Position numbers and translations under genes: made by a program. From Alphaproteobacteria bacterium (GTDB lineage Bacteria; Pseudomonadota; Alphaproteobacteria; UBA6615), in assembly GCA_965261975.1 (NCBI GenBank), contig CBDHEC010000022.1, positions 32,801 through 96,800 on the forward strand: a stretch of DNA of 64,000 nt, in the 5' to 3' direction. Below are positions 1 through 64,000 of the stretch, one piece after another. The notes below the pieces were generated by a model. That model had not been told where the DNA came from, made no database searches, and was given only the letters and a program-made list of their open reading frames with translations. The stretch's first letter is position 1. Every line of letters begins with the position of its first letter.

Positions 1-131
1 ATGTCCCGGACGTCGAGCTGCCATGTCCCGCGGTCCAGAGCCTTGCCCGCCAGCGACTGGCCCAGCGACCCCGGAAACATCTCCGGGAACAGGGTCAACA
101 CCGTGGCCGTCCAGGCGGCTGCCTCAGCCAT
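1..131 (-). CDS. trmD: tRNA (guanine-N1)-methyltransferase TrmD, 5' part (runs off window start)
   Basis: Manual translation from ATG at 131: [44 protein letters not shown], a typical TrmD N-terminus. Overlaps the rimM stop; canonical rpsP-rimM-trmD order. Confidence 0.93.
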
Positions 132-702
132 CGGCGTCTCCCGTTTCCGAGGGGTCCCGGCCCGGCCACAGCACCGCGGCGCCATCGACCGTCACCCGAC
201 GCGCCGCCAGATCGATGTCGGGGACCGCCGCACGGGTGAACGAAACCGTCCCGAGACGTCCGCCGGAGCCCGATATCTCAAGCATTTCGCCGCCGCCGAA
301 ATCATTCAGCGCATGGACAGTCCCGAGCGCCGTGCCGTCGGTCGTGACCACGTTCAGCCCCAGAAGATCGGCGTGATAAAACTCATCTTCGTCGGTCGAC
401 GGCAGGCGGTCGCGGGCCACATAAAGCTGGACACCCTTGAGCGCTTGGGCCGCATCCCGGTCGTCGACACCCTCGATCTTGACCAGGACCAGGCCTTTGC
501 CCGTGCGATTGCGCACCTCGAGGGTGAAGCTGCGGGCGCCGTCCTCGCTCTGAACGGGCCCATAGGCGGCCACATCTTCGGCAACATCGGTGAATGGACG
601 GACGCGCACGAGGCCGTGGAGCCCATGCGCGCCGGTAATCGCACCCACGCAAACACGCGCGTCGCGATCCCCATCCTGTTCTTCAACCCTGTCGACGGCC
701 AT
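124..702 (-). CDS. rimM: Ribosome maturation factor RimM
   Basis: [31 protein letters not shown] and [10 protein letters not shown] motifs. Start moved from 765 to ATG 702. Confidence 0.93.
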
Positions 703-770
703 CTCCGGCGCCTTCCCAAAGCCCGCAATAGCTTCCACGACGGCGGGCAATTGGAGCTCGTCCAAACGGG

Positions 771-1328
771 TTAGGACTTGCTCTCTTCTTCCTCGGCAGC
801 AGCCTCCTCGCTCGCCGCTTCTTCGGCGGGAGCTTCTTCGGCGGCGGCCTCTTCAGCAGGTGCCTCCTCGGCGGCTGCCTCCTCTGCAGGGGCCTCCTCG
901 GCGGCGGCTTCCTCTGCGGGTGCTTCCTCTGCGGGTGCTTCTTCCTCCGCCGGTGCCGCTGCCGCTTCCTCGGCAGCTGCCGCCGCGGCTTCCGCCGCCT
1001 CGGCTTCGGCCGCCGCACGTTCCTGCGCCTTCGCCTTGGGCAGATGCTGCTTGGTCTGATCGCGACGCGCCGGCAGTTCAACGAGGTCCGCACCGGCGAA
1101 GAATTTCGCCACGCGGTCCGACGGCTTTGCGCCGACGCTCAGCCAATGCTTGGCCCGGTCGATGTCGATCCCGACGCGGTTGGGGTCGTCCTTGGGCAGC
1201 ATCGGGTTGTAGTGCCCGATGCGCTCGATGAATCGGCCGTCGCGCGCGCGACGCGAGTCCGCAACCACGATGCGATAGTAAGGCCGCTTTTTGGCGCCGC
1301 CTCGGGCCAGTCGAATACGAAGAGACAT
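771..1328 (-). CDS. rpsP: 30S ribosomal protein S16 with long acidic Ala/Glu/Pro C-terminal tail
   Basis: [26 protein letters not shown]...[13 protein letters not shown]. Confidence 0.97.
780..1015 (-). repeat. Imperfect in-frame 15-bp tandem repeats encoding [10 protein letters not shown] in the S16 tail
   Basis: Repeated [10 protein letters not shown] units in the translation. Confidence 0.8.
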
Positions 1329-1386
1329 GATGTGTCGTTCCTTATGTTTACGTATCTAGTTCAGTGTTGGTTCGATTAATCGGTAT

Positions 1387-1776
1387 TCAGTGTTCGGTTC
1401 GGCAAACGGCCTCGACCTTGTGACCATCCGGGTCCAGGACGAACGCGCCGTAGTAATTCTCGCTGTATTCCGGGCGCAGTCCCGGTGCGCCATTGTCGCG
1501 CGCCCCCGCTGAAAGCGCGGCGGCATGAAAGCCGTCGACGGCCGCCCGGTCGGGGGCCGCGAACGCAACATGGGTACCCCGCGACGCCGACGCGTCGGCC
1601 TTCGGACAAACGATCCAGAACATCATCCCCTCGCGACCCGGGCCGGGCCCGTAGGCCATCCTGATGCCCTTCTCCAGGACACGCCGATAGCCGAGCGGTT
1701 CGAGCGCGGCGTCATAGAACGCCCCGCTGACAGCCAGGTCCCGCACCCCCAGGGAGATATGATCGAGCATCGCCAT
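1387..1776 (-). CDS. VOC/glyoxalase family protein
   Basis: LDHISLGVRDL...HVAFAA...DNGAPGLRPEY...YYGAFVLDPDGHKVEAV. Confidence 0.88.
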   Translation of the reverse strand: MAMLDHISLGVRDLAVSGAFYDAALEPLGYRRVLEKGIRMAYGPGPGREGMMFWIVCPKADASASRGTHVAFAAPDRAAVDGFHAAALSAGARDNGAPGLRPEYSENYYGAFVLDPDGHKVEAVCRTEH

Positions 1777-2159
1777 CAGTCGCGCGGTGCGTGGACGGCT
1801 TCGATCTTGTGTCCGTCCAGATCCAGGACGAAGGCGCCGTAATAATTGTCGCGGTACTCGGGGCGAATGCCCGGCGGACCGTCATCCGTTGCGCCCGCGG
1901 CGATCGCCGTTTCGTAGAAGACATCGACCTCGGCCTGCGATGCGGCACCGAAAGCGACGTGCCGCCCGTCGTCATGGATCACGGTCAGCGGATCGCGCAG
2001 GTTGATCCAGAAGGCCGGCCCCCCGCCCTTCGGCCACCAGGACGTGGTGCCGGGCTTTTCAAGAAACCGTTCGTGGCCCAGCGTACCGAGCACGGCGTCA
2101 TAGAATTTCGCCGCGCGTTCGAGATCGGATACGCCGATCGATATGTGATGAAACACCAT
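1776..2159 (-). CDS. VOC/glyoxalase family protein (paralog of adjacent gene)
   Basis: MVFHHISIGVSDL...HVAFGA...DDGPPGIRPEY...YYGAFVLDLDGHKIEAV. ATG at 2159 follows a GGAGG RBS. Confidence 0.88.
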   Translation of the reverse strand: MVFHHISIGVSDLERAAKFYDAVLGTLGHERFLEKPGTTSWWPKGGGPAFWINLRDPLTVIHDDGRHVAFGAASQAEVDVFYETAIAAGATDDGPPGIRPEYRDNYYGAFVLDLDGHKIEAVHAPRD

Positions 2160-2169
2160 CGCAGGCCTC

Positions 2170-3561
2170 CTATCGTCCCATACCCGGGGGCAACATGCCG
2201 GGCGGCAAACCGCCACCGGCGCCGGGCATTCCGCCGCCGCCCATGGGCGGCATCTTCCCGCCCATCTTCTTCATCTTCTTCATCATCGTGTGCATCTGCT
2301 GATACTGCTTCAGCAGCTTGTTGATCTCCTGAACGGTCGTGCCCGAGCCCGCCGCGATCCGTTTCTTGCGCGATGCCTTGACCATCGCGGGGCGCTGGCG
2401 TTCCTGGACGGTCATCGACAGGATGATCGCTTCCTGGCGCTTGATCAGGTCGTCGTCCATATCGGCCGCGGCCATCTGTTTCTTGACCTTGCCGATACCC
2501 GGCAGCATCGACATCACGCCGCCGAGACCGCCCATCTTTTTCAGCTGACGAAGCTGATCGAGCAGATCCTCAAGATCGAACTCACCCTTCTGGATCCGGC
2601 GCGCAATCTTCTCCGCCTTTTCCTCTTCGACGAGTTCCGTGGCCCGCTCGACGAGACCGACCACGTCGCCCATGTCGAGAATGCGGCCCGCGACACGCTC
2701 CGGATGGAACGGCTCGATCTCCTCCATCTTCTCGCCGGTACCGATCAGCTTGATCGGCTGGCCGGTGACGGCGCGCATCGACAACGCCGCACCACCGCGC
2801 GCATCGCCATCCATCCGGGTCAGGACGATCCCCGAGATACCGACACGCTCATTGAAGGCCTGGGCCGTGTTCACCGCGTCCTGGCCGGTCATCGCGTCGG
2901 CCACGAGCAGGGTTTCATGGGGCTTGGCGGCGTCGCGAATGGCGGTCGCCTCGGCCATCAGGCCGTCATCGATCGCCAGGCGACCGGCGGTATCGAGCAG
3001 GACCACGTCATAGCCTTCGCGCCGCGCCTGATCCATGGCGCGCTTGGCGATCGGCACCGGCATTTCACCGGGGCGAATGTCAACGGTCGGGATCAATGCC
3101 TGATCACCCAGCACACGCAATTGTTCCTGTGCGGCGGGCCGGCGCACATCGAGCGACGCCATCAGGACGCGCTTCTTCTGTTTCTCGACGAGATGGTGAC
3201 CGATCTTGGCCGTTGTCGTCGTTTTACCGGAGCCCTGCAGGCCGACCACCAGAATGGCGACGGGTGCGGGCGCATTCAGATCGATTTCGACCGCGTCGCC
3301 GCCGAGCATCTCGATCAGCTGATCATGGACGATCTTGACGACCGTCTGTCCGGGCGTGACGCTTTTCACGACTTCCTGGCCGACGGCGCGTTCCTGCACC
3401 GCGGCGATGAAGTCGCGCACGATCGGCAGGGCCACATCCGCCTCGAGCAGGGCGACACGCACCTCGCGCATCGCCGCAGTGACGTCCTCCTCCGAAAGCG
3501 CGCCGCGCCGCTTCAGATTGTCAAAGACATCACCCAGGCGTTCAGTCAGTGATTCAAACAA
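2170..3561 (-). CDS. ffh: Signal recognition particle protein Ffh
   Basis: GLQGSGKTTT, DTAGRL, DGDARGGAALS and Met-rich M domain; TTG start. Confidence 0.97.
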   Translation of the reverse strand: MFESLTERLGDVFDNLKRRGALSEEDVTAAMREVRVALLEADVALPIVRDFIAAVQERAVGQEVVKSVTPGQTVVKIVHDQLIEMLGGDAVEIDLNAPAPVAILVVGLQGSGKTTTTAKIGHHLVEKQKKRVLMASLDVRRPAAQEQLRVLGDQALIPTVDIRPGEMPVPIAKRAMDQARREGYDVVLLDTAGRLAIDDGLMAEATAIRDAAKPHETLLVADAMTGQDAVNTAQAFNERVGISGIVLTRMDGDARGGAALSMRAVTGQPIKLIGTGEKMEEIEPFHPERVAGRILDMGDVVGLVERATELVEEEKAEKIARRIQKGEFDLEDLLDQLRQLKKMGGLGGVMSMLPGIGKVKKQMAAADMDDDLIKRQEAIILSMTVQERQRPAMVKASRKKRIAAGSGTTVQEINKLLKQYQQMHTMMKKMKKMGGKMPPMGGGGMPGAGGGLPPGMLPPGMGR

Positions 3562-3611
3562 AGGTCTTCACCTTTCTATTCGACATCCGACGATCATCCA
3601 GTCCACAACGA

Positions 3612-3680
3612 CAAACGCGCCAGTGCGCGAAACTCGCGGACTGGCGGAGCTCCGACCTTCGGCCGGAGCCGCATCTCTAT
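3612..3680 (-). ncRNA. ffh leader cis-regulatory RNA motif (alphaproteobacterial)
   Basis: Two hairpins 5' of ffh: GGCTCCGGCCGAAGGTCGGAGCT and CGCCAGTCCGCGAGTTTCGCGCACTGGCG. They resemble the known ffh upstream RNA; recognised from memory, no covariance search run. Confidence 0.6.
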
Positions 3681-4172
3681 TGATGCGGAATGGCGCGGAA
3701 CCTATGCGAACCCGGGTTTCGGGTCAAGCACCGCCAGTACAGCAAATACGTCTCTAACCTATTGCCGCCGAGCAGTTTTTGTCGTCCCGGCGCCTTCGTC
3801 GGCTCCTCGTCGGCGCGCGCGACATCACGGTATCGATGCACTCCCGAGCCCTGGAATGCCGTCCCGGGACAAAACGACCCGGCAAAACCGAATCACAATG
3901 ATACAAATTTACTAAATATCTGTAATTATTGTTTTTTTCGCCAGATGACATTTTTGTTACTATACCCTTGTATGCACATTAGAGTTGTGCGATATGCATT
4001 CCACTGAGCCTTTGCAGAGGATCAGCGGAGAGTATTTTCCACTCCATTTTGCCGACAGGACCGGTCGCCCGTCACCGGGCGGTTTTGCAGTGCGGAATAT
4101 TCGGTTATCGGGCCTAGGCATGGTTCAAGGCGACCGAAAACACCGGAATGCAGAAACAGAGGAACGAACCAA

Positions 4173-4553
4173 GTGCCACATCCCGTTGATACACATGTTG
4201 GGCGGCGCATGCGCCAGAGACGCGAAATTTGCGGGATGCCGCAGAAAGAACTCGCACGGCAATTGGGCATCAGCTTCCAGCAGGTTCAAAAATACGAAAG
4301 TGGCGCCAACCGAATCAGCGCCTCCAAACTGTGGCAGCTTTGCGCTGTCCTCGATGTATCACCAGGCTTCTTCTTCGAGGGCCTGGGCCCGCAACGCAAC
4401 CGCGCCGGATCTGCCGATCAGGCCACCGCACCCGAAGCGGATTCACGATCCGCCCGCCAGGTCCTCGACCTGAATCAGGCGTTTCAGAAAATCGAGGACA
4501 CGCGGGTCCGTCGACAATTGGTCCAGTTGGTGAAATCACTCGGCCGTTCCTGA
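4173..4553 (+). CDS. XRE-family HTH transcriptional regulator
   Basis: HPVDTHVGRRMRQRR...LGISFQQVQKYESGANRISASKL; GTG start. Confidence 0.9.
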   Translation: MPHPVDTHVGRRMRQRREICGMPQKELARQLGISFQQVQKYESGANRISASKLWQLCAVLDVSPGFFFEGLGPQRNRAGSADQATAPEADSRSARQVLDLNQAFQKIEDTRVRRQLVQLVKSLGRS

Positions 4554-4616
4554 GTCTGAACCTCTCGCACCTTTTGAGGGTGGACGCACGGCCCCCGGCG
4601 GCCCTATATCCCGCCC

Positions 4617-5468
4617 ATGGGCATGCGAGACTTCATAAAGATGCACGGGCTGGGCAATGACTTCGTCATTGTCGACGCGCGCGAACACCCGCTTCGCGTC
4701 AGCGAATCCGGCGTGCGCCTGCTGTCGGACCGTCACACCGGGATCGGCTTCGACCAGCTGATCGTAATCGACGCGCCGGCGGATGAGAGTGCCGAGGTGG
4801 ATGTTCGCATCTTCAACTTCGACGGCGGCGAGGTCTCCGCCTGCGGCAACGCCATGCGCTGTGTCGCCCGTCTTTTATTGGCCGACGACGATCGGACGCT
4901 GTCGATCCGCACGGGCGCCGGCCTGCTCGAGGCCTGGCACGACCAGGATGAACCCGCGCACTTCACCGTCGACATGGGCCCGGCCCGCGACGCCTGGCAG
5001 GACATCCCGCTGGCGAACGACTGCGATACCGACCACCTGCCGCTTTCATTGGGGCCGCTTGCCGATCCGGTGGCGGTCAATATGGGAAATCCGCACGCGG
5101 TGTTTTTTGTCGACGATGTCACCTCGATTCCAATCGAGACCTTGGGCCCCGAGCTCGAGCATGATTCACTCTTTCCCCAGCGTGCAAATATAGGTGTTGC
5201 GCAGGTGACTGGCCCCAACGCCCTGCGTTTACGGGTGTGGGAACGCGGTGTCGGCTTGACGCTTGCCTGCGGTTCGGGCGCCTGCGCGGCGGCAGTTGCC
5301 GCGCACCGACGCGGCCTCACCGACCGGCATGTGCGGATCGACGTCGATGGTGGCACGCTCGCGATCAATTGGCGTGACGACAATCACGTATTGATGACCG
5401 GGCCGGCAGAGGAGAGTTTCCGCGGGTCGGTGGATGAGAACGCATTCTCGGCGAGCGGCCATGACTGA
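4617..5468 (+). CDS. dapF: Diaminopimelate epimerase
   Basis: KMHGLGNDFV, ACGNAMRC, MGNPHAV and WERGVGLTLACGSGACA. Confidence 0.96.
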   Translation: MGMRDFIKMHGLGNDFVIVDAREHPLRVSESGVRLLSDRHTGIGFDQLIVIDAPADESAEVDVRIFNFDGGEVSACGNAMRCVARLLLADDDRTLSIRTGAGLLEAWHDQDEPAHFTVDMGPARDAWQDIPLANDCDTDHLPLSLGPLADPVAVNMGNPHAVFFVDDVTSIPIETLGPELEHDSLFPQRANIGVAQVTGPNALRLRVWERGVGLTLACGSGACAAAVAAHRRGLTDRHVRIDVDGGTLAINWRDDNHVLMTGPAEESFRGSVDENAFSASGHD

Positions 5469-6729
5469 TATGCGCACGCCCGAGATCATCACATTCGGCT
5501 GCCGGCTCAATGCCTATGAATCCGAGGTCATGCGCAAACATGCGGACGAGGCCGGGCTCACCGACACCGTGATCATCAACACCTGCGCGGTCACATCCGA
5601 AGCGGAACGCCAGGCGCGTCAGGCCATCCGCCGGGCCCGACGCCGAAACCCCGATGCGCGGATCGTCGTGACCGGCTGCGCTGCGCAGATAAACCCCGCG
5701 AACTATGCCGACATGCCAGAAGTCGATGTCGTGCTGGGGAACAGCGAGAAGCTCGACCGGACACGCTTCACGGACCTCGATCATGCGCCCGTGCAGGTGA
5801 ACGACATCATGTCGGCGCGCGAGACCGCGGCACACCTCATTGAAGGATTCGACGGTCGGGCGCGGGCCTTCATCCAGGTCCAGAATGGCTGCGATCATCG
5901 GTGCACCTTCTGCATCATTCCCTTCGGCCGCGGCAATTCCCGCAGCGTCCCGATCGGGACCATTGTCGGACAGGTGCGCACGCTGGTCGATCATGGTGTC
6001 CAGGAAGTCGTGCTGTCGGGTGTCGACATGACATCTTACGGCGCGGACCTGCCAGGGCGTCCGCGCGCCGGGCAGATGATCCGGCGCCTGCTGGCAAATG
6101 TGCCGACATTGCCGCGCCTGCGTCTCAGCTCCATCGACGTGGCCGAGATCGACGACGATCTGCTGCATCTGATCGCCGACGAGCCTCGCCTGATGCCCCA
6201 CCTGCATCTCAGCCTGCAGGCGGGTGATGACATGATCCTCAAGCGGATGAAACGACGTCACACGCGCGCCCAGGCGATCGCTTTTTGCGAGCAGGCCCGC
6301 CAGCTTCGCCCGGATATCGTTTTCGGTGCCGACCTGATCGCCGGATTCCCGACAGAGACCGACGCGATGTTCGCGCAGAGCGAAGCGCTCGTGGCCGAGT
6401 GCGGGCTGACCCATCTTCATGTCTTTCCCTATTCGCCGCGCCCCGAGACCCCGGCGGCCCGCATGCCGCAGCTCGACCGGGTGGTGATCAAGGAACGCGC
6501 CGCCGCCCTGCGCGCCGCCGGCGACAACAACCTTGCGGCGTTCCTGCGCGACGAGGTCGGGCACACACGTGCGGTGCTCCTCGAAAAGCCTGGCATGGGG
6601 CGGACCGAACAGTTTGCCGAAGTCTCCCTCGAAACCGCGGAAGACGCGCCCGGGAAAATCGTCGACACGCGTATCTCGGGCACCGACGGCACACGTCTGA
6701 CCGCCGTGACACTGCGTGACGCGGCATGA
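5461..6729 (+). CDS. mtaB: tRNA t6A37 methylthiotransferase MtaB
   Basis: TFGCRLNAYES, NTCAVT and radical SAM motif GCDHRCTFC; dapF-mtaB-ftsY synteny. Confidence 0.92.
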   Translation: MTDMRTPEIITFGCRLNAYESEVMRKHADEAGLTDTVIINTCAVTSEAERQARQAIRRARRRNPDARIVVTGCAAQINPANYADMPEVDVVLGNSEKLDRTRFTDLDHAPVQVNDIMSARETAAHLIEGFDGRARAFIQVQNGCDHRCTFCIIPFGRGNSRSVPIGTIVGQVRTLVDHGVQEVVLSGVDMTSYGADLPGRPRAGQMIRRLLANVPTLPRLRLSSIDVAEIDDDLLHLIADEPRLMPHLHLSLQAGDDMILKRMKRRHTRAQAIAFCEQARQLRPDIVFGADLIAGFPTETDAMFAQSEALVAECGLTHLHVFPYSPRPETPAARMPQLDRVVIKERAAALRAAGDNNLAAFLRDEVGHTRAVLLEKPGMGRTEQFAEVSLETAEDAPGKIVDTRISGTDGTRLTAVTLRDAA

Positions 6730-7682
6730 GTGAAGGCAGTTGGCTATCGCGGCTCCGCTCGGGCATGTCGCGGACCTCGTCGCGCCTGTCGGGCGATATC
6801 GGCGCTATTTTCACGGCACGCAGAATCGATGCCGAGACGCTCGCGGAACTCGAAGACGTCCTGATCATGGCCGATCTCGGGGTCACCACCGCCGCGACTC
6901 TCGCGGCCGAGATCGGCAACCGGAAATTTCCCGCAGATACCGACGAACGCGCCGTCCGTGAAGCACTGGCAGAAGATATCGCCCAACTCATCGAACCCGT
7001 GGCACGCCCCCTGTCGGACCTTACGGCGGCGCGCAATGGCCCCCGGGTCATCCTCGTGGCGGGCGTTAACGGCACCGGCAAGACGACCACGATTGGCAAG
7101 CTGGCCGCCCGGTTCAAGGAAGACGGTCGAACGGTCATGCTCGCGGCAGCCGACACCTTCCGCGCGGCGGCGATCGACCAGCTGAAATTATGGGGCGAAC
7201 GCGTCGGCGTGCCGGTCATCGCACAGGAACAAGGAAGCGACCCCGCATCTGTCGCTTTCGATGCGATCGAAGGTGCACGCGATGCCGGTGCAGACATACT
7301 CCTGATCGACACAGCCGGGCGCCTCCACAACAAGGCCGACCTGATGGCCGAGCTTGAGAAGATCATCCGGGTCCTCAAGAAGGTGGATCCCGACGCGCCG
7401 CATGACGTGCTGCTGGTGCTCGACGCCACCACAGGCCAGAACGCGCACGCGCAAGTCGAGACATTCAGCGGGCTGATCGACGTCAGCGGCCTCGTCGTCA
7501 CCAAGCTCGACGGGTCCGCGCGCGGCGGGGTGATCGTCGGCCTGGCAGACAAGTTCAAGTTACCCATTTATGCGATCGGCGTCGGTGAAGGGGTGGACGA
7601 TCTGCGCCCCTTCGAGGCCTCGGCATTTGCCCGCAACCTGCTCGGTCTCGACGCGGCTGTACAAACCGATACGCCCGAATGA
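6726..7682 (+). CDS. ftsY: SRP receptor FtsY
   Basis: GVNGTGKTTTIGKLA, DTFRAAA, DTAGRLHNK and TKLDGSARGG. Confidence 0.96.
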   Translation: MSEGSWLSRLRSGMSRTSSRLSGDIGAIFTARRIDAETLAELEDVLIMADLGVTTAATLAAEIGNRKFPADTDERAVREALAEDIAQLIEPVARPLSDLTAARNGPRVILVAGVNGTGKTTTIGKLAARFKEDGRTVMLAAADTFRAAAIDQLKLWGERVGVPVIAQEQGSDPASVAFDAIEGARDAGADILLIDTAGRLHNKADLMAELEKIIRVLKKVDPDAPHDVLLVLDATTGQNAHAQVETFSGLIDVSGLVVTKLDGSARGGVIVGLADKFKLPIYAIGVGEGVDDLRPFEASAFARNLLGLDAAVQTDTPE

Positions 7683-8542
7683 CGACAATTGTTGCCCTTG
7701 CCGTCGTCCTGTCAGCACTCATGCATGCCAGCTGGAATGCCCTTGTCAAAGGTGGCGATGACGGCTGGCTGACCGGCACTCTGATCTCCGGATTCGCGGC
7801 CGCCGCTGGTCTGGTCGTCGTGGTTGCGATCGCCCCGTGGCCGGCCCCGCATCACTGGCCATGGCTGATTGGATCGGGTTCGCTGCATGCCAGCTACTTC
7901 ATTCTGCTGATGTGCGCCTATACCTATGGTGATCTAGGCAAAGTCTACGGGATCGCGCGCGGTACGGCGCCGCTGGTCATCGTCGCCCTGGCCGGACCAC
8001 TGGTGGGCGATGTGCCGACCTGGCAGGAGATCGCGGCAATTCTGGTCCTGGTCACCGGCGTCGTGGCCCTCACATTCGAACCGGGAAAATTTGCAACCGC
8101 CGACTTCAAGGCCGTTGTGCTGGCTATTCTGACCGGCAGCATGATCGCGGCCTATTCGCTGTTCGACGCCATCGGAATCCGTACGATCGGCCCCGAACTC
8201 CAATACGCCTCGGTCACCTACGGGGCTTGGCTGATGATCTTTACGGCCGTGCCCGTCCTCGTCATCGCGGCCGTCATCAGACGCGGCCGGATCCTTCCCT
8301 ACATGCGCGCAAACGCGCTCAAGGGTGCAGTCGGCGGCGTTATCGGCGTGACCAGCTACATGCTCATCCTGTTCGCCTTTGCAAACGCCTCGGTTGCCAG
8401 CGTCGCGGCATTGCGCGAGACCGGCGTGGTCTTCGCCGCGCTGATCGGGACGTTCATTCTGGGTGAACGCCTCGGCAGACGCCGCATCCCCGCCGCCATC
8501 CTTGTGGCCATGGGCGCCGGCGCAATCAAGTTTGCGGCCTGA
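7679..8542 (+). CDS. EamA/DMT family transporter
   Basis: About 10 hydrophobic segments; HASWNALVK and ALRETGVVFAALIG. Confidence 0.85.
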   Translation: MTTIVALAVVLSALMHASWNALVKGGDDGWLTGTLISGFAAAAGLVVVVAIAPWPAPHHWPWLIGSGSLHASYFILLMCAYTYGDLGKVYGIARGTAPLVIVALAGPLVGDVPTWQEIAAILVLVTGVVALTFEPGKFATADFKAVVLAILTGSMIAAYSLFDAIGIRTIGPELQYASVTYGAWLMIFTAVPVLVIAAVIRRGRILPYMRANALKGAVGGVIGVTSYMLILFAFANASVASVAALRETGVVFAALIGTFILGERLGRRRIPAAILVAMGAGAIKFAA

Positions 8543-8614
8543 CGGACGCATGACCCAGCCCTGACCCAGCCCGGCCTTTCGTTCACGTCCCAACAATCGT
8601 AGGTTCAACCCGAT

Positions 8615-9268
8615 ATGCGACCCTGGATAAAATTGGCCATCGAAGCCGGACCACTTGTGGTTTTCTTCGTCGTGAACGGCCGCGATGGCTTGCCGGAATT
8701 CCGAGATCTCTGGCTCCCGTCAGGCGGCACACCGATGGCGGAACAGGGGCTGTTCGAAGCCACCGGCGCATTCATGGTCGCAACGCTGATTGCGCTCGCG
8801 ACCGGATGGGTGTTGGAACGCCGCCTGCCCGTCATGCCCCTGGTCAGCGGTATCTTCGTAGTCTTCTTCGGCGGCCTGACTCTCGTCCTCGCGGATGAGA
8901 CCTTCATCAAGCTCAAGCCGACCCTGGTCAACACGCTGTTCGCCGTGATTCTGTTCGGCGGTTTGTTGACCGGCCGATCACTCCTGAAACCCCTGTTCGG
9001 CGCAGCCGTTCAGTTGACCGACCAGGGATGGCGAAAGCTCACACTGCGCTGGGCGGTTTTCTTCGTCCTGTTGGCTGTCCTAAACGAGATTGTGTGGCGC
9101 AACTTCTCGACCGACTTCTGGGTCTCGTTCAAGCTGTTCGGAATCATGCCGCTGACGTTCGTTTTCGCTGCCGCGCAGACGCCACTCTTCCTGCGCGAGC
9201 AGATCGAGGAAACCGCCGCAACCGAACCGCCGGCCGGGAGCGACCAGCCGGCGCATCGAGAACCCTAG
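8615..9268 (+). CDS. yciB: Inner membrane protein YciB/IspZ (septation protein A)
   Basis: EAGPLVVFF, DETFIKLKPT and LNEIVWRNFSTDFWVSFKLFG. Confidence 0.9.
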   Translation: MRPWIKLAIEAGPLVVFFVVNGRDGLPEFRDLWLPSGGTPMAEQGLFEATGAFMVATLIALATGWVLERRLPVMPLVSGIFVVFFGGLTLVLADETFIKLKPTLVNTLFAVILFGGLLTGRSLLKPLFGAAVQLTDQGWRKLTLRWAVFFVLLAVLNEIVWRNFSTDFWVSFKLFGIMPLTFVFAAAQTPLFLREQIEETAATEPPAGSDQPAHREP

Positions 9269-9495
9269 ACAACCAGGTTCAGGTAGCTTCCCCGCGGCGC
9301 ATTCGGGTCGAGGGTGGCTGCGTCCTTCGGGACCTGCACGCGCGGCTCTGCCGCCGCGCTGCGTTGAGATTCCGCCGTAGACGGCGCGGTTGCAGATTGG
9401 CTGCGGGTTGTTCCGCCGGGCGGCTGCGACGGCACCGCAGGCTCTAGTTGACGGAGAATGGCCTGCAACGAAGAAGGTGTATTGGTAACGGCCAT
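9265..9495 (-). CDS. Small hypothetical protein with C-terminal PRGSYLNLVV motif
   Basis: Low-complexity 76-aa ORF convergent with yciB; start uncertain. Confidence 0.55.
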   Translation of the reverse strand: MAVTNTPSSLQAILRQLEPAVPSQPPGGTTRSQSATAPSTAESQRSAAAEPRVQVPKDAATLDPNAPRGSYLNLVV

Positions 9496-9547
9496 TGAGG
9501 GCGCACCCGATAAAATTTTAGACAATTCCAACTTATGGCCGTGCGGA

Positions 9548-9562
9548 TTAACGAAACGCTAA
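9548..9562. promoter_or_regulatory. Possible CtrA-binding site (TTAA-N7-CTAA)
   Basis: TTAACGAAACGCTAA, one mismatch from TTAA-N7-TTAA, in a divergent promoter region upstream of a DUF2336 gene. Confidence 0.35.
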
Positions 9563-9661
9563 AGCCCCGAACAAACACGTTTACCTGTTGGCAACCGGCG
9601 TGGCGCACAATGGAACGTCGCAACGACCAACCGTTGTGAGGTCGTAATCCGGGAGTCGACA

Positions 9662-10813
9662 TTGTTTGCTGAAAGCCAGGCCGAAAGCGTCCTCGACGTC
9701 GACGCATTGTTGCGTCTGGCCCACGACAGGTCTGCCGAAGCGCGGCGCGATCTCGTCGAGATCATCAGCGATCTTTTCTTCGACCAGAATCGCATCCTGA
9801 GCGAGCGCGAACGCGCGACCATGTCGGATATTCTGCGGCAACTGATTCACGACGTGGAAATTTCGGTGCGCAAGCATCTGGCGATCCGGCTGTCCGACGA
9901 ACCCCAGGCGCCATCGGAACTGGTTTTCGCGCTGGCCAACGACAATGCCGAAATCGCCCATCCGATCCTGATGCGCAGCGACGTCCTGAAAGACACGCAA
10001 CTTATTGAAATCACTCGAAACAGGGACCTGGAACACCAGCTGTCGGTGGCGATGCGCGACTCCGTCTCCGAGCAGGTCGCCGGCGCGCTGGTCGAGACCA
10101 GCGAGGTCAGTGTCATCGAAAGACTTCTCGAGAACCCGGGTGCGGAAATCGGGCGCGAGGCCATGACCTACCTCGTCGAGCAGTCCCAGCGCGTTGACGC
10201 CTTCCAAAACCCACTGATACGCCGCAAGGATCTCCCCCGGGACCTCGCGGAACGCATGTACTGGTGGGTCTCTGCCGCATTGCGCACCGAGATTCTGGAC
10301 CGGCACGACCTCGATGTAGAACAGCTCGACGACGTCATGGAGTCCGCCATCGAGGCCGCCGTCCGGTCCGATTCCGAGTTGGTGTCGGGCGGTGAAGCGG
10401 CCTCACAACTCGCCACAAGGATGGTCGCGCAACTCGGTTTCTCGGCCGAGCTGCTGATTCAGGTCCTGCGGGCCGGGGAGATATCGCTCTTCGAACATAT
10501 CGTTGAGCAAACAACCGAACTGCGTCAGCCCCTCGTCCAGCGGCTGATCTATGAATCCGGCGGCGAAGGTCTGGCGATCATGTGTCGTGCGATCGGGTTC
10601 AGCGCTGCGGATTTCCAGACATTACATGAGCTGTGCCGCGAAGCGCGCCCGCAACGCAAGGAAGTGTATCCGGTGGCGCGTGCACAACCTGCGGTGTTCT
10701 ATGAGTTGATCAAGCCGGCGGCGGCCGAAAAGGTACTGGACCGCTGGCGCCGCAACCCCGACTATCTCGACCTCCTGCGCCAGATTGAGTCGATTGCTGC
10801 CGACCCGGACTGA
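9662..10813 (+). CDS. DUF2336 domain-containing protein
   Basis: VRKHLAIRLS...LANDNAEIAHPILMRSDVL...LLENPGAEI pattern typical of DUF2336; TTG start. Confidence 0.8.
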   Translation: MFAESQAESVLDVDALLRLAHDRSAEARRDLVEIISDLFFDQNRILSERERATMSDILRQLIHDVEISVRKHLAIRLSDEPQAPSELVFALANDNAEIAHPILMRSDVLKDTQLIEITRNRDLEHQLSVAMRDSVSEQVAGALVETSEVSVIERLLENPGAEIGREAMTYLVEQSQRVDAFQNPLIRRKDLPRDLAERMYWWVSAALRTEILDRHDLDVEQLDDVMESAIEAAVRSDSELVSGGEAASQLATRMVAQLGFSAELLIQVLRAGEISLFEHIVEQTTELRQPLVQRLIYESGGEGLAIMCRAIGFSAADFQTLHELCREARPQRKEVYPVARAQPAVFYELIKPAAAEKVLDRWRRNPDYLDLLRQIESIAADPD

Positions 10814-11045
10814 GTCCCGATGCTACCGGTCCGGAATCGGAATATTGAAATTATATTACAATATACGGAAATATAACGTTCGATAAATACAAAGACTTAT
10901 GAATTGTGAAGGCATAATTCTTGCTTCTTCTTGTATTGTCGAAGCGCCATACCGAGGTTTTTAGGGGTTAGTGTTTCGAGTTGCGTCGGTCCGGCGCTAA
11001 TTTGAGAACGATCTTTCGCATTGTGCGATCCGAACGGAGACCAAA

Positions 11046-11768
11046 ATGTCTGGTTCAGGTAGCGGTAGTGGGGCCTACGACGATCTGTCGGTGCTTCTCG
11101 GCGACCACACCCTGGGTGACCAGGGTGGCGGCGACATCATCTTTGCCGATGGCGAAGGCAACGACACGGTATCCGGCGGTGCGGGCAACGACTTCATCGT
11201 CGGACGCGGTGGCGCCGACACGATCGAGGGCGGTGCTGGCGAAGACGCGATCTTCGGTGACTATTTCGACGATTGGTACGACCGTTCCAACGGGTCCGGC
11301 TCGGGCGGCAGCGCCTCCAGGGCCGGCGGCTCGGGCAGCGGCACCGCGGTCACATTCAATGATTACCTTTCCGGCGGTGCGGGCAGCGATCTGCTGGTCG
11401 GCGGCATGGGCAATGACGAGCTGCGCGGCGGCACCGACGATGACGTGCTGTATGGCGATACCTATGGCGGCGGCGACAGCGAATACACCTGGGGTGCAGG
11501 CTGGGAAGACCCACGCTTCGACGCCGAAACTGGTACGGCCACTGGCAGTGGCAGCGGTTCGGGCGGCGGTTCAGGTGCCATCAGCTACACCTTCGACGAC
11601 CTGCTTGTCGGCGGCGGCGGGGACGACATCCTGCTGGGCCAGCTCGGCGACGACACGCTTTATGGCGGGCTCGGCAATGACACCCTGTTCGGCGGTGTCG
11701 GCTGCGGTCGGTACCGATGGCAAACTCCGCGCCGCGCGTGCAAAGCACATGGGCACCACCCGCCGTGA
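11046..11768 (+). CDS. RTX/hemolysin-type calcium-binding protein, apparently 3'-truncated near 11700
   Basis: Multiple GGxGxDxL nonapeptides with GSGSG linkers. The last ~21 aa are read from the antisense strand of the neighbouring gene. Confidence 0.8.
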   Translation: MSGSGSGSGAYDDLSVLLGDHTLGDQGGGDIIFADGEGNDTVSGGAGNDFIVGRGGADTIEGGAGEDAIFGDYFDDWYDRSNGSGSGGSASRAGGSGSGTAVTFNDYLSGGAGSDLLVGGMGNDELRGGTDDDVLYGDTYGGGDSEYTWGAGWEDPRFDAETGTATGSGSGSGGGSGAISYTFDDLLVGGGGDDILLGQLGDDTLYGGLGNDTLFGGVGCGRYRWQTPRRACKAHGHHPP

Positions 11769-12651
11769 CCCGGACCTTGTCTTCCGCCAGACATACCGCC
11801 TCGTCCCACCAGTCCCCACCATCCTTGTAGTGGACCACCAGCGCCAGCCGGACGGCTGTGTGGAACGTGGCATAGGTCAGGAAATACTCTCGCGCCGCAC
11901 CGGGATTGGTCCCGGCGGGCGCATTGGCGACGGCGATATCCGCCAGCCCCCGAACAGGCGGCACATACTCGTCCGCCAGCAACCACGCAAAATCATCGAG
12001 CGCATTGCGGGCGCCGCAATGCTCCAAGTCGAACCAGCCGATCGACCCGTCCGTCTGTACCACCGCGTTCCCCGGTCGCGCATCCCACTTCAGGAAACAG
12101 GGATCACCGGCCCGCAACAAAGCCACCAAACCATCAACGTCGAGCGCGGGCGCCGGGGCACCCAGAGCTTCCCCGATTCGGTTCGGTGTATCGATCAGGT
12201 CCTGCAACCAGCTGTCGGCCACGACCAGCTTGACCACATTTTCATGCAGTTGCGTCTCGGCGCCGATCTCATGAATCCGGGCCAGCCCCGATGCCGCCGT
12301 GGACAGCAACACATAGGCCCGCTCCGGGTCACAATTCATCAGCACATGGGGCAAACGCTCGCCAGCCAGATACTCCTGGATCAGCCAGGCGCCGTCATAT
12401 GCGAGAACCTCGGGCACGGCGGCACCATGTTCATGCAGGGTCTTGAGCACATTGGCCTCAAGCATGGACCGCGCTCGCCGTTTCCGGCGGGTGGCGATCA
12501 CGGTCACGTCTTCAAGATGAACCCGCACGGACCGGCGCGACTGGCTGGCCGGCCAATCGACATTGGTGACCTTCTGGCCCAGGAGACGCTCACACGCGGC
12601 AGCGGCCTCGTTGGCAAACTGCTGGGGATCGCGAACCCGGCGGGTGGCCAT
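11581..12651 (-). CDS. Aminoglycoside phosphotransferase/kinase-like protein, native C-terminus probably lost near 11700
   Basis: VPEVLAYDGAWLIQEYL, LARIH, KWDARPGNA and WFDLEH kinase-like motifs. The Arg-rich tail is RTX antisense. Confidence 0.75.
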   Translation of the reverse strand: MATRRVRDPQQFANEAAAACERLLGQKVTNVDWPASQSRRSVRVHLEDVTVIATRRKRRARSMLEANVLKTLHEHGAAVPEVLAYDGAWLIQEYLAGERLPHVLMNCDPERAYVLLSTAASGLARIHEIGAETQLHENVVKLVVADSWLQDLIDTPNRIGEALGAPAPALDVDGLVALLRAGDPCFLKWDARPGNAVVQTDGSIGWFDLEHCGARNALDDFAWLLADEYVPPVRGLADIAVANAPAGTNPGAAREYFLTYATFHTAVRLALVVHYKDGGDWWDEAVCLAEDKVRVTAGGAHVLCTRGAEFAIGTDRSRHRRTGCHCRARHKACRRRAGPAGCRPRRRRQAGRRRCS

Positions 12652-12660
12652 GCCGTGTTC

Positions 12661-13857
12661 CTAGGCCCGCGAAAGGGCTGCAACACCCGGCAGGGTCTTG
12701 CCTTCGAGCCATTCGAGGAAGGCGCCGCCGGCGGCGGATACGTAGCTGAAGTCATCCGTTACGCCTGCGTGGTTCAAGGCCGCGACCGTATCGCCGCCAC
12801 CCGCGACCGATAGCAGGCTGCCGGATTGCGTTAAGCCCGCCGCCGCACGGGCGACCTCCACGGTGGCCAGGTCGAAGGGTTCGATTTCGAACGCGCCGAG
12901 GGGGCCGTTCCACACGATCGTGCGCACCTCGGCGAGACGCGCGGCCATGCCGGCCACACTCCCGGGGCCGATATCGAGGATCATCTGGTCCGCGGGCACC
13001 GCATCGACGGGCACGACACGACTGGTCGCGCCGGCCTTGAACTCTCCCCCGATAACGACGTCGGATGGCAGCACCACCTCGCAGCCGATTTCGTCGGCCC
13101 GGGCAAGAATCCCGCGCGCGGTCTCCGCCATGTCATGCTCACACAGGGACGCACCCACATCGATGCCCATGGCGTTGAGGAATGTGTTGGCCATGCCGCC
13201 GCCGATCGCAAGCTGATCCACACGCGAGATCAGGTTGCCCAGGAGATCGAGCTTGGATGCGATCTTCGCGCCGCCGACGACCGCCATCACCGGTCGCTCC
13301 GGGCTCCCCAGCGCGCGATCCAGGGCCTCGAGCTCGGCCTGCATCAGGCGTCCGGCATAGGCCGGCAAAAGATGAGCGACCCCTTCGGTGGACGCATGTG
13401 CGCGGTGTGCCGCCGAAAAGGCGTCGTTCACATAGGCCTCTGCCAGATCGGCCAATGCCCGGGCAAAGCCCTTGTCGTTCGCCTCCTCGCCCAGGTGATA
13501 ACGGGCATTCTCGAGGACCAGAATATCCCCGTTGACCATCGCACCCGAAGCATCCATCGCCGCATCACCGATACAATCCGGCACGAACGCCACGGGCCGC
13601 CCCAGCACCGCACCCAGTTCCTTGGCCACGGGCGCCAGCGACATCTCGAGCACGCGCTCGCCTCTGGGCCGCCCGAAATGTGACGTCACCAGAACTTTCG
13701 CCCCCTTGTCGGCCAGCTCCAGAATGGTGGGCGCCAGCCGTTCGAGGCGCGTCCGGTCCGTGACCTTTCCGTCGGCCATGGGGACATTAAGGTCGGCCCG
13801 CAGCAGTATACGTTTACCGGCGGCATCGAGATCGTCGAGGGTGCGAAACGCGCTCAT
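12661..13857 (-). CDS. pgk: Phosphoglycerate kinase
   Basis: [32 protein letters not shown] and [16 protein letters not shown]. Confidence 0.97.
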
Positions 13858-13971
13858 GTTGATTGAATTTCCGTTTGAATTGTCTGGCCACGCCGCGTCT
13901 GCAGCACCCCCGTTATAGCAGCGCGAAGGTCACGGTAAAGCAGGATGCGTCATGAAAACACGCCCGCCCCA

Positions 13972-15192
13972 TCAACTGGTGCGGCGCATCTCGATCCAGC
14001 GCAGCAGCAACATGAGCCCGCTTCCCGTGACGGCGGCGATGACGAGCGTAACGGGCGCGGAATCCCAGGTTCCCGTGACCGTGACGACCTTCGCCATGGC
14101 CACGGGCCCGAGGAGTTGCCCGAGCTGCGAACCCTGCATCATCAAACCGGTCGTCGCACCGACGAGCGCGGCCGTCGGTGCGACGACCGCCGCGGTGGCG
14201 AAGAGGCAGGCGGGAATGATACCCGCGATGAAGGACAGGAAGATCGCCGCCGACAAACGCACGGCGAACGTCAGACCATCGTCATACATCAACATCGCGC
14301 TCACCCCGAGGAGTGCGAATGTCATGATCACGAGCTTCCAGCGCGCCACGCCGCGATGAATGGCGATGCCGCCGACGATGTTGCCGACCACGTTGACCGC
14401 GGTCACGAACGCCGTCAGCGGCGCCACGCTTCCCAGCCCGAGCGCCTCCGCCTCCACATAGAAGGTGGGAAGCAAGGCCACCACCGTCACATGGATGGAG
14501 GAATAGGTCGTGAATGTCAGGGCCAACACGAGCGGCCCGGCTTGCGTGAAAGTGCGCAGCGCCTGTCCGAATGGCGGCGGCGGTGCCGGCGGGTGGATCA
14601 CGTCCCTGCTTCGCGTCCCAAAGGCAACCAGTAGCATGACCAAGATCGCCAGCACGCCATTGACGCTCCACAGGCCGCGCCACCCTGACGCCTCCAGGAT
14701 AATCGGCGTCACGAGAATCATGATAGCCACACCGGCCGGCCAGTAACCGCCGTAGAAGCCGAAAATCAGGCGATGGTGACGCGGCTCGGCAAACTGCAGA
14801 AACAACGCCGGCGCCACGGCGACGACCACAACAAACCCGAACCCCTCGAGCACACGGCTTGCGAGCAGCATGGCGAAACCATCCGCACCGGCACCCAGGA
14901 AGCTCGCCGCGGCCATCGCGACGAAGCCGGACAGAAGCAGCTTGCGATGACCCAGTCGATCTCCCAGCGCGCCGGCGAACATGCCGAATGCGATGCCCAG
15001 CAGGTTGAAGATGGAAATGATCCAGACACCCTCTTCCAGGGAGAGGCCAAGATCGGCCTGCATCACCGGCAGCGCGACGGGCGCCTTGCCGATCTGGAAG
15101 GCCGCCGTGACGGAGGCCAGCACGACAACGCAGACCGCAAACCAGTTGGTCCGCGACCGCGGCTCACCCGTGCGGGCGTCATGCGCGCTCAT
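13972..15192 (-). CDS. MFS transporter
   Basis: About 12 TM segments; motif A-like GALGDRLGHRK. Confidence 0.88.
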   Translation of the reverse strand: MSAHDARTGEPRSRTNWFAVCVVVLASVTAAFQIGKAPVALPVMQADLGLSLEEGVWIISIFNLLGIAFGMFAGALGDRLGHRKLLLSGFVAMAAASFLGAGADGFAMLLASRVLEGFGFVVVVAVAPALFLQFAEPRHHRLIFGFYGGYWPAGVAIMILVTPIILEASGWRGLWSVNGVLAILVMLLVAFGTRSRDVIHPPAPPPPFGQALRTFTQAGPLVLALTFTTYSSIHVTVVALLPTFYVEAEALGLGSVAPLTAFVTAVNVVGNIVGGIAIHRGVARWKLVIMTFALLGVSAMLMYDDGLTFAVRLSAAIFLSFIAGIIPACLFATAAVVAPTAALVGATTGLMMQGSQLGQLLGPVAMAKVVTVTGTWDSAPVTLVIAAVTGSGLMLLLRWIEMRRTS

Positions 15193-15201
15193 GTTCGGGG
15201 A

Positions 15202-15900
15202 TCAGGCTTTTGGGGCGATGTGGAGATACAACCGCGGCCCGCTAAGCGACACCGTGGGGCGATAATGGCCCGCTTCCTGATGGGGCACGACGTCGCGGAT
15301 CAGCGAATCGAGCATCCAGGCCTCTCCGGCAAAGTTGACCGCGAGCACCGCATGCTGGCGGTTACGGTCCTGGTCGAGGACCTGCACAATCCGCATCCGC
15401 GCCGGGTGGAAGCCCACTTTCTCAAGCAGCTTGAACTTGGCCATCGCGAAATCTTCGCAATCGCCGCCATTCTTGAAGAACGTCGCCGTATCGGCCCAGA
15501 AATCGCGCAACCCGTAATTGTCGATATCCTCGATATACGGCATGCGGTTGGCGAAATCGTTGACCATGCGCATGCGCTCTTGCGCACTGAAGGCGCCCGC
15601 CGCCTGGAAGATGGCGTCCGGCGTACCGCCACTGACCGCCGATACCGGTGCCGCCTTGACCACCGCCTGCGCGAAATCGGAGGCGATCTCATCTTCGAGC
15701 GGCTTGATGGCGGCGCGTGCGCGCGGCAGCTTCTTGACCGTGCTGCCGATGAAATATTCCTTGGTTCCGAACAACGCCGGAAAGCCGCTCACGGGCTTGG
15801 AGACATCCTCGACACCCGCGACCGACGCCCATGCCGACGAGCCGGCCAGGGAGGCCGCCGCACCGGCACCCAGTGCCGCCAGAAAACCGCGTCGTTCCAT
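15202..15900 (-). CDS. Transglutaminase-like cysteine peptidase (BTLCP/LapG family) with Tat-like signal
   Basis: GGDCEDFAMAK, HAVLAV and MLDS catalytic triad motifs; N-terminus MERRGFLAALGAGAAA. Confidence 0.85.
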   Translation of the reverse strand: MERRGFLAALGAGAAASLAGSSAWASVAGVEDVSKPVSGFPALFGTKEYFIGSTVKKLPRARAAIKPLEDEIASDFAQAVVKAAPVSAVSGGTPDAIFQAAGAFSAQERMRMVNDFANRMPYIEDIDNYGLRDFWADTATFFKNGGDCEDFAMAKFKLLEKVGFHPARMRIVQVLDQDRNRQHAVLAVNFAGEAWMLDSLIRDVVPHQEAGHYRPTVSLSGPRLYLHIAPKA

Positions 15901-15976
15901 CGAAAGCTCACTAAGCCTTTGCCATGACCGAAAACTATCACCGCCAACCGCCGAGCCCCAATCACTAATTCGGCCG

Positions 15977-15984
15977 ATGGTTAA
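15977..15984 (-). promoter_or_regulatory. Possible CtrA half-site TTAACCAT upstream of the BTLCP gene
   Basis: Exact TTAACCAT on the minus strand about 80 bp upstream of the start. Confidence 0.3.
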
Positions 15985-15994
15985 CCCCGGGCCG

Positions 15995-17191
15995 TCACCC
16001 TTCGAGCGCGACAGCCAGGTCCAGCAGCATCTCGTCATTCCCGTGACCGGCGATAACGCCCAGCCCCACCGGCCCGTCGGCGGTCTCGGCCAGCGGCAGC
16101 GAGACCTGGGGCAGGCGCGCCAACGGGGCGGTGCAGTTGTAAAGCTCGTTCATGTTCCGGAGCTTGTCGTAGACCGTCTCGTCCGCCCGGGCCAAGGGCG
16201 CCGCCGCCGGCGCGGCGGGCACGAGCATGACAGCATCGTCACGCAGGGTCCCGGCCATATAGCCGTCGATCATCGCGCGTTTTGACACGGCATCCGCGAT
16301 ATCCCCCGGCCCATACGCACCCCCGGCCTCAAATCGCTCGCGAAAGTTCGGGCCCATTTCAGGATCGGTCGCGCGAATCCAGTCGAGACGTGATGCGGCC
16401 GCTTCGGAGCCGCGCGTCACTTGCATCACCTGTTGCCATTCCGGGTAACCGCCGGCCAGCCCCGCACCCTCGCTCGGCCGGATCGGCGTGGCGTCACCAT
16501 AGATTGCCTCGACCCGTGCAATCGCCGGCGCGAGCGCCTCGCGCACATCTCCCGCGACCAATGCAAACGCATCCTCGGCGATCAAAATCCGCGTGGGCGG
16601 CGGCTTGTCCGACCAGTCGAGCAACACGGGCGCGATCCAGCGAAACAAGGCCGCCTCGCGCGCGAACCAGCCGCAGGTATCGAGGCTCGGTGCCAGGGGC
16701 ATCACCCCCTGCAGCGACACCCGTCCGTGGCTCGGCCGAATGCCGTACAACCCGCAGAACGACGCCGGTGCACGCACCGATCCGCCGGTGTCCGTGCCCA
16801 GCGCGAAATCGACCTGCTCGCAGGCGACGACCGACGCCGAGCCCGACGAGGACCCGCCGGGAATCCGCCCTTCGGCCCGCGGATTTATCGGTGTGCCGTA
16901 GTGAAAATTCTCGCCGATCAGGCCATAGGCGAACTCTTCGGTGATGGTTTTGCCCGCCAGGCTAGCGCCGGCATCGAGAAGTTGCCGTACCGCCGTGGCG
17001 TGGCGAGGCGCGGGGTCATGGCTTGCAAACCAGTCGGGGTTGCCGGCGCCAGTGACCACACCCTCGACATCTATGATGTCCTTGACGGCGAAACGCAGTC
17101 CCTTGAGCGGCCCTTCCGGCGCACCCGGCGCAGTTACATCGTCGATATGGCTACAGAATCCCGAGACGAATGTCCCAAACAGCTCGCTCAT
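15995..17191 (-). CDS. Amidase signature family protein
   Basis: AVKDII, PGGSSSGSA and GTDTGGSVRAPASFCG; start ATG 17191. Confidence 0.9.
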   Translation of the reverse strand: MSELFGTFVSGFCSHIDDVTAPGAPEGPLKGLRFAVKDIIDVEGVVTGAGNPDWFASHDPAPRHATAVRQLLDAGASLAGKTITEEFAYGLIGENFHYGTPINPRAEGRIPGGSSSGSASVVACEQVDFALGTDTGGSVRAPASFCGLYGIRPSHGRVSLQGVMPLAPSLDTCGWFAREAALFRWIAPVLLDWSDKPPPTRILIAEDAFALVAGDVREALAPAIARVEAIYGDATPIRPSEGAGLAGGYPEWQQVMQVTRGSEAAASRLDWIRATDPEMGPNFRERFEAGGAYGPGDIADAVSKRAMIDGYMAGTLRDDAVMLVPAAPAAAPLARADETVYDKLRNMNELYNCTAPLARLPQVSLPLAETADGPVGLGVIAGHGNDEMLLDLAVALEG

Positions 17192-17198
17192 TCTCAGT

Positions 17199-18413
17199 TT
17201 ACTCCGGTATCGGTACGGTGGGCGCCACGCCCGCCTCTTGCAGTGTCTGGGCAAGCTCCAGCAGCATTTCATCGTTGCCACGCGCCGCCGCAAGACCAAG
17301 CCCAAGGGGCAATCCGTCAACTTCCGTCAGCGGCAGCACAATTTCGGGCAACTGCCCGAGGCCGGATAGGGCGCCGATCGGCTCATTGGTCGCCCGGAAC
17401 GGATCAATTTCCGCATCGCTGCCGCCGATCCGCGGGGCCGTGCCCGGTGCCGCGGGAAGCGCGATGACGGCGCCGTCGGCGAGCAAACCATCGAGATAGG
17501 CGGAAAGCCGATCGCGCCGGACCAGGGCCTCTGCGGCCGCCTCTGCCGTCACACGCGCGCGCGCCTCGAAGCGCGCCGCGACCCCGCTCCCCAGGGTCGG
17601 CCGCTCGGACGTCATCCAGTCGCCATGCTCGGCCCATGCCTCGCGACCCCACAGCGTGCGTGCCGTGAGAGCCCATGTCTCGAGACCCGCGACGGGGGCA
17701 TCATCCGCGACCCGCAAAGGTTCGGGAGTCCCCAGCAACCCCGCCACCTTATCGATGGCACCCGCGAGCGCGTCACGGGTACGGTCGTCGACCAGCGCCA
17801 TCAAATCCTCGGCGACGAGAAACTTGCCCGTCGACGGCGCGGCGGCGAAATCGGGCAACAGCACGGCGCCAACCGTTGCGAAGAGTTCGGCGTCCCGCGC
17901 AAACCAACCGATGACATCGAGGCTGCGCGACAGGGGCATGACGCCATCTGTCGCCACCCGGCCGTGGGTCGGCCTAATCCCGTAGACGCCGCAGAAGCTT
18001 GCCGGCGAGCGCACCGACCCACCCGTGTCGGAACCAAGCGCGAAATCCACCAGCCCGGCCGTCACCGCCGCCGCGGAACCGGATGACGAGCCACCCGACA
18101 CATGACCGGGCGCGTTCAGGTTCAGCGGCGTGCCGTGATGAATATTCTCACCCGTCAGGCCGGTGGCGAACTCCTCGGTCACGGTCTTGCCGACGAGTGT
18201 GGCACCCGCATCCAGACAACGCTGGATGACCGACGCGGTGGCCGTGGCGGGGCCGTGTGTGCGCAGCCAGTCCGGATTGCCGCAACTGGTGGTCCGCCCG
18301 GCAACATCGATGATGTCCTTGGCGGCGAAAGTCTTGCCCGCCAAAGGTCCTTCGGACGCACCCTCCAGCCGAAATACGCCATCCGGCACGAACGCACCCA
18401 CCGTATCCTTCAT
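17199..18413 (-). CDS. Amidase signature family protein (tandem paralog)
   Basis: AAKDII, SGGSSSGSA and GSDTGGSVRSPASFCG. Confidence 0.9.
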   Translation of the reverse strand: MKDTVGAFVPDGVFRLEGASEGPLAGKTFAAKDIIDVAGRTTSCGNPDWLRTHGPATATASVIQRCLDAGATLVGKTVTEEFATGLTGENIHHGTPLNLNAPGHVSGGSSSGSAAAVTAGLVDFALGSDTGGSVRSPASFCGVYGIRPTHGRVATDGVMPLSRSLDVIGWFARDAELFATVGAVLLPDFAAAPSTGKFLVAEDLMALVDDRTRDALAGAIDKVAGLLGTPEPLRVADDAPVAGLETWALTARTLWGREAWAEHGDWMTSERPTLGSGVAARFEARARVTAEAAAEALVRRDRLSAYLDGLLADGAVIALPAAPGTAPRIGGSDAEIDPFRATNEPIGALSGLGQLPEIVLPLTEVDGLPLGLGLAAARGNDEMLLELAQTLQEAGVAPTVPIPE

Positions 18414-18530
18414 CGAAACCTCCCCGGGAAGAACGCGACTCTAGGGTTGGATCGGCCGCCCGCCAAGCCGTTTCACCGCGCGCATCGCCATCGTTTGCCC
18501 TGCGCACATGGCGGCGACTAACCTGACGCC

Positions 18531-19121
18531 ATGACCGACCAACCCACAGCGCTTTCAAGCGCGGAACTTGCGCAGACCGCGATCAACTGGCGCAACCTCA
18601 CCTGGGTCGTGCTGGCGCTCGCGGTGATGATCGGTGCGATCATCGTCAATGACATCTGGTTTCTGAACTTCGTACACGTGTTCACCGGGCTGCTCTGGAC
18701 CGGGATCGACCTACTGCTCGGCTTTGTGATTGGCCCCATCCTTCGGCGGCTCGAATTCCCGGTGCGCCGCGCGGTCTCCATGCGGCTCATTCCCCGACTG
18801 CTCTTCATCCTGCCGACGCTCGCCATCATCTGCCCCACCACGGGCTTGTTCATGGCCGTCGACCAGGGCTATCTCGGTCTGGCCTATCCCGAGCTGTGGT
18901 GGCTGATCGCCGCGCTGGCCATCACCGCGATCCTGTCGGTCCAGGGCATACTGGTGCTCCTGCCGACGAACGTCATGATCTATCTCGAGATGCGCAAGCC
19001 CGAACCCGACGGGCAGCGCATCGGCCGGCTGATGCGCCGTTATGTTCGGGTTGTGGCGTTCCAGGGTACGATGCAGGTCATCATCATCGTGATCATGAGC
19101 CGTTTCGCGACCGGGCTTTAG
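18531..19121 (+). CDS. Hypothetical integral membrane protein
   Basis: About 5 hydrophobic helices; coherent ORF. Confidence 0.7.
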
Positions 19122-19612
19122 GCTGGGCTTTCCCCGGCGATATGGCCGAGCGGCAATGCAGTGCGATAGCTGACCTGTTTGAGGGCAAAGCTCGACTTGA
19201 TGCTGGCCACCCCCGGGATCTTGGTCAGATGCTCGAGCAGGAAATGCTGGAACGAATCCAGGTCCGGCGCCACCACCCGCAGCAGGTAGTCGCTGTCGCC
19301 GGTCATCAGGTAGCACTCCATGACTTCGGGGCGCTCGACGATCCGCCGTTCGAACTCCTCCAGCGCGTTGTCGACCTGGCGCTCCAGGGAAACTTGCACG
19401 AACACGCTCACCGGCAGGCCGATAGCGGCCGGGTCCAACAGGGCCGTATAGCGTTGGATATATCCCTCGCGCTCCAGGTTCCGGACGCGGCGCAGGCAGG
19501 GCGACGGCGACAGATGCACCTTCCGCGCGAGGTCCGCATTGGCCATCCGCGCATCTTCCTGCAGCGAATCGAGGATATTTCGATCAATCGCATCGAGGTC
19601 ATTTATTGGCAT
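19118..19612 (-). CDS. Lrp/AsnC transcriptional regulator
   Basis: [17 protein letters not shown]...[14 protein letters not shown]...[15 protein letters not shown]. Confidence 0.93.
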
Positions 19613-19744
19613 ATTACGCCCTTTAAGTGGGTTGATATTGATTTCTATTGCTTGAATTGACGGAGTTCCGGCCACATACGCAATCCCGAAGAAACACCGA
19701 AATGATAGACTTGGTCAATTCCAAGCTCATACCGGACAAGACCG

Positions 19745-22132
19745 ATGCCGCGCCGCAAAGCCGACCCGAAGACCATCCTCTCGAATGTCGATATCCCGAC
19801 CCTCGAAGCGCTTGAACGAAAAATCCTGTGGTTGTCATCCTGGATGATCCACAACGCCAACCACCTGCGGGAGAACCGGGACGGGCTGAAGGTCGGCGGC
19901 CATCAGTCATCCTGTGCGTCGGCCGCCACGTTGCTGACGGCGCTATACCTCCACAGCCTCCGTCCGGAAGATCGCGTCGCGGTGAAACCCCACGCATCGC
20001 CGGTATTTCATGCCATTCAATATCTCCTGGGCCGGCAGGAGCTGAGCAAGCTCGAGGACTTCCGCGCACTGGGCGGCGCACAGTCCTACCCGTCGCGCAC
20101 CAAGGACAGCGATGACGTGGACTTCTCGACCGGTTCGGTCGGGCTCGGGGTCGGTGCCACCCTGTTCGGCGCCATGGTGCGTGACTATGTGCACCATCAC
20201 GGAATGGCCGAGGGACGGCCAAACGGCCGGTTGGTCGCGTTGATGGGCGATGCCGAGCTGGACGAAGGCAACGTTTTCGAAGCCCTTCTCGAGGGATGGA
20301 AGCATGATGTGCGAAACCTCTGGTGGGTCATCGACTACAACCGCCAGAGCCTCGACGGGGTGGTGCATGACTACCTGTTTCAGCGCATCAAGGATTTCTT
20401 CGGCACCGTCGGCTGGAATGTGGTGGAGCTCAAATACGGCAAGCTGCAGGAGGCCGCCTTCCAGTTGCCCGGCGGCGACGCGCTGCGCAAGTGGATCGAC
20501 GAATGCCCCAACCAGCTTTACGCCGCGTTGACATTCCAGGGTGCGGAGGCCTGGCGGACCCATCTGAAGACCGACATTGGCGACGTGAAGGGCATCAAGG
20601 CGTTGCTCGACGACCATGACGACGCGGCCCTGCAACGGTTGATGACCAATCTGGGTGGCCATGACATGGCCGCCACCCTCGAAGCCTTCGCGACTGTCGG
20701 CGACGACGACACGCCGCAATGCTTCGTCGCCTATACGATCAAGGGTTTCAACACGCCGTTGGCCGGCCACAAGGACAACCATTCGGGCCTGATGAACCTC
20801 GAGCAGATGGCCGACTTCAAGGCGAGCCACGAGATTCGCGACGGCCATGAATGGGACGTCGCGGAGGGGCTCGACCTTTCAGAAGACGCCATCCGCGCCT
20901 TCCTGTCGGATGTGCCCTTTGCCCAGCGGCCCACACCCGAGCCGGATGCGAAAATTCCCGTCGCGGCGCTGCCCATCCCCGAGGGCGCCCGGATGTCCAC
21001 GCAAGAGGCGTTCGGGAACATCCTCAACGATCTCGGGCGCGGCGACAGCGAACTGGCGCGCCGGATCGTGACCACCACCCCCGACGTGACGGTCACCACC
21101 AACATGGCGGGCTGGGTCAACCAGCGCGGGCTTTTCCACCAGGAAGATACCGCCGATGTGTTTCGCGACGAGAAGGTGCCGTCGGCCTTCAAATGGTCGG
21201 CGAGCCCCGGCGGCCAGCATATCGAGCTGGGCATCGCCGAGAACAACCTGTTCCTGCTGCTCGCGGCACTCGGCCTGTCCGACAAGCTGTTTGGCGCGCG
21301 GCTGCTGCCGGTGGGAGCCTTGTATGACCCGTTCATCGCGCGCGGCCTCGATTCACTGAACTACGCCTGCTACCAGGACGCCCGCTTCATGGTGGTCGCC
21401 ACCCCGTCGGGAATCACGCTGGCACCCGAAGGCGGTGCGCACCAGTCCATCAACTCGCCCCTGATCGGCCTGTCTCAACCCGGCCTCGCATCCTTTGAGC
21501 CCGCCTTTGCCGATGAGCTCGCCCATATCATGCAATGGGGTTTCGAGCATATGCAGGCCGACGACGGTGGCTCGATCTATCTGCGCTTGTCGACACTGAC
21601 GGTCGATCAGCCCGCCCGCGATTTCGCACCGATCGCCGAAGACGTGCTGGCCGGCGCCTACTGGCTGCGGGCGCCCGCCCCCGGCGCGGAACTCGCTATC
21701 GCCTACACCGGCGTCATCGCACCGGAGGCCATTGCCGCCCATGATACATTGCTGGAAGACATTCCCGGTGCCGGCTTGCTGGCGATCACCTCGGCCGACC
21801 GCCTCTATACCGAATGGCAAGCCACGACCCGCGCCCATGCGGACGGCCCCGACGTCGCGCCGTCCCACATCGACAACCTCCTGGCTCGGCTGGCACCGGA
21901 CGCAGGCCTGGTCACCGTGCTCGACGGACATCCCGCGACCCTGGCCTGGCTGGGCGGTGTCGCCAACCATGACGTGGCGGCGCTGGGCGTGGAGAGTTTC
22001 GGTCAGTCGGGCAACCTGCAGGATCTCTACCGGACACATGGCATCGATGCCGACGCAATCCTCGACGGTGCGGCGGCGGTCATCACCAAGCGCATGCGCA
22101 AGCGTGTCGGGCTTGGAGTGGCGGCAGCATAG
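19745..22132 (+). CDS. Homodimeric AceE-like ThDP-dependent 2-oxoacid dehydrogenase E1/transketolase-family protein
   Basis: KVGGHQSS, SYPSR, FSTGSVGLG, GDAELDEG ThDP motif, ELGIAENN and EGGAHQS; divergent from an Lrp gene. Confidence 0.85.
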   Translation: MPRRKADPKTILSNVDIPTLEALERKILWLSSWMIHNANHLRENRDGLKVGGHQSSCASAATLLTALYLHSLRPEDRVAVKPHASPVFHAIQYLLGRQELSKLEDFRALGGAQSYPSRTKDSDDVDFSTGSVGLGVGATLFGAMVRDYVHHHGMAEGRPNGRLVALMGDAELDEGNVFEALLEGWKHDVRNLWWVIDYNRQSLDGVVHDYLFQRIKDFFGTVGWNVVELKYGKLQEAAFQLPGGDALRKWIDECPNQLYAALTFQGAEAWRTHLKTDIGDVKGIKALLDDHDDAALQRLMTNLGGHDMAATLEAFATVGDDDTPQCFVAYTIKGFNTPLAGHKDNHSGLMNLEQMADFKASHEIRDGHEWDVAEGLDLSEDAIRAFLSDVPFAQRPTPEPDAKIPVAALPIPEGARMSTQEAFGNILNDLGRGDSELARRIVTTTPDVTVTTNMAGWVNQRGLFHQEDTADVFRDEKVPSAFKWSASPGGQHIELGIAENNLFLLLAALGLSDKLFGARLLPVGALYDPFIARGLDSLNYACYQDARFMVVATPSGITLAPEGGAHQSINSPLIGLSQPGLASFEPAFADELAHIMQWGFEHMQADDGGSIYLRLSTLTVDQPARDFAPIAEDVLAGAYWLRAPAPGAELAIAYTGVIAPEAIAAHDTLLEDIPGAGLLAITSADRLYTEWQATTRAHADGPDVAPSHIDNLLARLAPDAGLVTVLDGHPATLAWLGGVANHDVAALGVESFGQSGNLQDLYRTHGIDADAILDGAAAVITKRMRKRVGLGVAAA

Positions 22133-22140
22133 AAGCGCGC

Positions 22141-23019
22141 CTAACCGGCGGCCTTGCGTTCCTGGCGGGCGATATAAACCACCGCCGCGACGATCACGGC
22201 CCCGCCGACCCATGTCCAGATGGTCGGCACCTCGGCGAAGATTAAGAAACCGAGGGTCGAGGTGACGATCAGGCGGGAATAGTCATAGGACAGCACCGCC
22301 GACGCCTCCGCCGCGGTGAAGGCCCGCACCAGGCAGATATGCGCGCCCAGCCCAGCCGCGCCCAGCATGGCCATCCAGAACAAAGCCATCGGCGTCGGCC
22401 ACGCCCAGGCAAACAGCGCCGGCACCAGGGTGAACGGCACGGAGCCTATCGCCAACCAGGCGACGGTCGTGGTCGGCGCGTCGTCCTTCGACAGGAAACG
22501 GATCATCAGATTGGAACCGGCGATAAAAAGCGCCGAGATCAGCGGCAGCGCGAACAACGGATCGACCTGGGAGACACCCGGGCGCAGCACGATCCAGACC
22601 CCGACGAAACCCACCAGGGTCGCGATCCAGCGCCGGGCCCGCACCGCCTCGCCGAGGAAAAGCGCCGCCCCCATCATCCCGAACAGGGGGGCCGCGAATG
22701 TCAGCGCCGAGACCTCGGCCAGGGGGAGATTCGCCTGGGCCGTCACCAGCAGGATGAGGCCGATCATCGAGAAGGCGACCCGCAGCATCTGGCCGCCGGG
22801 ATGTGCCGAGCGCAACGCCGTGCGCCGGTTGGCGACGATCCAGGGCAGGATCAGCAGCAACAGCACCAGCGAGCGCCAGAAGGAGATGACCAGCGGGTCC
22901 GCCCCCTCCTCCACGGCGAAGCGGACCCATACCCCATGGGTACCGAAGAACAGCGAGGCGCCGAGCATCCAGATCGCGCCGCGCGCCGTGCCGGGCAGCC
23001 TGGTGAAGGCGTCAGACAA
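22141..23019 (-). CDS. EamA/DMT family transporter
   Basis: Ten TM segments; FLGEAVRARRW and LRPG. Confidence 0.85.
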   Translation of the reverse strand: MSDAFTRLPGTARGAIWMLGASLFFGTHGVWVRFAVEEGADPLVISFWRSLVLLLLILPWIVANRRTALRSAHPGGQMLRVAFSMIGLILLVTAQANLPLAEVSALTFAAPLFGMMGAALFLGEAVRARRWIATLVGFVGVWIVLRPGVSQVDPLFALPLISALFIAGSNLMIRFLSKDDAPTTTVAWLAIGSVPFTLVPALFAWAWPTPMALFWMAMLGAAGLGAHICLVRAFTAAEASAVLSYDYSRLIVTSTLGFLIFAEVPTIWTWVGGAVIVAAVVYIARQERKAAG

Positions 23020-23980
23020 CCCGGTTGGGGACCGGCTCGCCCGCGAGAAGGAGATCGAGCCCGTCGAGCAGCATGTGGCCCATGGCTGCGCGGGAGCGCT
23101 CGGCCCCGCTGCCGATATGGGGCGTCATGAATACGTTGGGCAGTTCGAGATAGGCCGGATGAATGTCGTTGGGCTCGCCATTGAAGACATCCAGCCCCGC
23201 CGCCGCGACCTTGCCAGACCGCAGGGCATCGACCAACGCGTCATCGTCGATCAACTCGCCGCGCGCGATGTTCACGATGACCGCCTCGTCGGGCAGGAGC
23301 GCGATTCGCTCGGCGTTGAGGAAACCTTTTGTCTCCGGGGTCGAGGGGGCGCAGATCATCAGAAACGGGCTCATCGGCAGAAGCCCCTCGATGCTGGTGT
23401 AATAGCTCGCGCTTTTCTCCTGATCGAAGGAAAGCCGGGTGCGGTTGTGATAGCGGATCGTCATGTCGAAGGCCCGGGCCCGGTCCGCCACGGTCTGGCC
23501 GATCCGGCCCATCCCGAAGATGCCCAGCGCCGACCCGGTGATCTCCTTGCCGATCATCTGGCGCGGCGACCAGCTGGTCCATTCGCCGGCCCGCATCATC
23601 GCCGCCCCTTCCGCCGCCCGCCGGGCCGCCCCCAGCAAGAGCAGCATGCCGATCTCGGCGGTCGGGTTGGTAACAGCATCGGGTGTGTTCAACACGGCGA
23701 TCCCGCGTGCCTTCGCCGCCGCGGTATCGATATGGTCGAGGCCAACGGACAGGGTGAGAATGGCCCGCACGCTGTCGGGCAACCGATCGATCGTCGCCGC
23801 ATCCATCGGTTCGGTGACACAGATCAGCAACGCGTCCATGCCGTCGGCACCGGCCACCAACTCGTCGGCCGACATGATGTGATCATCGGTATTGATTACC
23901 GCGTCGTAATCCGCCGCGAGCCTGTCTTCGGTCGCGGCGAGGTGACGCCGGGTGACCAGAATCTTCGGTTCTTCGCTCAT
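23012..23980 (-). CDS. D-isomer-specific 2-hydroxyacid dehydrogenase (glyoxylate/hydroxypyruvate reductase-like)
   Basis: SVGLDHID, GIFGMGRIG, NIARG, GLDVF and TPHIGS. Confidence 0.9.
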   Translation of the reverse strand: MSEEPKILVTRRHLAATEDRLAADYDAVINTDDHIMSADELVAGADGMDALLICVTEPMDAATIDRLPDSVRAILTLSVGLDHIDTAAAKARGIAVLNTPDAVTNPTAEIGMLLLLGAARRAAEGAAMMRAGEWTSWSPRQMIGKEITGSALGIFGMGRIGQTVADRARAFDMTIRYHNRTRLSFDQEKSASYYTSIEGLLPMSPFLMICAPSTPETKGFLNAERIALLPDEAVIVNIARGELIDDDALVDALRSGKVAAAGLDVFNGEPNDIHPAYLELPNVFMTPHIGSGAERSRAAMGHMLLDGLDLLLAGEPVPNRVV

Positions 23981-24088
23981 TCGCACCGGCCCTGCTGCCA
24001 ACACCAGCCTCGCTGTTAGCATTTTCGGTGATGTCCGCACCAGTCCACGCCGGTAGAGTGGGGATACTGGTTATCAAGGAGAGAGCGC

Positions 24089-24844
24089 ATGCGCCTCGAG
24101 GGAAAGACAGCGATCGTGACAGGTTCCGGCTCGGGCTTCGGCGAGGGTATCGCACAGACCCTGGCCCGCGAGGGCGCAGCCGTCATCGTCAATGACGTGA
24201 ACAAGGACGGCGGCGCGCGGGTGGCCGGCGAAATCGGTGACGCGGGCGGGCGGGCGATGTTCGTCGGCGCCGACGTCACCCGCGCGGACGACGTGCAAGC
24301 GATGGTCGATCAGGCGGTCGAGGCCTTCGGCGGCCTGGATGTCCTGGTGAACAATGCCGGCGTGTCCCATCACCGGAAGCCCATGCTCGACGTCACCGAG
24401 GACGAGCTGGACCGTATCCTCGCGGTCAACGTGAAGGGCCTGTTTCACACGGCCAACGCAGCGATCCCGGCGATGAAATCCGGTGGCGGCGGCGCGATCG
24501 TCAACATCGCCTCGACCGGCGCGGTGCGCCCGCGCCCGGGCCTGACCTGGTACAACGCCACCAAAGGGGCGGTGACGACGCTTACCAAGTCGATGGCCGT
24601 CGAACTGGCCGACGACAAAATCCGGGTGAACGCGGTCAATCCGGTCGCGGGCGACACCCCGCTGCTGGCGACCTTCCTGGGCGAGGACACGCCGGAGAAC
24701 CGCGAGGCATTCCGCCAGACGGTGCCGCTGGGGCGGCTGTCGACGCCGGAAGACGTGGCAAACGCCGTGCTGTTCCTGGCGTCCGACGAGGCCGAACTGG
24801 TGACCGGTGTCTGTCTCGAAGTCGACGGCGGGCGCTGTATCTAG
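24089..24844 (+). CDS. SDR family oxidoreductase
   Basis: TGSGSGFG, NNAG and YNATK catalytic motif. Confidence 0.92.
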   Translation: MRLEGKTAIVTGSGSGFGEGIAQTLAREGAAVIVNDVNKDGGARVAGEIGDAGGRAMFVGADVTRADDVQAMVDQAVEAFGGLDVLVNNAGVSHHRKPMLDVTEDELDRILAVNVKGLFHTANAAIPAMKSGGGGAIVNIASTGAVRPRPGLTWYNATKGAVTTLTKSMAVELADDKIRVNAVNPVAGDTPLLATFLGEDTPENREAFRQTVPLGRLSTPEDVANAVLFLASDEAELVTGVCLEVDGGRCI

Positions 24845-25368
24845 CGCGCGCCCTGGTCGAGCATCTGGCGCAGCGTGTCGCGGACCCGGCGGTGCATCGC
24901 CTCGAAGGGTTGCTTGTCGACGCGCAGCCGGGAACCGCAGCGCGGGCGTTCCCTGGCGATTTCCGCGACCACCTTCTGGGACATGGTGAACATCAGGTAG
25001 CGGTCGCGCGGCAAAATTTGGGTCTGGGAACCGGCGTCATCGCCCTCGACGTCCAGCCGGATCACGCTCGCACGGAAATGCTCGAACCCGGGATGGGGGC
25101 TCTCCTCGATATCGGAGTAGGTGGCGCGGATGTCCGCCGCGGTGCTGTCGCGGATCCTGACCAGAAAGGCCTGCGCCGGCCCCGGGTCGTCACCCGACCG
25201 CCGGATCATCACCTCGCGATGCTCCGGCGCCTTGCCGATCACCTCGATACATTCCACCGCCCCCAGATCGACGGTATAGACGTTCCGCGGCCCGCTCTGG
25301 GCATGGGCCACACCGACCAGCGCGACCAGCAATGCCGGCAGACCGGCCAGGATATACCGCGACCTCAT
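24841..25368 (-). CDS. Hypothetical exported protein
   Basis: Signal-peptide-like MRSRYILAGLPALLVALVGVAHA; start just downstream of the deacetylase stop. Confidence 0.6.
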   Translation of the reverse strand: MRSRYILAGLPALLVALVGVAHAQSGPRNVYTVDLGAVECIEVIGKAPEHREVMIRRSGDDPGPAQAFLVRIRDSTAADIRATYSDIEESPHPGFEHFRASVIRLDVEGDDAGSQTQILPRDRYLMFTMSQKVVAEIARERPRCGSRLRVDKQPFEAMHRRVRDTLRQMLDQGAR

Positions 25369-25373
25369 GATGC

Positions 25374-26210
25374 CTAGCCCGCGTGCACCAGGCCGGCGAG
25401 TTCCTGATGGGTGGTCATCCAGACCCAGTCCACATCCTTCACCGCCATGATTGCCTCGCGGAACTCGATCGCGCCATAGGGACGGCCGAACACATGGGCA
25501 TGCGCCGTGATGTCGATCACCGCCGGCGGGCGGCCGATCGTGTCGTACTTGTCGACGATGCGCTTGAGCACGTCGGAATAGGCCTGGGGCGGGTTGCCGT
25601 AGCGCATGTAGAGCGGCAGGTCGTTGATCTCCATGGTGAAGGGGATCGCCGCCAGCGGCCCCGCGGCGGTGTCGAGCCGGTAGGGCAGATCGGTGTTGAA
25701 ATAGTCGATGTGCCACTCGAAACCATTCTCGACCAGCAGCTCGGCGGTGTTGGGGCTGGGCGTGCCGCGCGGGCTCGCGAAGCCTTTGGGCGCCTTGCCG
25801 ACCACGTCGGCGAATAGCGCCGCCCCCTTCTTGAGTTCTGCTTCCTCGTCCGCGCGCTCCTGATAGACCGGTAGATTGTTCTGCATCCAGGCATGGGCGC
25901 CGATGAAGTGGCCGTCGCCATCGATCCGGCGCAGCAGCTCGGGCCATTTCTCCGCAATAATGCCGCTGGCATAGGTGCCGCAAGGCACGCCCAGCTCGCC
26001 GACGATATCGAGCAGCCGCGGTGCGCCGTGGGTCATCCCGTACTCGGCCCAGGAGCGGGACTGGGTGTCGAGATGACCGGCCTTGAGGGGATTGCCCATG
26101 GGGCCGATGCCCGGCGAGGCATCATCGGTCCATGCCTCGCACATGATGTTCACGGACACGGCGAGCGCCTTGCCCGCGGGCCAGCCTTGCGGCAGTTCTG
26201 GTTTCGACAT
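25374..26210 (-). CDS. Polysaccharide deacetylase family (PuuE-like) hydrolase
   Basis: WPAGKALAVSVNIMCE, WAEYG, GAHAW and HAHVFGRP. Confidence 0.82.
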   Translation of the reverse strand: MSKPELPQGWPAGKALAVSVNIMCEAWTDDASPGIGPMGNPLKAGHLDTQSRSWAEYGMTHGAPRLLDIVGELGVPCGTYASGIIAEKWPELLRRIDGDGHFIGAHAWMQNNLPVYQERADEEAELKKGAALFADVVGKAPKGFASPRGTPSPNTAELLVENGFEWHIDYFNTDLPYRLDTAAGPLAAIPFTMEINDLPLYMRYGNPPQAYSDVLKRIVDKYDTIGRPPAVIDITAHAHVFGRPYGAIEFREAIMAVKDVDWVWMTTHQELAGLVHAG

Positions 26211-26367
26211 GGGATCTCCCCGATCAGCGTTTTCTTATGCGTGTTTTCAACAGGTGGCCCGTGTTGCGGTGGGCGCGCCGTCGGGTGATGATACCGCAGG
26301 CGACGACACAGCCAAACCCGCTGCAACTGACGGCGGGACGCATAAATTGCCGACAGGGACCGACGCT

Positions 26368-27390
26368 ATGCTCAAGACCACGATTACCGGAAGCCTGCCC
26401 AAGCCGTCATGGCTTGCACAGCCGGAGAAACTCTGGGCACCGTGGGCCGCCGAGGACCCGGCGCAACTCCAGGAAGCCAAGCATGATGCCGTCCGCCTCG
26501 CGATCCTCGACCAGGAACAGGCGGGCATCGACATCGTCACCGACGGCGAGCAGTCGCGCCAGCATTTCGTCCACGGTATCCTGGAGAAGATCGAGGGCAT
26601 CGACTTCGACAAGAAAACCCGCATCGGCATCCGCGACGACCGCTATGACGCGGACTGCCCGACGGTCGTGTCCGCGCTGAAGCGCAGCGGTTCGATTCAT
26701 GGCGAGGAAGTGAAATTTGCCCGGGCGCAGACCGACCGTGATCTGAAATTCACCATGCCCGGACCGATGACGATCGTCGACACGCTCGCCGACGAGCATT
26801 ACGGCGACCGCCCGAAGATGGCGATGGCCTTCGCGGAGATCCTGAACGAGGAGGCCAAGGAACTCGTCGCCGCCGGGGTGGACGCGCTGCAGTTCGACGA
26901 GCCGGCCTTCAACGTCTATCTCGATGCGGTGCCGACCTGGGGCGTGGAAGCGCTCAACCGCGCCGTCGAAGGCCTCGACTGCACCACCGCGGTGCACATC
27001 TGCTACGGCTACGGCATCGAGGCAAACCTCCAGTGGAAGGCGACACTCGGCGACGTATGGGATCAGTATGCAGCGATCCTGCCCGCACTCGCCGGCAGCG
27101 ATATCGACCAGGTCTCGCTCGAATTCGCGGGTTCGCGGGTGCCGATGGAGGTGATCAAGCTGCTCGACGGCAAGAAGGATGTGCTCGTCGGCGCGATCGA
27201 TGTCACCACCCTGACTGCCGAGGCCCCCGAAGAGGTGGCCGCCGTGATCCGCAACGCGATGGAATACACCTCGCCCGAGCGGATTTTCCCCTGCACCAAT
27301 TGCGGCATGGTCCCCCTGCCCCGCGAGGTGTCCCAGGGCAAGCTCAGGGCGCTCGGCGCCGGCGCCGCTCTGGTCCGCGCGGAACTCTAG
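26368..27390 (+). CDS. Core (single-domain) cobalamin-independent methionine synthase, MesD-like
   Basis: GSLPKPSWLA, DGEQSRQHFV, QFDEPAF, Zn ligands HICYGY and PCTNCGM; no MetE N-terminal domain. Confidence 0.85.
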   Translation: MLKTTITGSLPKPSWLAQPEKLWAPWAAEDPAQLQEAKHDAVRLAILDQEQAGIDIVTDGEQSRQHFVHGILEKIEGIDFDKKTRIGIRDDRYDADCPTVVSALKRSGSIHGEEVKFARAQTDRDLKFTMPGPMTIVDTLADEHYGDRPKMAMAFAEILNEEAKELVAAGVDALQFDEPAFNVYLDAVPTWGVEALNRAVEGLDCTTAVHICYGYGIEANLQWKATLGDVWDQYAAILPALAGSDIDQVSLEFAGSRVPMEVIKLLDGKKDVLVGAIDVTTLTAEAPEEVAAVIRNAMEYTSPERIFPCTNCGMVPLPREVSQGKLRALGAGAALVRAEL

Positions 27391-27394
27391 TCGG

Positions 27395-28285
27395 GTGGCG
27401 CATCTCGACATCAACGGCGTGCGCCTCTGGGTCGAAGTCGAAGGCCCCGACGACGGCCCGCCGCTCGTCTTCGTGCATGAGTTCGGCGGCGACCACCGGT
27501 CGTGGCGCGGCCAGGTGGATCACTTCAAGGACAGGTTCCGCTGCATCACCTACAGCGCACGCGGCTACCCGCCCTCCGACGTGCCCGACGACGAGGAAGC
27601 CTACGGCCAGGACATCGCGACGGCCGACCTGCTGGGTATTCTGGACGCTTTCGAAATCGAGCGGGCCCACCTCGTCGGCCTCAGCATGGGCGCCTATACC
27701 TGCCTGCGCTTTGTCATGGCACATCCCGACCGGACCGCGAGTGCGGTGGCGGCCAGCGGCGGCTCGGGTTCCTATCCCGACAGTTGCGCGGAGTTCCTGC
27801 GCGAGACCCTGGCCCTGGCCGACCACATCCTGGCGCGAAACTCTCTCGACCTGGCCGGCTTCGCCACCAGCGCAACCCGTATCCAGCTCAAGCTGAAGAA
27901 CCCTGATGGGTGGCGGGAGTTCGCCGATCATTTCACCGAGCATTCGCCCATGGGCTCGGCCTACACGCTCCGGCGTGTCCAGGCCGGCCGGCCCTCGCTC
28001 TATGATTTCGAGGACGCGCTCGGCAAGGTCACGACACCGGTGCTACTGATGATCGGCGACGAAGACGAGCCATGCATCGACACGAATATCTTCCTCAAAC
28101 GCGCCATGCCGTCCGCCGGGCTCGTGGTGTTTCCCAAGAGCGGCCACCTGATCAATCTTGAGGATGCGACAGCGTTCAACGCTGCCATCGATGCCTTTCA
28201 CCGGGACATTGCAAACGAGCGCTGGCCCCGGCGAAACGCCACGACAACGGGTACCAGCGCCTACCTGTCACAAGAGGATTCATGA
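27395..28285 (+). CDS. Alpha/beta fold hydrolase
   Basis: FVHEFGGD, nucleophile elbow GLSMG and SGHLINLE. Confidence 0.88.
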   Translation: MAHLDINGVRLWVEVEGPDDGPPLVFVHEFGGDHRSWRGQVDHFKDRFRCITYSARGYPPSDVPDDEEAYGQDIATADLLGILDAFEIERAHLVGLSMGAYTCLRFVMAHPDRTASAVAASGGSGSYPDSCAEFLRETLALADHILARNSLDLAGFATSATRIQLKLKNPDGWREFADHFTEHSPMGSAYTLRRVQAGRPSLYDFEDALGKVTTPVLLMIGDEDEPCIDTNIFLKRAMPSAGLVVFPKSGHLINLEDATAFNAAIDAFHRDIANERWPRRNATTTGTSAYLSQEDS

Positions 28286-29334
28286 GTAACGACGACCATA
28301 TTGTTTCCGCCGACGCCCTGAAGTCCTTCATCAAGGACATCTTCCACGCCTCCGACATGGCCGCCGACCATGCCGAGACCTGGGCCGATATCCTGGTCTG
28401 GGCGAACGCCCGCGGCATGGATTCCCATGGCGTCCTGCGGGTGCCGCGCTACATCGAGTACATGAAGAACGGCAACATCCACGCCCGCCCCGACATCAAG
28501 GTGGAGAAACGCGCCGGCGCCATCGCCATCCTGGATTCCGACTGGGCCCCCGGCCCCGTCGCCATGACCCGGGCCATGGACGAGGCCATCGGCCGGGCGC
28601 GGGAGTGCCATGTGGGCTGGTGCATCGTGCGCAACATCACCCATGGCGGCGCCATCGGCTATTACGCGCTGCAGGCCGCGCGCGCGGGATTCGCGGGAAT
28701 CGTGATCACCGCCTCGCGACCGATGATGGCCTATCACGGCTCCAAGGTGGCGGGCGCCTCGACGAACCCTCTGGCCATCGCCGTTCCCGGCGGCGAACAC
28801 CCGCCGCTGGTCCTCGACATGTCCACGGCGACCGTCTCCATGGGCAAGATTCTCGCCGCCCAGGACAGCGGCACGCCCATTCCCGACGGCTGGGGCATCG
28901 ATGCCGAGGGGCACAACACCAACGACGCCGACGCGGTGAAGACCCTCATGCCCCTGGGCGGCGCCAAGGGCTCGGGCCTGTCGATGATGATCGAGTGCAT
29001 GGTGAGCCTGTTCGCGAACAACCCGCTGGTCGAACCCAACATCCGGCCCGGCGCAAACCCCACCGGCTACCGCCAGAACGGGCTCGCCGCGGCGATCGAT
29101 ATTTCAGCCTTCACCGATCTCGACAGCTACCGCGAGGAGATCGACCTGCTCGCCAAGGGGCTCAAGGCGCTGCCCAAGGCCGACGGCGTCGACGAGATCT
29201 ACGCGCCGGGCGAACGCGGCGACGCGATCCTGGCCGAGCGAACGAAGAACGGCATTCCGCTGCCGCCGGGCACCTGGGACCGCCTGAAGGCCGAGGCCGA
29301 CAAACTCGGCATCGGGATGCCAGAGACGAACTAG
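28282..29334 (+). CDS. Ldh_2 family (malate/L-lactate/ureidoglycolate) oxidoreductase
   Basis: RGMDSHGVLR, HGGAIGYY, TNPLA, VLDMST and GGAKGSGLS. Confidence 0.88.
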   Translation: MSNDDHIVSADALKSFIKDIFHASDMAADHAETWADILVWANARGMDSHGVLRVPRYIEYMKNGNIHARPDIKVEKRAGAIAILDSDWAPGPVAMTRAMDEAIGRARECHVGWCIVRNITHGGAIGYYALQAARAGFAGIVITASRPMMAYHGSKVAGASTNPLAIAVPGGEHPPLVLDMSTATVSMGKILAAQDSGTPIPDGWGIDAEGHNTNDADAVKTLMPLGGAKGSGLSMMIECMVSLFANNPLVEPNIRPGANPTGYRQNGLAAAIDISAFTDLDSYREEIDLLAKGLKALPKADGVDEIYAPGERGDAILAERTKNGIPLPPGTWDRLKAEADKLGIGMPETN

Positions 29335-30425
29335 GCGCCCGCCGGAACCTCGATCCCGAGCAGCTCTGCCGCGTTGGCGCCCATCACCAGCGCCTTGTCG
29401 GCATCGGACAGGTCCTTCACCGAATCCACATGCCCGACCGGGTCGGTCTCGGCCATGTCATAGGGATAGTCGGTGCCCATGATGATGTGGTCGGCACCCC
29501 AGGTCTCGATGAGGTAGCGCAGCTGGTGCTCGGTGAAGACCACCGTGTCGAAGTAGAGCTTCTTCACATATTCCGACGGCGGCTTGGAAATCACCGCCCG
29601 GCAATCATCGCGCAGGTGATAGGGGTGATCGAAGCGCCCGGCATAGGCCGGCACGTATCCGCCGCCATGGGCGATGCAGATCTTCAGGCCCGGATAGGTC
29701 TCCAGATAACCGTCGAACACCAGATGCCCAACCGCCAACGCGGATTCGAGCGGATGCCCGATCGTGTTGCGGAAATAATGGTCGGTCATGCGCTCCTTGA
29801 AGGAGGTGCCGATGGGATGCATGAAGATCACGACCCCCAGTTCCTCGACCCGGGCGAAGAATTTCTCCAGGCCCGCGCGCGTGAGGTCGTTGCCATTCAC
29901 GTTGGTCGAAATCTCGACCCCGCGCATCCCCAGATCGTTGACGCAACGATCGAGCTCGGCGACCGCGATGTCGGCGTCCTGCAGCGGCACGGTGCACATG
30001 CCCACGAAACGGTCGGGGTGCTGGCCGCAGATTTCGGCGATCCGGTCATTGACCACATGGGCCGTGTCCCGCGCGAAGCCCGCCTCGTAGGAATAATTGT
30101 AATGGAACGGTGCGGGCGAGATGGCCTGCACGTCGATGCCCGAGGCATCCATATCGGCGATGCGCACCGCCGGGTCCGTCAGCTTCTCGAGGATGTCCTG
30201 GTGCTGCTTGCGGTTGATCTCGGCCGTGACCTCATTGGTATCCACATAGAGGTTCTTCTGGTCGGCCGCCTCGGCGTTCTTCAGCATCTCGTCGGCTTCC
30301 GGCACATGCACATGGCAATGGATGTCGACGGTGAAGTGTTTCTTGCCGTTGGTGACGGTCTGGCCGTGATCGGCCGCCGGCGCATGGGTGTGCTTGTGGC
30401 CGGGGTTGGAACAGGTAAAGAGCAT
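29331..30425 (-). CDS. Amidohydrolase_2 family protein (ACMSD-like decarboxylase/hydratase)
   Basis: DIHCH, FMHP, AHGGGY, YFDTVV and GTDYPY. Confidence 0.88.
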   Translation of the reverse strand: MLFTCSNPGHKHTHAPAADHGQTVTNGKKHFTVDIHCHVHVPEADEMLKNAEAADQKNLYVDTNEVTAEINRKQHQDILEKLTDPAVRIADMDASGIDVQAISPAPFHYNYSYEAGFARDTAHVVNDRIAEICGQHPDRFVGMCTVPLQDADIAVAELDRCVNDLGMRGVEISTNVNGNDLTRAGLEKFFARVEELGVVIFMHPIGTSFKERMTDHYFRNTIGHPLESALAVGHLVFDGYLETYPGLKICIAHGGGYVPAYAGRFDHPYHLRDDCRAVISKPPSEYVKKLYFDTVVFTEHQLRYLIETWGADHIIMGTDYPYDMAETDPVGHVDSVKDLSDADKALVMGANAAELLGIEVPAGA

Positions 30426-30459
30426 CGTGATTTCCCTTCGGGGATAGACTTGGTTTGAA

Positions 30460-31560
30460 TCAGTTGAGTTTCAGCAGCTTGGCCGCGTTCTCGCCCAGGA
30501 TGGCGCGCTTCTGATCGTCGGACAGGTTCGAGCCCATGACGTGACCCACCGGGTCGGTTTCCGCCATGTCGTAGGGATAGTCGGTGCCCATGATCACATG
30601 CTCGGCGCCGTAATGATTGGCGAGGAACTCGAGCTGATCGTGGGTAAACACCACGCTGTCGAAATAGAAGCGGTTGAGGCTGTCGCCCGGCACCTTGTCG
30701 GCGCCCAGTTCACGCTGCATGTCGGCGCGCAGCGGATGGGCATGATCGATACGCCCCGGATAGGAACCAAGGAAGCCGCCGCCATGGGCGAGCACAACCT
30801 TGAGGCCCGGATGCCGGTCCATCACCCCGTCGAAGATCAGGTAGTGGACCGCGACCGTGGTCGCCAGCGGGTTGCCGATGATGTTGGAGAAGTAGTGATC
30901 GGCCAGCCGGTCACCCTTGGCGAAGCCCGACGGGTGAATGAAAACGATCACGTCGAGCTCCTCGCACTTGGCCCAGAACGGATCGAGGCCGGCGCGAGAC
31001 AATTCGGTGCCCGCGACGTCGGCGTTGATTTCCACGCCGCGCATCCCCAGCTCCTTGACCGCGCGTTCGAGCTCGGTAACCGCCATCTGCGGGTCCTGCA
31101 GCGGCACGGTGCACAGGCCGACAAACCGATCGGGGTGTTCGCCGACCACATCGGCCAGCTTGTTGTTCACGGTCTGCGCCACCTCGCGGCCCAGGTCTGG
31201 CTCGGCCCAGTAGCAATAATGGTTCGGGGCGGTCGAGATCGCCTGCACGTCCACACCGGTCGCGTCCATCTCGGCCAGACGCAGGGACGAGTCCGTGATC
31301 TTCGGCATGATGTCCTGGCCGTGGGCAATCTGGAACTTGCGGGTCTCGTCGTTGGCGAACCACAGCAGCGGCTCGTTCTTGAGATCGAAGACGTCCTTCA
31401 CCAGCGTGTCCGCCTCGGGCACATGCAGGTGGCAGTGAATATCGACCGTGCGCACGCCGAGTTTCTCGATCTTGACGCTATGGCCGCCCGCATCGCTCGC
31501 GGGAGCGTGGTTGGCTTGGCCGTTTGGATGGGCGTGGTTGTGACCGCATTTGAAAAGCAT
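30460..31560 (-). CDS. Amidohydrolase_2 family protein (tandem paralog)
   Basis: DIHCH, FIHP, AHGGGF, YFDSVV and GTDYPY. Confidence 0.88.
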   Translation of the reverse strand: MLFKCGHNHAHPNGQANHAPASDAGGHSVKIEKLGVRTVDIHCHLHVPEADTLVKDVFDLKNEPLLWFANDETRKFQIAHGQDIMPKITDSSLRLAEMDATGVDVQAISTAPNHYCYWAEPDLGREVAQTVNNKLADVVGEHPDRFVGLCTVPLQDPQMAVTELERAVKELGMRGVEINADVAGTELSRAGLDPFWAKCEELDVIVFIHPSGFAKGDRLADHYFSNIIGNPLATTVAVHYLIFDGVMDRHPGLKVVLAHGGGFLGSYPGRIDHAHPLRADMQRELGADKVPGDSLNRFYFDSVVFTHDQLEFLANHYGAEHVIMGTDYPYDMAETDPVGHVMGSNLSDDQKRAILGENAAKLLKLN

Positions 31561-31779
31561 GTTCGTTCCTTCCCGGCGTTACGGGTTTGATCATGTCTCG
31601 GCTCTATTCTGGGAATATCCCGGTCGCCGGCGGGCGCGATTATACAGAAGGAAAATCACACGGGAAGCTGCAGCAATCGGGTCTCGGTATTTCATCTTCG
31701 CCAGCCCAAATGCTATCTTTTTGAGAATAAGAAAACGAACCTCACACCAGAGAACTCAGCGCTTTCGGGAGAGAACACG

Positions 31780-34104
31780 ATGGCGACCGGTCAATTCGGG
31801 ATTTCACAACATGTCACGCGGCGCGAGGATGCGCGGCTGATCACCGGCGGCGGCAATTATGCCGACGATACAGGAATGAACGGCCAGGCCTTTGCCGCCT
31901 TCCTGCGCTCGCCCGTCGGCCACGCGGATATCAAGGGCATCGACGTGTCGGCCGCGGCGGCCGCACCGGGTGTCATCGGCGTCTATGTCGGCGAAGACCT
32001 CAAGGCCGCCGGTGTCGGCCCGATTCCCAACGTCACACCATTTCTGAACCGCGACGGCTCACCCATGCTCAAGACCCAGCGCCCCGCGGTCGCGGTCGGC
32101 CGGGTCCGCCATGTGGGCGAGATCATCGCGGTGGTGGTCGCCGAGAGCACCGCCCTGGCCCAGGACGCCGTCGACCTGATCGAGCTGGACGTGGACACCC
32201 TCCCCGCCGTCGTCGATATCCGCGACGCATCGGCCGAGGGCGCCATGGAGATCTGGGACGATATCCCCGGCAACATGTGCCTCGATTTCCAGATCGGCGA
32301 CGAGGACAAGGCCAAGGCCGCGATCGAGAATGCCGCCCATGTGGTGAAGCTGACCCTCAGCACGAACCGCCTGATGGCCGCGGCGATGGAGCCGCGTAGT
32401 GCTGTGGCACGCTTCGACGAGATCGAGAGCCGGTACGAACTGATCACCGGCTCCCAGGGCGTGAACGCCATGCGCAACATGCTGGCCGATGCGATCTTCC
32501 AGGTCCCCCACGAAAAAATGCGGGTGCGCACCAATGACGTGGGCGGCGGCTTCGGCATGAAGACACAAGCCTATCCCGAATATGTCGCGATCCTGTTTGC
32601 GGCGAAAGCCACCGGGCGGCCGGTCAAGTGGCAGGGCAGCCGGTCCGAGGCCTTCCTGGCCGACAACCAGGCCCGCGACGGGGTGATGAACGGCAACATG
32701 GCGTTCGATGCCGACGGCAAGATCCAGGGCTTCCGGGTCGACATGATCGCGGCCATGGGCGGGTATCTGTCTTCCCACGGTCCGGCGGCGGCCACGCGGA
32801 ACGTCTGCAACTGCCTGACCGGCTGCTACGACAACCCGGCACTCGAGTTCCAGGTGCAGTGCTACATGACCAACAACATCCCCATCGGCCCCTATCGCGG
32901 GGCCGGTCGCCCGGAAGCGGCCTATATGCTGGAGCGGATGATGGACCAGGCGGCGCGCGAACTCGGCATCGACCGGATCGAACTGCGGCGGCGCAACTTC
33001 ATCAAACCCGCACAGATGCCCTACACGACGTCACTGGCGCAGGTTTACGATTCCGGTGAGTTCGAGGCCGAGATGGACAAGGCGCTGGCGCTCGCCGAAT
33101 GGGACGACTTCCCGGCCCGCCGCGCCGCGTCGGAAGCCAACGGCAAGCTGCGCGGCATCGGCCTGTCCTGCTTCGTCGAAACCGCCGGCGGCATGCTGGA
33201 GGAAGGCGCGAAGCTGAGTTTCGCCGATGACGGCACCGTCGAGGCGCGGCTCGCCGTCCAGTCGAACGGCCAGGGCCACGTCACGTCCTTCGCGCAAGTC
33301 GTGTCCGACCTGCTGCAGGTGCCCTATGACAAGGTGCGCATCGTCGAGGGTGACAGCTTCGAGACACCCGGCACGGGCTTCGCGTCGGTCGCATCGCGCT
33401 CCATGGCATTGGCCAGCGGCGCGATCTCGGTCACCGCCGACGCCGTGATCGCCAAGGGCACGGCACTGGCCAGCCATGTGCTGGAGGCCGCCGAGGCCGA
33501 TATCGAGTATAGCGAGGGTGAATTCCGGGTGTCCGGGACGGACCGGGCGATCGGCATCTTCGAACTCGCCGCGCAGGCCGGATCGGAAGACCTGCCGGAC
33601 GACGCGCCGGACAGCCTCAATTCCGAGGAAGACTTCACATCCCCCGAACAAACCTACCCCAATGGCTGTCACATCTGCGAAGTAGAGATCGACCCGGAGA
33701 CGGGCGTGGTCGAGGTGCTGAAGTATATCGCCGTCGACGATTGCGGCACGGTGATCAACCCGATGATCGTCCACGGACAGGTGCATGGCGGCGTGGCCCA
33801 GGGGCTTGGCCAGATTCTCGGCGAACACGCCATCTATGACGATGACGGCCAGCTCCTCGCCGGCTCCTTCATGGACTACATGATGCCGCGCGCTACCGAC
33901 ATGCCGGATATGAAACTGGGCTTCCATTCAGTGCCCTGCACCACCAACCCGGTGGGCGCCAAGGGTGCGGGCGAAGCCGGCACGACCGGTGCGCTGGCGG
34001 CGGGCATGAATGCCATCGTCGACGCGCTGTCGGTGCGCGGGATCACGGAGCTGGATATGCCCGCGACCCCGCCGCGGGTCTGGGCGGCGCTGCACCAGAA
34101 CTAG
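31780..34104 (+). CDS. Xanthine dehydrogenase-family Mo-binding large subunit (CoxL form II-like)
   Basis: RREDARLITG, VGGGFGMK, PYRGAGRPEA, GQGHVT and GAKGAGEAG. Confidence 0.9.
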   Translation: MATGQFGISQHVTRREDARLITGGGNYADDTGMNGQAFAAFLRSPVGHADIKGIDVSAAAAAPGVIGVYVGEDLKAAGVGPIPNVTPFLNRDGSPMLKTQRPAVAVGRVRHVGEIIAVVVAESTALAQDAVDLIELDVDTLPAVVDIRDASAEGAMEIWDDIPGNMCLDFQIGDEDKAKAAIENAAHVVKLTLSTNRLMAAAMEPRSAVARFDEIESRYELITGSQGVNAMRNMLADAIFQVPHEKMRVRTNDVGGGFGMKTQAYPEYVAILFAAKATGRPVKWQGSRSEAFLADNQARDGVMNGNMAFDADGKIQGFRVDMIAAMGGYLSSHGPAAATRNVCNCLTGCYDNPALEFQVQCYMTNNIPIGPYRGAGRPEAAYMLERMMDQAARELGIDRIELRRRNFIKPAQMPYTTSLAQVYDSGEFEAEMDKALALAEWDDFPARRAASEANGKLRGIGLSCFVETAGGMLEEGAKLSFADDGTVEARLAVQSNGQGHVTSFAQVVSDLLQVPYDKVRIVEGDSFETPGTGFASVASRSMALASGAISVTADAVIAKGTALASHVLEAAEADIEYSEGEFRVSGTDRAIGIFELAAQAGSEDLPDDAPDSLNSEEDFTSPEQTYPNGCHICEVEIDPETGVVEVLKYIAVDDCGTVINPMIVHGQVHGGVAQGLGQILGEHAIYDDDGQLLAGSFMDYMMPRATDMPDMKLGFHSVPCTTNPVGAKGAGEAGTTGALAAGMNAIVDALSVRGITELDMPATPPRVWAALHQN

Positions 34105-34125
34105 CTGCGCGCATATCTCCAACAG

Positions 34126-34155
34126 AAAAGGGCGGGTCCGAGACCCGCCCTTTTT
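34126..34155. terminator. Bidirectional intrinsic terminator
   Basis: AAAAGGGCGGGTC-CGA-GACCCGCCCTTTTT between convergent genes. Confidence 0.85.
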
Positions 34156-34178
34156 GATTCTGATCTGCGAACGAAAGC

Positions 34179-34715
34179 CTAGGCGGCAAGCGGCCGGGCG
34201 TTCAGTGTTTTCATGAACAGATGTGCTGCATGGTAGATCGCCAGGAAGGTACCGATCTCCATGATCTGCGCGTCCGTGTAATGCTCGCGCATCTGGTCGT
34301 AGAAGATCTTGTCGACCTTGTCCGGATCCAGGAAGAGCTGGTCGGAGAACCGCAGCGCCATACGCTCGGCGTCGGTAAAGAGCTCCGAATCCTCGTAATC
34401 GTCGCAACCTGCGTCGATACGCTCTTCGGTCAACCCTTCGGCCATGGCCTTCTTCGAACGCAGCGCCGAGAAATACGGGTCCTCAACGAAACGCGCGAGC
34501 TGGATCCGGATGATCTCCTTGAGCTGGTGATCGACCGTGCCCTTCGTGTGCAGTTCGAGCATCACACCCAACAGCGTCTTCGCCTGGGCCGGGACCCGCG
34601 CGATGATGCGTGGAAACAGCTCATCGGGGACGCCGAGTTCGACGCATCGGGTGATTAGGTCACGGAGTTCGGGATCCTCGATCTGATCGAGTTCCAGGGG
34701 GGCAAGACGCGACAT
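34179..34715 (-). CDS. AhpD/CMD-like protein lacking the CxxC motif
   Basis: GTVDHQLKEIIRIQLARFVEDPYFSALRS...FTDAERMAL...HYTDAQIME. Aligns with the upstream AhpD-like gene but has DPYF where that gene has CSYU. Confidence 0.75.
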   Translation of the reverse strand: MSRLAPLELDQIEDPELRDLITRCVELGVPDELFPRIIARVPAQAKTLLGVMLELHTKGTVDHQLKEIIRIQLARFVEDPYFSALRSKKAMAEGLTEERIDAGCDDYEDSELFTDAERMALRFSDQLFLDPDKVDKIFYDQMREHYTDAQIMEIGTFLAIYHAAHLFMKTLNARPLAA

Positions 34716-35335
34716 TATTCCGCCGCCTCGCCCTGCAGGGATTCGGGTGAATCACCATAGATCGCCATCGATTCTTCCTGGCTCACCAGACGGCCGTCCG
34801 GCGAGAACATGGGATAGAATTTGAGAGATCCGAAGAAGGTGTGGAATCCGAGATTGCCCACAAGGAACATCCCCAGCTCTGCAATTTCATCTTCACTCAG
34901 ATGGGCCCGAAGGTCATCCCAATCCGCATCGCTGAATGAGTCCACATCCGTGGACACTTTCTCGACATAGCGCATGATGGCCTTCTCCTTTTCGGTGAAG
35001 ACATCGCTGCCGGCATGATTGTTGATGCCGTCGTCGAGGAGTTTTTCGTCAAGTCCATCCCGCTTCGCCGAAGCAGACCGAACATTGCCTCAATAACTGC
35101 AATGGGCCATGCGCGACAGCATCACCCGGATTACCTCTTTGAGCTTGTGGTCGAGGGCACCCTCGTTGAACACACTAACCCAGAACAGATAGGCCTTTTC
35201 GGCCAGATCGACATTATGCCCCATGACCGCGTGGAAGCCGGGATCCGGCGCACGCAGTTCGAGGGATTTCTCGATATACGGTTTGAGCTTCGTATTCTTC
35301 AGCTCTTCGATATCGAGCAGGGTGATATTCGGCAT
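34715..35335 (-). CDS. AhpD/CMD-like selenoprotein (CxxU, Sec82), 206 aa via UGA recoding
   Basis: ORF 35090-35335 ends ...LSRMAHCSY-TGA (35092-35090). The frame continues without a stop as GNVRSASAKRDGLDEK...FTEKEKAIMRY...HLSEDEIAEL to 34715. A hairpin follows the TGA and sel genes are nearby. Confidence 0.88.
35053..35089 (-). promoter_or_regulatory. Putative bacterial SECIS element of the AhpD-like gene
   Basis: After the UGA: ...CTGCTTC-GGC-GAAGCGG stem-loop with a G-starting loop at +21. Confidence 0.65.
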
Positions 35336-35378
35336 ATCGCTCTCTCAATCATTTGGTGCTGATGCACCTTAGCAAAAA

Positions 35379-35708
35379 TCAGGCGTGTTCTTCGATGGCC
35401 TTCTTGAGCACCTGGCGGCGGTCGACGCCGGTCCGGGTCTCGACGACCTCTCCATCCTTGAAAAACATCAGGGTCGGGAAACCGCGCACGCCGTAGCGTG
35501 TCAGAAGGTCGAGATTCTCGTCACCGTCAACGGTGCCGATCACCACATTCTCGGGCAGTTCGTCGTTGACCTGCCCAAGGATCTTCTTGAGCTGTTTGCA
35601 GGGCACACAGGTCTTCGACCAGAAATCGACGACCGTCAGTCCGTCGCGGCCGAGGACTTCGCTGTCGAAATTGGAATCGTCAAATACCGAAAGGTCTTCC
35701 AACGCCAT
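35379..35708 (-). CDS. Thioredoxin family protein (atypical WSKTCVPC site)
   Basis: FDSEVL, VVDFWSKTCVPCK and YGVRGFPTLMFFKDG. Confidence 0.88.
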   Translation of the reverse strand: MALEDLSVFDDSNFDSEVLGRDGLTVVDFWSKTCVPCKQLKKILGQVNDELPENVVIGTVDGDENLDLLTRYGVRGFPTLMFFKDGEVVETRTGVDRRQVLKKAIEEHA

Positions 35709-35923
35709 GGGACACTCCGTTTCCTGTTTATCTGCCCCATTATATAGAGAACGGAAAGATTGCGAACAAACGCACAGCTGTCACAAATGCTATGCGTGGG
35801 GCTCGGCACGGATCGCCGGAATTCCGCGATTTTTCGAGGGCCGGGATTCGCCACGCCGCAACGTCTCACGCCCGCTGCGCGGTCCAGCCATGCACATGCT
35901 GCACTTCAACGGCACGGGAACGA

Positions 35924-37075
35924 CTACCTGGTGGGGACTTGTGACAATTCTTTCGCCGCCGTGGCCGCTGCATCCAGAGCGCTGGGCGCCGCGGCGCGCG
36001 ACCAGTCACGAAGCAGCGTGACCCCGGCGGCCCGCAGTTCGGTGACAAACATATCGACGGCAGCACTTCCGGGTCGACCGGCGGCATCATTCGCCGTCGC
36101 CCATTGCTGTGCCAGGGGGGCCAGGCTATCGGCCCATTGGAACCGGCGTGTCTTGAGCAATTTGGTGGTTCGCACGCCCTGGGCCTTAAGGTCGGCGAGC
36201 GCATTATCTCCGGCCTCGCAGTAAGCCTGCGCCGCGCTTTGGGTGAACGCCGTACGCGTCTCATCGATCGCGGTTCGCACCGCTTCGGGCAGCGCGGCCA
36301 GAGCCTCGGTGTTCACATTCAGCACATACGGCACCTGGGCGCCGAACCCGGTTCGCGTGTAGTGGTCCGCATCGCGTTTCAGGCCGAGCCTGCCCATCTC
36401 GCTGGTCGGCAAAACGGCGGCACCGAGCACACCGGCCTCCATGCGCGCACCCATCGTATCGTCGGGCAGGCGCTGGGGGATGCCCTGAACACCCGCGATC
36501 CAGGCCTCCAGCCGGTCGACCATCCCCACCTTCAGCCCGCGCACTTCGGCGGCGTTGCGGATCGGCTGGACCGAAATGAAGTTGTACCCGTCGCTGGCGA
36601 TGCCCGACACGAAGGTCTGGCGCGCCGCAGACATGGCGTCGGTCATGCCGCCAATTTGTTCATGCACCCTTTGGTAAGCCGCACCGACAATCACGCATGC
36701 TTCCGTCGTGAACGGCATCTGGAAGGTCAGGTTCTGTAGCGGCAGCCGGCCTGTCTCATGGTTCACGGTCACGATTCCGAATAACGCCAGGTCATCTTCA
36801 AGGGCTTCAAGCACGCCGCCCATCCGGGTCAGGGTGCCGCCATGCATTTCATCCCAGACGATCTCGCCCGCCCCGGCTTCGGCCACTCGGCGGGTGACCT
36901 CCGCCTGAAAATGAGTCCGCACAATATCGGGGACGGCATGGTTCGCCGCCAGTCCGCTCGTCACAGACAGGCGCAGAGGTTCCGGGGCCTGAGGTTCGGC
37001 CGCATGCGATACGGCAAACGGCGTCAGGGTAAATGCCGACAGGGCCACGCCTGTCAGGGCGATTCGTACACTCAT
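35924..37075 (-). CDS. TRAP transporter substrate-binding protein (DctP-like), orphan
   Basis: Signal peptide; HGGTL...VLEALED and PIRNAAEVRGLKV. Confidence 0.7.
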   Translation of the reverse strand: MSVRIALTGVALSAFTLTPFAVSHAAEPQAPEPLRLSVTSGLAANHAVPDIVRTHFQAEVTRRVAEAGAGEIVWDEMHGGTLTRMGGVLEALEDDLALFGIVTVNHETGRLPLQNLTFQMPFTTEACVIVGAAYQRVHEQIGGMTDAMSAARQTFVSGIASDGYNFISVQPIRNAAEVRGLKVGMVDRLEAWIAGVQGIPQRLPDDTMGARMEAGVLGAAVLPTSEMGRLGLKRDADHYTRTGFGAQVPYVLNVNTEALAALPEAVRTAIDETRTAFTQSAAQAYCEAGDNALADLKAQGVRTTKLLKTRRFQWADSLAPLAQQWATANDAAGRPGSAAVDMFVTELRAAGVTLLRDWSRAAAPSALDAAATAAKELSQVPTR

Positions 37076-37204
37076 TTCGGCGCCTCGTTCCTTCCTGGAG
37101 TCGGCCCACACGCCCGATCTGCGGGCGCATGTCTGCGCTTTGCATCGCTTATTGTGCGGACAAAAGGTTAATCAAGCGCATACGGTGGAGACAGGGAGGC
37201 AGAC

Positions 37205-37774
37205 ATGAAAACAATCGACATCGGTCCCGACGGCATGGCCGAACACATCGTGCGGTTCAACGAGTTGCGACCCAAGCAGGGCAACTACGCGTCCCTGGGC
37301 ATTCCCACCGAAGCCTATGAGATGCTGACCGCGAAGACCCTCTACAGCCTGCTCGCCCCGGAGAGCGCCGCTGGGTCCCACCAATTCACGTCGGCGAAGG
37401 GCCCGGATGGCCTGTCCCTGTCGATCGCCGAATGCCCGCCCGGCGACGGCCCGATGCTGCACGCTCACATGGAGACCCACGAGATTTTCTTCTGTCTCGA
37501 GGGACAGTTCGAGGTCAGCTGGGGCGACGCGGGAGAATATTCAACCGTGCTCAAGCAATTCGACATGGTCGATGTACCACTCGGCGTCACCCGTGCCTTC
37601 TGCAATGTGGGCGACGACACCGCGTTGCTGCTCGTGATCATCCTCGGCGGCAACCAGAACGATATCGGCTATGCGAAAACCGTGGGCGATCAGGTGGCCG
37701 AAAAATATGGCGCAGACGTGCGCGATGCGATCGAGACCCATACGTCCATGAAGTTCAACGTGGGAGCAGACTGA
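37205..37774 (+). CDS. Cupin domain protein
   Basis: PPGDGPMLHAHMETHEIFFCLEG...VPLGVTRAFCN. Confidence 0.85.
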   Translation: MKTIDIGPDGMAEHIVRFNELRPKQGNYASLGIPTEAYEMLTAKTLYSLLAPESAAGSHQFTSAKGPDGLSLSIAECPPGDGPMLHAHMETHEIFFCLEGQFEVSWGDAGEYSTVLKQFDMVDVPLGVTRAFCNVGDDTALLLVIILGGNQNDIGYAKTVGDQVAEKYGADVRDAIETHTSMKFNVGAD

Positions 37775-38298
37775 TGTCGACACGCACCCCCTATAAACGG
37801 CGCGCGGGCGAAGGCATCGAAATGTCCGCCGCGGATGTCGCACGTTCGGTTGCCCGCTTCGACGAGCTCGCACCGGACCCAGACGCGTTTCGCGACGCAA
37901 ATGACCCGGATATGCGCCTCGGCATCCGCTGGGTAGTTTCACCCAACGGCATGGCGGGGCCCGCAGCCATCGAGGCGCCGCACTCGTTCCATCTCTGCTA
38001 CATCCAGTCCGAGCCCGGCCATCACCCCGTACTGCACGCCCACGAGTACACCGAGACCTTCATCTGCATGCGCGGCCAGTACACGATCCACTGGGGTAAC
38101 GAGGGCGAGAACAAGGTGGTCCTGGATCCCTACGACACCTTCTCGGTGCCGCCGCACCTGATGCGCTCCGTCGAGAACACCGGCGACGAGGTAGGCATGG
38201 TGATGGTGATCTATGGCGACCATCCCGACCCGAATGCCGGGATTGTGGTTCCGCAATCAATCATCGATGCCGACGAGGCCGCCGGCCGCGATATCTAG
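37774..38298 (+). CDS. Cupin domain protein (paralog, translationally coupled)
   Basis: TGATG overlap; EPGHHPVLHAHEYTETFICMRG...VPPHLMRSVEN. Confidence 0.85.
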   Translation: MSTRTPYKRRAGEGIEMSAADVARSVARFDELAPDPDAFRDANDPDMRLGIRWVVSPNGMAGPAAIEAPHSFHLCYIQSEPGHHPVLHAHEYTETFICMRGQYTIHWGNEGENKVVLDPYDTFSVPPHLMRSVENTGDEVGMVMVIYGDHPDPNAGIVVPQSIIDADEAAGRDI

Positions 38299-38313
38299 CA
38301 GCGTTCCGTCCAC

Positions 38314-39336
38314 CTATTCTGCTGCGGCGCCCCGCCCGGTCAGATCGAACGCGTCGGCCAGCAATTCGTATGACCGCAACCGGGTTTCGAAATTATAGGT
38401 GATCGTGAGGACGAGCAGCTCCTCGAAGCCGTGTTCGTCGGCGAATGCCGAAAGCTGATCGTGCAGGCCTTCGGGCGTGCCGGTAAACCGGTTGGCCTTG
38501 TTCGCCTCGACGATCTCCAGTTCCTGCGCGTTGTAATCATAGGCCAGCGCTTCATCGGGATGGGCGTAGGGCAGATGCTGCCCATAATTGAGCTTGAGGC
38601 GCCACAGATCGCGGCTGGCGGCCAGATAATCCGCCTCTTCCTGGGTGTCGGCGCAGATGACAAACACGCCGGCATTGGTCCGCGGTGCCGCAAGCTTTCC
38701 GGAGGGTTGGAAATTCTCGCGATAATATTTGAGCACCGGTGCGGTGACCTGGGGCGCGATGAAATGCGCAAAGGAATAGGCCAACCCGAAATGCGCCGCA
38801 TAGGCCGCGCTCTGATCACTGGAGCCGAGCAGCCATACCTCCGGCGCCTCGGCGACAACCGGCGTGGCACGAACATCCTTGAAAGGTTTCGTCGCGGGCG
38901 TTTCATCGGCCAGAAACGCGACCATGTCAGCGATCTTGGTCGGGAAATACTCGATCCCGACTTCGCTGCCATAGGCGAGTGCGGCCGCGGTGACCCCGTC
39001 GCTACCCGGCGCGCGGCCGATCCCAAGATCGATCCGACCCGGATACAGATTCTCCAGCAGCTTGAAATTCTCCGCCACCTTGAGCGGTGAGTAATGGCTG
39101 AGCATCACCCCGCCCGAGCCGACCCGGATGTGCTCCGTCGCCGCGGCGACCCGGGTCACCATGATCTCCGGCGATGAGCCGGCAAAGCCCGCGGTGCCGT
39201 GATGTTCGGCCAACCAGTAACGGGTGTAGCCCAACCGCTCGGCCGCTTGTGCCAGCGCGATGGTTTCTTCGAGCGCCTGGCGGGCATCCCCGTCCTGGCG
39301 GACCGGGGACTGATCGAGGACCGAGAGTTTCACCAT
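38314..39336 (-). CDS. Luciferase-like (LLM) flavin-dependent oxidoreductase
   Basis: KLSVLDQSP, WLAEHH, GSGGVML and GRIDLGIGRAPG. Confidence 0.9.
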   Translation of the reverse strand: MVKLSVLDQSPVRQDGDARQALEETIALAQAAERLGYTRYWLAEHHGTAGFAGSSPEIMVTRVAAATEHIRVGSGGVMLSHYSPLKVAENFKLLENLYPGRIDLGIGRAPGSDGVTAAALAYGSEVGIEYFPTKIADMVAFLADETPATKPFKDVRATPVVAEAPEVWLLGSSDQSAAYAAHFGLAYSFAHFIAPQVTAPVLKYYRENFQPSGKLAAPRTNAGVFVICADTQEEADYLAASRDLWRLKLNYGQHLPYAHPDEALAYDYNAQELEIVEANKANRFTGTPEGLHDQLSAFADEHGFEELLVLTITYNFETRLRSYELLADAFDLTGRGAAAE

Positions 39337-39376
39337 CGGGATCTTCCCATCCTGTCGAGATTGTCGAGGGATCGCT

Positions 39377-40267
39377 TCACTGGTCGCCCTCCCGCGGAAG
39401 CGGCCGCAGGAAAACAGTCGCAAGAATACCCACGGTCACGATCAACGCACCGGCGATGTTGAGACCCGTCGGGATTTCGCCGAGGAACGGGATCGCAGCG
39501 AACAGTGCCAGCGCGGGCACGAGCGACCCGACGGCGGCCTGGCGGGTCGGGCCGATGGTCCGGACCGCATAGGCATGCCCGAAAATACACAAGAACGCCC
39601 CGAACACGCCGTGCACCACCGACTGCATGACGATGTCGCCAAACGGCGCGGTGATCAGCGTCGAGGGCAGGAACAGCAACCAGATCGGGACGTAGATCAG
39701 GGCGTTACCAATCAGGAGTGCCGCGAGCGACTGCATGACGGTCAGCCGCCCCGCGCGCATGCTGCCATACCAAATCGCGACCCATAGCGCCGCGCCGACA
39801 AACAGCAGGTGACCGCGCCACTGGCCGGCCACGCCACCATCGGCGAACGCATCCCAGCCGACCGCGCCGACCCCGATGACGATCGTGGCAATTCCCGCCC
39901 ACTGCCAGCGCCCGGGTCGCTCGCCGACCCAGGCCCAGGCCACGAGCGCGGCGAAAACCGGCAGCGCGCCATACATCACAACCGACGCATGGCCCACCGG
40001 TGCGAAAATCATGCCGGCGAAAAGCATCAGGATAAACGGTGCGCCGCCGAAGAAGGCAACGAGCGCATGGTCGCGCAACCGCACACGCCAGGGGTAGTAC
40101 CGAACCAGCAGGGGCACGGCGAGGATCACGGCGACCCCCATGCGCAGGCCCGCGAGATCGTAGATCGTGAGCGCGTCGGTGGTCGCACCGAGCCGACCGG
40201 CGATCAACATCACGACAACGCACGCGACGGTGCCGAGGCCGGCCGCTATTCCTCCCCAATCTTTCAT
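39377..40267 (-). CDS. EamA/DMT family transporter
   Basis: Ten TM segments; two EamA repeats (WVGERP, FLGEIP). Confidence 0.8.
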   Translation of the reverse strand: MKDWGGIAAGLGTVACVVVMLIAGRLGATTDALTIYDLAGLRMGVAVILAVPLLVRYYPWRVRLRDHALVAFFGGAPFILMLFAGMIFAPVGHASVVMYGALPVFAALVAWAWVGERPGRWQWAGIATIVIGVGAVGWDAFADGGVAGQWRGHLLFVGAALWVAIWYGSMRAGRLTVMQSLAALLIGNALIYVPIWLLFLPSTLITAPFGDIVMQSVVHGVFGAFLCIFGHAYAVRTIGPTRQAAVGSLVPALALFAAIPFLGEIPTGLNIAGALIVTVGILATVFLRPLPREGDQ

Positions 40268-40463
40268 TTGAGCTTCCTACAACCGATCCTGTGCGCTGGT
40301 GCCGTCTTTCAATCCGGTCGTCCGGACGACCCCGGTCGGAGCGAATTCGTAACCGTCGGGCACAATTGAAACAATGGGCATGGCAGATAATCACAGGTGT
40401 TGGTCGCTGGGGAGAGTATATCAGCCTTGATCGAAGCTGCCGCGAACGGAACAATCACGACCC

Positions 40464-41870
40464 ATGGCCGAACAGAAACCCGACTTCTCCGATATTCCAT
40501 CGCTCGACCGGCTCTTGCAGGCGCCCGCGGTGATCGCGCTTGCAGAATCTCATGGCCGCAGCGCGACCGTGGCGGCGTTGCGTGCGGCGCTCGACACGGC
40601 CCGCGCGGCCCTCGCAGCAGGAGACCAGGTCGATCTGGCAGAAGATCTGTTTGCCCAATCGGCCGCCGCACGGCTCGAACGCGAATCGACGCCAGGCTTA
40701 CGCCGGGTCTTCAACCTCACCGGCACGGTCCTGCACACCAACCTGGGGCGCGCGCCTCTGGCCGAGACAGCGATTGCGGCGATGGCCGACGCCGCGCGCG
40801 GCGCCAGCAACCTGGAGTTCGATCTCGAGACAGGCAAGCGCGGCGACCGGGATGTGCATGTCGAGGAGCTACTGTGCGAACTGACAGGCGCGGAAGCCGC
40901 CACCGTGGTGAACAACAATGCGGGCGCGGTGCTGTTGCTGTTGAACGCATTGGCGCTGCGCAAGGAAGTGCCCGTCTCGCGCGGCGAGCTGGTGGAAATT
41001 GGCGGCGCGTTCCGGATTCCCGACATCATGGCGCGGGCCGGTGCCAAGCTCGTTGAGGTCGGCACCACCAACCGGACCCATGCGAAGGATTTCGAAACTG
41101 CCATAAGCGCACGGACCGCGCTGGTCATGAAGGTCCACACCTCCAACTACATCGTGCAAGGCTTCACCGCCGATGTCGCAGAAGACCAGCTGGCGGCGAT
41201 CGCGCATGCCCACGACATCCCGTTCGCCGTCGATCTTGGCGCCGGTGCGCTGGTCGATCTGGAACGCTGGGGCCTGCCCCACGAACCCACCCCGCGCGAG
41301 ACCCTCGCGGCGGGGGCCGACATCATCACCTTCTCCGGCGACAAACTGCTCGGCGGACCACAGGCCGGCCTGATCGTTGGTCGGGCCGACCTGATCGCCA
41401 AACTCAAGCGGAACCCGCTGAAGCGCGCCCTGCGTTGTGACAAGGCGACCCTCGCCGCATTGGCGGCAACGCTCGGCCTTTATCGCGACCCCGACCGGCT
41501 GGACAAGCGCCTGCCCACCTTGCGTCTGCTCGCGCGCAAACCAGCCGACATTCGTGACCTCGCCGAGATGCTTGTGGACCCGGTGCGCACCGCCATCGGG
41601 AACGACTGGTCAGTCTCGGTCGACGATTGTGCCGGCCAGATCGGGTCCGGTGCCCTGCCGGTCGAGAGCCTGGACAGTGCTGCATTGGTGATCCGGCCCG
41701 TCGCGACCCGCGGACAGGGTGCGCGACTCAAGCGGCTGGCGGCCGGCTTACGCTCGTTGCCGGTCCCCGTCATCGGCCGGGTCCATGACGATGCCCTCTG
41801 GCTCGATCTGCGCTGTCTCGACGACGTGGACGGCTTCCGCGCGCAACTCAAAGAACTGCAAACATCATGA
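40464..41870 (+). CDS. selA: L-seryl-tRNA(Sec) selenium transferase
   Basis: [48 protein letters not shown] and PLP site [13 protein letters not shown]. Confidence 0.97.
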
Positions 41871-43777
41871 TCGTCGCGACCGCAGGACATATCGATCACG
41901 GCAAGACGTTGCTGGTAAAAGCGCTGACCGGCGTCGATGCCGACCGGCTGCCGGAAGAAAAGAAGCGCGGCATGACCCTCGATCTCGGTTTTGCCTATGC
42001 CGACCTCGAGAATGGTGCCCGCCTCGGCTTCATCGACGTTCCGGGCCATGAGCGCCTGGTCCACAACATGCTCGCCGGCGTGACGGGCATCGACTGCGCG
42101 CTGCTGGTGGTCGCCGCCGATGACGGGCCAATGCCCCAGACGCTCGAGCATCTGGCGATCCTGGATATTCTCGGCATCTCACGCGGCATGGTCGCGCTGA
42201 CCAAGATCGACCGCGTCGACCCGGAACGGGTCGCGGAAGTCCTGGCCGAGATCGAACTTCTGATCGGCGAAACGTCACTCGCGGGCGCCCCCATCTATCC
42301 GGTTTCGGCAATCACCGGTGACGGGATCGGCGACCTGCAGCAGCACGTGGCCGATATGGCCGCCGAAACCGAGACCCGTGCGGGCAACGGCCATTTCCGC
42401 CTCGCCGTCGACCGGGTCTTCACCGTCGCCGGCGCGGGTCTCGTGGTCACCGGCACCGCATTCGCCGGCACGGTGGCCAAGGAAGACCGGCTGTGGATCG
42501 CCGGGCATGATACCCAGGTTCGGGTGCGCGGCATTCACGCCAACAACCAGGACAGCGACGCCGGGCAGGCCGGTGACCGGCTCGCCCTCAACCTCGCCGG
42601 GCTCGACAAGGAAGACATCGAGCGTGGCGACTGGCTCGTCGCCGACCCCGCACTCGACCTGTTCCGAAAACTGGATGTCCGGCTGCACGTTGTCGCCGAT
42701 GCGAAGCGGCCCTTGCGCCACTGGACACCCGTGCATGTTCATCTCGGCGCCCGGAATGTGACGGGCCGCGTCGCGCTTTTGGGTGCCGACAGTGCGCCAC
42801 CCGGCGCCTCGGTTCTGGCCCAACTCGTGCTCGATGCACCCGTCGGGGTCTGCGTTCGTGATCGCTTCGTGATTCGCGATCAGTCGGCGCAATTCACGCT
42901 TGGCGGTGGACATGTCGTGGACCTCCATCCCCCGCGCCGGGGCCGCGCCAAGCCGGAACGGCTGGACCTGCTGACCGCACTCGACACGCCCGATCCGGTC
43001 GCCGCATTCGCCGCCGCGCTCGAGCGGTCGCCCACGGGAATTTCAATCGCGGATTTCTCGGCCGCGCGCAATCTGACCATGGAAGAGACGGCCGCGACGC
43101 TGGTCTCCACCAAGGCGGTCGTCACGGGGGATGGCGGCACGGACCTGGCGTTGTCCGCAGAGACCTGGGCAGACCGGCAGGGCGAGCTCCTCACGGCGCT
43201 CGACCAGTTCCACACGCGCTACCCCGACCGGCTCGGGCCCGCGGCGGCCCAGCTCCGCAAAAGCCTGGGACGCTATATCCCCGAACCGCTGTTCGACGCG
43301 ATCACCGCAAGGCTGGTTGCCGACAAGACCTTGTCGAGCGACGGCATGCTGTTACACCGCCCCGATCATCAGCCCGGCCTGACCGGCGATGATGCGAAAC
43401 GCTGGGATGTCATCGAGCCGCTTCTCAACGAAACACCCGAAAGCCCGCCGGTCGTGCATGACCTCGCACAGACGGCCGGGCTCCCGGTCAACGGTGTCGG
43501 CAAGACCCTCCGGCAGGCCGTCCGCATGGGCCTCGCGGTGCAGATTGCAGAGAACAGGTTTTTCACACCGGCAGCGCTACGCGCCCACGCGGAAGTCTTC
43601 GAGGCGATGGTCGCGGCCGACGGGACCGTTGGCGTGTCTCCGTTCCGGCAGAAAGCGGGCATCGGCCGGAATCTCGCCGTCGAAGTGCTGGAATATTTTG
43701 ACCGTGTGGGGCTGTCACGACGCGACGGCAACGCGCGCCATCAGGTGCGTCCGGTGGCCGAAATCTTCGGCGCCTAG
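41867..43777 (+). CDS. selB: Selenocysteine-specific elongation factor
   Basis: [29 protein letters not shown] and C-terminal winged helix [16 protein letters not shown]. Confidence 0.97.
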
Positions 43778-43805
43778 CTCGCTTCCCCAAACACGCGGCG
43801 CATTC

Positions 43806-44417
43806 CTAGGGCCGCACGAAGGCGTAGCTGACGACCTGGCTGACATTGTCGGTGTTGCGCACTGTCGCGATTGCCTTGTCGAGCTCTTCCTGCGAACGGG
43901 CACGCCCCATCAGGTAGATCGTGCCGAACGAGTCCGCGGCTGTGCGAAAATTCACATCCGCGACACCGCGGGTCGCAACCATTTCCACGCCGACCTTGGT
44001 CTCGAGCACCAGGACATCATCCCAGCCGAGGAGTTCGTCAGCGCGACGTTCGCGCTCGGCTTCGGTCAGAACCTGGGCATGCCAGAATAATTCTTTCACC
44101 CCATCGACCTGCTTCACCTGGGCGAGAAAATCATCATGGGTTTTCTGGTCGGAAAAGACACCGGTGATCAGGAGTTTCTGTTCATAGATCTCCGTCGAGG
44201 CCTTGATCGTGCCGATGTCGGCCATGATCCGATTGACGTCAATCACGATCCGGTTGTCCTTGGCGATGTCGGCCGTGCTGCGCGCCTCGATCGCGCGATC
44301 GATCAGTGTTTTCGGGGCCTTCAGAATGTCGCCGAGCTGCGCACCGGCAGGCTCCAATGGCAGGGCCATGAAGGGAGCTGCAAGAAGTGCCGCAGCAGTG
44401 GCTTTTTGAAACCGCAT
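43806..44417 (-). CDS. BON domain-containing exported protein
   Basis: Signal peptide; two BON-like repeats (LLITGV...VDGVKEL; IYLMGRARSQEE...NVSQVVS); start uncertain. Confidence 0.75.
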   Translation of the reverse strand: MRFQKATAAALLAAPFMALPLEPAGAQLGDILKAPKTLIDRAIEARSTADIAKDNRIVIDVNRIMADIGTIKASTEIYEQKLLITGVFSDQKTHDDFLAQVKQVDGVKELFWHAQVLTEAERERRADELLGWDDVLVLETKVGVEMVATRGVADVNFRTAADSFGTIYLMGRARSQEELDKAIATVRNTDNVSQVVSYAFVRP

Positions 44418-44664
44418 GAGCATTACCTTGGATCGTGTCCCCAATCTGCCCATCATCGTTTCTCTCCTCGAATTCTGCGTTTCGGCTTAAGCACGGGATC
44501 AAACCAACTACACCCGCATATCCCCTTGCCGTAGCGCGTGCCCCGAGAACACGTCAACGTTCGCACGCGCGCATCGAAACTTGCGGCAAGATCCTAGCCG
44601 GGCCGGATCTCGAGAAACTTCCGGCTGAACTCAAGGCGGCATGTGCAACCTTGATTGCAGGAAG

Positions 44665-45465
44665 TTAGGAAGGCTCCGCCTTCCAGTCGAAAAGGTGCCG
44701 GTATTCCCCGGGAACCCGCGCGAGCTCGGCAGCATTCATCACAAGCGGCGGCTGGGACAAGAAGTTCACCGTGTCGCGAAACCATGACCGTTGATAGGTG
44801 TTGTAGAGCACCGGGCGCGGGGCGGCGGACCGGTTGGGGGTGCCCCCGTGCCAGACCCGCGCATCGAACAACAGGGCAGAGCCGACCGGGACGTCCGGCG
44901 CGACGGGCGAAATATCCGGTACGTCGTCCGCGATGGTCTTGTGGCTACCCGGGAAAAATGCCGTCGTGCCGTTCGTCGCGTTCATATCGACCAGGGGGAT
45001 CACCAGCGTCAGGCTGTAAATCGGCAATTCCGGGCTCACATGCTCGGCTTCGAACAACACAGGCATGTCGAGATGCGGTTCCTGATCGAGCGATCCCGGC
45101 AGCGAGGTGACCGAGACAAAGCTACCGAGAATCACATCCCCGCCGAGCAGCTTCCGAATCATCGGGAAGGCGGTTGGATTCGCGTATGTCGCGGGATCGT
45201 TGAAGCAGCCGTCGACGGCGATCGAGATCATCGTTCGCTTGTCTCCGACTGCGAGAGCGTCGGCAAACTCCCGATCCTGATGATACGCCTCATATTGTGC
45301 GCTGTAGGCGGTATGAAGCTCGGTCACCAGCTCGGGCGGCAACACATCATCGAAAATCATCACGCCAGCGTCCGCAAACCGACGGGCGATCTCGTCGTGC
45401 AACATCTCGGGGATGATGCCCCCGCCCGGCGCCTTGACCCGGGGTATCTCGGCCGGTTCGCTCAA
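44665..45465 (-). CDS. Phytanoyl-CoA dioxygenase family (Fe/2OG) protein
   Basis: QEPHLD, IPLVD...NGTT and FDARVWHGGTPNRS. Confidence 0.82.
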   Translation of the reverse strand: MSEPAEIPRVKAPGGGIIPEMLHDEIARRFADAGVMIFDDVLPPELVTELHTAYSAQYEAYHQDREFADALAVGDKRTMISIAVDGCFNDPATYANPTAFPMIRKLLGGDVILGSFVSVTSLPGSLDQEPHLDMPVLFEAEHVSPELPIYSLTLVIPLVDMNATNGTTAFFPGSHKTIADDVPDISPVAPDVPVGSALLFDARVWHGGTPNRSAAPRPVLYNTYQRSWFRDTVNFLSQPPLVMNAAELARVPGEYRHLFDWKAEPS

Positions 45466-45560
45466 TATCTCCGTCCCCTGGTCAATATTTGCTCCACGCT
45501 TGCACCGGCAACCCTAACATCAGACACTCTGTGTACTCACCAACCGATCGGCTCCGCGCG

Positions 45561-46442
45561 ATGCAACCTCTGAATATTGGCGCATTCTCCATCAAATCCG
45601 TCCACGAAGACACCGGCGCCTATATCACGCCGGCCGACATGTTCCCCACCGCGACGGCAGACGCTGTGGCGCCCCATCTGGATTGGATGACACCGACCTA
45701 TTTCGACATCGCCAGCGGCAAGCTCAAGCTCGCTTTCCAGAGCTTCATTTTGCAAACGCCACACCACAACATCCTGATCGACACTTGCGTCGGCGAAGAC
45801 AAGGAACGGGCGAATCCCGAATTCCACATGAAGAAGTGGCCGTGGATGGACAATCTGAAAGCCCTCGGCCTGACCCCGGCGGATATCGATATCGTCATGT
45901 GCACCCACCTGCACCCCGATCACGTTGGCTGGAATACCCAGCTGCGCGACGGCCGTTGGGTGCCGACCTTCCCCAACGCAAAATATGTCTTCGCGCGCGA
46001 CGAGTATTCCCATTGGGAAAAGGAAAGCGCCCAGGGCTCGGAACGGATCGGCCTGACATTCATCGACAGCGTTTTGCCGGTCATGGAGGCCGGACAGGCC
46101 GTCCTGGTGGATCATGACCACCAGATCGAGGACGGCATCTGGCTCGAGCCCACGCCCGGACATTCCCCGGGCCATGTGATTGTGAACGTCGAATCGAACG
46201 GCGAACGGGGCGCCTTCATTGGCGACCTGATGCACCATCCCATCCAGGTTCCCCATCCCCAGTGGAGCACATGCTTCTGCTGGGACCTGGAGATGTCGGC
46301 GCGAAGCCGTACGGCATTCGTGGACACCCACACGGATTCGGGAACCCTTGTGCTTCCGGTACATTTCGCCGGCGCGACCGCCGGCCACATCGCACGTGCC
46401 GGTGACAGCCAGACATTCAAGTTTCTCGACGACCCCAGCTGA
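45561..46442 (+). CDS. MBL-fold metallo-hydrolase
   Basis: THLHPDHVGWN, TPGHSPGH and GDLMHHP. Confidence 0.88.
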   Translation: MQPLNIGAFSIKSVHEDTGAYITPADMFPTATADAVAPHLDWMTPTYFDIASGKLKLAFQSFILQTPHHNILIDTCVGEDKERANPEFHMKKWPWMDNLKALGLTPADIDIVMCTHLHPDHVGWNTQLRDGRWVPTFPNAKYVFARDEYSHWEKESAQGSERIGLTFIDSVLPVMEAGQAVLVDHDHQIEDGIWLEPTPGHSPGHVIVNVESNGERGAFIGDLMHHPIQVPHPQWSTCFCWDLEMSARSRTAFVDTHTDSGTLVLPVHFAGATAGHIARAGDSQTFKFLDDPS

Positions 46443-46453
46443 ACGGGAAGAAA

Positions 46454-47251
46454 ATGAGCATTTCGATCATACAGACCATGGACGTGGCCCCCGAACGCAT
46501 GGAAGAGCGCGACGGCTGGGCAATCTCGGAATTCCGCCTGCCGGTCACCGGCGACACGGGCAGCGCCACCACGGTGTTCCACTCGATCTTCCGGCCGGGC
46601 TCCACCCACGCCAAGCACCTCCACGGGGTCAGCGATGAAATCGCGGTCTACATCTCGGGCTACGGGGTCGTGGGCCAGAGCGAAAGCCGCGCGGTCGTCA
46701 CGGCCGGCCATTGCCGACTTATGCCCCGAGGCTCGGAGCATTTCTTCTACAACGAGACCCCCGACGAGGATGCGAAAGTCGTCGGCTTCTACATGAACGC
46801 CCCGAGCGTCGAAGGCACCGGCTACCGGTTCTGTGGCACCGTCGGCGAGGACGACATCTCACGCGCGCGCGACGGCCTCAACGAGGGCATCCTGGTCCGC
46901 CTGGAAGAAACATCAGCACCCGGTGACGGCATTCCCGACGCGTGGCGGGACGCCGAGGTGAAAGCACCCATCGGCAGCCACAACGGCAGCGACAATGCAC
47001 TGGTCCACGCATCACTGGCGCCGGGTGCGGCCATCGAAGAGCACGCGCTCGCCAATGCCGAGGCGATCTATTATGTGGTGTCCGGGCAAGGCCATGCGAC
47101 GGGTGATGGCGACGGGGGCGAACTTCGCGAAGACAGCTTCGTGTTCGTACCGCGCGGCGAACGCCACGGCATTCGCAACACCGGCGACGCGCCCCTCGAA
47201 CTCTATATTGTGCTGACCGGTGCCGGCAGCCTGGCTGCCGCGGCCGGGTAA
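46454..47251 (+). CDS. Bicupin protein
   Basis: Two cupin units (HAKHLH...E...H; EEHAL...E...VPRGERHGIRNTG). Confidence 0.8.
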   Translation: MSISIIQTMDVAPERMEERDGWAISEFRLPVTGDTGSATTVFHSIFRPGSTHAKHLHGVSDEIAVYISGYGVVGQSESRAVVTAGHCRLMPRGSEHFFYNETPDEDAKVVGFYMNAPSVEGTGYRFCGTVGEDDISRARDGLNEGILVRLEETSAPGDGIPDAWRDAEVKAPIGSHNGSDNALVHASLAPGAAIEEHALANAEAIYYVVSGQGHATGDGDGGELREDSFVFVPRGERHGIRNTGDAPLELYIVLTGAGSLAAAAG

Positions 47252-47255
47252 TGAC

Positions 47256-47606
47256 CTAGGCCGTGTTGCGGGTCATCCCCGTGACACCACCGATAAACAG
47301 TGCGACGGCATAGCCGAAAGGCAGGATCATGACCGTCGACAGGAGCGGTTTCCAGACCAGCACGAAGGGCTCGGGCCCGCCGCGAATTTCAAATGCAATC
47401 ACCGTGATCACGGCCGAGACAATCGCGCCGATATAGGCCTCGCGGTGGAGGTCGTCATAGGCCGCCATCCGACCCGACTGATGCGAGTTGTCTGCCTTGG
47501 GAAGCACCGAGCGCAAAGCCAGTGTTGCGACCGTCATCACCACGAACGGCAAGATGAAAAGGATCTGATATTCCGGAGTGGCTAAAAACTTGAAGACGAT
47601 TTCCAT
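47256..47606 (-). CDS. Small hypothetical membrane protein
   Basis: Three hydrophobic segments; GGGGAG RBS. Confidence 0.55.
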   Translation of the reverse strand: MEIVFKFLATPEYQILFILPFVVMTVATLALRSVLPKADNSHQSGRMAAYDDLHREAYIGAIVSAVITVIAFEIRGGPEPFVLVWKPLLSTVMILPFGYAVALFIGGVTGMTRNTA

Positions 47607-47789
47607 AATGGCTCCCCTGCCCAAACCTGGTCGCGTTGCTACGATCCGCTTGTATATGATTTACAATGCTAAAGGCCCGGGTGACAAGGCCAAGCACGAT
47701 CTCAGGATTGCGGCGCATCGCGATATTGTGCACGATAATTCCGTGATGGGTGCCGGATCCGGCGCATTTTTCTAACGTGAGGACGCAAA

Positions 47790-48260
47790 ATGTCAGAGAA
47801 GCTCGGCATCGGTTCGGCCTTCCCCAACCTGACGATTGATCTCGTCGGCGGCGGAACGCTCAGCCTGCCCGATGACCTCGATGCAAAATATCGGGTCATC
47901 CTGTTCTATCGCGGCCACTGGTGACCCTATTGTCGCCGTCAGTTGGTCGGCTTTGCAGAATTGAAAGACGAATTTGACAAGCTGGGCGTGAAAGTCGTCG
48001 CGGCGAGTGTCGATGATGTCGAAAAGGCCCAGGAAGTCGCCGATGAGGTGAATTTCCCGGTGGGCCATGGCGTGTCCCGGGACATCGCCGACGCGCTCGG
48101 TTCCTGGTGGGAAGACCGGCGTCAGATTATTCAACCTTCCGAATTCATCGTCGGCGCCGACGGCAATGTCGTCGCGTGCAGCTACAGTGACGGCCCGCTG
48201 GGCCGGATCGATGCTGGCGATGTGGTGAAGATGGTGAACTTCTACGAATCCCGCAAATAA
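47790..48260 (+). CDS. Peroxiredoxin-like (AhpC/TSA) selenoprotein (UxxC, Sec45), 156 aa via UGA recoding
   Basis: ATG 47790 after GAGG: MSEKLGIGSAFPNLTIDLVGGGTLSLPDDLDAKYRVILFYRGHW-TGA(47922-47924)-PYCRRQL, in frame with ORF 47943-48260. FYRGxW[C/U]PYC is the family motif. Confidence 0.9.
47925..47958 (+). promoter_or_regulatory. Putative SECIS element of the Prx-like gene
   Basis: GCCGTCAGTTGGTCGGC hairpin with GGTC at +21; stem is weak. Confidence 0.5.
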
Positions 48261-48293
48261 CCTGTCACGCCGCACCGGCGTTGCAATCTGATC

Positions 48294-48330
48294 GCGCCGC
48301 ACCGGACCCTCCGGTGCGGCGCTTTTCGTT
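48294..48330 (+). terminator. Intrinsic terminator after the Prx-like gene
   Basis: GCGCCGCACCGGA-CCC-TCCGGTGCGGCGC followed by TTTTCGTT. Confidence 0.85.
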
Positions 48331-48399
48331 TCGGCAACATTTACGCACGCCCGAATGCGGCGCTAAACTCGTCCCTGAATACCGGGAGGAGACACAAAA

Positions 48400-48792
48400 A
48401 TGATCGCTTACGACCTGAACGTCGAACAGGAATGGAACCCCCAGCGCCATGTCGAGAAAATCCTCGACTCGGTTGAAGACGGGGATGTGACGGTGGCCTG
48501 CTGGGAACCGGGACAGGTGAGCCCGAACCATTGCCACCCGAATGCCACGGAGATTTATTTCTGTTTCGAGGGCGGCGGCGTCATGCGTACCCCCGACCAG
48601 ACCATCGACGTGAAACCTGGTGCCTTCATCGTCCACCCTCCTGGCGAGCTGCACGAATATGAGAACGGCCCGCAGCGCTCGCTGCTGTTCCGCGTACGCT
48701 ACGGCGGTGATTTCTCCACCCGCATCAAGGACTGGCCGTCACAGCCCGGTTACGAGCGCAGCGACGACGACCGCGCCTATTATCCGGACTAG
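48400..48792 (+). CDS. Cupin domain protein
   Basis: WEPGQVSPNHCHPNATEIYF...HPPGELHEYENG; GGAGGA RBS. Confidence 0.85.
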   Translation: MIAYDLNVEQEWNPQRHVEKILDSVEDGDVTVACWEPGQVSPNHCHPNATEIYFCFEGGGVMRTPDQTIDVKPGAFIVHPPGELHEYENGPQRSLLFRVRYGGDFSTRIKDWPSQPGYERSDDDRAYYPD

Positions 48793-48821
48793 AACGACAA
48801 CAATCATACGGGAGCAAAGAC

Positions 48822-49730
48822 ATGCGCCGAGATACAAACTTAGCCACCAAATCGGCGCGAAAGCTTCTCGCCGGTGCCGCCCTCGCCACGCTGTTGCTTG
48901 GCTCACCCGCCGCTCTGGCCGCCGACGACGGTATCGACGCGGATGATGTGGTCAGCGCGCTGGCACGTGAGGGATATCCCGTCGACCTGGATGAAGATCT
49001 GTTTGGGGAACCGATCATCGAAAGCGCCATGGGCGACACCCTGTTCGATGTCTTTTTCTTCGACTGCGACGGGGATGTCTGCGAGACGATGACCTTCAGC
49101 GTCGCGTACGAAACCGACCGCATTTCGATGCAGGAAATGAATGACTGGAACATCAACAACCTCCATGGCCAGGCCTATCTGGACGACGAGGGTGACCCCA
49201 ACCTCGATTTCACGATCTTCGCCGGTGGCGGCCTGACCGACGCCAACCTTCGTGCAATCGTTCGCCAATGGACCGTATCCGTTGACGAATTCGAGGACTA
49301 TATCGACTGGAACAGGAACAGCAGCGATGGCGCGGCAAGGCGCGAAGGGGCCGCCGTCGCTGGCGGCGGATCTACGATCGAGGTCTGCAACGAGAGCGGC
49401 GACGGAGTCTCGGTGGCCTACGCCACCGCTTCGGGCGGCACCAACAGCGCCGGTGAGACGCTGTTCCGGTCGGAGGGCTGGCTGAACATCGACGACGGCG
49501 AGTGCACGGACGTCTGGGAGAGCCCGTTCGAAAACCGCTACTACTACATCTATGCCGAAGCGGATGACGGTGCCTATGAGGGCGACTACTTCTTCTGCAC
49601 CCTCGAGGATGCCTTCGAGATCGTCGATACACAGTGCAGCGCCGATTATGAACGCAACAGCTTCCTGCAGATCGACATGTCGATCGGTGACCGCATACAG
49701 ATCGGACATATCGTCAGCCTGGATCCCTGA
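48822..49730 (+). CDS. Exported protein, YbjN-like domain plus DUF1036-like domain
   Basis: Signal peptide; FFDC...MNDWN...AYLDDEGDP (YbjN-like), then VCNES...SEGWLNIDDGEC...RYYYIYAE...FC...F...C (DUF1036-like). Confidence 0.65.
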   Translation: MRRDTNLATKSARKLLAGAALATLLLGSPAALAADDGIDADDVVSALAREGYPVDLDEDLFGEPIIESAMGDTLFDVFFFDCDGDVCETMTFSVAYETDRISMQEMNDWNINNLHGQAYLDDEGDPNLDFTIFAGGGLTDANLRAIVRQWTVSVDEFEDYIDWNRNSSDGAARREGAAVAGGGSTIEVCNESGDGVSVAYATASGGTNSAGETLFRSEGWLNIDDGECTDVWESPFENRYYYIYAEADDGAYEGDYFFCTLEDAFEIVDTQCSADYERNSFLQIDMSIGDRIQIGHIVSLDP

Positions 49731-49787
49731 TCGCGAATTTGAGACCTGCATTCACGGGTCTTCGTACCGGACAGGGCACCGGATCGC

Positions 49788-49816
49788 TTGCCCCGTCGTA
49801 CCAACTCGCCGACAAT
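49788..49816 (+). promoter_or_regulatory. Sigma70-like promoter of selC
   Basis: TTGCCC-N17-GACAAT ending 6 nt before the tRNA 5' end. Confidence 0.55.
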
Positions 49817-49822
49817 AAAGGT

Positions 49823-49918
49823 GGAGGAGGACCGTTCCCCGGTGGGGCGCCCGGTCTTCAAAACCGGTGAGGGGCGTTAGACGTGCCTGGTGGGTTCGAC
49901 TCCCACCCTCTTCCGCCA
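49823..49918 (+). tRNA. selC: tRNA-Sec (anticodon UCA)
   Basis: 96 nt; 8-bp acceptor GGAGGAGG/CCTCTTCC plus GCCA; anticodon loop CTTCAAA (TCA 49858-49860); long variable arm; GTGGG-TTCGACT-CCCAC T arm. Confidence 0.96.
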
Positions 49919-49981
49919 ATTCACGACACCCATGCGTGATCCGGGGGTGAGTCTCACCCGCTTGCTGTTTATGCTCCCGCC

Positions 49982-52213
49982 ATGATCCCGACGGTTCCCA
50001 TCGCCCGCGACATCGTTCTGGTCGGCGGCGGCCACAGCCATGTGGCGGTGCTCAAGCGGTTCGGCATGAAACCCGAACCGGGCGTGCGGTTGACCCTGAT
50101 CACCCGCGATCTGCTGACGCCCTATTCGGGCATGATCCCGGGCTACATCGCCGACCATTACAGCGAGGCCGAGGCGCATATCGATCTGCGGCCCCTGGCG
50201 GCCTTTGCGAATGCCCGCGTCATCCACGCCGCGGCAACGGGGCTCGACCTGCAGAACAACTATGTTCAGGTCGCCGGTCGGCCACCCGTGGCCTTCGACA
50301 TCGTGTCTGTCGATACCGGGTCGACACCGTCGACGGCAGACATCGAGGGCGCCGAGCACGGCCTGCCCGTGAAACCGATCGACCGTTTCCTCGATTCGTA
50401 CCATCGCCTGACCGATGAAATCAGGAACCATGACGGCCCCTTCCACATCACTGTCGCGGGCGGCGGTGCGGGCGGCGTGGAACTGTCCCTCGCGCTGCGC
50501 CACCGGCTCGGCCTGGTCGCGCCGGACCTGGGCAAGACCCCGGATGAACTACGTTTCGCCATCGTCGAGGCCGACGAAACATTGCTGCCCAGCTACAACG
50601 CCGCCGCGCGGCGCAAGCTGGAACGCGCACTCAAAGACCGGGATATCGCCGTACACACCGGTGCGGGTCTGAACCGGGTCACGCCCGACGCGGTGATAAT
50701 TGCCAACGGCGAGGTGCTGGAAAGCCACAAGACGGTCCTGGTCACATCCGCTGGCCCGCCGCGCTGGGTCGACGACAGCGACATCGCGCGCGACGAACGG
50801 GGTTTCATCCGGGTCGACGACCAGCTTCGCTCCGTCTCTCACGCGCAGCTCTTCGCGGCGGGCGATGCCGCGTCCATGGACAATCACCAACTCCCCAAGG
50901 CCGGCGTGTATGCCGTGCGGCAGGGCCCCTACCTCGCCGAGAACCTGCGCCGCGCCGCGCTTGGCAAGCCACTCAGGACATACCGTCCCCAGGGCCAGAC
51001 CCTGGCCCTGATCACCACCGGCGGCAGCCACGCCATCGCCGCGCGCGGTCCTTTCGCCATGGAAGGCGATTGGGTGTGGCGGTGGAAGGACTGGATCGAC
51101 CGGCGTTGGATGAAGAAGTACCAGGAACTGCCCGAGATGGATGCGAGCGGTGACGACGGTGAGGATACGCTGGAGGCCATGCGCTGCGGCGGCTGCGGCG
51201 CCAAGGTGCCGGCTTCGGTCCTGCGCCGCGCGCTCGATCGCCTGCCGCCGCAACATGCCGACGGCCTCGACCAGGGCCTCGATTCGCCCGACGATGCGGC
51301 CGTGCTCTCACCGCCGCCCGGCAAGGCGTTGATCCAGACCGTCGATCAGTTCCGTGCCTTCATCGACGATCCGTATCTGTTTGGCCGGATCGCGGCGAAC
51401 CACTGCCTGGGCGACATTTTCGCCATGGGCGCCGAGGCCCATTCCGCACTCGCCGCCGTCATGCTGCCCCATGGCGAGGACGACAAGACGTCCGACGACC
51501 TCTACCAGCTGCTCGCCGGGGCGACCGAGACCCTGGCCGAAGCCGGTGCCGTCCTGGCCGGCGGGCATACGGGCGAAGGTGCGGAGATGGCCTTCGGCCT
51601 GACCATCAACGGCTATGCCGAGCGCGACGCGATCCTGCGCAAGTCGGGCCTCAAAGCGGGGGATGCGCTGATCCTGACCAAGCCACTCGGTACCGGCGTG
51701 TTGTTCGCGGCCGACATGCGCGCGAAGGCCAATGGCGACGACGTGACGGCCGCATTCGAGTCCATGCAACGTTCGATCGCGCCCTGCATCCCGGTCATCC
51801 GCCAACATGGTGCGACGGCCGGTACGGATGTCACCGGGTTCGGGCTGGCCGGCCATCTGCTGGAGATGCTCAACGCCTCGGACGTGGACGCGGAATTGGC
51901 GCTGCCTGCTCTGCCGGTGTTGCCCGGCGTCACGACGCTGGTCGCCGAGGGTCATGAGAGCACCTTGCGGCCGAGTAATGAGGAATCCATCGGCAACGCC
52001 GTGCCGCTGGCCGCGCATCCGAGTTTCCCGTTGCTGTTCGACCCGCAGACCGCGGGCGGGCTCCTGTTCGGGTTGCCCGCCGATCAGGCCGACGCCTGCC
52101 TGGCGGCGCTGCGCGCCGGCCCGGCTCCGGACGCGGAAATAATCGGGCGGGCCACGCCGCGCCAGGGCAATGTCGGCGTGATCGGATTCGCCGACCAGGC
52201 GATCGTTACTTAG
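49982..52213 (+). CDS. selD: Selenide,water dikinase SelD fused to an N-terminal pyridine nucleotide-disulfide oxidoreductase domain
   Basis: N-domain GGGHSH, GGGAGG, AAGD and PKAGVYAVRQG; SelD domain MRCGGCGAKV, DDAAV, QTVD, GGHT, TKPLGTG, DVTGFGLAGHL and DPQTAGGLL. Confidence 0.94.
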   Translation: MIPTVPIARDIVLVGGGHSHVAVLKRFGMKPEPGVRLTLITRDLLTPYSGMIPGYIADHYSEAEAHIDLRPLAAFANARVIHAAATGLDLQNNYVQVAGRPPVAFDIVSVDTGSTPSTADIEGAEHGLPVKPIDRFLDSYHRLTDEIRNHDGPFHITVAGGGAGGVELSLALRHRLGLVAPDLGKTPDELRFAIVEADETLLPSYNAAARRKLERALKDRDIAVHTGAGLNRVTPDAVIIANGEVLESHKTVLVTSAGPPRWVDDSDIARDERGFIRVDDQLRSVSHAQLFAAGDAASMDNHQLPKAGVYAVRQGPYLAENLRRAALGKPLRTYRPQGQTLALITTGGSHAIAARGPFAMEGDWVWRWKDWIDRRWMKKYQELPEMDASGDDGEDTLEAMRCGGCGAKVPASVLRRALDRLPPQHADGLDQGLDSPDDAAVLSPPPGKALIQTVDQFRAFIDDPYLFGRIAANHCLGDIFAMGAEAHSALAAVMLPHGEDDKTSDDLYQLLAGATETLAEAGAVLAGGHTGEGAEMAFGLTINGYAERDAILRKSGLKAGDALILTKPLGTGVLFAADMRAKANGDDVTAAFESMQRSIAPCIPVIRQHGATAGTDVTGFGLAGHLLEMLNASDVDAELALPALPVLPGVTTLVAEGHESTLRPSNEESIGNAVPLAAHPSFPLLFDPQTAGGLLFGLPADQADACLAALRAGPAPDAEIIGRATPRQGNVGVIGFADQAIVT

Positions 52214-53451
52214 CCATGCTTGGTGTGATGGCGCTGGTGGTAGGGAACCATCGCATTCTGCGCGAGTTCGCGAATTTTCGGGTCCTCGGCATCCATTGAC
52301 CAATCGCGAACGGCAACCAGAAGCCCCCCGAGGGTCGTCTCGCCCCACAGCCAGTTGGCGACCTCGATATCGCTACCGCGGCCATCGGGACGCGCGATTG
52401 CCGCCTCGGTGTAGTAGTAGCGCAGATCATCGGCCATGCGTTTAAAGGCGACGATGACATGGGTGTCATCGATGGGAGATTCGACCGCCAGCGGTGCGAC
52501 GGCAAAGTCAGACAGGAAACGAACAATTTCTTCCGGCGTGCGTTCGGATATCCCGAACCCGGTCCGGCCCTTGCGGTTGTCGCGCGACTGCTCGTACCAG
52601 GGCCGCAGCAGCGCCACTTCCTGCAGCAGGGCTTCATGCAGCACATCGGCATCGCTCATCTCGGCAACCGGTGGTGCAAAATTGACCGGACAAGCCCAAC
52701 CATCGGGCTGTTCAGCCGCCGCCGCATCACCCGGGGGCGCATCGGGGAAATCCTCAAGCACGGGACCGTCGGTGCGTTCCAGAAGATTGAGACAATCCTC
52801 GAGCACCCGACGCTGGAACACGGGTTCATTCGGCGCACCGAAAGGGCGGCCCAGTTCAAACGGTACCGCCAGAGCGCGCGGTGGCTTGATCTGTTCGGTG
52901 TGCACCCGGATCAAACTGATCTGCGTGGTCGGGATACCCTCGCGCTCTATGAAATGTGCAAGCCCGCCCACGGCGCGCGTGCACGATGGTCAGACAGGCA
53001 CCAGCAAAACCGCGTCGACCTTGTCCGCCTTCAGGATAGCGACCATGTCGGCCACCACGGGTTCCATCCGCGCCGGCTGGGTCGCGCCCATGAACGAAAA
53101 ATGATGGTCGGCGATCGACCCGATCACACCCTCATCGGCCAGTTCTCGCAGCCGGTCGATCGGAAAGGCGACATTCACATCCTGATAGAATCCGGTCCGG
53201 TCGAAATTCGTCGACAGGTGGCTCATCACCAGATCGTCCATATCGGCGTCGCCGGGAATAACCCGGTAGTCCGCCGCATAGCCGACGAAGGGTGAATCAC
53301 CGCGGCAGTGCAGACCGGCGGTCGACAAAACGCAGATACGACGCTCGGAAAGCGGCGGACCCTCCGCGCAGGACGTCTCGCCGAATGAGGGCATCTCACT
53401 CTGGAAGTAACGGTCCCGATGCTGTGCGGGAAACTCGCTCAGTTTAACCAA
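52210..53451 (-). CDS. PrdB/GrdB-like selenoprotein (UxxC, Sec154) with extra C-terminal domain, 413 aa
   Basis: TTG start MVKLSEFP...STAGLH...DVNVAFPIDRLRELADEGVIG...FMGA...VDAVLLVPV-TGA(52992-52990)-PSCTRAVGGLAHFIEREGIPT...PPRALAVPFELGRPFG, in frame with ORF 52210-52971. Confidence 0.88.
52953..52983 (-). promoter_or_regulatory. Putative SECIS element (copy 1)
   Basis: TGCACGCGCGCC-GTG-GGCGGGCTTGCA hairpin; 31 nt identical to copy 2. Confidence 0.7.
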
Positions 53452-53461
53452 TGCGCAGATC

Positions 53462-54697
53462 TCACCCGTGGATGGTGCGATGCCGCTGATGGGTCGGGAC
53501 AATGGCTGTTACCGACAGCGCCTTGAAGCCCTTGTCGTCACTCTCCATCGCCCAGTTGCGAATCTCGACCAGGACCTTGCCCAGGGTCGTCTCACCCCAC
53601 AACCAGTTGCCGATATCCAGATCGGTAACCCGGCCATCGGGCCGCGCAATCGCCGATTCCATGTAGTAGTAGCGGATATCATCGGCCATATGCTTGAAGG
53701 CCAAAGCCGTCGGTTTGCCGTCAATCGGTGACGGCGTTTCTTCCCGGTTCACCACGAGGCTGGCGAGGAAGGCGGGGATCTCTTCGGGGGCCTTACTCGA
53801 GACACCAAAGTTCGTGCGCCCCCCGCGACTCTGCTTCGATTCCTCATACCAGGGTTTCAGCAGCGAGAGTTCCTGCAGCAATGTCTGGGTCAGAAGCTCT
53901 TCATCGCTCATGTCCTGAACCGGTGCGGCGAAGTTGACCGGGCAGGCCCAGCCTTCCGGTTGCGCCTCATCGGTTCCCGGCGGATTGTCGGGGAAGTCCT
54001 CGAGCACGGGACCCGATTCACGCTCCAGCAGCTCCAGGCAATCACGCAGCACGCGACGCTGGAAGTCCGGCTCGTTCGGACCGCCCAGGGGACGGCCAAG
54101 CTCGAACGGCACCGCAAGCGCGCGCGGTGGTTTGATTTCCTCGGCATGTTTGCGGATCAACGCAATCTGCGTCGTCGGGATGCCTTCGTCTTCAAGGTAA
54201 TGTGCAAGCCCGCCCACGGCGCGCGTGCATTGGGGTCAGACAGGGACGAGTGCGACAGCGTCGACATTGTCCGCCTTGAGGACCTTCGCGAGATCTCGCG
54301 CAATCGGCTCCATCACCGTCGGCGGGGTCGCACCCATAAAGGAAAAGTGTCGGCTCGCGACGGATCCGATCACACCTTCTTCGGCCAGCTCACTCAGGCG
54401 ATGGAAGGGAAAGGACGTGTTTACGTCCTGGTAGAATCCGCTGCGATCGAAATTGGTCGACACATGGCTCATCACCAGGTCGTCCATGTCGTAATCATCC
54501 GGAATGATTCGGTAGTCGCCGGCACCGGGCGTGAACGGATCATCTTCCCGGCGGTGCAGACCAGCGGTCGAGATCAGCGCGACGCGGCACTCGTCGAGCG
54601 GCTTAGGGGTAACCCATGGCGTGTCGCCATAATCGGGCAATTCCTGATTGATCAGCGCCTCGCGCAGATGATCAGGCATTTCGCGTAGATGAACCAT
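53462..54697 (-). CDS. PrdB/GrdB-like selenoprotein (UxxC, Sec154) with extra C-terminal domain, 411 aa (tandem paralog)
   Basis: MVHLREMP...STAGLH...FPFHRLSELAEEGVIG...VDAVALVPV-TGA(54238-54236)-PQCTRAVGGLAHYLEDEGIPT, in frame with ORF 53462-54217. Confidence 0.88.
54199..54229 (-). promoter_or_regulatory. Putative SECIS element (copy 2)
   Basis: Same 31-nt hairpin sequence, starting 7 nt after the UGA. Confidence 0.7.
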
Positions 54698-54801
54698 AAA
54701 GCCTCCACAGATCGGAATTTCCAAAAGCCTATCAGCCCGACCCACACGCAACAACGGCAGGGCCCGAACAGCACCTTTGCTCACAGCGCATTGCTAAATC
54801 G

Positions 54802-55494
54802 CTAAGCCGCGCGCATATCCGCCGCGGTGGTCCCGGTCGAGGTGTTTTCGGCGTATTTACGCCAGTTTTCGATCAGCACATCGATCGATGCCGAGCCTTC
54901 CATGACCGAGGGACGCTGTCCCATAAGCTGCAGCCAGCCCTTGAGCAGGACGCATTCGTCGGGAATTTGAAAGTCCCGATAGTGGGTCAGCACACCCACC
55001 CGCTGCATGTGTGGCAGGAAGGTCAGGTCGACCAGGCTGATGTCATCACCCATCCAGTAGGAGCCATCACCCAGCTTGCCGAGCCCCTCATGCTCCATCA
55101 TCAGCATGGCATTGGTCAGCCGCTCGGCCTGGAAGGCCTGCGCGTCTGCGTCCTGGGCCATCATCAGCTTGTAGACATGGGGTGTGAAACGGACGTTCGC
55201 GAAGTCGATCCAGATGCGCGCCTGGGCCCGGCGCACGGGGTCGGTCGGCATCAGTGGCCGGTCCGGGAAGACCTCTTCGAGATACTCGTTGATGACAGCG
55301 GATTCGAAGATCACCGCGCCGTTATGGCGGAGCACCGGAACCTTGCCGTAGGGCGAGATCGCCAGGAACCAGTCAGGCTTGTCGTTCAGATCGATCGCGG
55401 TGAGTTCGTGATCGATCCCCTTCTCGATCAACGCCATCCGGGTGCGTTGCGCGAACGGACAGGTCTGCGAACTGATGATCTCGACGTCGGCCAT
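54802..55494 (-). CDS. Glutathione S-transferase family protein (omega-like, CPF site)
   Basis: TCPFAQRTRMAL, SPYGKVPVL and FESAVINEYLEE. Confidence 0.9.
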   Translation of the reverse strand: MADVEIISSQTCPFAQRTRMALIEKGIDHELTAIDLNDKPDWFLAISPYGKVPVLRHNGAVIFESAVINEYLEEVFPDRPLMPTDPVRRAQARIWIDFANVRFTPHVYKLMMAQDADAQAFQAERLTNAMLMMEHEGLGKLGDGSYWMGDDISLVDLTFLPHMQRVGVLTHYRDFQIPDECVLLKGWLQLMGQRPSVMEGSASIDVLIENWRKYAENTSTGTTAADMRAA

Positions 55495-55600
55495 TTTCAT
55501 CTCTCCCAACACCTCATCGTCTACCCGACCGGTTATGAGGTTTGTTTTCTGATAATGCCCAGCCGCCGGATGGACTTCTTGCCTAATTCCGGCAGGCCAC

Positions 55601-56701
55601 CTATGCGCTTTCCGGGCGCGCCAACTTGTTCAACGTCTCGTTGGCGTTTCCGTATAATCCCTCGAAAATGTCGCGCAGCGCGTCGATCTTGCTCCGCGAT
55701 TTCAAGCGCGCCAGAAACCCGTCCACCGCCGGTTTGGCGCAACGAATGGTCAGTCGCGTGCCGCTTCCGATCGGCTGCATCTCGATCGTCTGTTCGACGA
55801 CCAGGCCGAGCGGTGTTTCGATCTGATAGCTGATGTAATCGAACGGGCGCCAATCCGACACCGTGACAGGAACGATCATATTGTTCCCATGGTCACAATA
55901 CTGGACCGTATCGATTCCGATGCGGCCGTGATCGGTTCCCTCCAGCGAGATCGCCTCGACGCCGGTGATCCACTGGGTGCGGTACTGGGGCTCCGTGCAC
56001 AATTCCCATGCGCGGCAGGGGGGCACGGGCAGGTCGATATTCACCTCGTCGATGAGCAGCGATTCCGATTTCTCCACGAATCGACGAATCCCGCGCCGCA
56101 GGCGCTCCCAAACGGGCTCCAGCGGATAGACATAGGCGTTGATCTCGCCAAGATGCTCGATTTCCTCGGTCCGGATCTCCAGCTCTTCGAAGAAGGAATT
56201 CAGCTTCATGTGATCCACGGCCACGGAGGTCAGCATGGCGTAGCCGGAATGTCCGGTGTCTTCCGTGACGGTGTTCTTGGCGAGGCGATGCAGGGCGACG
56301 ACGGCAGAGCCGGACAGTTCATCGCGATCGCCGATCAGATTGCAGGTGTATTCGCCGTAATGGACGACCATCTTCAGGTCCAGCGCGCCGGCCAACTGCG
56401 CCGGGTCGGTGGGGCAGTTCGCGCCGTATCGCAGCGCTGCCACCCGGTCGGCAAAGGCGCAGTAGAGTGAATCCACCGCCTCGAGCACCGTCTGTCCGCT
56501 GGCGTCGCCTTCATCCGGCGCGAAGATGAAAATGGCGTCGCCCACCACATTGCCGACCTTGAAGGGCGGCTTCACCGTGGCGATGAGCTCGTCGAGCAAT
56601 TCGGCGGTGATTCGCCCCCCGATATCGGTCGGTGTGCTCGCCAGGAAATTCGTGTAGCCGGCAATATCCGCCAGCAGGAGAAAGCCATTTTGAGTCGTCA
56701 T
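55601..56701 (-). CDS. DUF2652 (class III nucleotide cyclase-like) domain fused to SRPBCC domain
   Basis: LLLADIAGYTNFL, VVGDAIF, LKMVVHYGE and HRLAKN; C-terminal AWEL...W...CDHG...DWRPFDY. Confidence 0.7.
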   Translation of the reverse strand: MTTQNGFLLLADIAGYTNFLASTPTDIGGRITAELLDELIATVKPPFKVGNVVGDAIFIFAPDEGDASGQTVLEAVDSLYCAFADRVAALRYGANCPTDPAQLAGALDLKMVVHYGEYTCNLIGDRDELSGSAVVALHRLAKNTVTEDTGHSGYAMLTSVAVDHMKLNSFFEELEIRTEEIEHLGEINAYVYPLEPVWERLRRGIRRFVEKSESLLIDEVNIDLPVPPCRAWELCTEPQYRTQWITGVEAISLEGTDHGRIGIDTVQYCDHGNNMIVPVTVSDWRPFDYISYQIETPLGLVVEQTIEMQPIGSGTRLTIRCAKPAVDGFLARLKSRSKIDALRDIFEGLYGNANETLNKLARPESA

Positions 56702-56807
56702 TATCGACCGACCTGAACATCGTTTGAGCGCGCGAAGCCGAACCCACGCATGTTGTAGAACATATTACGATGGACGCGCGTAAGAAATACCCGCGCGATT
56801 TCCCGGC

Positions 56808-59198
56808 CTAGTATTTACCCATCGCCTTGAGTACTCGCTCGGGAGACACCGGCTGGTCGAGCACGCTCGCCCCGAACGGGCTCAGTGCATCGTTGATGGC
56901 GTTCAGGATGGCGCCCGGCGCACCGGCCGTGCCCGCCTCGCCGGCCCCCTTGGCCCCCAGTTCGGATTCCTTGGTCAGCGTCTCGACATGGCCAATGTGA
57001 ATGTCGGGCATCTCGCCGGCCATGGGCACCAGATAGTCGGCCATGTTGGCGTTGAGGAAATTGCCGTCCAGATCGTAGCGGCACTCTTCGTAAAGAACAC
57101 CGCCGATGCCCTGCACAATCGATCCGCGCACCTGCTCGTCGACCAGCATCGGGTTGATGACCTTGCCGCAGTCCTCCACGCAGTAGAACTGCAGCAAGCG
57201 GACCGTGCCAACCTCGGGGTCGACCTCGACGGTCACCGCCTGGAAGCTGTTGGTCATCGCGACCGGGTATTTCTTGGGGATGTAGTGACGTGTCGCCATC
57301 ATCTCCGACTGGAAATCCTGCGGCAGCGTGTCGGGCCGGAAATAGGCCACCCGCGCCACCTCCTCGAGCGGCATGCGTTCCTCGCGGGTCTCGCGATCGA
57401 CCACGACACCCTTGGTGATATCGAGGGTCTCGCGCTCGGTCTGGAGCAGGATCGCCGCCACGTCGAGCACGTTGTGGCGGAGTGCCTTGGCCGCCTGCAA
57501 GGCGGCTTCGCCGGCGATCCCCGCACCGCCCGATCCGCCCGCACCCCAGCCGACCGGCACATTATCCGTGTCGCCGGAGATGACCTTCACCTTGTCCGGC
57601 GTGGTCCCGAAGGCGCTGGCCGTGACCTGCTGGATCACCGCCTCCGAGCCCTGGCCCTGCTCGGTGATGGACGTCTGCACGATCACCGCGCCCGACGCAT
57701 CCATCCGCGCCGCCGCACCGTCCTGGGATGAAATCCGCGCGCCGCCCAGGCCGTAGGTGTGGGGCCCGGGATTGGTCATCTCGACCAGGGTCGCGAAACC
57801 GATGCCGCGGTAGATGCCCTGTTCGCGCAGCTTCTCCTGCTCGGCCCGGAAGCCTTCGTAGTCGAACATGTTCAGGAGCTTGTCGAGCGACGCCTCGTGG
57901 GACAGAGCCTCCATCTTGAGCCCGGTGATGAAATCACGCGGATAGCTGTCATCGGCCATCAGGTTGCGCCGGCGAATATCCACCGGATCGATCCCGAGTT
58001 TGCGCGCACCCTCTTCCATCAGGGTCTCGGTGATCGCCACCGCCACGGGATGGCCGACCGCTCGATACTGGCTCATCGGCGTCTTGTTCTGGAACACGAC
58101 CCGCGAGCGCGCCTTGTAGTTCTGGTGGTTGTAGGGCGCGCCCACATAATTGATGACCTGCAGCGCCTCGAGCGCCGAGGTGCGCGGATACATGGAATAC
58201 GCACCCACGCCGGTGAGATCGTCCATCTCGATCGCCAGCAGTTCGCCGTCGGCGGCAAAGGCGGCGCGCACATGGGCGCGGTGGTCGCGCGCGTGCAGGT
58301 CGGTCAGGAAGGACTCGATCCGGTCGGCGACGAACTTCACCGGCCGCTTCATGATCTTCGAGATCGCCGCCGTCGACATCTCGTCGGGATAGGTGTGACC
58401 CTTGACGCCGTAGGCGCCGCCCACGTCGCCGCACAGGATCCGCACATTCTGGTTCGGGATGTCGAGATGGCGCGCGAACAGGTCCTGCATCATGTGCGGC
58501 GCCTGATGCGAGTGATACGCGGTCAGCCGGTTCTCCGAGGAATGATAGTCGGCGATGATCGCCCGCGATTCCGGGCACACGCCGGTGTGCCGCCCGAAAT
58601 TAAGCGTCTGTTCGACAACCGCCGCCGCGTCCGCGAACGCCTTCTCCGTGTCGCCGATATCATGGTTCATCTCGAACAGCAGGTTGTCACCCAGCTCGGG
58701 ATGCATGACATAGGCGTCGTCATCCATCACGACTTCCGGGTCGGCCAACACCGTCAATTCCTCGAACTCGACCTCGAGCAACTCAAGCGCGTCCTCCGCT
58801 TCGGCGCGCGAGTGGGCGACAATCGCGGCGACAGGCTCGCCCTGCCAGCATGCGCGGTCGACCGCCATGGCATGCTGCTCGGCGGACTTCATGCCCTTGA
58901 AATGGGCCAGCGTGCCGACCCAGGGCGTGCAGACCTCGGCAATCTCCTTGCCGGTGAAGACGCGGATCACGCCCGGGCTGGCCAGCGTCGCCGCATCGTC
59001 TATCGAAACGATCCGCGCATGGGCATAGGGAGAGCGGAAATAGACCACATGGACCATGCGCGGCAGGGTCAGGTCGTCGACATACTTGCCCTGGCCCGCC
59101 ACGAGCCGTGCCGCGTTGGCACGGGGCACGGAGGCGCCGATAAAATTGTCGGCTCGGTCGAGGACGCTGCCCTCGTCAGTCTCGTTCGCGATGCTCAT
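56808..59198 (-). CDS. Xanthine dehydrogenase-family Mo-binding large subunit
   Basis: RSPYAHA, VGGAYGVK, QYRAVGHP, EQGQG and GAKGAGEAG. Confidence 0.9.
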   Translation of the reverse strand: MSIANETDEGSVLDRADNFIGASVPRANAARLVAGQGKYVDDLTLPRMVHVVYFRSPYAHARIVSIDDAATLASPGVIRVFTGKEIAEVCTPWVGTLAHFKGMKSAEQHAMAVDRACWQGEPVAAIVAHSRAEAEDALELLEVEFEELTVLADPEVVMDDDAYVMHPELGDNLLFEMNHDIGDTEKAFADAAAVVEQTLNFGRHTGVCPESRAIIADYHSSENRLTAYHSHQAPHMMQDLFARHLDIPNQNVRILCGDVGGAYGVKGHTYPDEMSTAAISKIMKRPVKFVADRIESFLTDLHARDHRAHVRAAFAADGELLAIEMDDLTGVGAYSMYPRTSALEALQVINYVGAPYNHQNYKARSRVVFQNKTPMSQYRAVGHPVAVAITETLMEEGARKLGIDPVDIRRRNLMADDSYPRDFITGLKMEALSHEASLDKLLNMFDYEGFRAEQEKLREQGIYRGIGFATLVEMTNPGPHTYGLGGARISSQDGAAARMDASGAVIVQTSITEQGQGSEAVIQQVTASAFGTTPDKVKVISGDTDNVPVGWGAGGSGGAGIAGEAALQAAKALRHNVLDVAAILLQTERETLDITKGVVVDRETREERMPLEEVARVAYFRPDTLPQDFQSEMMATRHYIPKKYPVAMTNSFQAVTVEVDPEVGTVRLLQFYCVEDCGKVINPMLVDEQVRGSIVQGIGGVLYEECRYDLDGNFLNANMADYLVPMAGEMPDIHIGHVETLTKESELGAKGAGEAGTAGAPGAILNAINDALSPFGASVLDQPVSPERVLKAMGKY

Positions 59199-59308
59199 GA
59201 TGTCCGCCCTATGGAATTTGTTGCCCGAAAGGTACAACCCCCGTGACGTCGGGACCACCCCGCAATGGGATACGGTCGATCACAAAAGCAAAAAGCGTGG
59301 CACGCAGC

Positions 59309-59674
59309 ATGATTCAAGGCGAGAATCGCAAGGTCTGGTTGTCTATCCGGCGTGGTTTGCGGGGTCGCTGCCCCAATTGTGGCAACGCGCCGTTGTTCCG
59401 CACCTATCTGAAGCAGGTGGACAATTGTGCCATCTGCAACGAAGCCTGGTCGGAGGTCCGCTCCGACGACGCGGCGCCCTGGCTGACGATCCTGATCGTC
59501 GGCCATCTCATGGCGCCGGTGATGATTCACATGATCAAGCACCAGTATTTCACGCCCTGGGTATCGGCCGCGATCCTGATCCCCGTCATCATCGGGTTGT
59601 GCCTGTTGATCCTACCCTTCGCGAAGGCGCTGTTCATGGCCGCCATCTGGTCGCTCCGCGCGAACAGCTCCTGA
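59309..59674 (+). CDS. DUF983 domain membrane protein
   Basis: RGLRGRCPNCGNAPLFRTYLKQVDNCAIC...DDAAPWLTILIVGH. Confidence 0.85.
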   Translation: MIQGENRKVWLSIRRGLRGRCPNCGNAPLFRTYLKQVDNCAICNEAWSEVRSDDAAPWLTILIVGHLMAPVMIHMIKHQYFTPWVSAAILIPVIIGLCLLILPFAKALFMAAIWSLRANSS

Positions 59675-59694
59675 CGCCACGCACTAAAGGCCCG

Positions 59695-62085
59695 CTAAAA
59701 CTTGCCCAAAGCCTTCAGGATCCGCTCCGGCGTGATCGGCTGATGGGACAGCCGAGCCTCGAACGGCGACAGCGCATCGTTGATCGCGTTCATGACCACC
59801 CCGGGCGCACCCGCCGTGCCGGCCTCGCCCGCGCCTTTCGCACCGAGCTCGGAATCCGCCGTCGGGGTCTCCACATGGCCGACCGAGATGTCCGGCATCT
59901 CGACCGCCATCGGCACCAGGTAGTCGGCCATGTTCGCGTTCACGAGATTGCCGGCCGCGTCGTAGCGGCACTCTTCCATCAGCGCGCCGCCGAGCCCCTG
60001 GACGACGCCGCCGCGGACCTGTTCGTCCACCAGCTGCGGGTTCAACACCGTGCCGCAATCCTCGACCACCCAGTAGTTCAGGAATTTGAGGAATCCGGTA
60101 TCGGGGTCGACCTCGACGTAACAGGCCTGGAGGCCGTTGGTGAAGGCGATGTTGTATTCCCGCGGCACAAAATGGCGCGTCGCCATCAACTCGGGCTGGA
60201 ACCCCTTGGGGATCATGTCCGAACGGAAATAGGAAATCCGCGCCACCTCGTCGAGGCCCATACGCTCGTTGCCCGTGTCATCGTCGACGACAACACCCTC
60301 GCGAATGTCGAGGGTCGCCGGGTCGGCCTGGAGCAGCTGGCCCGCGATGTCCTTGATGTTGTAGCGCAGCGCCTTGGCCGCACGCAGGACGGCCTCGCCG
60401 CCGATCCCCGCACCGCGCGAGCCCCAGGTACCGCCGCCGGTCGGCACGTTGTCCGTATCGCCGGTGATCACCTTCACCCGGTCCGGCGTGGTGCCGAACG
60501 CGGTCGCCGCGATCTGGCCCATGACCCCGTCGGTCCCTTGGCCCTGCTCCGTGACCGAGGTGTGGACCACGATGGAACCGCTCGAATCGAGCCGCACCTG
60601 GGCGCCGTCCTGGGACGAAATTCGCGCACCGCCGATGCCGTACATGGCCGCGCCGGGGTTGGTCAGCTCGATCATCGCCGCGAAGCCGATGCCGCGGTAG
60701 ATACCCTGCTCACGCAGTGAATCACGCTCGGCCTTCATGCCCTCGTAATCCATCGACGCCAGCAGCTTATCGAGCGTCTGGTGATGGGACAGGCCCTCGA
60801 ATGCGATACCGCTGGCCCCCTTGGTCGGATAGGCATCATCGGCGATCAGGTTGCGCCGCCGGATATCGACCGGATCGATGCCGAGCTCACGCGCACCCTT
60901 GTCCACCAGGGCCTCGGTCACGGCGAATGCCACCGGGTGACCGACCGCGCGGTACTGGCACATGACGTTCTTGTTCTGAAAAACGACCTGCGCCTTGGCC
61001 CGGTAGTTTTGATGCTTGTAGGGGCCGCCGGTGAAATTCAGGACCTGGTTGGCCTCCATCGCACTGGTGCGCGGATACATGGAATAGGGACCGACGCCCG
61101 TCAGATCATCGACCTCGATCGCGGTGATGTCGCCGTCCTTGGTGAATGCCATCTTCGCATGCACGCGGTGGGCGCGCGCATGGATGTCGGTGAGGAAGGA
61201 TTCGAGCCGGTCGGCGGCAAACTTGACCGGACGGCCCAGCATCTTCGACAGCGCGGCCGTCGCCATCTCGTCGGCATAGACATGCACCTTGATGCCGAAG
61301 GAACCGCCCACATCCCTGCAGATCACCCGGACCTGCCCCTCGGGCACGCCGATATGCTTGGCGAAGATATGCTGCATCATGTGCGGCGCCTGGTTCGACA
61401 TGTGCACCGTCAGCTTGTCGTCGGCCTCGTCATAATCGGCCAGGAGCACCCGCGGCTCGAGGGTCACGCCGGTGTGGCGGTCAAAATGATAGGTCTCCTC
61501 TACGACCGTGTCGGCAGCTGCGAACGCCGCGTCCACGTCGCCTGAATCGACCCCGTTTTCGAAGGCGATGTTGTCGCCCAGATCAGGGTGGATCACATGG
61601 GTGTCCGGATCGCCGGCAGTTTCCTCGTCGGTGACGGCGGGGAGTTCTTCATACTCGACCAGGACCGCCGCTGCGGCGTCTTCGGCCTCGGCCCGACTGT
61701 TGGCGACAACGGCAACGACCGCCTCGCCCTGCCAGCTGGCCTTGTTCACCGCGATTGCATGCTGCGGCGCCGATTTGAGGCCCTTGAAATGGGTCAGCAC
61801 ACCGACCCAGGGCTCACAATATTCGGCCAGCTCGGCACCCGTAACGACCCGCACGACGCCGGGCATGCCGGCGGCTTCACTCGTGTCGATAGACAGAATA
61901 TTCGCATGTGCATGGGGCGAGCGCAGGAACACCGCATGGACCATGCGAGGCAGTTTCAGGTCATCCACGAACTGCCCCTTGCCGCGCACCAGCTTGCGCA
62001 CGTTCGGGCGCGGCACCACCTTGCCGATGTAACTGTTGGGGCGTCCCAGGACGCTCGAATCCGGGCTCAGGGCTTCGTCGGTCAT
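59695..62085 (-). CDS. Xanthine dehydrogenase-family Mo-binding large subunit (paralog)
   Basis: RSPHAHA, VGGSFGIK, QYRAVGHP, GGGTWGSRG and GAKGAGEAG. Confidence 0.9.
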   Translation of the reverse strand: MTDEALSPDSSVLGRPNSYIGKVVPRPNVRKLVRGKGQFVDDLKLPRMVHAVFLRSPHAHANILSIDTSEAAGMPGVVRVVTGAELAEYCEPWVGVLTHFKGLKSAPQHAIAVNKASWQGEAVVAVVANSRAEAEDAAAAVLVEYEELPAVTDEETAGDPDTHVIHPDLGDNIAFENGVDSGDVDAAFAAADTVVEETYHFDRHTGVTLEPRVLLADYDEADDKLTVHMSNQAPHMMQHIFAKHIGVPEGQVRVICRDVGGSFGIKVHVYADEMATAALSKMLGRPVKFAADRLESFLTDIHARAHRVHAKMAFTKDGDITAIEVDDLTGVGPYSMYPRTSAMEANQVLNFTGGPYKHQNYRAKAQVVFQNKNVMCQYRAVGHPVAFAVTEALVDKGARELGIDPVDIRRRNLIADDAYPTKGASGIAFEGLSHHQTLDKLLASMDYEGMKAERDSLREQGIYRGIGFAAMIELTNPGAAMYGIGGARISSQDGAQVRLDSSGSIVVHTSVTEQGQGTDGVMGQIAATAFGTTPDRVKVITGDTDNVPTGGGTWGSRGAGIGGEAVLRAAKALRYNIKDIAGQLLQADPATLDIREGVVVDDDTGNERMGLDEVARISYFRSDMIPKGFQPELMATRHFVPREYNIAFTNGLQACYVEVDPDTGFLKFLNYWVVEDCGTVLNPQLVDEQVRGGVVQGLGGALMEECRYDAAGNLVNANMADYLVPMAVEMPDISVGHVETPTADSELGAKGAGEAGTAGAPGVVMNAINDALSPFEARLSHQPITPERILKALGKF

Positions 62086-62142
62086 CGTCTCACTCCGCTC
62101 ATGCATTCCCGCCGCGTCGGATGCGCGGTTTGGGGATCAGAA

Positions 62143-63345
62143 TTATTCCACACCCGGGCTGCGAAGGCGATTGCGAACCGGATGCCGGTTGGCGTCCTTT
62201 ATCCCCAGCGCATCCTCGCCGATCAGGATTCGCTGCACATTCGCGGTCCCCTCGCCGACCGCGAGCATGTTGACGTAGGCGGTGTATTTCTTGATCGGGT
62301 ATTCGTCCGCCAGGGCATAGCCGGCGAAAATTTCGGCCGCCCCCGCCGCGGCCTCTTTCGCCGCCTCGACGGCGAGATACTTGGCGCGGGACGCCGCCCG
62401 GGTCGCGGGGTGCCCCTCGTCCATCAGCCAGGCCATGCGGTACACCATCAAACGCGCGGCATCGATATGGGTGGCCATATCGGCGATCAGATGCTGCACC
62501 ATCTGATACTCGCCGATCGGACGACCCCGGATGACCCGTTCATTGGCATAATTGATCGCCTCATCGAGGCAGGCCTGCGCCAGCCCGACTGCGCGCGCCG
62601 ACACCGTCAGGCGTCCGAACTCCAGCGCGTTCATCGCGATCTTGAAACCCTCGCCCTCCTCGCCGAGGCGGTTTTCCGCCGGCACGACAAACTCCTCGAG
62701 GAACACGGCGTTCGAGGCGAGGGCGTTCGACAGCCCGGTCATGGGAATCGGGTCGGCCGTGAACCCGTCATATGTTTTCGGCTCGACGATGAAGGCCGTG
62801 ATACCGCGATGACCCGCATCGAGGTCGGTCTTGGCGAACAGCACACCCACGTCGGCGGCATTGGCGAAGGTGATCCATTGTTTCGACCCGTTCAGGCGGT
62901 ACACGTCCCCGTCGCGCGTGGCCGACGTCTTCATGGATCCCGCCGCGTCCGAACCGCCCCCGGGCTCGGTCAACGCGAACATGCCGATCCGCTTGCCGGC
63001 AATCAGATCGGGCACATGGGCATCGATCTGCGCCGCATTGCCCCAGTTGAAGATCGTGAAGGGGCAGGTCATGCCTTGCATGTTCATGCAGTAGCCGAAT
63101 TCCGGCGCCGCCCGGGAGATCGCCTCGGAGATCGCGGCCACGGCCACAAATCCGACATTCGAGCCGCCGAGCTCTTCGGGAAAGGCGGCACCGAAGAACC
63201 CGGCCGCCCCCATCTTCGCGACCAGGTCGCGGGGAAATTCACCCGACGCCTCATACGCCTCCATTTCGGGGGTGATCTCGACCTCGACGAACCGTGCAAC
63301 CGAATCTGCGAACGCAGAAATCTCTTCAGGCAGGGTGAAATCCAT
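62143..63345 (-). CDS. Acyl-CoA dehydrogenase family protein
   Basis: FALTEPGGGSD, NGSKQWIT, GEEGEGFK and GEGTANVQR. Confidence 0.92.
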   Translation of the reverse strand: MDFTLPEEISAFADSVARFVEVEITPEMEAYEASGEFPRDLVAKMGAAGFFGAAFPEELGGSNVGFVAVAAISEAISRAAPEFGYCMNMQGMTCPFTIFNWGNAAQIDAHVPDLIAGKRIGMFALTEPGGGSDAAGSMKTSATRDGDVYRLNGSKQWITFANAADVGVLFAKTDLDAGHRGITAFIVEPKTYDGFTADPIPMTGLSNALASNAVFLEEFVVPAENRLGEEGEGFKIAMNALEFGRLTVSARAVGLAQACLDEAINYANERVIRGRPIGEYQMVQHLIADMATHIDAARLMVYRMAWLMDEGHPATRAASRAKYLAVEAAKEAAAGAAEIFAGYALADEYPIKKYTAYVNMLAVGEGTANVQRILIGEDALGIKDANRHPVRNRLRSPGVE

Positions 63346-63419
63346 CCGCGCGTTCCTTTATTCCTGCGACCAATCTATTTAACATCGCCCGAACCTTGGA
63401 AAGAAAGCTGGAAGCGCAC

Positions 63420-64000
63420 GTGAGCGAGCTTTTCACATCCGTCGAAGACCTGGCAGATCGCATCCCCGACGGGGCGAAGGTCGCCATGGCGCCGGACTAT
63501 TCGGGCTGTTCGATGGTAACGGCACGCGCACTGATTGCCCGAGGCGCCAAAGGTCTTCACCTGATCGGGGTTCCCTCGGTCGGCTTCCAGGGCGACATGC
63601 TGGTCGGCGCAGGATGCGTCGACACGCTGGAGACCGCCGCGGTCACGCTCGATGAATTCGGCCCTGCCCCGCGCTTCATGGCGGCGGCAAAAGCGGGCAC
63701 CCTCAACATCATCGACGGCACCTGCCCGGCGATCCACGCCGGCCTGCAGGCCGCCGAGAAGGGCATCCCCTTCATGCCCGTGCGCGGCATTGTGGGCTCC
63801 GACCTGTTGACCCACCGCGACGACTGGACCACCGGCACCGACCCGTTCGGCGAACAGGAAGGCCCCCTCGTACTGGTCAAGGCGATCCGGCCCGACGTGA
63901 CGCTGATTCATGCACCGCTGGCCGACCGAAACGGCAATGTCTGGATCGGCGTGCGCCGGGAGATGATGGTCATGGCACATGCCGCGCGCGAGACATTCGT
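63420..64000 (+). CDS. CoA-transferase subunit A (glutaconate CoA-transferase-like), partial at window end
   Basis: Manual translation from GTG 63420: SVEDLADRIPDGAKVA...DMLVGAGCV...GLQAAEKGIPFMPVRGIVGSDL...AIRPDVTLIHAPLADRNGNVW. Confidence 0.85.
   Translation, partial: MSELFTSVEDLADRIPDGAKVAMAPDYSGCSMVTARALIARGAKGLHLIGVPSVGFQGDMLVGAGCVDTLETAAVTLDEFGPAPRFMAAAKAGTLNIIDGTCPAIHAGLQAAEKGIPFMPVRGIVGSDLLTHRDDWTTGTDPFGEQEGPLVLVKAIRPDVTLIHAPLADRNGNVWIGVRREMMVMAHAARETF

Follow-up and report, generated by a model that had tools for sequence, protein, structure and literature searches.

A 64-kb stretch of alphaproteobacterial DNA (the window) raises the question of whether four genes broken by in-frame TGA codons near a set of sel genes encode intact selenoproteins, and whether the encoded proteins work together. 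We consider it very likely that the window comes from the chromosome of a marine alphaproteobacterium and represents a neighbourhood for selenium utilisation, in which four selenocysteine (Sec) client genes lie beside the sel machinery. The closest relatives of the host in the genome collection were MAGs labelled Rhodospirillaceae or Alphaproteobacteria. Clustering of a complete SelA/SelB/SelC/SelD set with four Sec-encoding genes was supported by the analysis. Selenium incorporation at the four UGAs, together with electron donors and substrates, is what we infer; the clients are most likely thiol/selenol oxidoreductases, and most likely separate enzymes rather than one complex.

Sec machinery of the window

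The Sec pathway, comprising selenophosphate, conversion by SelA and delivery by SelB to a UGA with a hairpin, is established. All four components of this machinery were found to score over curated cut-offs. The selenocysteine synthase gene selA (40464..41870, + strand; TIGR00474, 582.8 bits, cut-off 267.9) is followed by selB for the Sec-specific elongation factor (41867..43777, +; TIGR00475, 473.5 bits, cut-off 242.25), whose product ends in the winged-helix (SECIS-binding) domains Pfam SelB-wing_2 and SelB-wing_3. The tRNA-Sec gene selC, with anticodon UCA (49823..49918, +; ARAGORN; Rfam RF01852, 71.2 bits, gathering score 47), was placed 63 nt upstream of a gene encoding a pyridine-nucleotide-disulfide oxidoreductase-SelD (selenophosphate synthetase) fusion (49982..52213, +). 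In this fusion the N-terminal domain scored 455.5 bits for TIGR03169 (cut-off 310) and the SelD part, which is Cys-type with the active site CGGCGAK, scored 287.9 bits for TIGR00476 (cut-off 125). From the start of selA to the end of selD the distance is 11.75 kb, in agreement with the roughly 12 kb of the sequence-only reading. Judging by family membership, the fusion would supply selenophosphate, its N-terminal flavoprotein-type domain presumably providing the reduced selenium; SelA would convert Ser-tRNA-Sec to Sec-tRNA-Sec, and SelB would bring the latter to a UGA with an mRNA hairpin 3' of it.

The fusion shares its domain order and its Cys-type SelD with CxxC (CGGC here) with the Ndh-SelD fusions as described in the sections considered of the GOS paper, according to which nearly half of the Cys-type SelDs detected there are Ndh-SelD fusions with CxxC. 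It differs in its flanks, with tRNA-Sec immediately upstream and a Sec client immediately downstream. In 16 of the 25 related loci scanned, tRNA-Sec was found at the matching position. For 30 fusion-bearing loci at greater distance (Marinobacter, Vreelandella, Burkholderiales and others), selA, selB and the client genes gave no tblastn match in the stretches of DNA covered, and tRNA-Sec was not detected in the six of these loci that were scanned. The locus also resembles the selA-selB-selC operon with fdhA of Alpha-, Beta- and Gammaproteobacteria (Zhang et al. 2006) in that one or more selenoprotein genes lie in a cluster with the sel genes, an arrangement proposed in that paper as a requirement for transfer of the trait. 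However, the linked clients here are PrdB-like and Prx-like genes and not fdhA, and selC stands apart from selB and adjoins selD. No formate dehydrogenase domain was encountered when the long ORFs of the window were scanned with Pfam, as had been noted from the sequence.

Identity of the in-frame TGA codons

The sequence-only reading had placed four in-frame TGAs at CxxU or UxxC positions, at 35090, 47922, 52990 and 54236, with the frame and the protein family continuing past each. These positions proved exact, and family match or homology extended beyond the TGA in all four genes. The first lies in a gene for an AhpD-like (CMD family) protein of 206 aa (34715..35335, - strand; Pfam CMD, 27.7 bits, cut-off 23), with Sec82 encoded at 35090..35092 in the context HCSYU (CxxU). 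The second lies in a Prx-like gene (AhpC-TSA/redoxin fold; 156 aa; 47790..48260, +; Pfam AhpC-TSA, 85.6 bits), with Sec45 at 47922..47924 in HWUPYC (UxxC). The remaining two belong to tandem PrdB/GrdB-like genes, copy A (52210..53448, -; 412 aa) with U153 in PVUPSC (UxxC) at 52990..52992, and copy B (53462..54697, -; 411 aa) with U154 in PVUPQC (UxxC) at 54236..54238. Computed selenoprotein masses of 17.2, 23.1 and 45.7-45.8 kDa agree with the bands of about 17, 23 and 45 kDa that had been predicted.

We take the four TGAs to be genuine Sec codons. Cys occupies the site in full-length homologues, and for the Prx-like and PrdB-like genes the TGA is kept in relatives and synonymous variation reaches its gene-wide minimum after the UGA. 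Among independent genomes, the TGA was retained in 11/11 orthologous loci of the Prx-like gene and in 20/20 PrdB-like gene copies from 18 loci, the latter including L010 and L024 at only 40-43% protein identity and orthologous copies of gene A in L007 and L019. Homologues with Cys aligned to the Sec position, suggested earlier as a check, were found for each protein. For the PrdB-like family, Cys was present in 21/23 independent full-length homologues (alignment A6) and in 21/25 representatives spanning the site among the best 150 cluster representatives; for the Prx-like protein it was present in P0251-P0253, and for the AhpD-like protein in P0183. U82 of the AhpD-like motif CSYU aligns with the second Cys of CxxC in the solved structures 2gmy and 2oyo, and U45 of the Prx-like protein with the first Cys of the ResA CxxC, with C48 at the peroxidatic Cys of Prx. 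For the AhpD-like TGA, conservation is hinted at, at the protein level, by W at the U82 position in three homologues (P0130-P0132) and by database entries that are fragments starting just past the site.

Gene callers treat the TGAs as real stops. On that reading the four genes are pseudogenes, are split, or owe their TGAs to sequencing errors, and would yield only truncated proteins. Database copies of the four selenoprotein families are indeed mostly fragments broken at the TGA, including the window's own entries P0264 (a 105-aa piece) and P0067 (a 253-aa piece). As had been expected of standard pipelines, 115 of the best 150 PrdB-like representatives are C-terminal pieces from just past the TGA and 7 are N-terminal pieces up to it. 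TGA is also a normal stop in this host, ending 17 of the 45 family-supported genes in the window. We nevertheless regard this explanation as extremely improbable, given that the exact codon recurs in every orthologous copy of the Prx-like and PrdB-like genes, with the protein to either side of it still conserved at identities as low as 40%, that Cys homologues align at the site and that a full Sec machinery adjoins the genes. Assembly errors are unlikely because 31 independent orthologous copies carry the TGA.

It is equally hard to credit that UGA is read as another residue such as Trp, generally or by near-cognate read-through, with no Sec inserted. Records of many homologues from metagenomes do show W at the site, including the three AhpD-like proteins above and P0250 and 10 others of the 14 full-length Prx-like homologues in alignment A3. 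These residues are most probably an artefact of gene callers using table 4 on short contigs. Since TGA terminates the 17 genes noted above, it has not been reassigned; tRNA-Sec, selA and selB are all present, and the site is where CxxC motifs have their catalytic Cys, so that a Trp would leave no redox chemistry. The Sec reading of the four genes also exceeds chance, because none of 26 further frames in the window that read through a TGA and show a GC pattern like that of coding sequence had a Pfam domain spanning the TGA.

The novelty of the selenoprotein finding had been overrated. AhpD-like (CxxU), Prx-like 1 (UxxC) and "proline reductase PrdB" (UxxC) proteins and the Ndh-SelD fusion all appear in the portions covered of the papers on the Sargasso Sea and GOS selenoproteomes, and the protein families have been on record from ocean metagenomes since 2005-2008; all four client families are thus already known. 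The Prx-like gene is a typical member of the Prx-like 1 family, or "Prx-like thiol:disulfide oxidoreductase" selenoproteins (pfam00578), without notable difference. As in the members described there, it combines an AhpC-TSA/redoxin fold with a thioredoxin-like UxxC where true peroxiredoxins have TxxC.

Constraint on the RNA 3' of the UGA

A hairpin whose apical loop carries G at its first or second position was found 16-21 nt past each of the four UGAs. The SECIS-like hairpin of PrdB-like copy A (52957..52983, -) has the apical loop GUGGG, and that of copy B (54203..54229, -) is almost invariant across 22 sequences, with GUGRG. The Prx-like gene has a short conserved hairpin (47935..47951, +) with a GCCG/CGGC stem and one inner C-G pair. 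For the AhpD-like gene, a single-sequence fold gave a SECIS-like hairpin 3' of the UGA (35053..35083, -) of 13 base pairs with one bulge per side (G15, A35) and the apical loop GGC from 21 nt past the UGA, at a non-significant z-score.

Constraint at the RNA level was seen at four-fold-degenerate sites. Over the 12 codons after the UGA, mean entropy in the PrdB-like genes was 0.255 vs 1.07 for the gene as a whole. Of the 157 windows tested along the gene, the lowest 5, its overall minimum, all start at codons 152-156. The Prx-like value was 0.142 vs 0.887; 4/99 windows were as low as or lower than that at the post-UGA hairpin, and codons 42-46 are the starting points of the lowest five. RNAalifold recorded covariation at 0/8 pairs of the PrdB-like hairpin (22 sequences) and 0/8 pairs of the Prx-like hairpin (12 sequences), and single-sequence folding energies of the hairpins were no better than those of shuffles (z from -0.63 to +0.47).

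The tandem PrdB/GrdB-like proteins

We found the most interesting point of the locus to be the two 45-kDa proteins, which fall outside PrdB by its profile thresholds, carry an extra helical domain, have no PrdA in the window and have no relative of solved structure. The copies are 63% identical, and most relatives possess a single copy. The long read-through frame of the 54236 gene contains a second TGA (53462-53464), which is simply the stop codon of copy B. The structure model of copy B reached a pLDDT of 92.5; among solved structures there was no match by sequence or by fold, the best Foldseek hit having an E of 0.056.

The metagenome papers label such proteins as proline reductase, and it was asked whether these are true D-proline (or glycine/betaine) reductase B subunits. 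Their Pfam GRDB scores of 32.4 (copy A) and 24.6 bits (copy B) exceed the cut-off of 22, the best NCBIfam match is PrdB (E 2e-34), and UxxC is the motif given for PrdB in the parts of those papers considered. The domain at residues about 50-250 aligns to positions 24-221 of 238 in the clostridial D-proline reductase PrdB profile and to the C-terminal third of GrdB, GrdF and GrdH, which likewise hold Sec within UxxC. However, TIGR04483 (PrdB) gave 111.1 bits for copy A and 118.9 for copy B against a cut-off of 300, and TIGR01918 gave 56 and 39 bits against 65.45. The proteins are about 165 residues longer at the C-terminus than clostridial PrdB/GrdB, and for this additional helical domain no Pfam match was obtained up to an E of 1. 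Scanning of the long ORFs of the window with Pfam detected no PrdA, GrdE or GrdA family, so that the window differs from the clostridial systems in lacking the pyruvoyl partner (PrdA/GrdE) and GrdA, as well as PrdC. The host clade consists of marine alphaproteobacterial MAGs, which we take to be aerobes, and not of Stickland fermenters. A reductase B subunit is therefore an improbable identity for either protein.

The two proteins also resemble the marine "Proline reductase PrdB" of the Sargasso Sea and GOS data (pfam07355), with which, as far as those sources were covered, the proteins share Pfam family, UxxC motif and habitat. The GOS table lists 235 Sec vs 110 Cys forms for this family, and the same Sec predominance was met here, with 122 fragment vs 21 Cys representatives among the best 150. 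The papers' label is proline reductase, whereas the window proteins score below the PrdB equivalog and selenoprotein-B subfamily cut-offs; the extra domain, the lack of PrdA in the window and the tandem arrangement, found also in L007 and L019, are further differences.

Gene order and the proposed redox module

The sequence-only reading had proposed that thioredoxin, the AhpD-like and Prx-like selenoproteins, both PrdB-like proteins and a GST form one co-operating thiol/selenol redox module. The members' families and the Sec genes are present as described, including a 109-aa thioredoxin with the active site CVPC (35379..35708, -; Pfam Thioredoxin, 82.4 bits) and a Cys-type GST with the site TCPFAQR (54802..55512, -; Pfam GST_N_2 and GST_N_3), which lies 5' of PrdB-like copy B in the same orientation; the single functional module is less likely. 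In its favour, every member has a thiol or selenol redox-type fold, all lie within 21 kb, thioredoxin adjoins the AhpD-like gene, and the GOS paper, in the sections considered, has one read with Prx-like 1 beside AhpD-like 2. Yet the six proteins' genes form at least four separate transcription units on both strands, interleaved with BON, PhyH, MBL, cupin, YbjN/DUF1036 and transporter genes, and most relatives have only one PrdB-like copy. GST membership of the selenium set is doubtful. The codon for its Cys is TGT or TGC in 17/17 orthologues, and in relatives the gene is nearer to a molybdenum-enzyme (MoCo) gene than to the PrdB-like gene, with gaps to the former of -3 to 36 nt in 11/16 loci and of 71 to 197 nt in the remaining five; it is also kept in L017, where the PrdB-like gene is missing. 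The PrdB-like genes of L010 and L024, which are distant loci, adjoin a D-2-hydroxyacid dehydrogenase gene, without GST. We consequently view a single module as rather unlikely.

Neighbourhood conservation, proposed earlier as a check, was encountered for the sel genes and their clients. A SelD fusion at >=68% identity was present in 20 loci. In 18 of them (L001-L009, L014-L020, L022 and L023) the order selA-selB, Prx-like, tRNA-Sec-SelD fusion-PrdB-like was kept, whole or as far as the sequence covers; in L012 and L021 only the fusion was seen. PrdB-like or Prx-like Sec genes also adjoin sel genes in the more distant L010, L011 and L024. Much of this synteny is seen among relatives that are close, at 68-90% protein identity, and common ancestry may account for it more than selection to keep the genes linked.

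The AhpD-like gene and its paralogue

Among the genes of the six proteins, only thioredoxin and the AhpD-like Sec gene, together with a Cys-less paralogue of the latter, look like an operon. The thioredoxin gene immediately precedes the AhpD-like gene and shares its strand, and the start of the AhpD/YciW-like paralogue (34179..34715, -; 178 aa) overlaps the AhpD-like stop, so that the CxxU protein may be co-transcribed with both. The AhpD-like protein agrees with published AhpD-like selenoproteins (CxxU; COG2128/TIGR01926, pfam02627), an abundant marine family in the parts covered of the selenoproteome papers, in its CMD fold and in having CxxU vs the CxxC of solved relatives. It differs in its TIGR01926 and NF053654 scores, which lie under the cut-offs, and in its pairing with the Cys-less paralogue, which does not appear in the covered parts of those papers. 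The paralogue itself gave matches below cut-off to both TIGR01926 and NF053654, "YciW-related (seleno)protein" (E 1.3e-13 for the latter), and has DPYF at the position of its neighbour's CSYU. In four betaproteobacterial MAG proteins (P0135, P0141, P0147 and P0150), it was found fused to the AhpD-like post-UGA part.

Selenocysteine machinery

We assessed whether the components of selenocysteine (Sec) insertion reported by the sequence-only reading, namely SelA, SelB, a selC gene with a UCA anticodon and a SelD fusion, could be recovered with curated models. The selA gene (40464-41870, +) matched the NCBIfam equivalog TIGR00474 at 582.8 bits against a cut-off of 267.9, and it overlaps by four bases with selB (41867-43777, +; TIGR00475, 473.5 bits, cut-off 242.25), whose product carries the C-terminal SECIS-binding winged-helix domains SelB-wing_2 and SelB-wing_3, both above their Pfam cut-offs. 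A tRNA-Sec with anticodon UCA was located at 49823-49918 (+) by ARAGORN and by Rfam (RF01852, 71.2 bits, gathering score 47), and it was the sole tRNA found in the window by these two methods. It was noted that this single tRNA-Sec lies 6 kb away from selB and is not nested inside it; nesting within selB is described for some Alphaproteobacteria in passages of reviews (PMC13188914 among them).

The SelD fusion (49982-52213, +) consists of an N-terminal pyridine-nucleotide-disulfide oxidoreductase domain (TIGR03169, 455.5 bits vs 310) joined to a genuine SelD (TIGR00476, 287.9 bits vs 125). The look-alike model TIGR04369, "fusion_not_SelD", fell short of its cut-off (486 bits vs 700). The SelD part has Cys, not Sec, in the motif CGGCGAK, which we take to be the SelD active site (Cys or Sec, then Lys), and with its CxxC (CGGC) the protein combines all the features of an Ndh-SelD fusion. 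All four constituents of the bacterial Sec-insertion machinery, SelA, SelB, tRNA-Sec and SelD, are present, and the ARAGORN, Rfam and NCBIfam scores confirm the machinery as first described.

In-frame UGA codons as selenocysteine codons

In-frame TGAs had been proposed at CxxU or UxxC sites of four genes, with the protein family continuing beyond each of them, and every element of this proposal was found: an AhpD-like gene (34715-35335, -; UGA at 35090), a Prx-like gene (47790-48260, +; UGA at 47922) and two PrdB-like genes, copy A (52210-53448, -; UGA at 52990) and copy B (53462-54697, -; UGA at 54236). When TGA is read as U, four fragment pairs become four complete proteins with computed masses of 17.2, 23.1 and 45.7-45.8 kDa, in line with the roughly 17, 23 and 45 kDa expected. 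Homologues with Cys aligned to the U were found for the AhpD-like, Prx-like and PrdB-like families alike.

To follow the codon itself in orthologous DNA, one genome per species was scanned with the SelD fusion as query, giving 54 loci, against which the window proteins were compared by tblastn. The Prx-like gene was found in 11 loci and the PrdB-like gene in 18 (20 copies), and the codon aligned to the UGA was TGA in every one of them (11/11 and 20/20), including two loci, L010 and L024, with proteins just 40-43% identical to those of the window. Two general hallmarks of selenoproteins are seen here, with UGA kept in orthologues (Prx-like and PrdB-like DNA) and Cys aligned in homologues. A general reassignment of TGA to a sense codon is excluded because TGA serves as the ordinary stop of 17 of the 45 family-supported genes in the window. 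On this evidence, together with the RNA-level constraint described below, we regard the four TGAs as Sec codons, and the original finding as correct in its essentials. Reading through TGA gave 26 other frames whose GC pattern resembles that of coding DNA. Pfam placed no domain across the TGA in any of them, and one was recognized as two adjoining genes that share a frame.

It was also noted that many metagenome homologues have Trp exactly at the Sec position, namely the AhpD-like protein entries P0130-P0132 and, in the Prx-like family, P0250 and entries among P0255-P0334. Most likely, the gene callers run on these metagenomes used table 4 and so turned TGA into Trp.

Prx-like and AhpD-like selenoproteins

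The Prx-like protein (156 aa) belongs to the AhpC-TSA/redoxin family, and its U45 lies in HWUPYC. It has the features of Prx-like 1, with PF00578 at 85.6 bits (cut-off 26) and UxxC at the thioredoxin-type site; in alignments to solved structures, U45 lines up with the CxxC of ResA at its first Cys, and C48 with the peroxidatic Cys of peroxiredoxins. Among its homologues, P0251-P0253 have Cys at U45; of the other full-length matches aligned, 11 of 14 have W, one has R (P0254) and one has Q (P0325).

The AhpD-like protein (206 aa) is a CMD/AhpD-like protein with U82 in CSYU and a CMD domain (PF02627) at 27.7 bits against the Pfam cut-off of 23. Its U82 aligns with the second Cys of the CxxC in the solved structures 2gmy and 2oyo, and Cys occupies this position in the homologue P0183. 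The protein falls outside the curated subfamilies, scoring 41.3 bits with TIGR01926 (cut-off 81.8) and 40 bits with NF053654 (cut-off 310).

A thioredoxin gene (35379-35708, -; CVPC), the AhpD-like Sec gene and a Cys-less paralogue (34179-34715, -; entry P0008) are arranged head to tail, with the latter two overlapping, and the paralogue has DPYF where the AhpD-like protein has CSYU. In four proteins of 307-352 aa from betaproteobacterial MAGs (P0135, P0141, P0147 and P0150), the post-UGA part of the AhpD-like protein is followed by a copy of the Cys-less paralogue, such that the genes at 34715-35335 and 34179-34715 of the window correspond to a single gene. This fusion suggests that the AhpD-like Sec protein and its paralogue act together.

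PrdB-like selenoproteins

We sought to determine how the tandem PrdB-like pair relates to known reductase subunits. The two proteins have 412 aa with U153 in PVUPSC (copy A) and 411 aa with U154 in PVUPQC (copy B). Reading on through copy B meets a second TGA, which is the ordinary stop of that gene; both paralogues end in ...HG. The Pfam GRDB model (PF07355) was passed narrowly, at 32.4 and 24.6 bits against a gathering cut-off of 22. The PrdB equivalog TIGR04483 failed (111.1 and 118.9 bits vs 300), as did the selenoprotein-B subfamily of glycine/betaine/sarcosine/D-proline reductase, TIGR01918 (56.2 and 38.8 bits vs 65.45). No PrdA, GrdE, GrdA or PrdC turned up when long ORFs across the 64-kb window were scanned with Pfam, or in the scanned ORFs beside the PrdB-like gene in L010 and L024.

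The motif PV[U/C]PxCTR is almost invariant in the PrdB-like alignment (A6), in which Cys stands at the U column, within PVCPxCTR, in 21 of 23 independent full-length homologues. Among the best 150 representatives, taken from 50%-identity clusters, only 25 span the site (21 with Cys, 2 with Gly, 1 scrambled sequence and 1 gap). A further 115 begin no more than 46 residues past the site, 88 of them precisely at residue 161, and another 7 stop at the site, bearing out the prediction that standard pipelines leave such genes as fragments. On these fragment counts, the family is mostly Sec-containing and mostly databased in pieces.

The PrdB-like part covers approximately residues 50-250 and is followed by an all-helical domain of about 165 residues, for which Pfam returned no match at E values up to 1. 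The linker holds a third conserved Cys, which belongs to an ACP motif at about residue 251. In the AlphaFold model, which is confident (pLDDT 92.5, pTM 0.91), the UxxC is flanked by a beta-strand (147-151) and a helix (157-170). No relative with a solved structure was found by sequence, and a fold search gave 0 matches at E <= 0.001 (best E 0.056, TM-score ~0.2). Because the curated PrdB and selenoprotein-B models failed, an extra helical domain is present, and neither a solved relative nor a partner in the window was found, we regard the two proteins as forming their own branch within the GRDB superfamily.

If their chemistry resembles that of GrdB and PrdB, the PrdB-like proteins would most likely be thiol-dependent reductases in which U154 and C157 form a selenenyl-sulfide during each catalytic cycle. 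In L010 (13418-14380, +) and L024 (4094-5047, -), the most distant loci with a PrdB-like Sec gene, a D-isomer-specific 2-hydroxyacid dehydrogenase gene lies just downstream of it and no GST gene is found there; judged from gene context, this neighbor is a possible clue to the substrate.

We lean, by a modest margin of confidence, toward the view that the 45-kDa PrdB-like proteins are not subunits of proline or glycine reductase but a distinct, mostly Sec-containing two-domain family of marine alphaproteobacteria, with a UxxC alpha/beta domain and a private helical domain, for which the window shows no pyruvoyl partner and the solved structures no relative. Their gene accompanies the sel genes of the lineage more consistently than any other selenoprotein gene, in the position that fdhA occupies in other Proteobacteria. 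If this view is true, one of the commonest ocean selenoprotein families catalyzes a reductive reaction yet to be named, and the family may be what retains the Sec trait in these bacteria. We presume the marine alphaproteobacteria that carry it to be aerobes.

RNA constraint downstream of the UGA codons

A hairpin, a putative SECIS element, follows each UGA, with G at position 1 or 2 of the apical loop and the loop located 16-21 nt downstream. RNAalifold detected 0 compensatory pairs in these hairpins across 22 PrdB-like and 12 Prx-like sequences, and the single-sequence z-scores of their folding energies were not significant, being no better than those of shuffles. The hairpins were also tested through synonymous-site entropy, measured at four-fold-degenerate third positions in twelve-codon windows. 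After the UGA this entropy was 0.255 in the PrdB-like genes (gene mean 1.07), where the five lowest of 157 windows all begin at codons 152-156, and 0.142 in the Prx-like genes (gene mean 0.887), where only 4 of 99 windows reach or fall below this value and the five with the least entropy begin at codons 42-46. In both families there is constraint at the RNA level, with four-fold-site entropy reaching its gene-wide minimum exactly at the hairpins.

Gene order in related genomes

The window is chromosomal, with ffh, ftsY, dapF, pgk and a miaB-type gene among its other contents. Within the genome collection, its nearest relatives are MAGs of marine origin that carry the label Rhodospirillaceae or Alphaproteobacteria. 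In these relatives the order is selA-selB-BON-PhyH-MBL-bicupin-Prx-like(Sec)-cupin-(YbjN/DUF1036)-tRNA-Sec-SelD fusion-PrdB-like(Sec)-GST-MoCo large subunit. It recurs, whole or in the part covered, in the fusion-bearing loci L001-L009, L014-L020, L022 and L023, and in L012 and L021 the SelD fusion alone was seen. The tRNA-Sec lies directly upstream of the SelD fusion in 16 of the 25 loci scanned. The tandem PrdB-like pair is shared only with L007 and (partly) L019, and the other relatives carry the B-type copy alone. One close relative, L017 (12196-12671), has lost the PrdB-like gene that elsewhere separates the SelD fusion from the GST gene, but retains its Prx-like Sec gene and tRNA-Sec.

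Neighborhood conservation, which the sequence-only reading had proposed as a check, holds in these relatives, and linkage between sel and client genes persists further afield. In L010, selA-selB, the tRNA-Sec and then SelD fusion-PrdB-like(Sec) follow one another on a single strand; L024 has selB, selA and PrdB-like(Sec) inside 6 kb; and in L011 the Prx-like(Sec) gene is 4 kb from the SelD fusion. For 30 other fusion-bearing loci, which come from Marinobacter, Vreelandella, Burkholderiales and further groups, tblastn of the DNA covered gave no match to selA, selB or a client gene, and a tRNA-Sec was found in 0 of the 6 of these distant loci that were scanned.

The selenoprotein genes had further been grouped with trx and GST as one thiol/selenol redox module. 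As a label for the chemistry this is reasonable, but a functional unit is not demonstrated, because the six redox-type genes are scattered, with only trx, the AhpD-like Sec gene and the paralogue head to tail, and because the GST gene (54802-55512, -) is tied to the MoCo gene, is still present in L017 despite the loss of the PrdB-like gene there, and gives way to a different neighbor in L010 and L024. The GST and MoCo genes of 16 related loci are separated by no more than 197 nt (11 loci have a gap of -3 to 36 nt, and five have one of 71 to 197 nt), and the gap between GST and PrdB-like genes is 109-142 nt in 11 loci and 480-4103 nt in 5. The GST, a candidate member of the omega class, has the motif TCPFAQR, a CPF motif with Cys, and a Cys codon is present in 17/17 orthologues; among the models compared, it matches only the generic GST_N ones. 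It was noted that a gene with DUF2652 and SRPBCC (polyketide-cyclase-like) domains (55601-56701, -) lies between the GST and MoCo genes as a window-specific insertion.

Comparison with described selenoproteomes

The island is real and belongs to known kinds. Sections of the Sargasso Sea selenoproteome (PMC1088965) list PrdB (42 genes, UxxC), Prx-like (22, UxxC) and AhpD-like (27, CxxU) families, and those of the GOS selenoproteome (PMC2398784) list AhpD-like 1 (299), PrdB (235 Sec vs 110 Cys) and Prx-like 1 (225). The latter also describe Ndh-SelD fusions with CxxC as nearly half of Cys-type SelDs, and a single read on which Prx-like 1 adjoins AhpD-like 2; Prx-like with AhpD-like is named again in a section on selenoprotein operons of a 2026 review (PMC13188914). 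Passages of Zhang et al. 2006 (PMC1794560) give selA-selB-selC with fdhA as the arrangement of Alpha-, Beta- and Gammaproteobacteria, and argue that transfer of the Sec trait requires a co-transferred selenoprotein gene. Word searches of the open-access literature turned up no account of this particular island, of an alphaproteobacterial "PrdB-like" family, or of the marine family as something other than PrdB.

What is new here is the genomic placement of the island and its conservation in a marine alphaproteobacterial clade, the PrdB-like and Prx-like genes as sel-linked clients where the arrangement of Zhang et al. has fdhA, the Cys-less paralogue that is paired with, or fused to, the AhpD-like Sec protein, and the evidence against "marine PrdB" as a proline reductase subunit. 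The window offers a clean, checkable example of automatic annotation cutting four selenoprotein genes at TGA, and at least 18 related genomes, as well as hundreds of database fragments, call for the identical correction. Families hitherto known largely from short metagenome reads also gain a genomic location here, in an alphaproteobacterial clade of marine MAGs. The island flags the PrdB-like family as a mislabelled, uncharacterized and abundant ocean selenoenzyme, for which a confident structure model and conserved neighbors (the SelD fusion, and GST or D-2-hydroxyacid dehydrogenase) can guide experiments.

Other features of the window

Three genes for molybdopterin large subunits of the xanthine-dehydrogenase/CODH family were noted (31780-34104, +; 56808-59258, -; 59695-62106, -); Pfam scans revealed no neighboring gene for an FAD or a 2Fe-2S subunit. 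Nothing points to a selenium cofactor in these enzymes, since they score far under the cut-off of Se-dependent XDH models (198-216 bits vs 830). Two overlapping amidase ORFs (15995-17320, -, and 17199-18413, -), the upstream of which covers only the N-terminal part of the profile (Amidase positions 41-202 of 445), may reflect a frameshift, one gene split in two, or a pair of paralogues. Directly 5' of ffh (2170-3561, -), an Rfam "ffh sRNA" (RF01793) was detected at 3610-3659 (-) with 35.7 bits against a gathering score of 35.

Follow-up and report, generated by a model that had tools for sequence, protein, structure and literature searches.

In the 64,000-nucleotide stretch of alphaproteobacterial DNA analysed here (the window), two adjacent genes, geneA and geneB, encode selenoproteins that are not B subunits of D-proline or glycine reductase and that probably represent a distinct, partner-independent selenoenzyme family, i.e., a single-chain, self-sufficient Sec/Cys reductase. 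The initial annotation had described two paralogs with Sec at residue 154; the in-frame TGA at codon 154 was confirmed in both genes, as were all the motifs quoted with it (VPVUPQC/VPVUPSC, GPVLEDFP, GWACPVNFA, LLxPWYE, GRTxFG, ADDxRYYYxExAIARPDG, and NWLWGETTLG). The first nucleotide of geneB lies 10 nt past the geneA stop codon, and TTG, GTG, or ATG stands at the position equal to its TTG start across the examined orthologs. The two products share 63% identity and are old paralogs.

Table 1. Coordinates of the two selenoprotein genes, their parts, and the associated genes in the window
Feature	Position	Strand	Remarks
geneA, PrdB-like selenoprotein	53462..54697 (incl. stop)	-	411 aa; ATG start; coding span without stop 53465-54697; stop TGA 53462-53464; NCBIfam PrdB 119 bits; AF2 pLDDT 91.9
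geneA N-terminal part, residues 1-234	53996..54697	-	PrdB-like alpha/beta core with UxxC
geneA C-terminal part, residues 235-411	53465..53995	-	low-confidence linker with Cys252, then all-helical domain 265-411
geneA Sec codon UGA, residue 154	54236..54238	-	TGA in 86/86 homologs
geneA SECIS-like hairpin	54203..54229	-	9 nt after UGA; apical loop GUG
geneB, paralogous PrdB-like selenoprotein	52210..53451 (incl. stop)	-	413 aa from TTG; coding span without stop 52213-53451; stop TAA 52210-52212
geneB Sec codon UGA, residue 154	52990..52992	-	U171 in longer 430-aa reading
geneB SECIS-like hairpin	52957..52983	-	
tRNA-Sec (selC)	49823..49918	+	
selA	40464..41870	+	
selB	41867..43777	+	
Pyridine-nucleotide-disulfide-oxidoreductase::SelD fusion, Cys type	49982..52213	+	convergent with geneB
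Cys-type omega/tau-like GST	54802..55512	-	CPF motif; 104 nt upstream of geneA

All 86 homologs compared (84 from 80 metagenome loci, plus geneA and geneB) have TGA at the codon matching U154, and homology extends to both sides of it, so that a stop arising by chance can be dismissed. The hairpin that follows the codon occupies alignment columns 10 to 36, with a G-U-N loop and invariant G22 and U23. Pairing holds in 77.5% of its cells, compared to 29.7 to 54.0% when the partner columns were slid, and changes on both sides occur at 5 of the 11 pairs; 16 cells were altered on both sides versus 3.6 ± 1.6 in shuffles, a value reached by none of 500 shuffles. The Rfam SECIS families gave no match to this hairpin. 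The window holds selA, selB, tRNA-Sec, and selD (as a fusion). Moreover, within the host's order, a strong SelA match was found in all 33 genomes carrying the family, which is present in 33 of the 36 genomes with such a match and in none of the 10 genomes lacking one. On these comparative grounds, geneA and geneB are predicted to decode Sec, and we take this decoding to be real.

The AF2 model of geneA (mean pLDDT as in Table 1; pTM 0.87) combines a Rossmann-like core, for which structural comparison gives LacI/PBP and SDR folds as neighbours (Z of 7 to 9), with a helical domain; residues ~265 to 411 are all-helical and modelled with high confidence, and the linker bearing Cys252 has a pLDDT of 60 to 64. 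The C-terminal domain, initially regarded as unassigned, keeps that status: it had no match in Pfam and NCBIfam even at an E value of ≤10, none among PDB sequences at the default of 0.001 (best E, 0.21), none among PDB folds when its model was searched by structure, and no likeness to PrdA by hhalign (probability 0.2%). Its invariant polar and aromatic residues are E276, W283, R294, D340, Y345, W365, and T370. The reading of the two genes as a local and new fusion has to be given up, however, since the core followed by the C-terminal domain is the standard architecture across a large family. A search with this domain in 1.84 billion representatives (E ≤ 1e-3) returned 407 matches, the best 150 of which were 149 fragments (90 to 291 aa) and one 411-aa full-length form; no other architecture appeared among these 150, the domain being seen solely behind a PrdB-like core. 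Natural Cys forms are rare, contiguous, and keep the C-terminal domain; full-length ones numbered 5 among the best 120 matches of one search and 8 among the best 120 of another, and Cys forms occupy at least five separate positions on the tree. The family thus defined in silico has an established architecture with a conserved, putatively catalytic core, in which Sec is strongly retained. A heterodimer, as had been envisaged, is not required, since 25 of the 33 carrier genomes of the order have a single copy. The extra Cys of WACP (Cys252) is frequent without being universal: of 382 database proteins aligned, 370 have Cys there and 12 have it replaced, and it is missing from a sister subfamily among the Sargasso entries and, thus, is not essential everywhere.

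As a sequence, the family itself is not new, since it figures in the Sargasso Sea selenoproteome as 'proline reductase PrdB.' The class of this name in Zhang, Fomenko & Gladyshev 2005 and Zhang & Gladyshev 2008 includes the geneA/geneB family, and entries of the Sargasso supplement read uPxCTRAVG...GWACP...RGRTTVG...WFWHETTAG. The Sargasso class is mixed and also contains the subfamily without Cys252 and a short-tail type. In these surveys, 'PrdB' is reported to rank third in abundance among the known selenoprotein families of the Sargasso Sea, with 42 genes, and to be represented in GOS by 235 Sec and 110 Cys sequences, the corresponding numbers being 253 and 7,348 for Prx and 321 and 7,880 for Trx-like proteins; a later global survey put it at 6.4% of selenoprotein genes. 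The retrieved passages of both ocean surveys file the class as a known D-proline reductase subunit, contain no occurrence of 'prda,' and leave the missing PrdA and the extra domain unremarked.

The host had been considered apparently aerobic, which agrees with the haem-copper (cytochrome) oxidase encoded by its genome. In this 94.6%-complete genome, the search for prdA, grdA, and grdE found none, the profiles for PrdA (TIGR04480), GrdA (PF04723), and PF09338 being without a match there and likewise silent in 14 control genomes. Gene content shows no partner subunits at the locus and none matched in the genome, and the family is predicted to work without them. The GST annotated upstream of geneA is indeed encoded there; it matches human GSTO1 with an E value of 9e-27, with tau-class GSTs and SspA scoring slightly higher, and it is syntenic with the pair in 17 of 17 close relatives. 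Its co-occurrence with the family holds in the host clade and one other and fails elsewhere, adding up to 6 of 81 diverse loci. No conserved neighbour gene was found across these 81 loci, where the recurring ones were TetR (11), DUF1330 (7), GST (6), Prx-like selenoproteins (4+4), and class-I disulfide reductase (3), an assortment more in keeping with thiol-redox or detoxification work than with catabolism.

Several other explanations have to be weighed against a self-sufficient reductase. Public gene calls would make geneA and geneB non-selenoproteins, either pseudogenes or truly split genes of 153 and 250 aa: the TGA is precisely where they are cut, a length of exactly 153 aa recurs in 117 of the best 120 N-terminal matches, and one contig carries adjacent accessions of 153 and 250 aa. 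The chance of this is negligible given the TGA kept in all 86 homologs with homology through the codon, the conserved hairpin with its compensatory changes, the contiguous Cys forms, and the complete Sec machinery in the window. The fragments' database labels (JGI and NCBI), PrdB or selenoprotein B, suggest instead that geneA and geneB encode canonical B subunits of a reductase for D-proline, glycine, sarcosine, or betaine, with their partners encoded elsewhere, and the PrdB equivalog TIGR04483 is indeed the best NCBIfam match (111.1 and 119.2 bits). We find this scarcely credible, since these scores fall far below the curated cut-off of 300 bits, as do the 56.2 and 39.1 bits obtained with the GrdB-type selenoprotein B profile (TIGR01918) below its subfamily cut-off of 65.45. 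Besides, the tool that leaves PrdA, GrdA, and GrdE unmatched in the 94.6%-complete host genome, as in the controls, detects both GRDB genes there, real operons place prdA beside prdB, and the additional 175 aa and the aerobic host also speak against it.

An accessory role in selenium metabolism, i.e., processing of an organoselenium or oxidised selenium compound that feeds SelD, draws on the tail-to-tail arrangement with the selD fusion. As initially annotated, the two open reading frames overlap by 4 bp (the fusion ending at 52213 on the plus strand and geneB at 52210 on the minus strand), the arrangement recurs in 16 of 17 close relatives, and a selD fusion is also nearby in 4 of the 81 diverse loci. 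This role nevertheless seems very unlikely: most of these loci lack a nearby selD, and geneB and the fusion are convergent and, thus, do not form one operon. Selenoprotein genes often adjoin the Sec machinery without any functional link. The most serious competitor is a general thiol-redox or antioxidant selenoprotein, whose UxxC would reduce disulfides, peroxides, sulfoxides, or glutathionylated targets recognised by the helical domain. It could account for the UxxC motif, for the absence of a carbonyl-cofactor partner, and for the Cys-type GST, Prx-like selenoproteins, TetR, and class-I pyridine-nucleotide-disulfide reductase near subsets of loci. We hold it possible and rather doubtful, since the core is Rossmann-like and of PrdB type instead of a thioredoxin fold, true PrdB has half of the invariant core residues as well, and Sec forms far outnumber Cys forms, a ratio reversed for the Prx and Trx-like families in the GOS counts.

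For the single-chain reductase that we prefer, we infer how it reacts, what reduces it, and which part Cys252 plays as follows. The protein consists of a PrdB-type alpha/beta core with the Sec154-x-x-Cys157 pair, a flexible linker usually bearing the third cysteine, Cys252, and the helical domain, whose invariant residues listed above most likely make up the substrate site or close it off. The Sec154 selenolate would attack the substrate, and Cys157 would resolve the adduct to give an Se-S bond, which could be re-reduced by cellular thiols, either glutathione with the neighbouring Cys-GST (in the host clade) or thioredoxin, with Cys252 as a possible relay. By analogy to other members of the PrdB/GrdB superfamily, our preferred substrate would be a small carboxylate bearing a good leaving group on its alpha carbon, ahead of a plain disulfide. 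A more specific proposal, which we advance as an unlikely one, is a pyruvoyl-free reductive C-heteroatom cleavage of the GrdB/PrdB type by a single-chain selenoenzyme of aerobic bacterioplankton. Its substrate might be glycine betaine or some other carboxylate, onium- or halo-substituted, that is plentiful in sea water and whose leaving group departs without Schiff-base activation; the helical domain would act as the substrate cage, and glutathione (via the Cys-GST) or thioredoxin as the reductant.

In the surface ocean, the family ranks with the most frequent selenoproteins. The literature and databases assign it as a subunit to an anaerobic Stickland enzyme, which its hosts lack, and gene callers break it at the UGA into two pieces, annotated as 'PrdB' (153 aa) and 'hypothetical protein' (250 aa). 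Recognising a self-contained enzyme corrects the metabolism inferred from marine metagenomes, since the family implies no proline fermentation. It also makes testable the question of why aerobic marine bacteria retain a costly Sec machinery. Were the pyruvoyl-free cleavage to be true, one of the most abundant ocean selenoproteins would define a route, so far unrecognised and dependent on selenium, by which marine osmolytes or organohalogens are turned over.

The relation to known systems is closest in the core. Compared to the true PrdB of Terrisporobacter, it shows 35% identity (E 2e-33, residues 32 to 230 against 28 to 227 of 241), with U154 aligned to the PrdB Sec and the UxxC retained; five of five true PrdBs have the same residue at 30 of the 63 N-terminal positions invariant in the family, among them R63, D84, D91, N93, R100, E169, P191-R192, and Q213. 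The family has VPV-U-PxC-T around Sec and FMGAT where true PrdB has TAG-U-GTC-H and FMGGGG. Whereas PrdB consists of the PrdB domain alone (~240 aa), the TIGR04483 profile covers only residues 31 to 225 of the 411/413-aa proteins, which carry the additional linker and helical domain of ~175 aa. Canonical PrdB chemistry depends on a pyruvoyl group supplied by PrdA. In real prd operons, prdA lies immediately upstream of prdB, together with prdC, prdD, prdE, and a racemase, all of which are absent near geneA and geneB. Pfam gives GRDB (PF07355) alone, at 32.4 and 24.8 bits over the gathering cut-off of 22, and no thioredoxin-like domain, which sets both proteins apart from thioredoxin-fold oxidoreductases; they are the sole two GRDB matches of the genome. 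Similarity to GrdH/GrdF is weak and restricted to the C-terminal, Sec-bearing half of these proteins, and the N-terminal half of GrdB is missing in geneA and geneB, unlike in GrdB/GrdF/GrdH. Finally, the stand-alone GRDB proteins of aerobic bacteria (~300 to 330 aa), named 'glycine/sarcosine/betaine reductase selenoprotein B family protein' by NCBI, likewise have a PrdB-like core without Prd/Grd partners and occur in Alphaproteobacteria. Their 32 to 36% identity to geneA/geneB is limited to residues ~21 to 231, they are extended at the N terminus and end in a short tail in place of the helical domain, the copies seen are CxxC except for one match with an in-frame TGA, and a CaiB-type CoA-transferase or SelO is encoded next to them.

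As first read from the DNA, geneA and geneB are tandem PrdB-like selenoprotein paralogs with an extra domain, and this observation was confirmed: every motif quoted in the initial annotation was found in the two proteins, and the 4-bp overlap of geneB with the convergent selD fusion gene was borne out by the coordinates. The proteins share 63% identity, all invariant residues are retained in geneB, and the geneB start position keeps TTG, GTG or ATG in the orthologs examined. Codon 154 is an in-frame TGA in both genes, in the contexts VPV-U-PQC-TR and VPV-U-PSC-TR, and the aligned Sec codon is TGA in 86 of 86 sequences (84 homologs from 80 metagenome loci and the two genes studied here), with homology on both sides. 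A hairpin starts 9 nt past the UGA, columns 10-21 pairing with 25-36 around a G-U-N apical loop. Across the 86 sequences (83 distinct), 77.5% of cells are paired, compared to 29.7-54.0% with shifted 3' partners; both-side changes occur in 5 of the 11 pairs (at pair 16-30, 73 sequences have C-G and 7 have U-A), and both-side-changed cells number 16 versus 3.6+/-1.6 in shuffles, a value reached by 0 of 500 shuffles, all these figures coming from a stretch that is coding too and from a structure derived from one of the tested sequences. The Rfam scan matched tRNA-Sec only and no SECIS family.

Coordinates of the gene pair, the Sec machinery and other loci (window positions unless a locus, L, or genome and contig, G:C, is given)
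Feature	Location	Strand	Details
geneA, 411 aa	53465-54697; stop TGA 53462-53464	-	ATG start
geneB, 413 aa	52213-53451; stop TAA 52210-52212	-	TTG start (53451), 10 nt past geneA stop codon
GST	104 nt upstream of geneA	-	same strand as geneA
DUF2652 + SRPBCC protein	55601-56701	-	polyketide-cyclase-like
Molybdopterin-binding large subunits, two in tandem	56808-59258; 59695-62106	-	xanthine-dehydrogenase/CoxL family
selA	40464-41870	+	
selB	41867-43777	+	
Prx-like AhpC/TSA selenoprotein	47790-48260	+	in-frame TGA in HW-U-PYC
tRNA-Sec	49823-49918	+	ARAGORN; Rfam 71.2 bits
Pyridine-nucleotide-disulfide-oxidoreductase::SelD fusion	49982-52213	+	TIGR03169 455 bits; selD TIGR00476 288 bits
TetR/DUF1330/Prx-like clusters	L098 8761-11125; L125 7749-10256; L090 6872-11158; L084 8959-11131		
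Other stand-alone PrdB-like family	L140 7860-8768		also L020-L027
geneB-like second copy of a relative	G415:C17:194556-195092		
Glutathione-synthetase ATP-grasp match	G000:C46:97310-97841		

The SelD fusion is of the Cys type (CGGCGAK), its N-terminal domain being TIGR03169 'Nterm_to_SelD', and tRNA-Sec lies 64 nt upstream of it. The Prx-like gene is a third selenoprotein gene of the window, which scores 85.6 bits to AhpC-TSA when read through and of which standard ORF calling leaves only the C-terminal 105 aa. In the window's order, the PrdB-like family is carried by 33 of 46 genomes, and its matches all lie in ~256-aa open frames beginning just past a stop, save two cut-off or interrupted copies. 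A strong SelA match was found in 33/33 carriers, the family in 0/10 genomes without such a match, and three SelA-positive genomes were without the family. Judged by codon and frame conservation, geneA and geneB are genuine selenoprotein genes, read through the UGA.

With geneA as the query, a word-indexed search gave 929 proteins at E<=0.001; among the best 120, 115 are 230-257 aa long and hold the post-UGA part only, the other five being contiguous Cys forms of 369-433 aa. The first 153 residues, searched among short proteins, gave 1455 matches, with exactly 153 aa in 117 of the best 120. On one contig, a 153-aa accession named 'selenoprotein B glycine/betaine/sarcosine/D-proline reductase' adjoins a 250-aa 'hypothetical protein'; public annotation therefore cuts the gene at the UGA. 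Splitting of homologs at this codon, which the initial annotation had held would count against its reading, exists in public gene calls but not in the DNA, where TGA stands in all 86 sequences with homology running through. Fragments P0088, P0454 and P0490 of the family are deposited as 'unnamed protein product' under the brown alga Discosporangium mesarthrocarpum, most likely through bacterial contamination of the assembly.

The C-terminal part, searched against 1.84 billion representatives, had 407 protein matches at E<=1e-3, of which 170 reached E<=1e-10. The 150 best comprise one full-length Cys form of 411 aa and 149 fragments (90-291 aa, domain mostly at residues ~75-245); none of these 150 shows another architecture. 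The ESM Atlas, queried with the natural Cys homolog P0107, retrieved nothing beyond this family and further GRDB clusters, and full-length Cys forms make up 8 of the best 120 matches to a Cys query in a separate search. As far as these matches tell, the PrdB-like core followed by the C-terminal domain is a family-wide architecture and not a local fusion. On the tree (108 rows; sequences without exactly one in-frame stop or with incomplete coverage left out, 51 genome copies reduced to 33 distinct rows), Cys forms occupy at least five separate places, and geneB falls with second copies from four further genomes in a group (SH-aLRT 91) that is sister to the 33-row geneA clade. Since, in addition, only 8 of the 33 carrier genomes of the order have two copies, the duplication is old and the second copy dispensable. 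In one relative, the C-terminal domain match of the geneB-like second copy is interrupted by a TAA, so this copy may be a pseudogene.

The ~150-residue C-terminal stretch is preceded by a linker varying in length and sequence. In the AlphaFold2 model, residues 241-260 are coil (pLDDT 60-64) and hold Cys252, the WACP cysteine, and residues 265-407 form seven helices; modelled by itself, the C-terminal part gave the same helices (pLDDT 91.3, pTM 0.81). The initial annotation had left this domain unassigned, and it stays so after profile and structure searches: 0 matches in Pfam and NCBIfam at E<=10, a best E of 0.21 (a designed helical repeat) for its profile against PDB sequences, a best E of 1.6 for its model in Foldseek against the PDB, and a best VIA-align Z of 5.5, well below chance level for helical models. 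The idea that it is a fused PrdA remnant was rejected because hhalign against true PrdA gave a probability of 0.2%. Its best-conserved residues are E276, W283, R294, D340, Y345, E347, P353, W365 and T370. At position 252, 370 of 382 aligned database proteins carry Cys, and the remaining 12 have Pro, Ser, Leu or Asn; these replacements disfavour a self-cleaving pyruvoyl precursor at Cys252 as a general mechanism.

Residues ~30-230 constitute a complete PrdB-like module, TIGR04483 covering residues 31-225 (profile 24-219 of 238). A true PrdB, from a prd operon of Terrisporobacter, is 35% identical (32-230 with 28-227 of 241, E 2e-33), with Sec opposite Sec and UxxC common to both. In 77 full-length family members, 63 N-terminal positions show conservation of 90% or more, and at 30 of these all 5 of 5 true PrdBs have the same residue (among them R63, D84, D91, N93, P97, R100, E169, P191-R192, G201, G205 and Q213), whereas near Sec the family differs systematically (VPV-U-PxC-T versus TAG-U-GTC-H, FDRxGF versus YDNxD, and FMGAT versus FMGGGG in true PrdB). 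The two proteins score above the Pfam GRDB superfamily cut-off (24.8 and 32.4 bits; cut-off 22) and below those of NCBIfam PrdB (111-119 versus 300 bits) and of the NCBIfam selenoprotein-B subfamily (39-56 versus 65.45 bits), and they should not be named D-proline reductase. The whole-protein AlphaFold2 model (99-row alignment; pLDDT 91.9, pTM 0.87) has an alpha/beta core at residues 38-234, for which VIA-align found only generic LacI/periplasmic-binding and SDR Rossmann-like folds (Z 7-9.2, residues 32-240). Foldseek of this model against the PDB gave nothing at E<=0.001 (best E 0.05, TM 0.23-0.28), and the whole protein's best E against PDB sequences was 0.75. Another stand-alone PrdB-like family of ~300-336 aa, mostly CxxC (VPNCPVCHQT), occurs in genomes G056, G076, G172, G224, G290, G296 and G323; a CaiB-type CoA-transferase adjoins it in several alphaproteobacterial genomes, and SelO is its convergent neighbour on a Roseomonas plasmid.

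The absence of partners, claimed for the window, held in the genome searches as well: PrdA (TIGR04480), GRDA (PF04723) and GrdE/PrdA (PF09338) had no match in the 59 contigs (94.6% complete), these profiles being equally blank in 14 control genomes and thus without a positive control, and the GRDB profile found geneA and geneB and nothing else. Also present in the genome are a gene for haem-copper oxidase subunit I (546 bits) and a glutathione synthetase-type match; the ATP-grasp match is split between two adjoining frames, suggesting a frameshift or an assembly error. The 17 loci of close relatives share the arrangement Mo-hydroxylase, GST, geneA, (geneB) and convergent selD fusion: the Mo large-subunit copy upstream of GST and the GST itself are present in 17/17 (GST within 650 nt in 12, at ~4 kb in 5), the selD fusion in 16, the 17th contig stopping short of its position, and a second family copy in 4, one of them broken. 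These loci are one lineage, so their synteny counts once. In the window, neither an Fe-S nor a FAD subunit was observed next to the two Mo large subunits, and the DUF2652 + SRPBCC protein between GST and Mo-hydroxylase looks like a local insertion because it has no match in any of the 17 loci.

No neighbour gene is general in the set of 81 diverse loci, of which 52 offer 1 kb or more upstream and 58 offer as much downstream. TetR regulators lie directly upstream in 11, and DUF1330 proteins occur in 7, GST in 6, AhpC/TSA C-terminal pieces, i.e., Prx-like selenoproteins cut at their own UGA, in 4+4, the selD fusion in 4, and class-I pyridine-nucleotide-disulfide reductases and old-yellow-enzyme fusions in 3 each. 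Hence, the co-occurrence with GST, proposed as a recycler, holds in the close lineage but in few diverse loci. In one separate clade, genes for TetR, DUF1330 and/or Prx-like selenoprotein, and PrdB-like selenoprotein are packed together on one strand, followed in L098 and L125 by a convergent block of class-I disulfide reductase, VTT-domain protein and GST.

Altogether, the analysis establishes a complete Sec protein, translated through the UGA, that has a catalytic core of the PrdB type and a conserved helical domain of its own and is without partner subunits. The initial interpretation as a partner-free Sec reductase is partly supported: it stands as regards core, domain and partners; the fusion is not local. 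We propose a model in which Sec154 would act as the nucleophile, Cys157 would resolve the adduct by forming an Se-S bond, and a thiol system would re-reduce this bond. The high pTM suggests that the helical domain packs in a fixed way against the core, and its invariant acidic, basic and aromatic residues probably form the substrate site. The Cys252 loop, a low-confidence region of the model, is probably mobile, and Cys252, where present, may relay electrons.

We consider cleavage of a C-heteroatom bond in a small carboxylate more likely than plain disulfide exchange, because half of the conserved core is also found in PrdB and because Sec is kept almost everywhere. A GOS table gives 253 Sec versus 7,348 Cys for Prx, 321 versus 7,880 for Trx-like proteins and 235 versus 110 for 'PrdB', Cys homologs thus dominating the first two but not the third. 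For betaine reductase, a pyruvoyl group is reportedly not required, trimethylamine being already a good leaving group, and on that ground chemistry without a partner would be plausible for onium or halo substrates; proteins like GrdB are also reportedly linked to fluoroacetate dehalorespiration. The neighbour genes that recur (TetR, GST, Prx and disulfide reductase) fit a redox or detoxification role at least as well.

The family is already published as sequence. Table 1 of the Sargasso Sea paper (PMC1088965) ranks 'Proline reductase (PrdB)' third in abundance among known selenoprotein families (42 genes), and supplementary file 1 contains entries of the geneA/geneB family, C-terminal motifs included (string counts: WACP 6, GRTT 6, CTRAV 8, KPPRAY 5), together with a short-tailed type and a sister subfamily in which Cys252 is missing. 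This subfamily, found among the 'Proline reductase PrdB' entries, carries the C-terminal domain with GRMGYALP replacing GWACP and therefore has no third cysteine. A 2021 survey attributes 6.4% of marine selenoprotein genes to proline reductase, and the accessible text of 2022 and 2026 reviews lists the clostridial enzyme alone. The word 'PrdA' is absent from the accessible text of the 2005, 2006 and 2008 papers, and in openly searchable article text we found neither marine PrdB-like proteins treated as a separate family nor any remark on the missing PrdA. The family is an abundant one in the ocean that carries a wrong label in the literature, appears in split form in databases and has a testable function.

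Our study describes a selenoenzyme of the GRDB/PrdB superfamily with its own domain architecture and without partners. True plasmid-borne prd operons have the order prdC, prdA, small ORF, prdB, prdD, prdE-like and proline racemase, and in true PrdB the substrate site is completed by PrdA.
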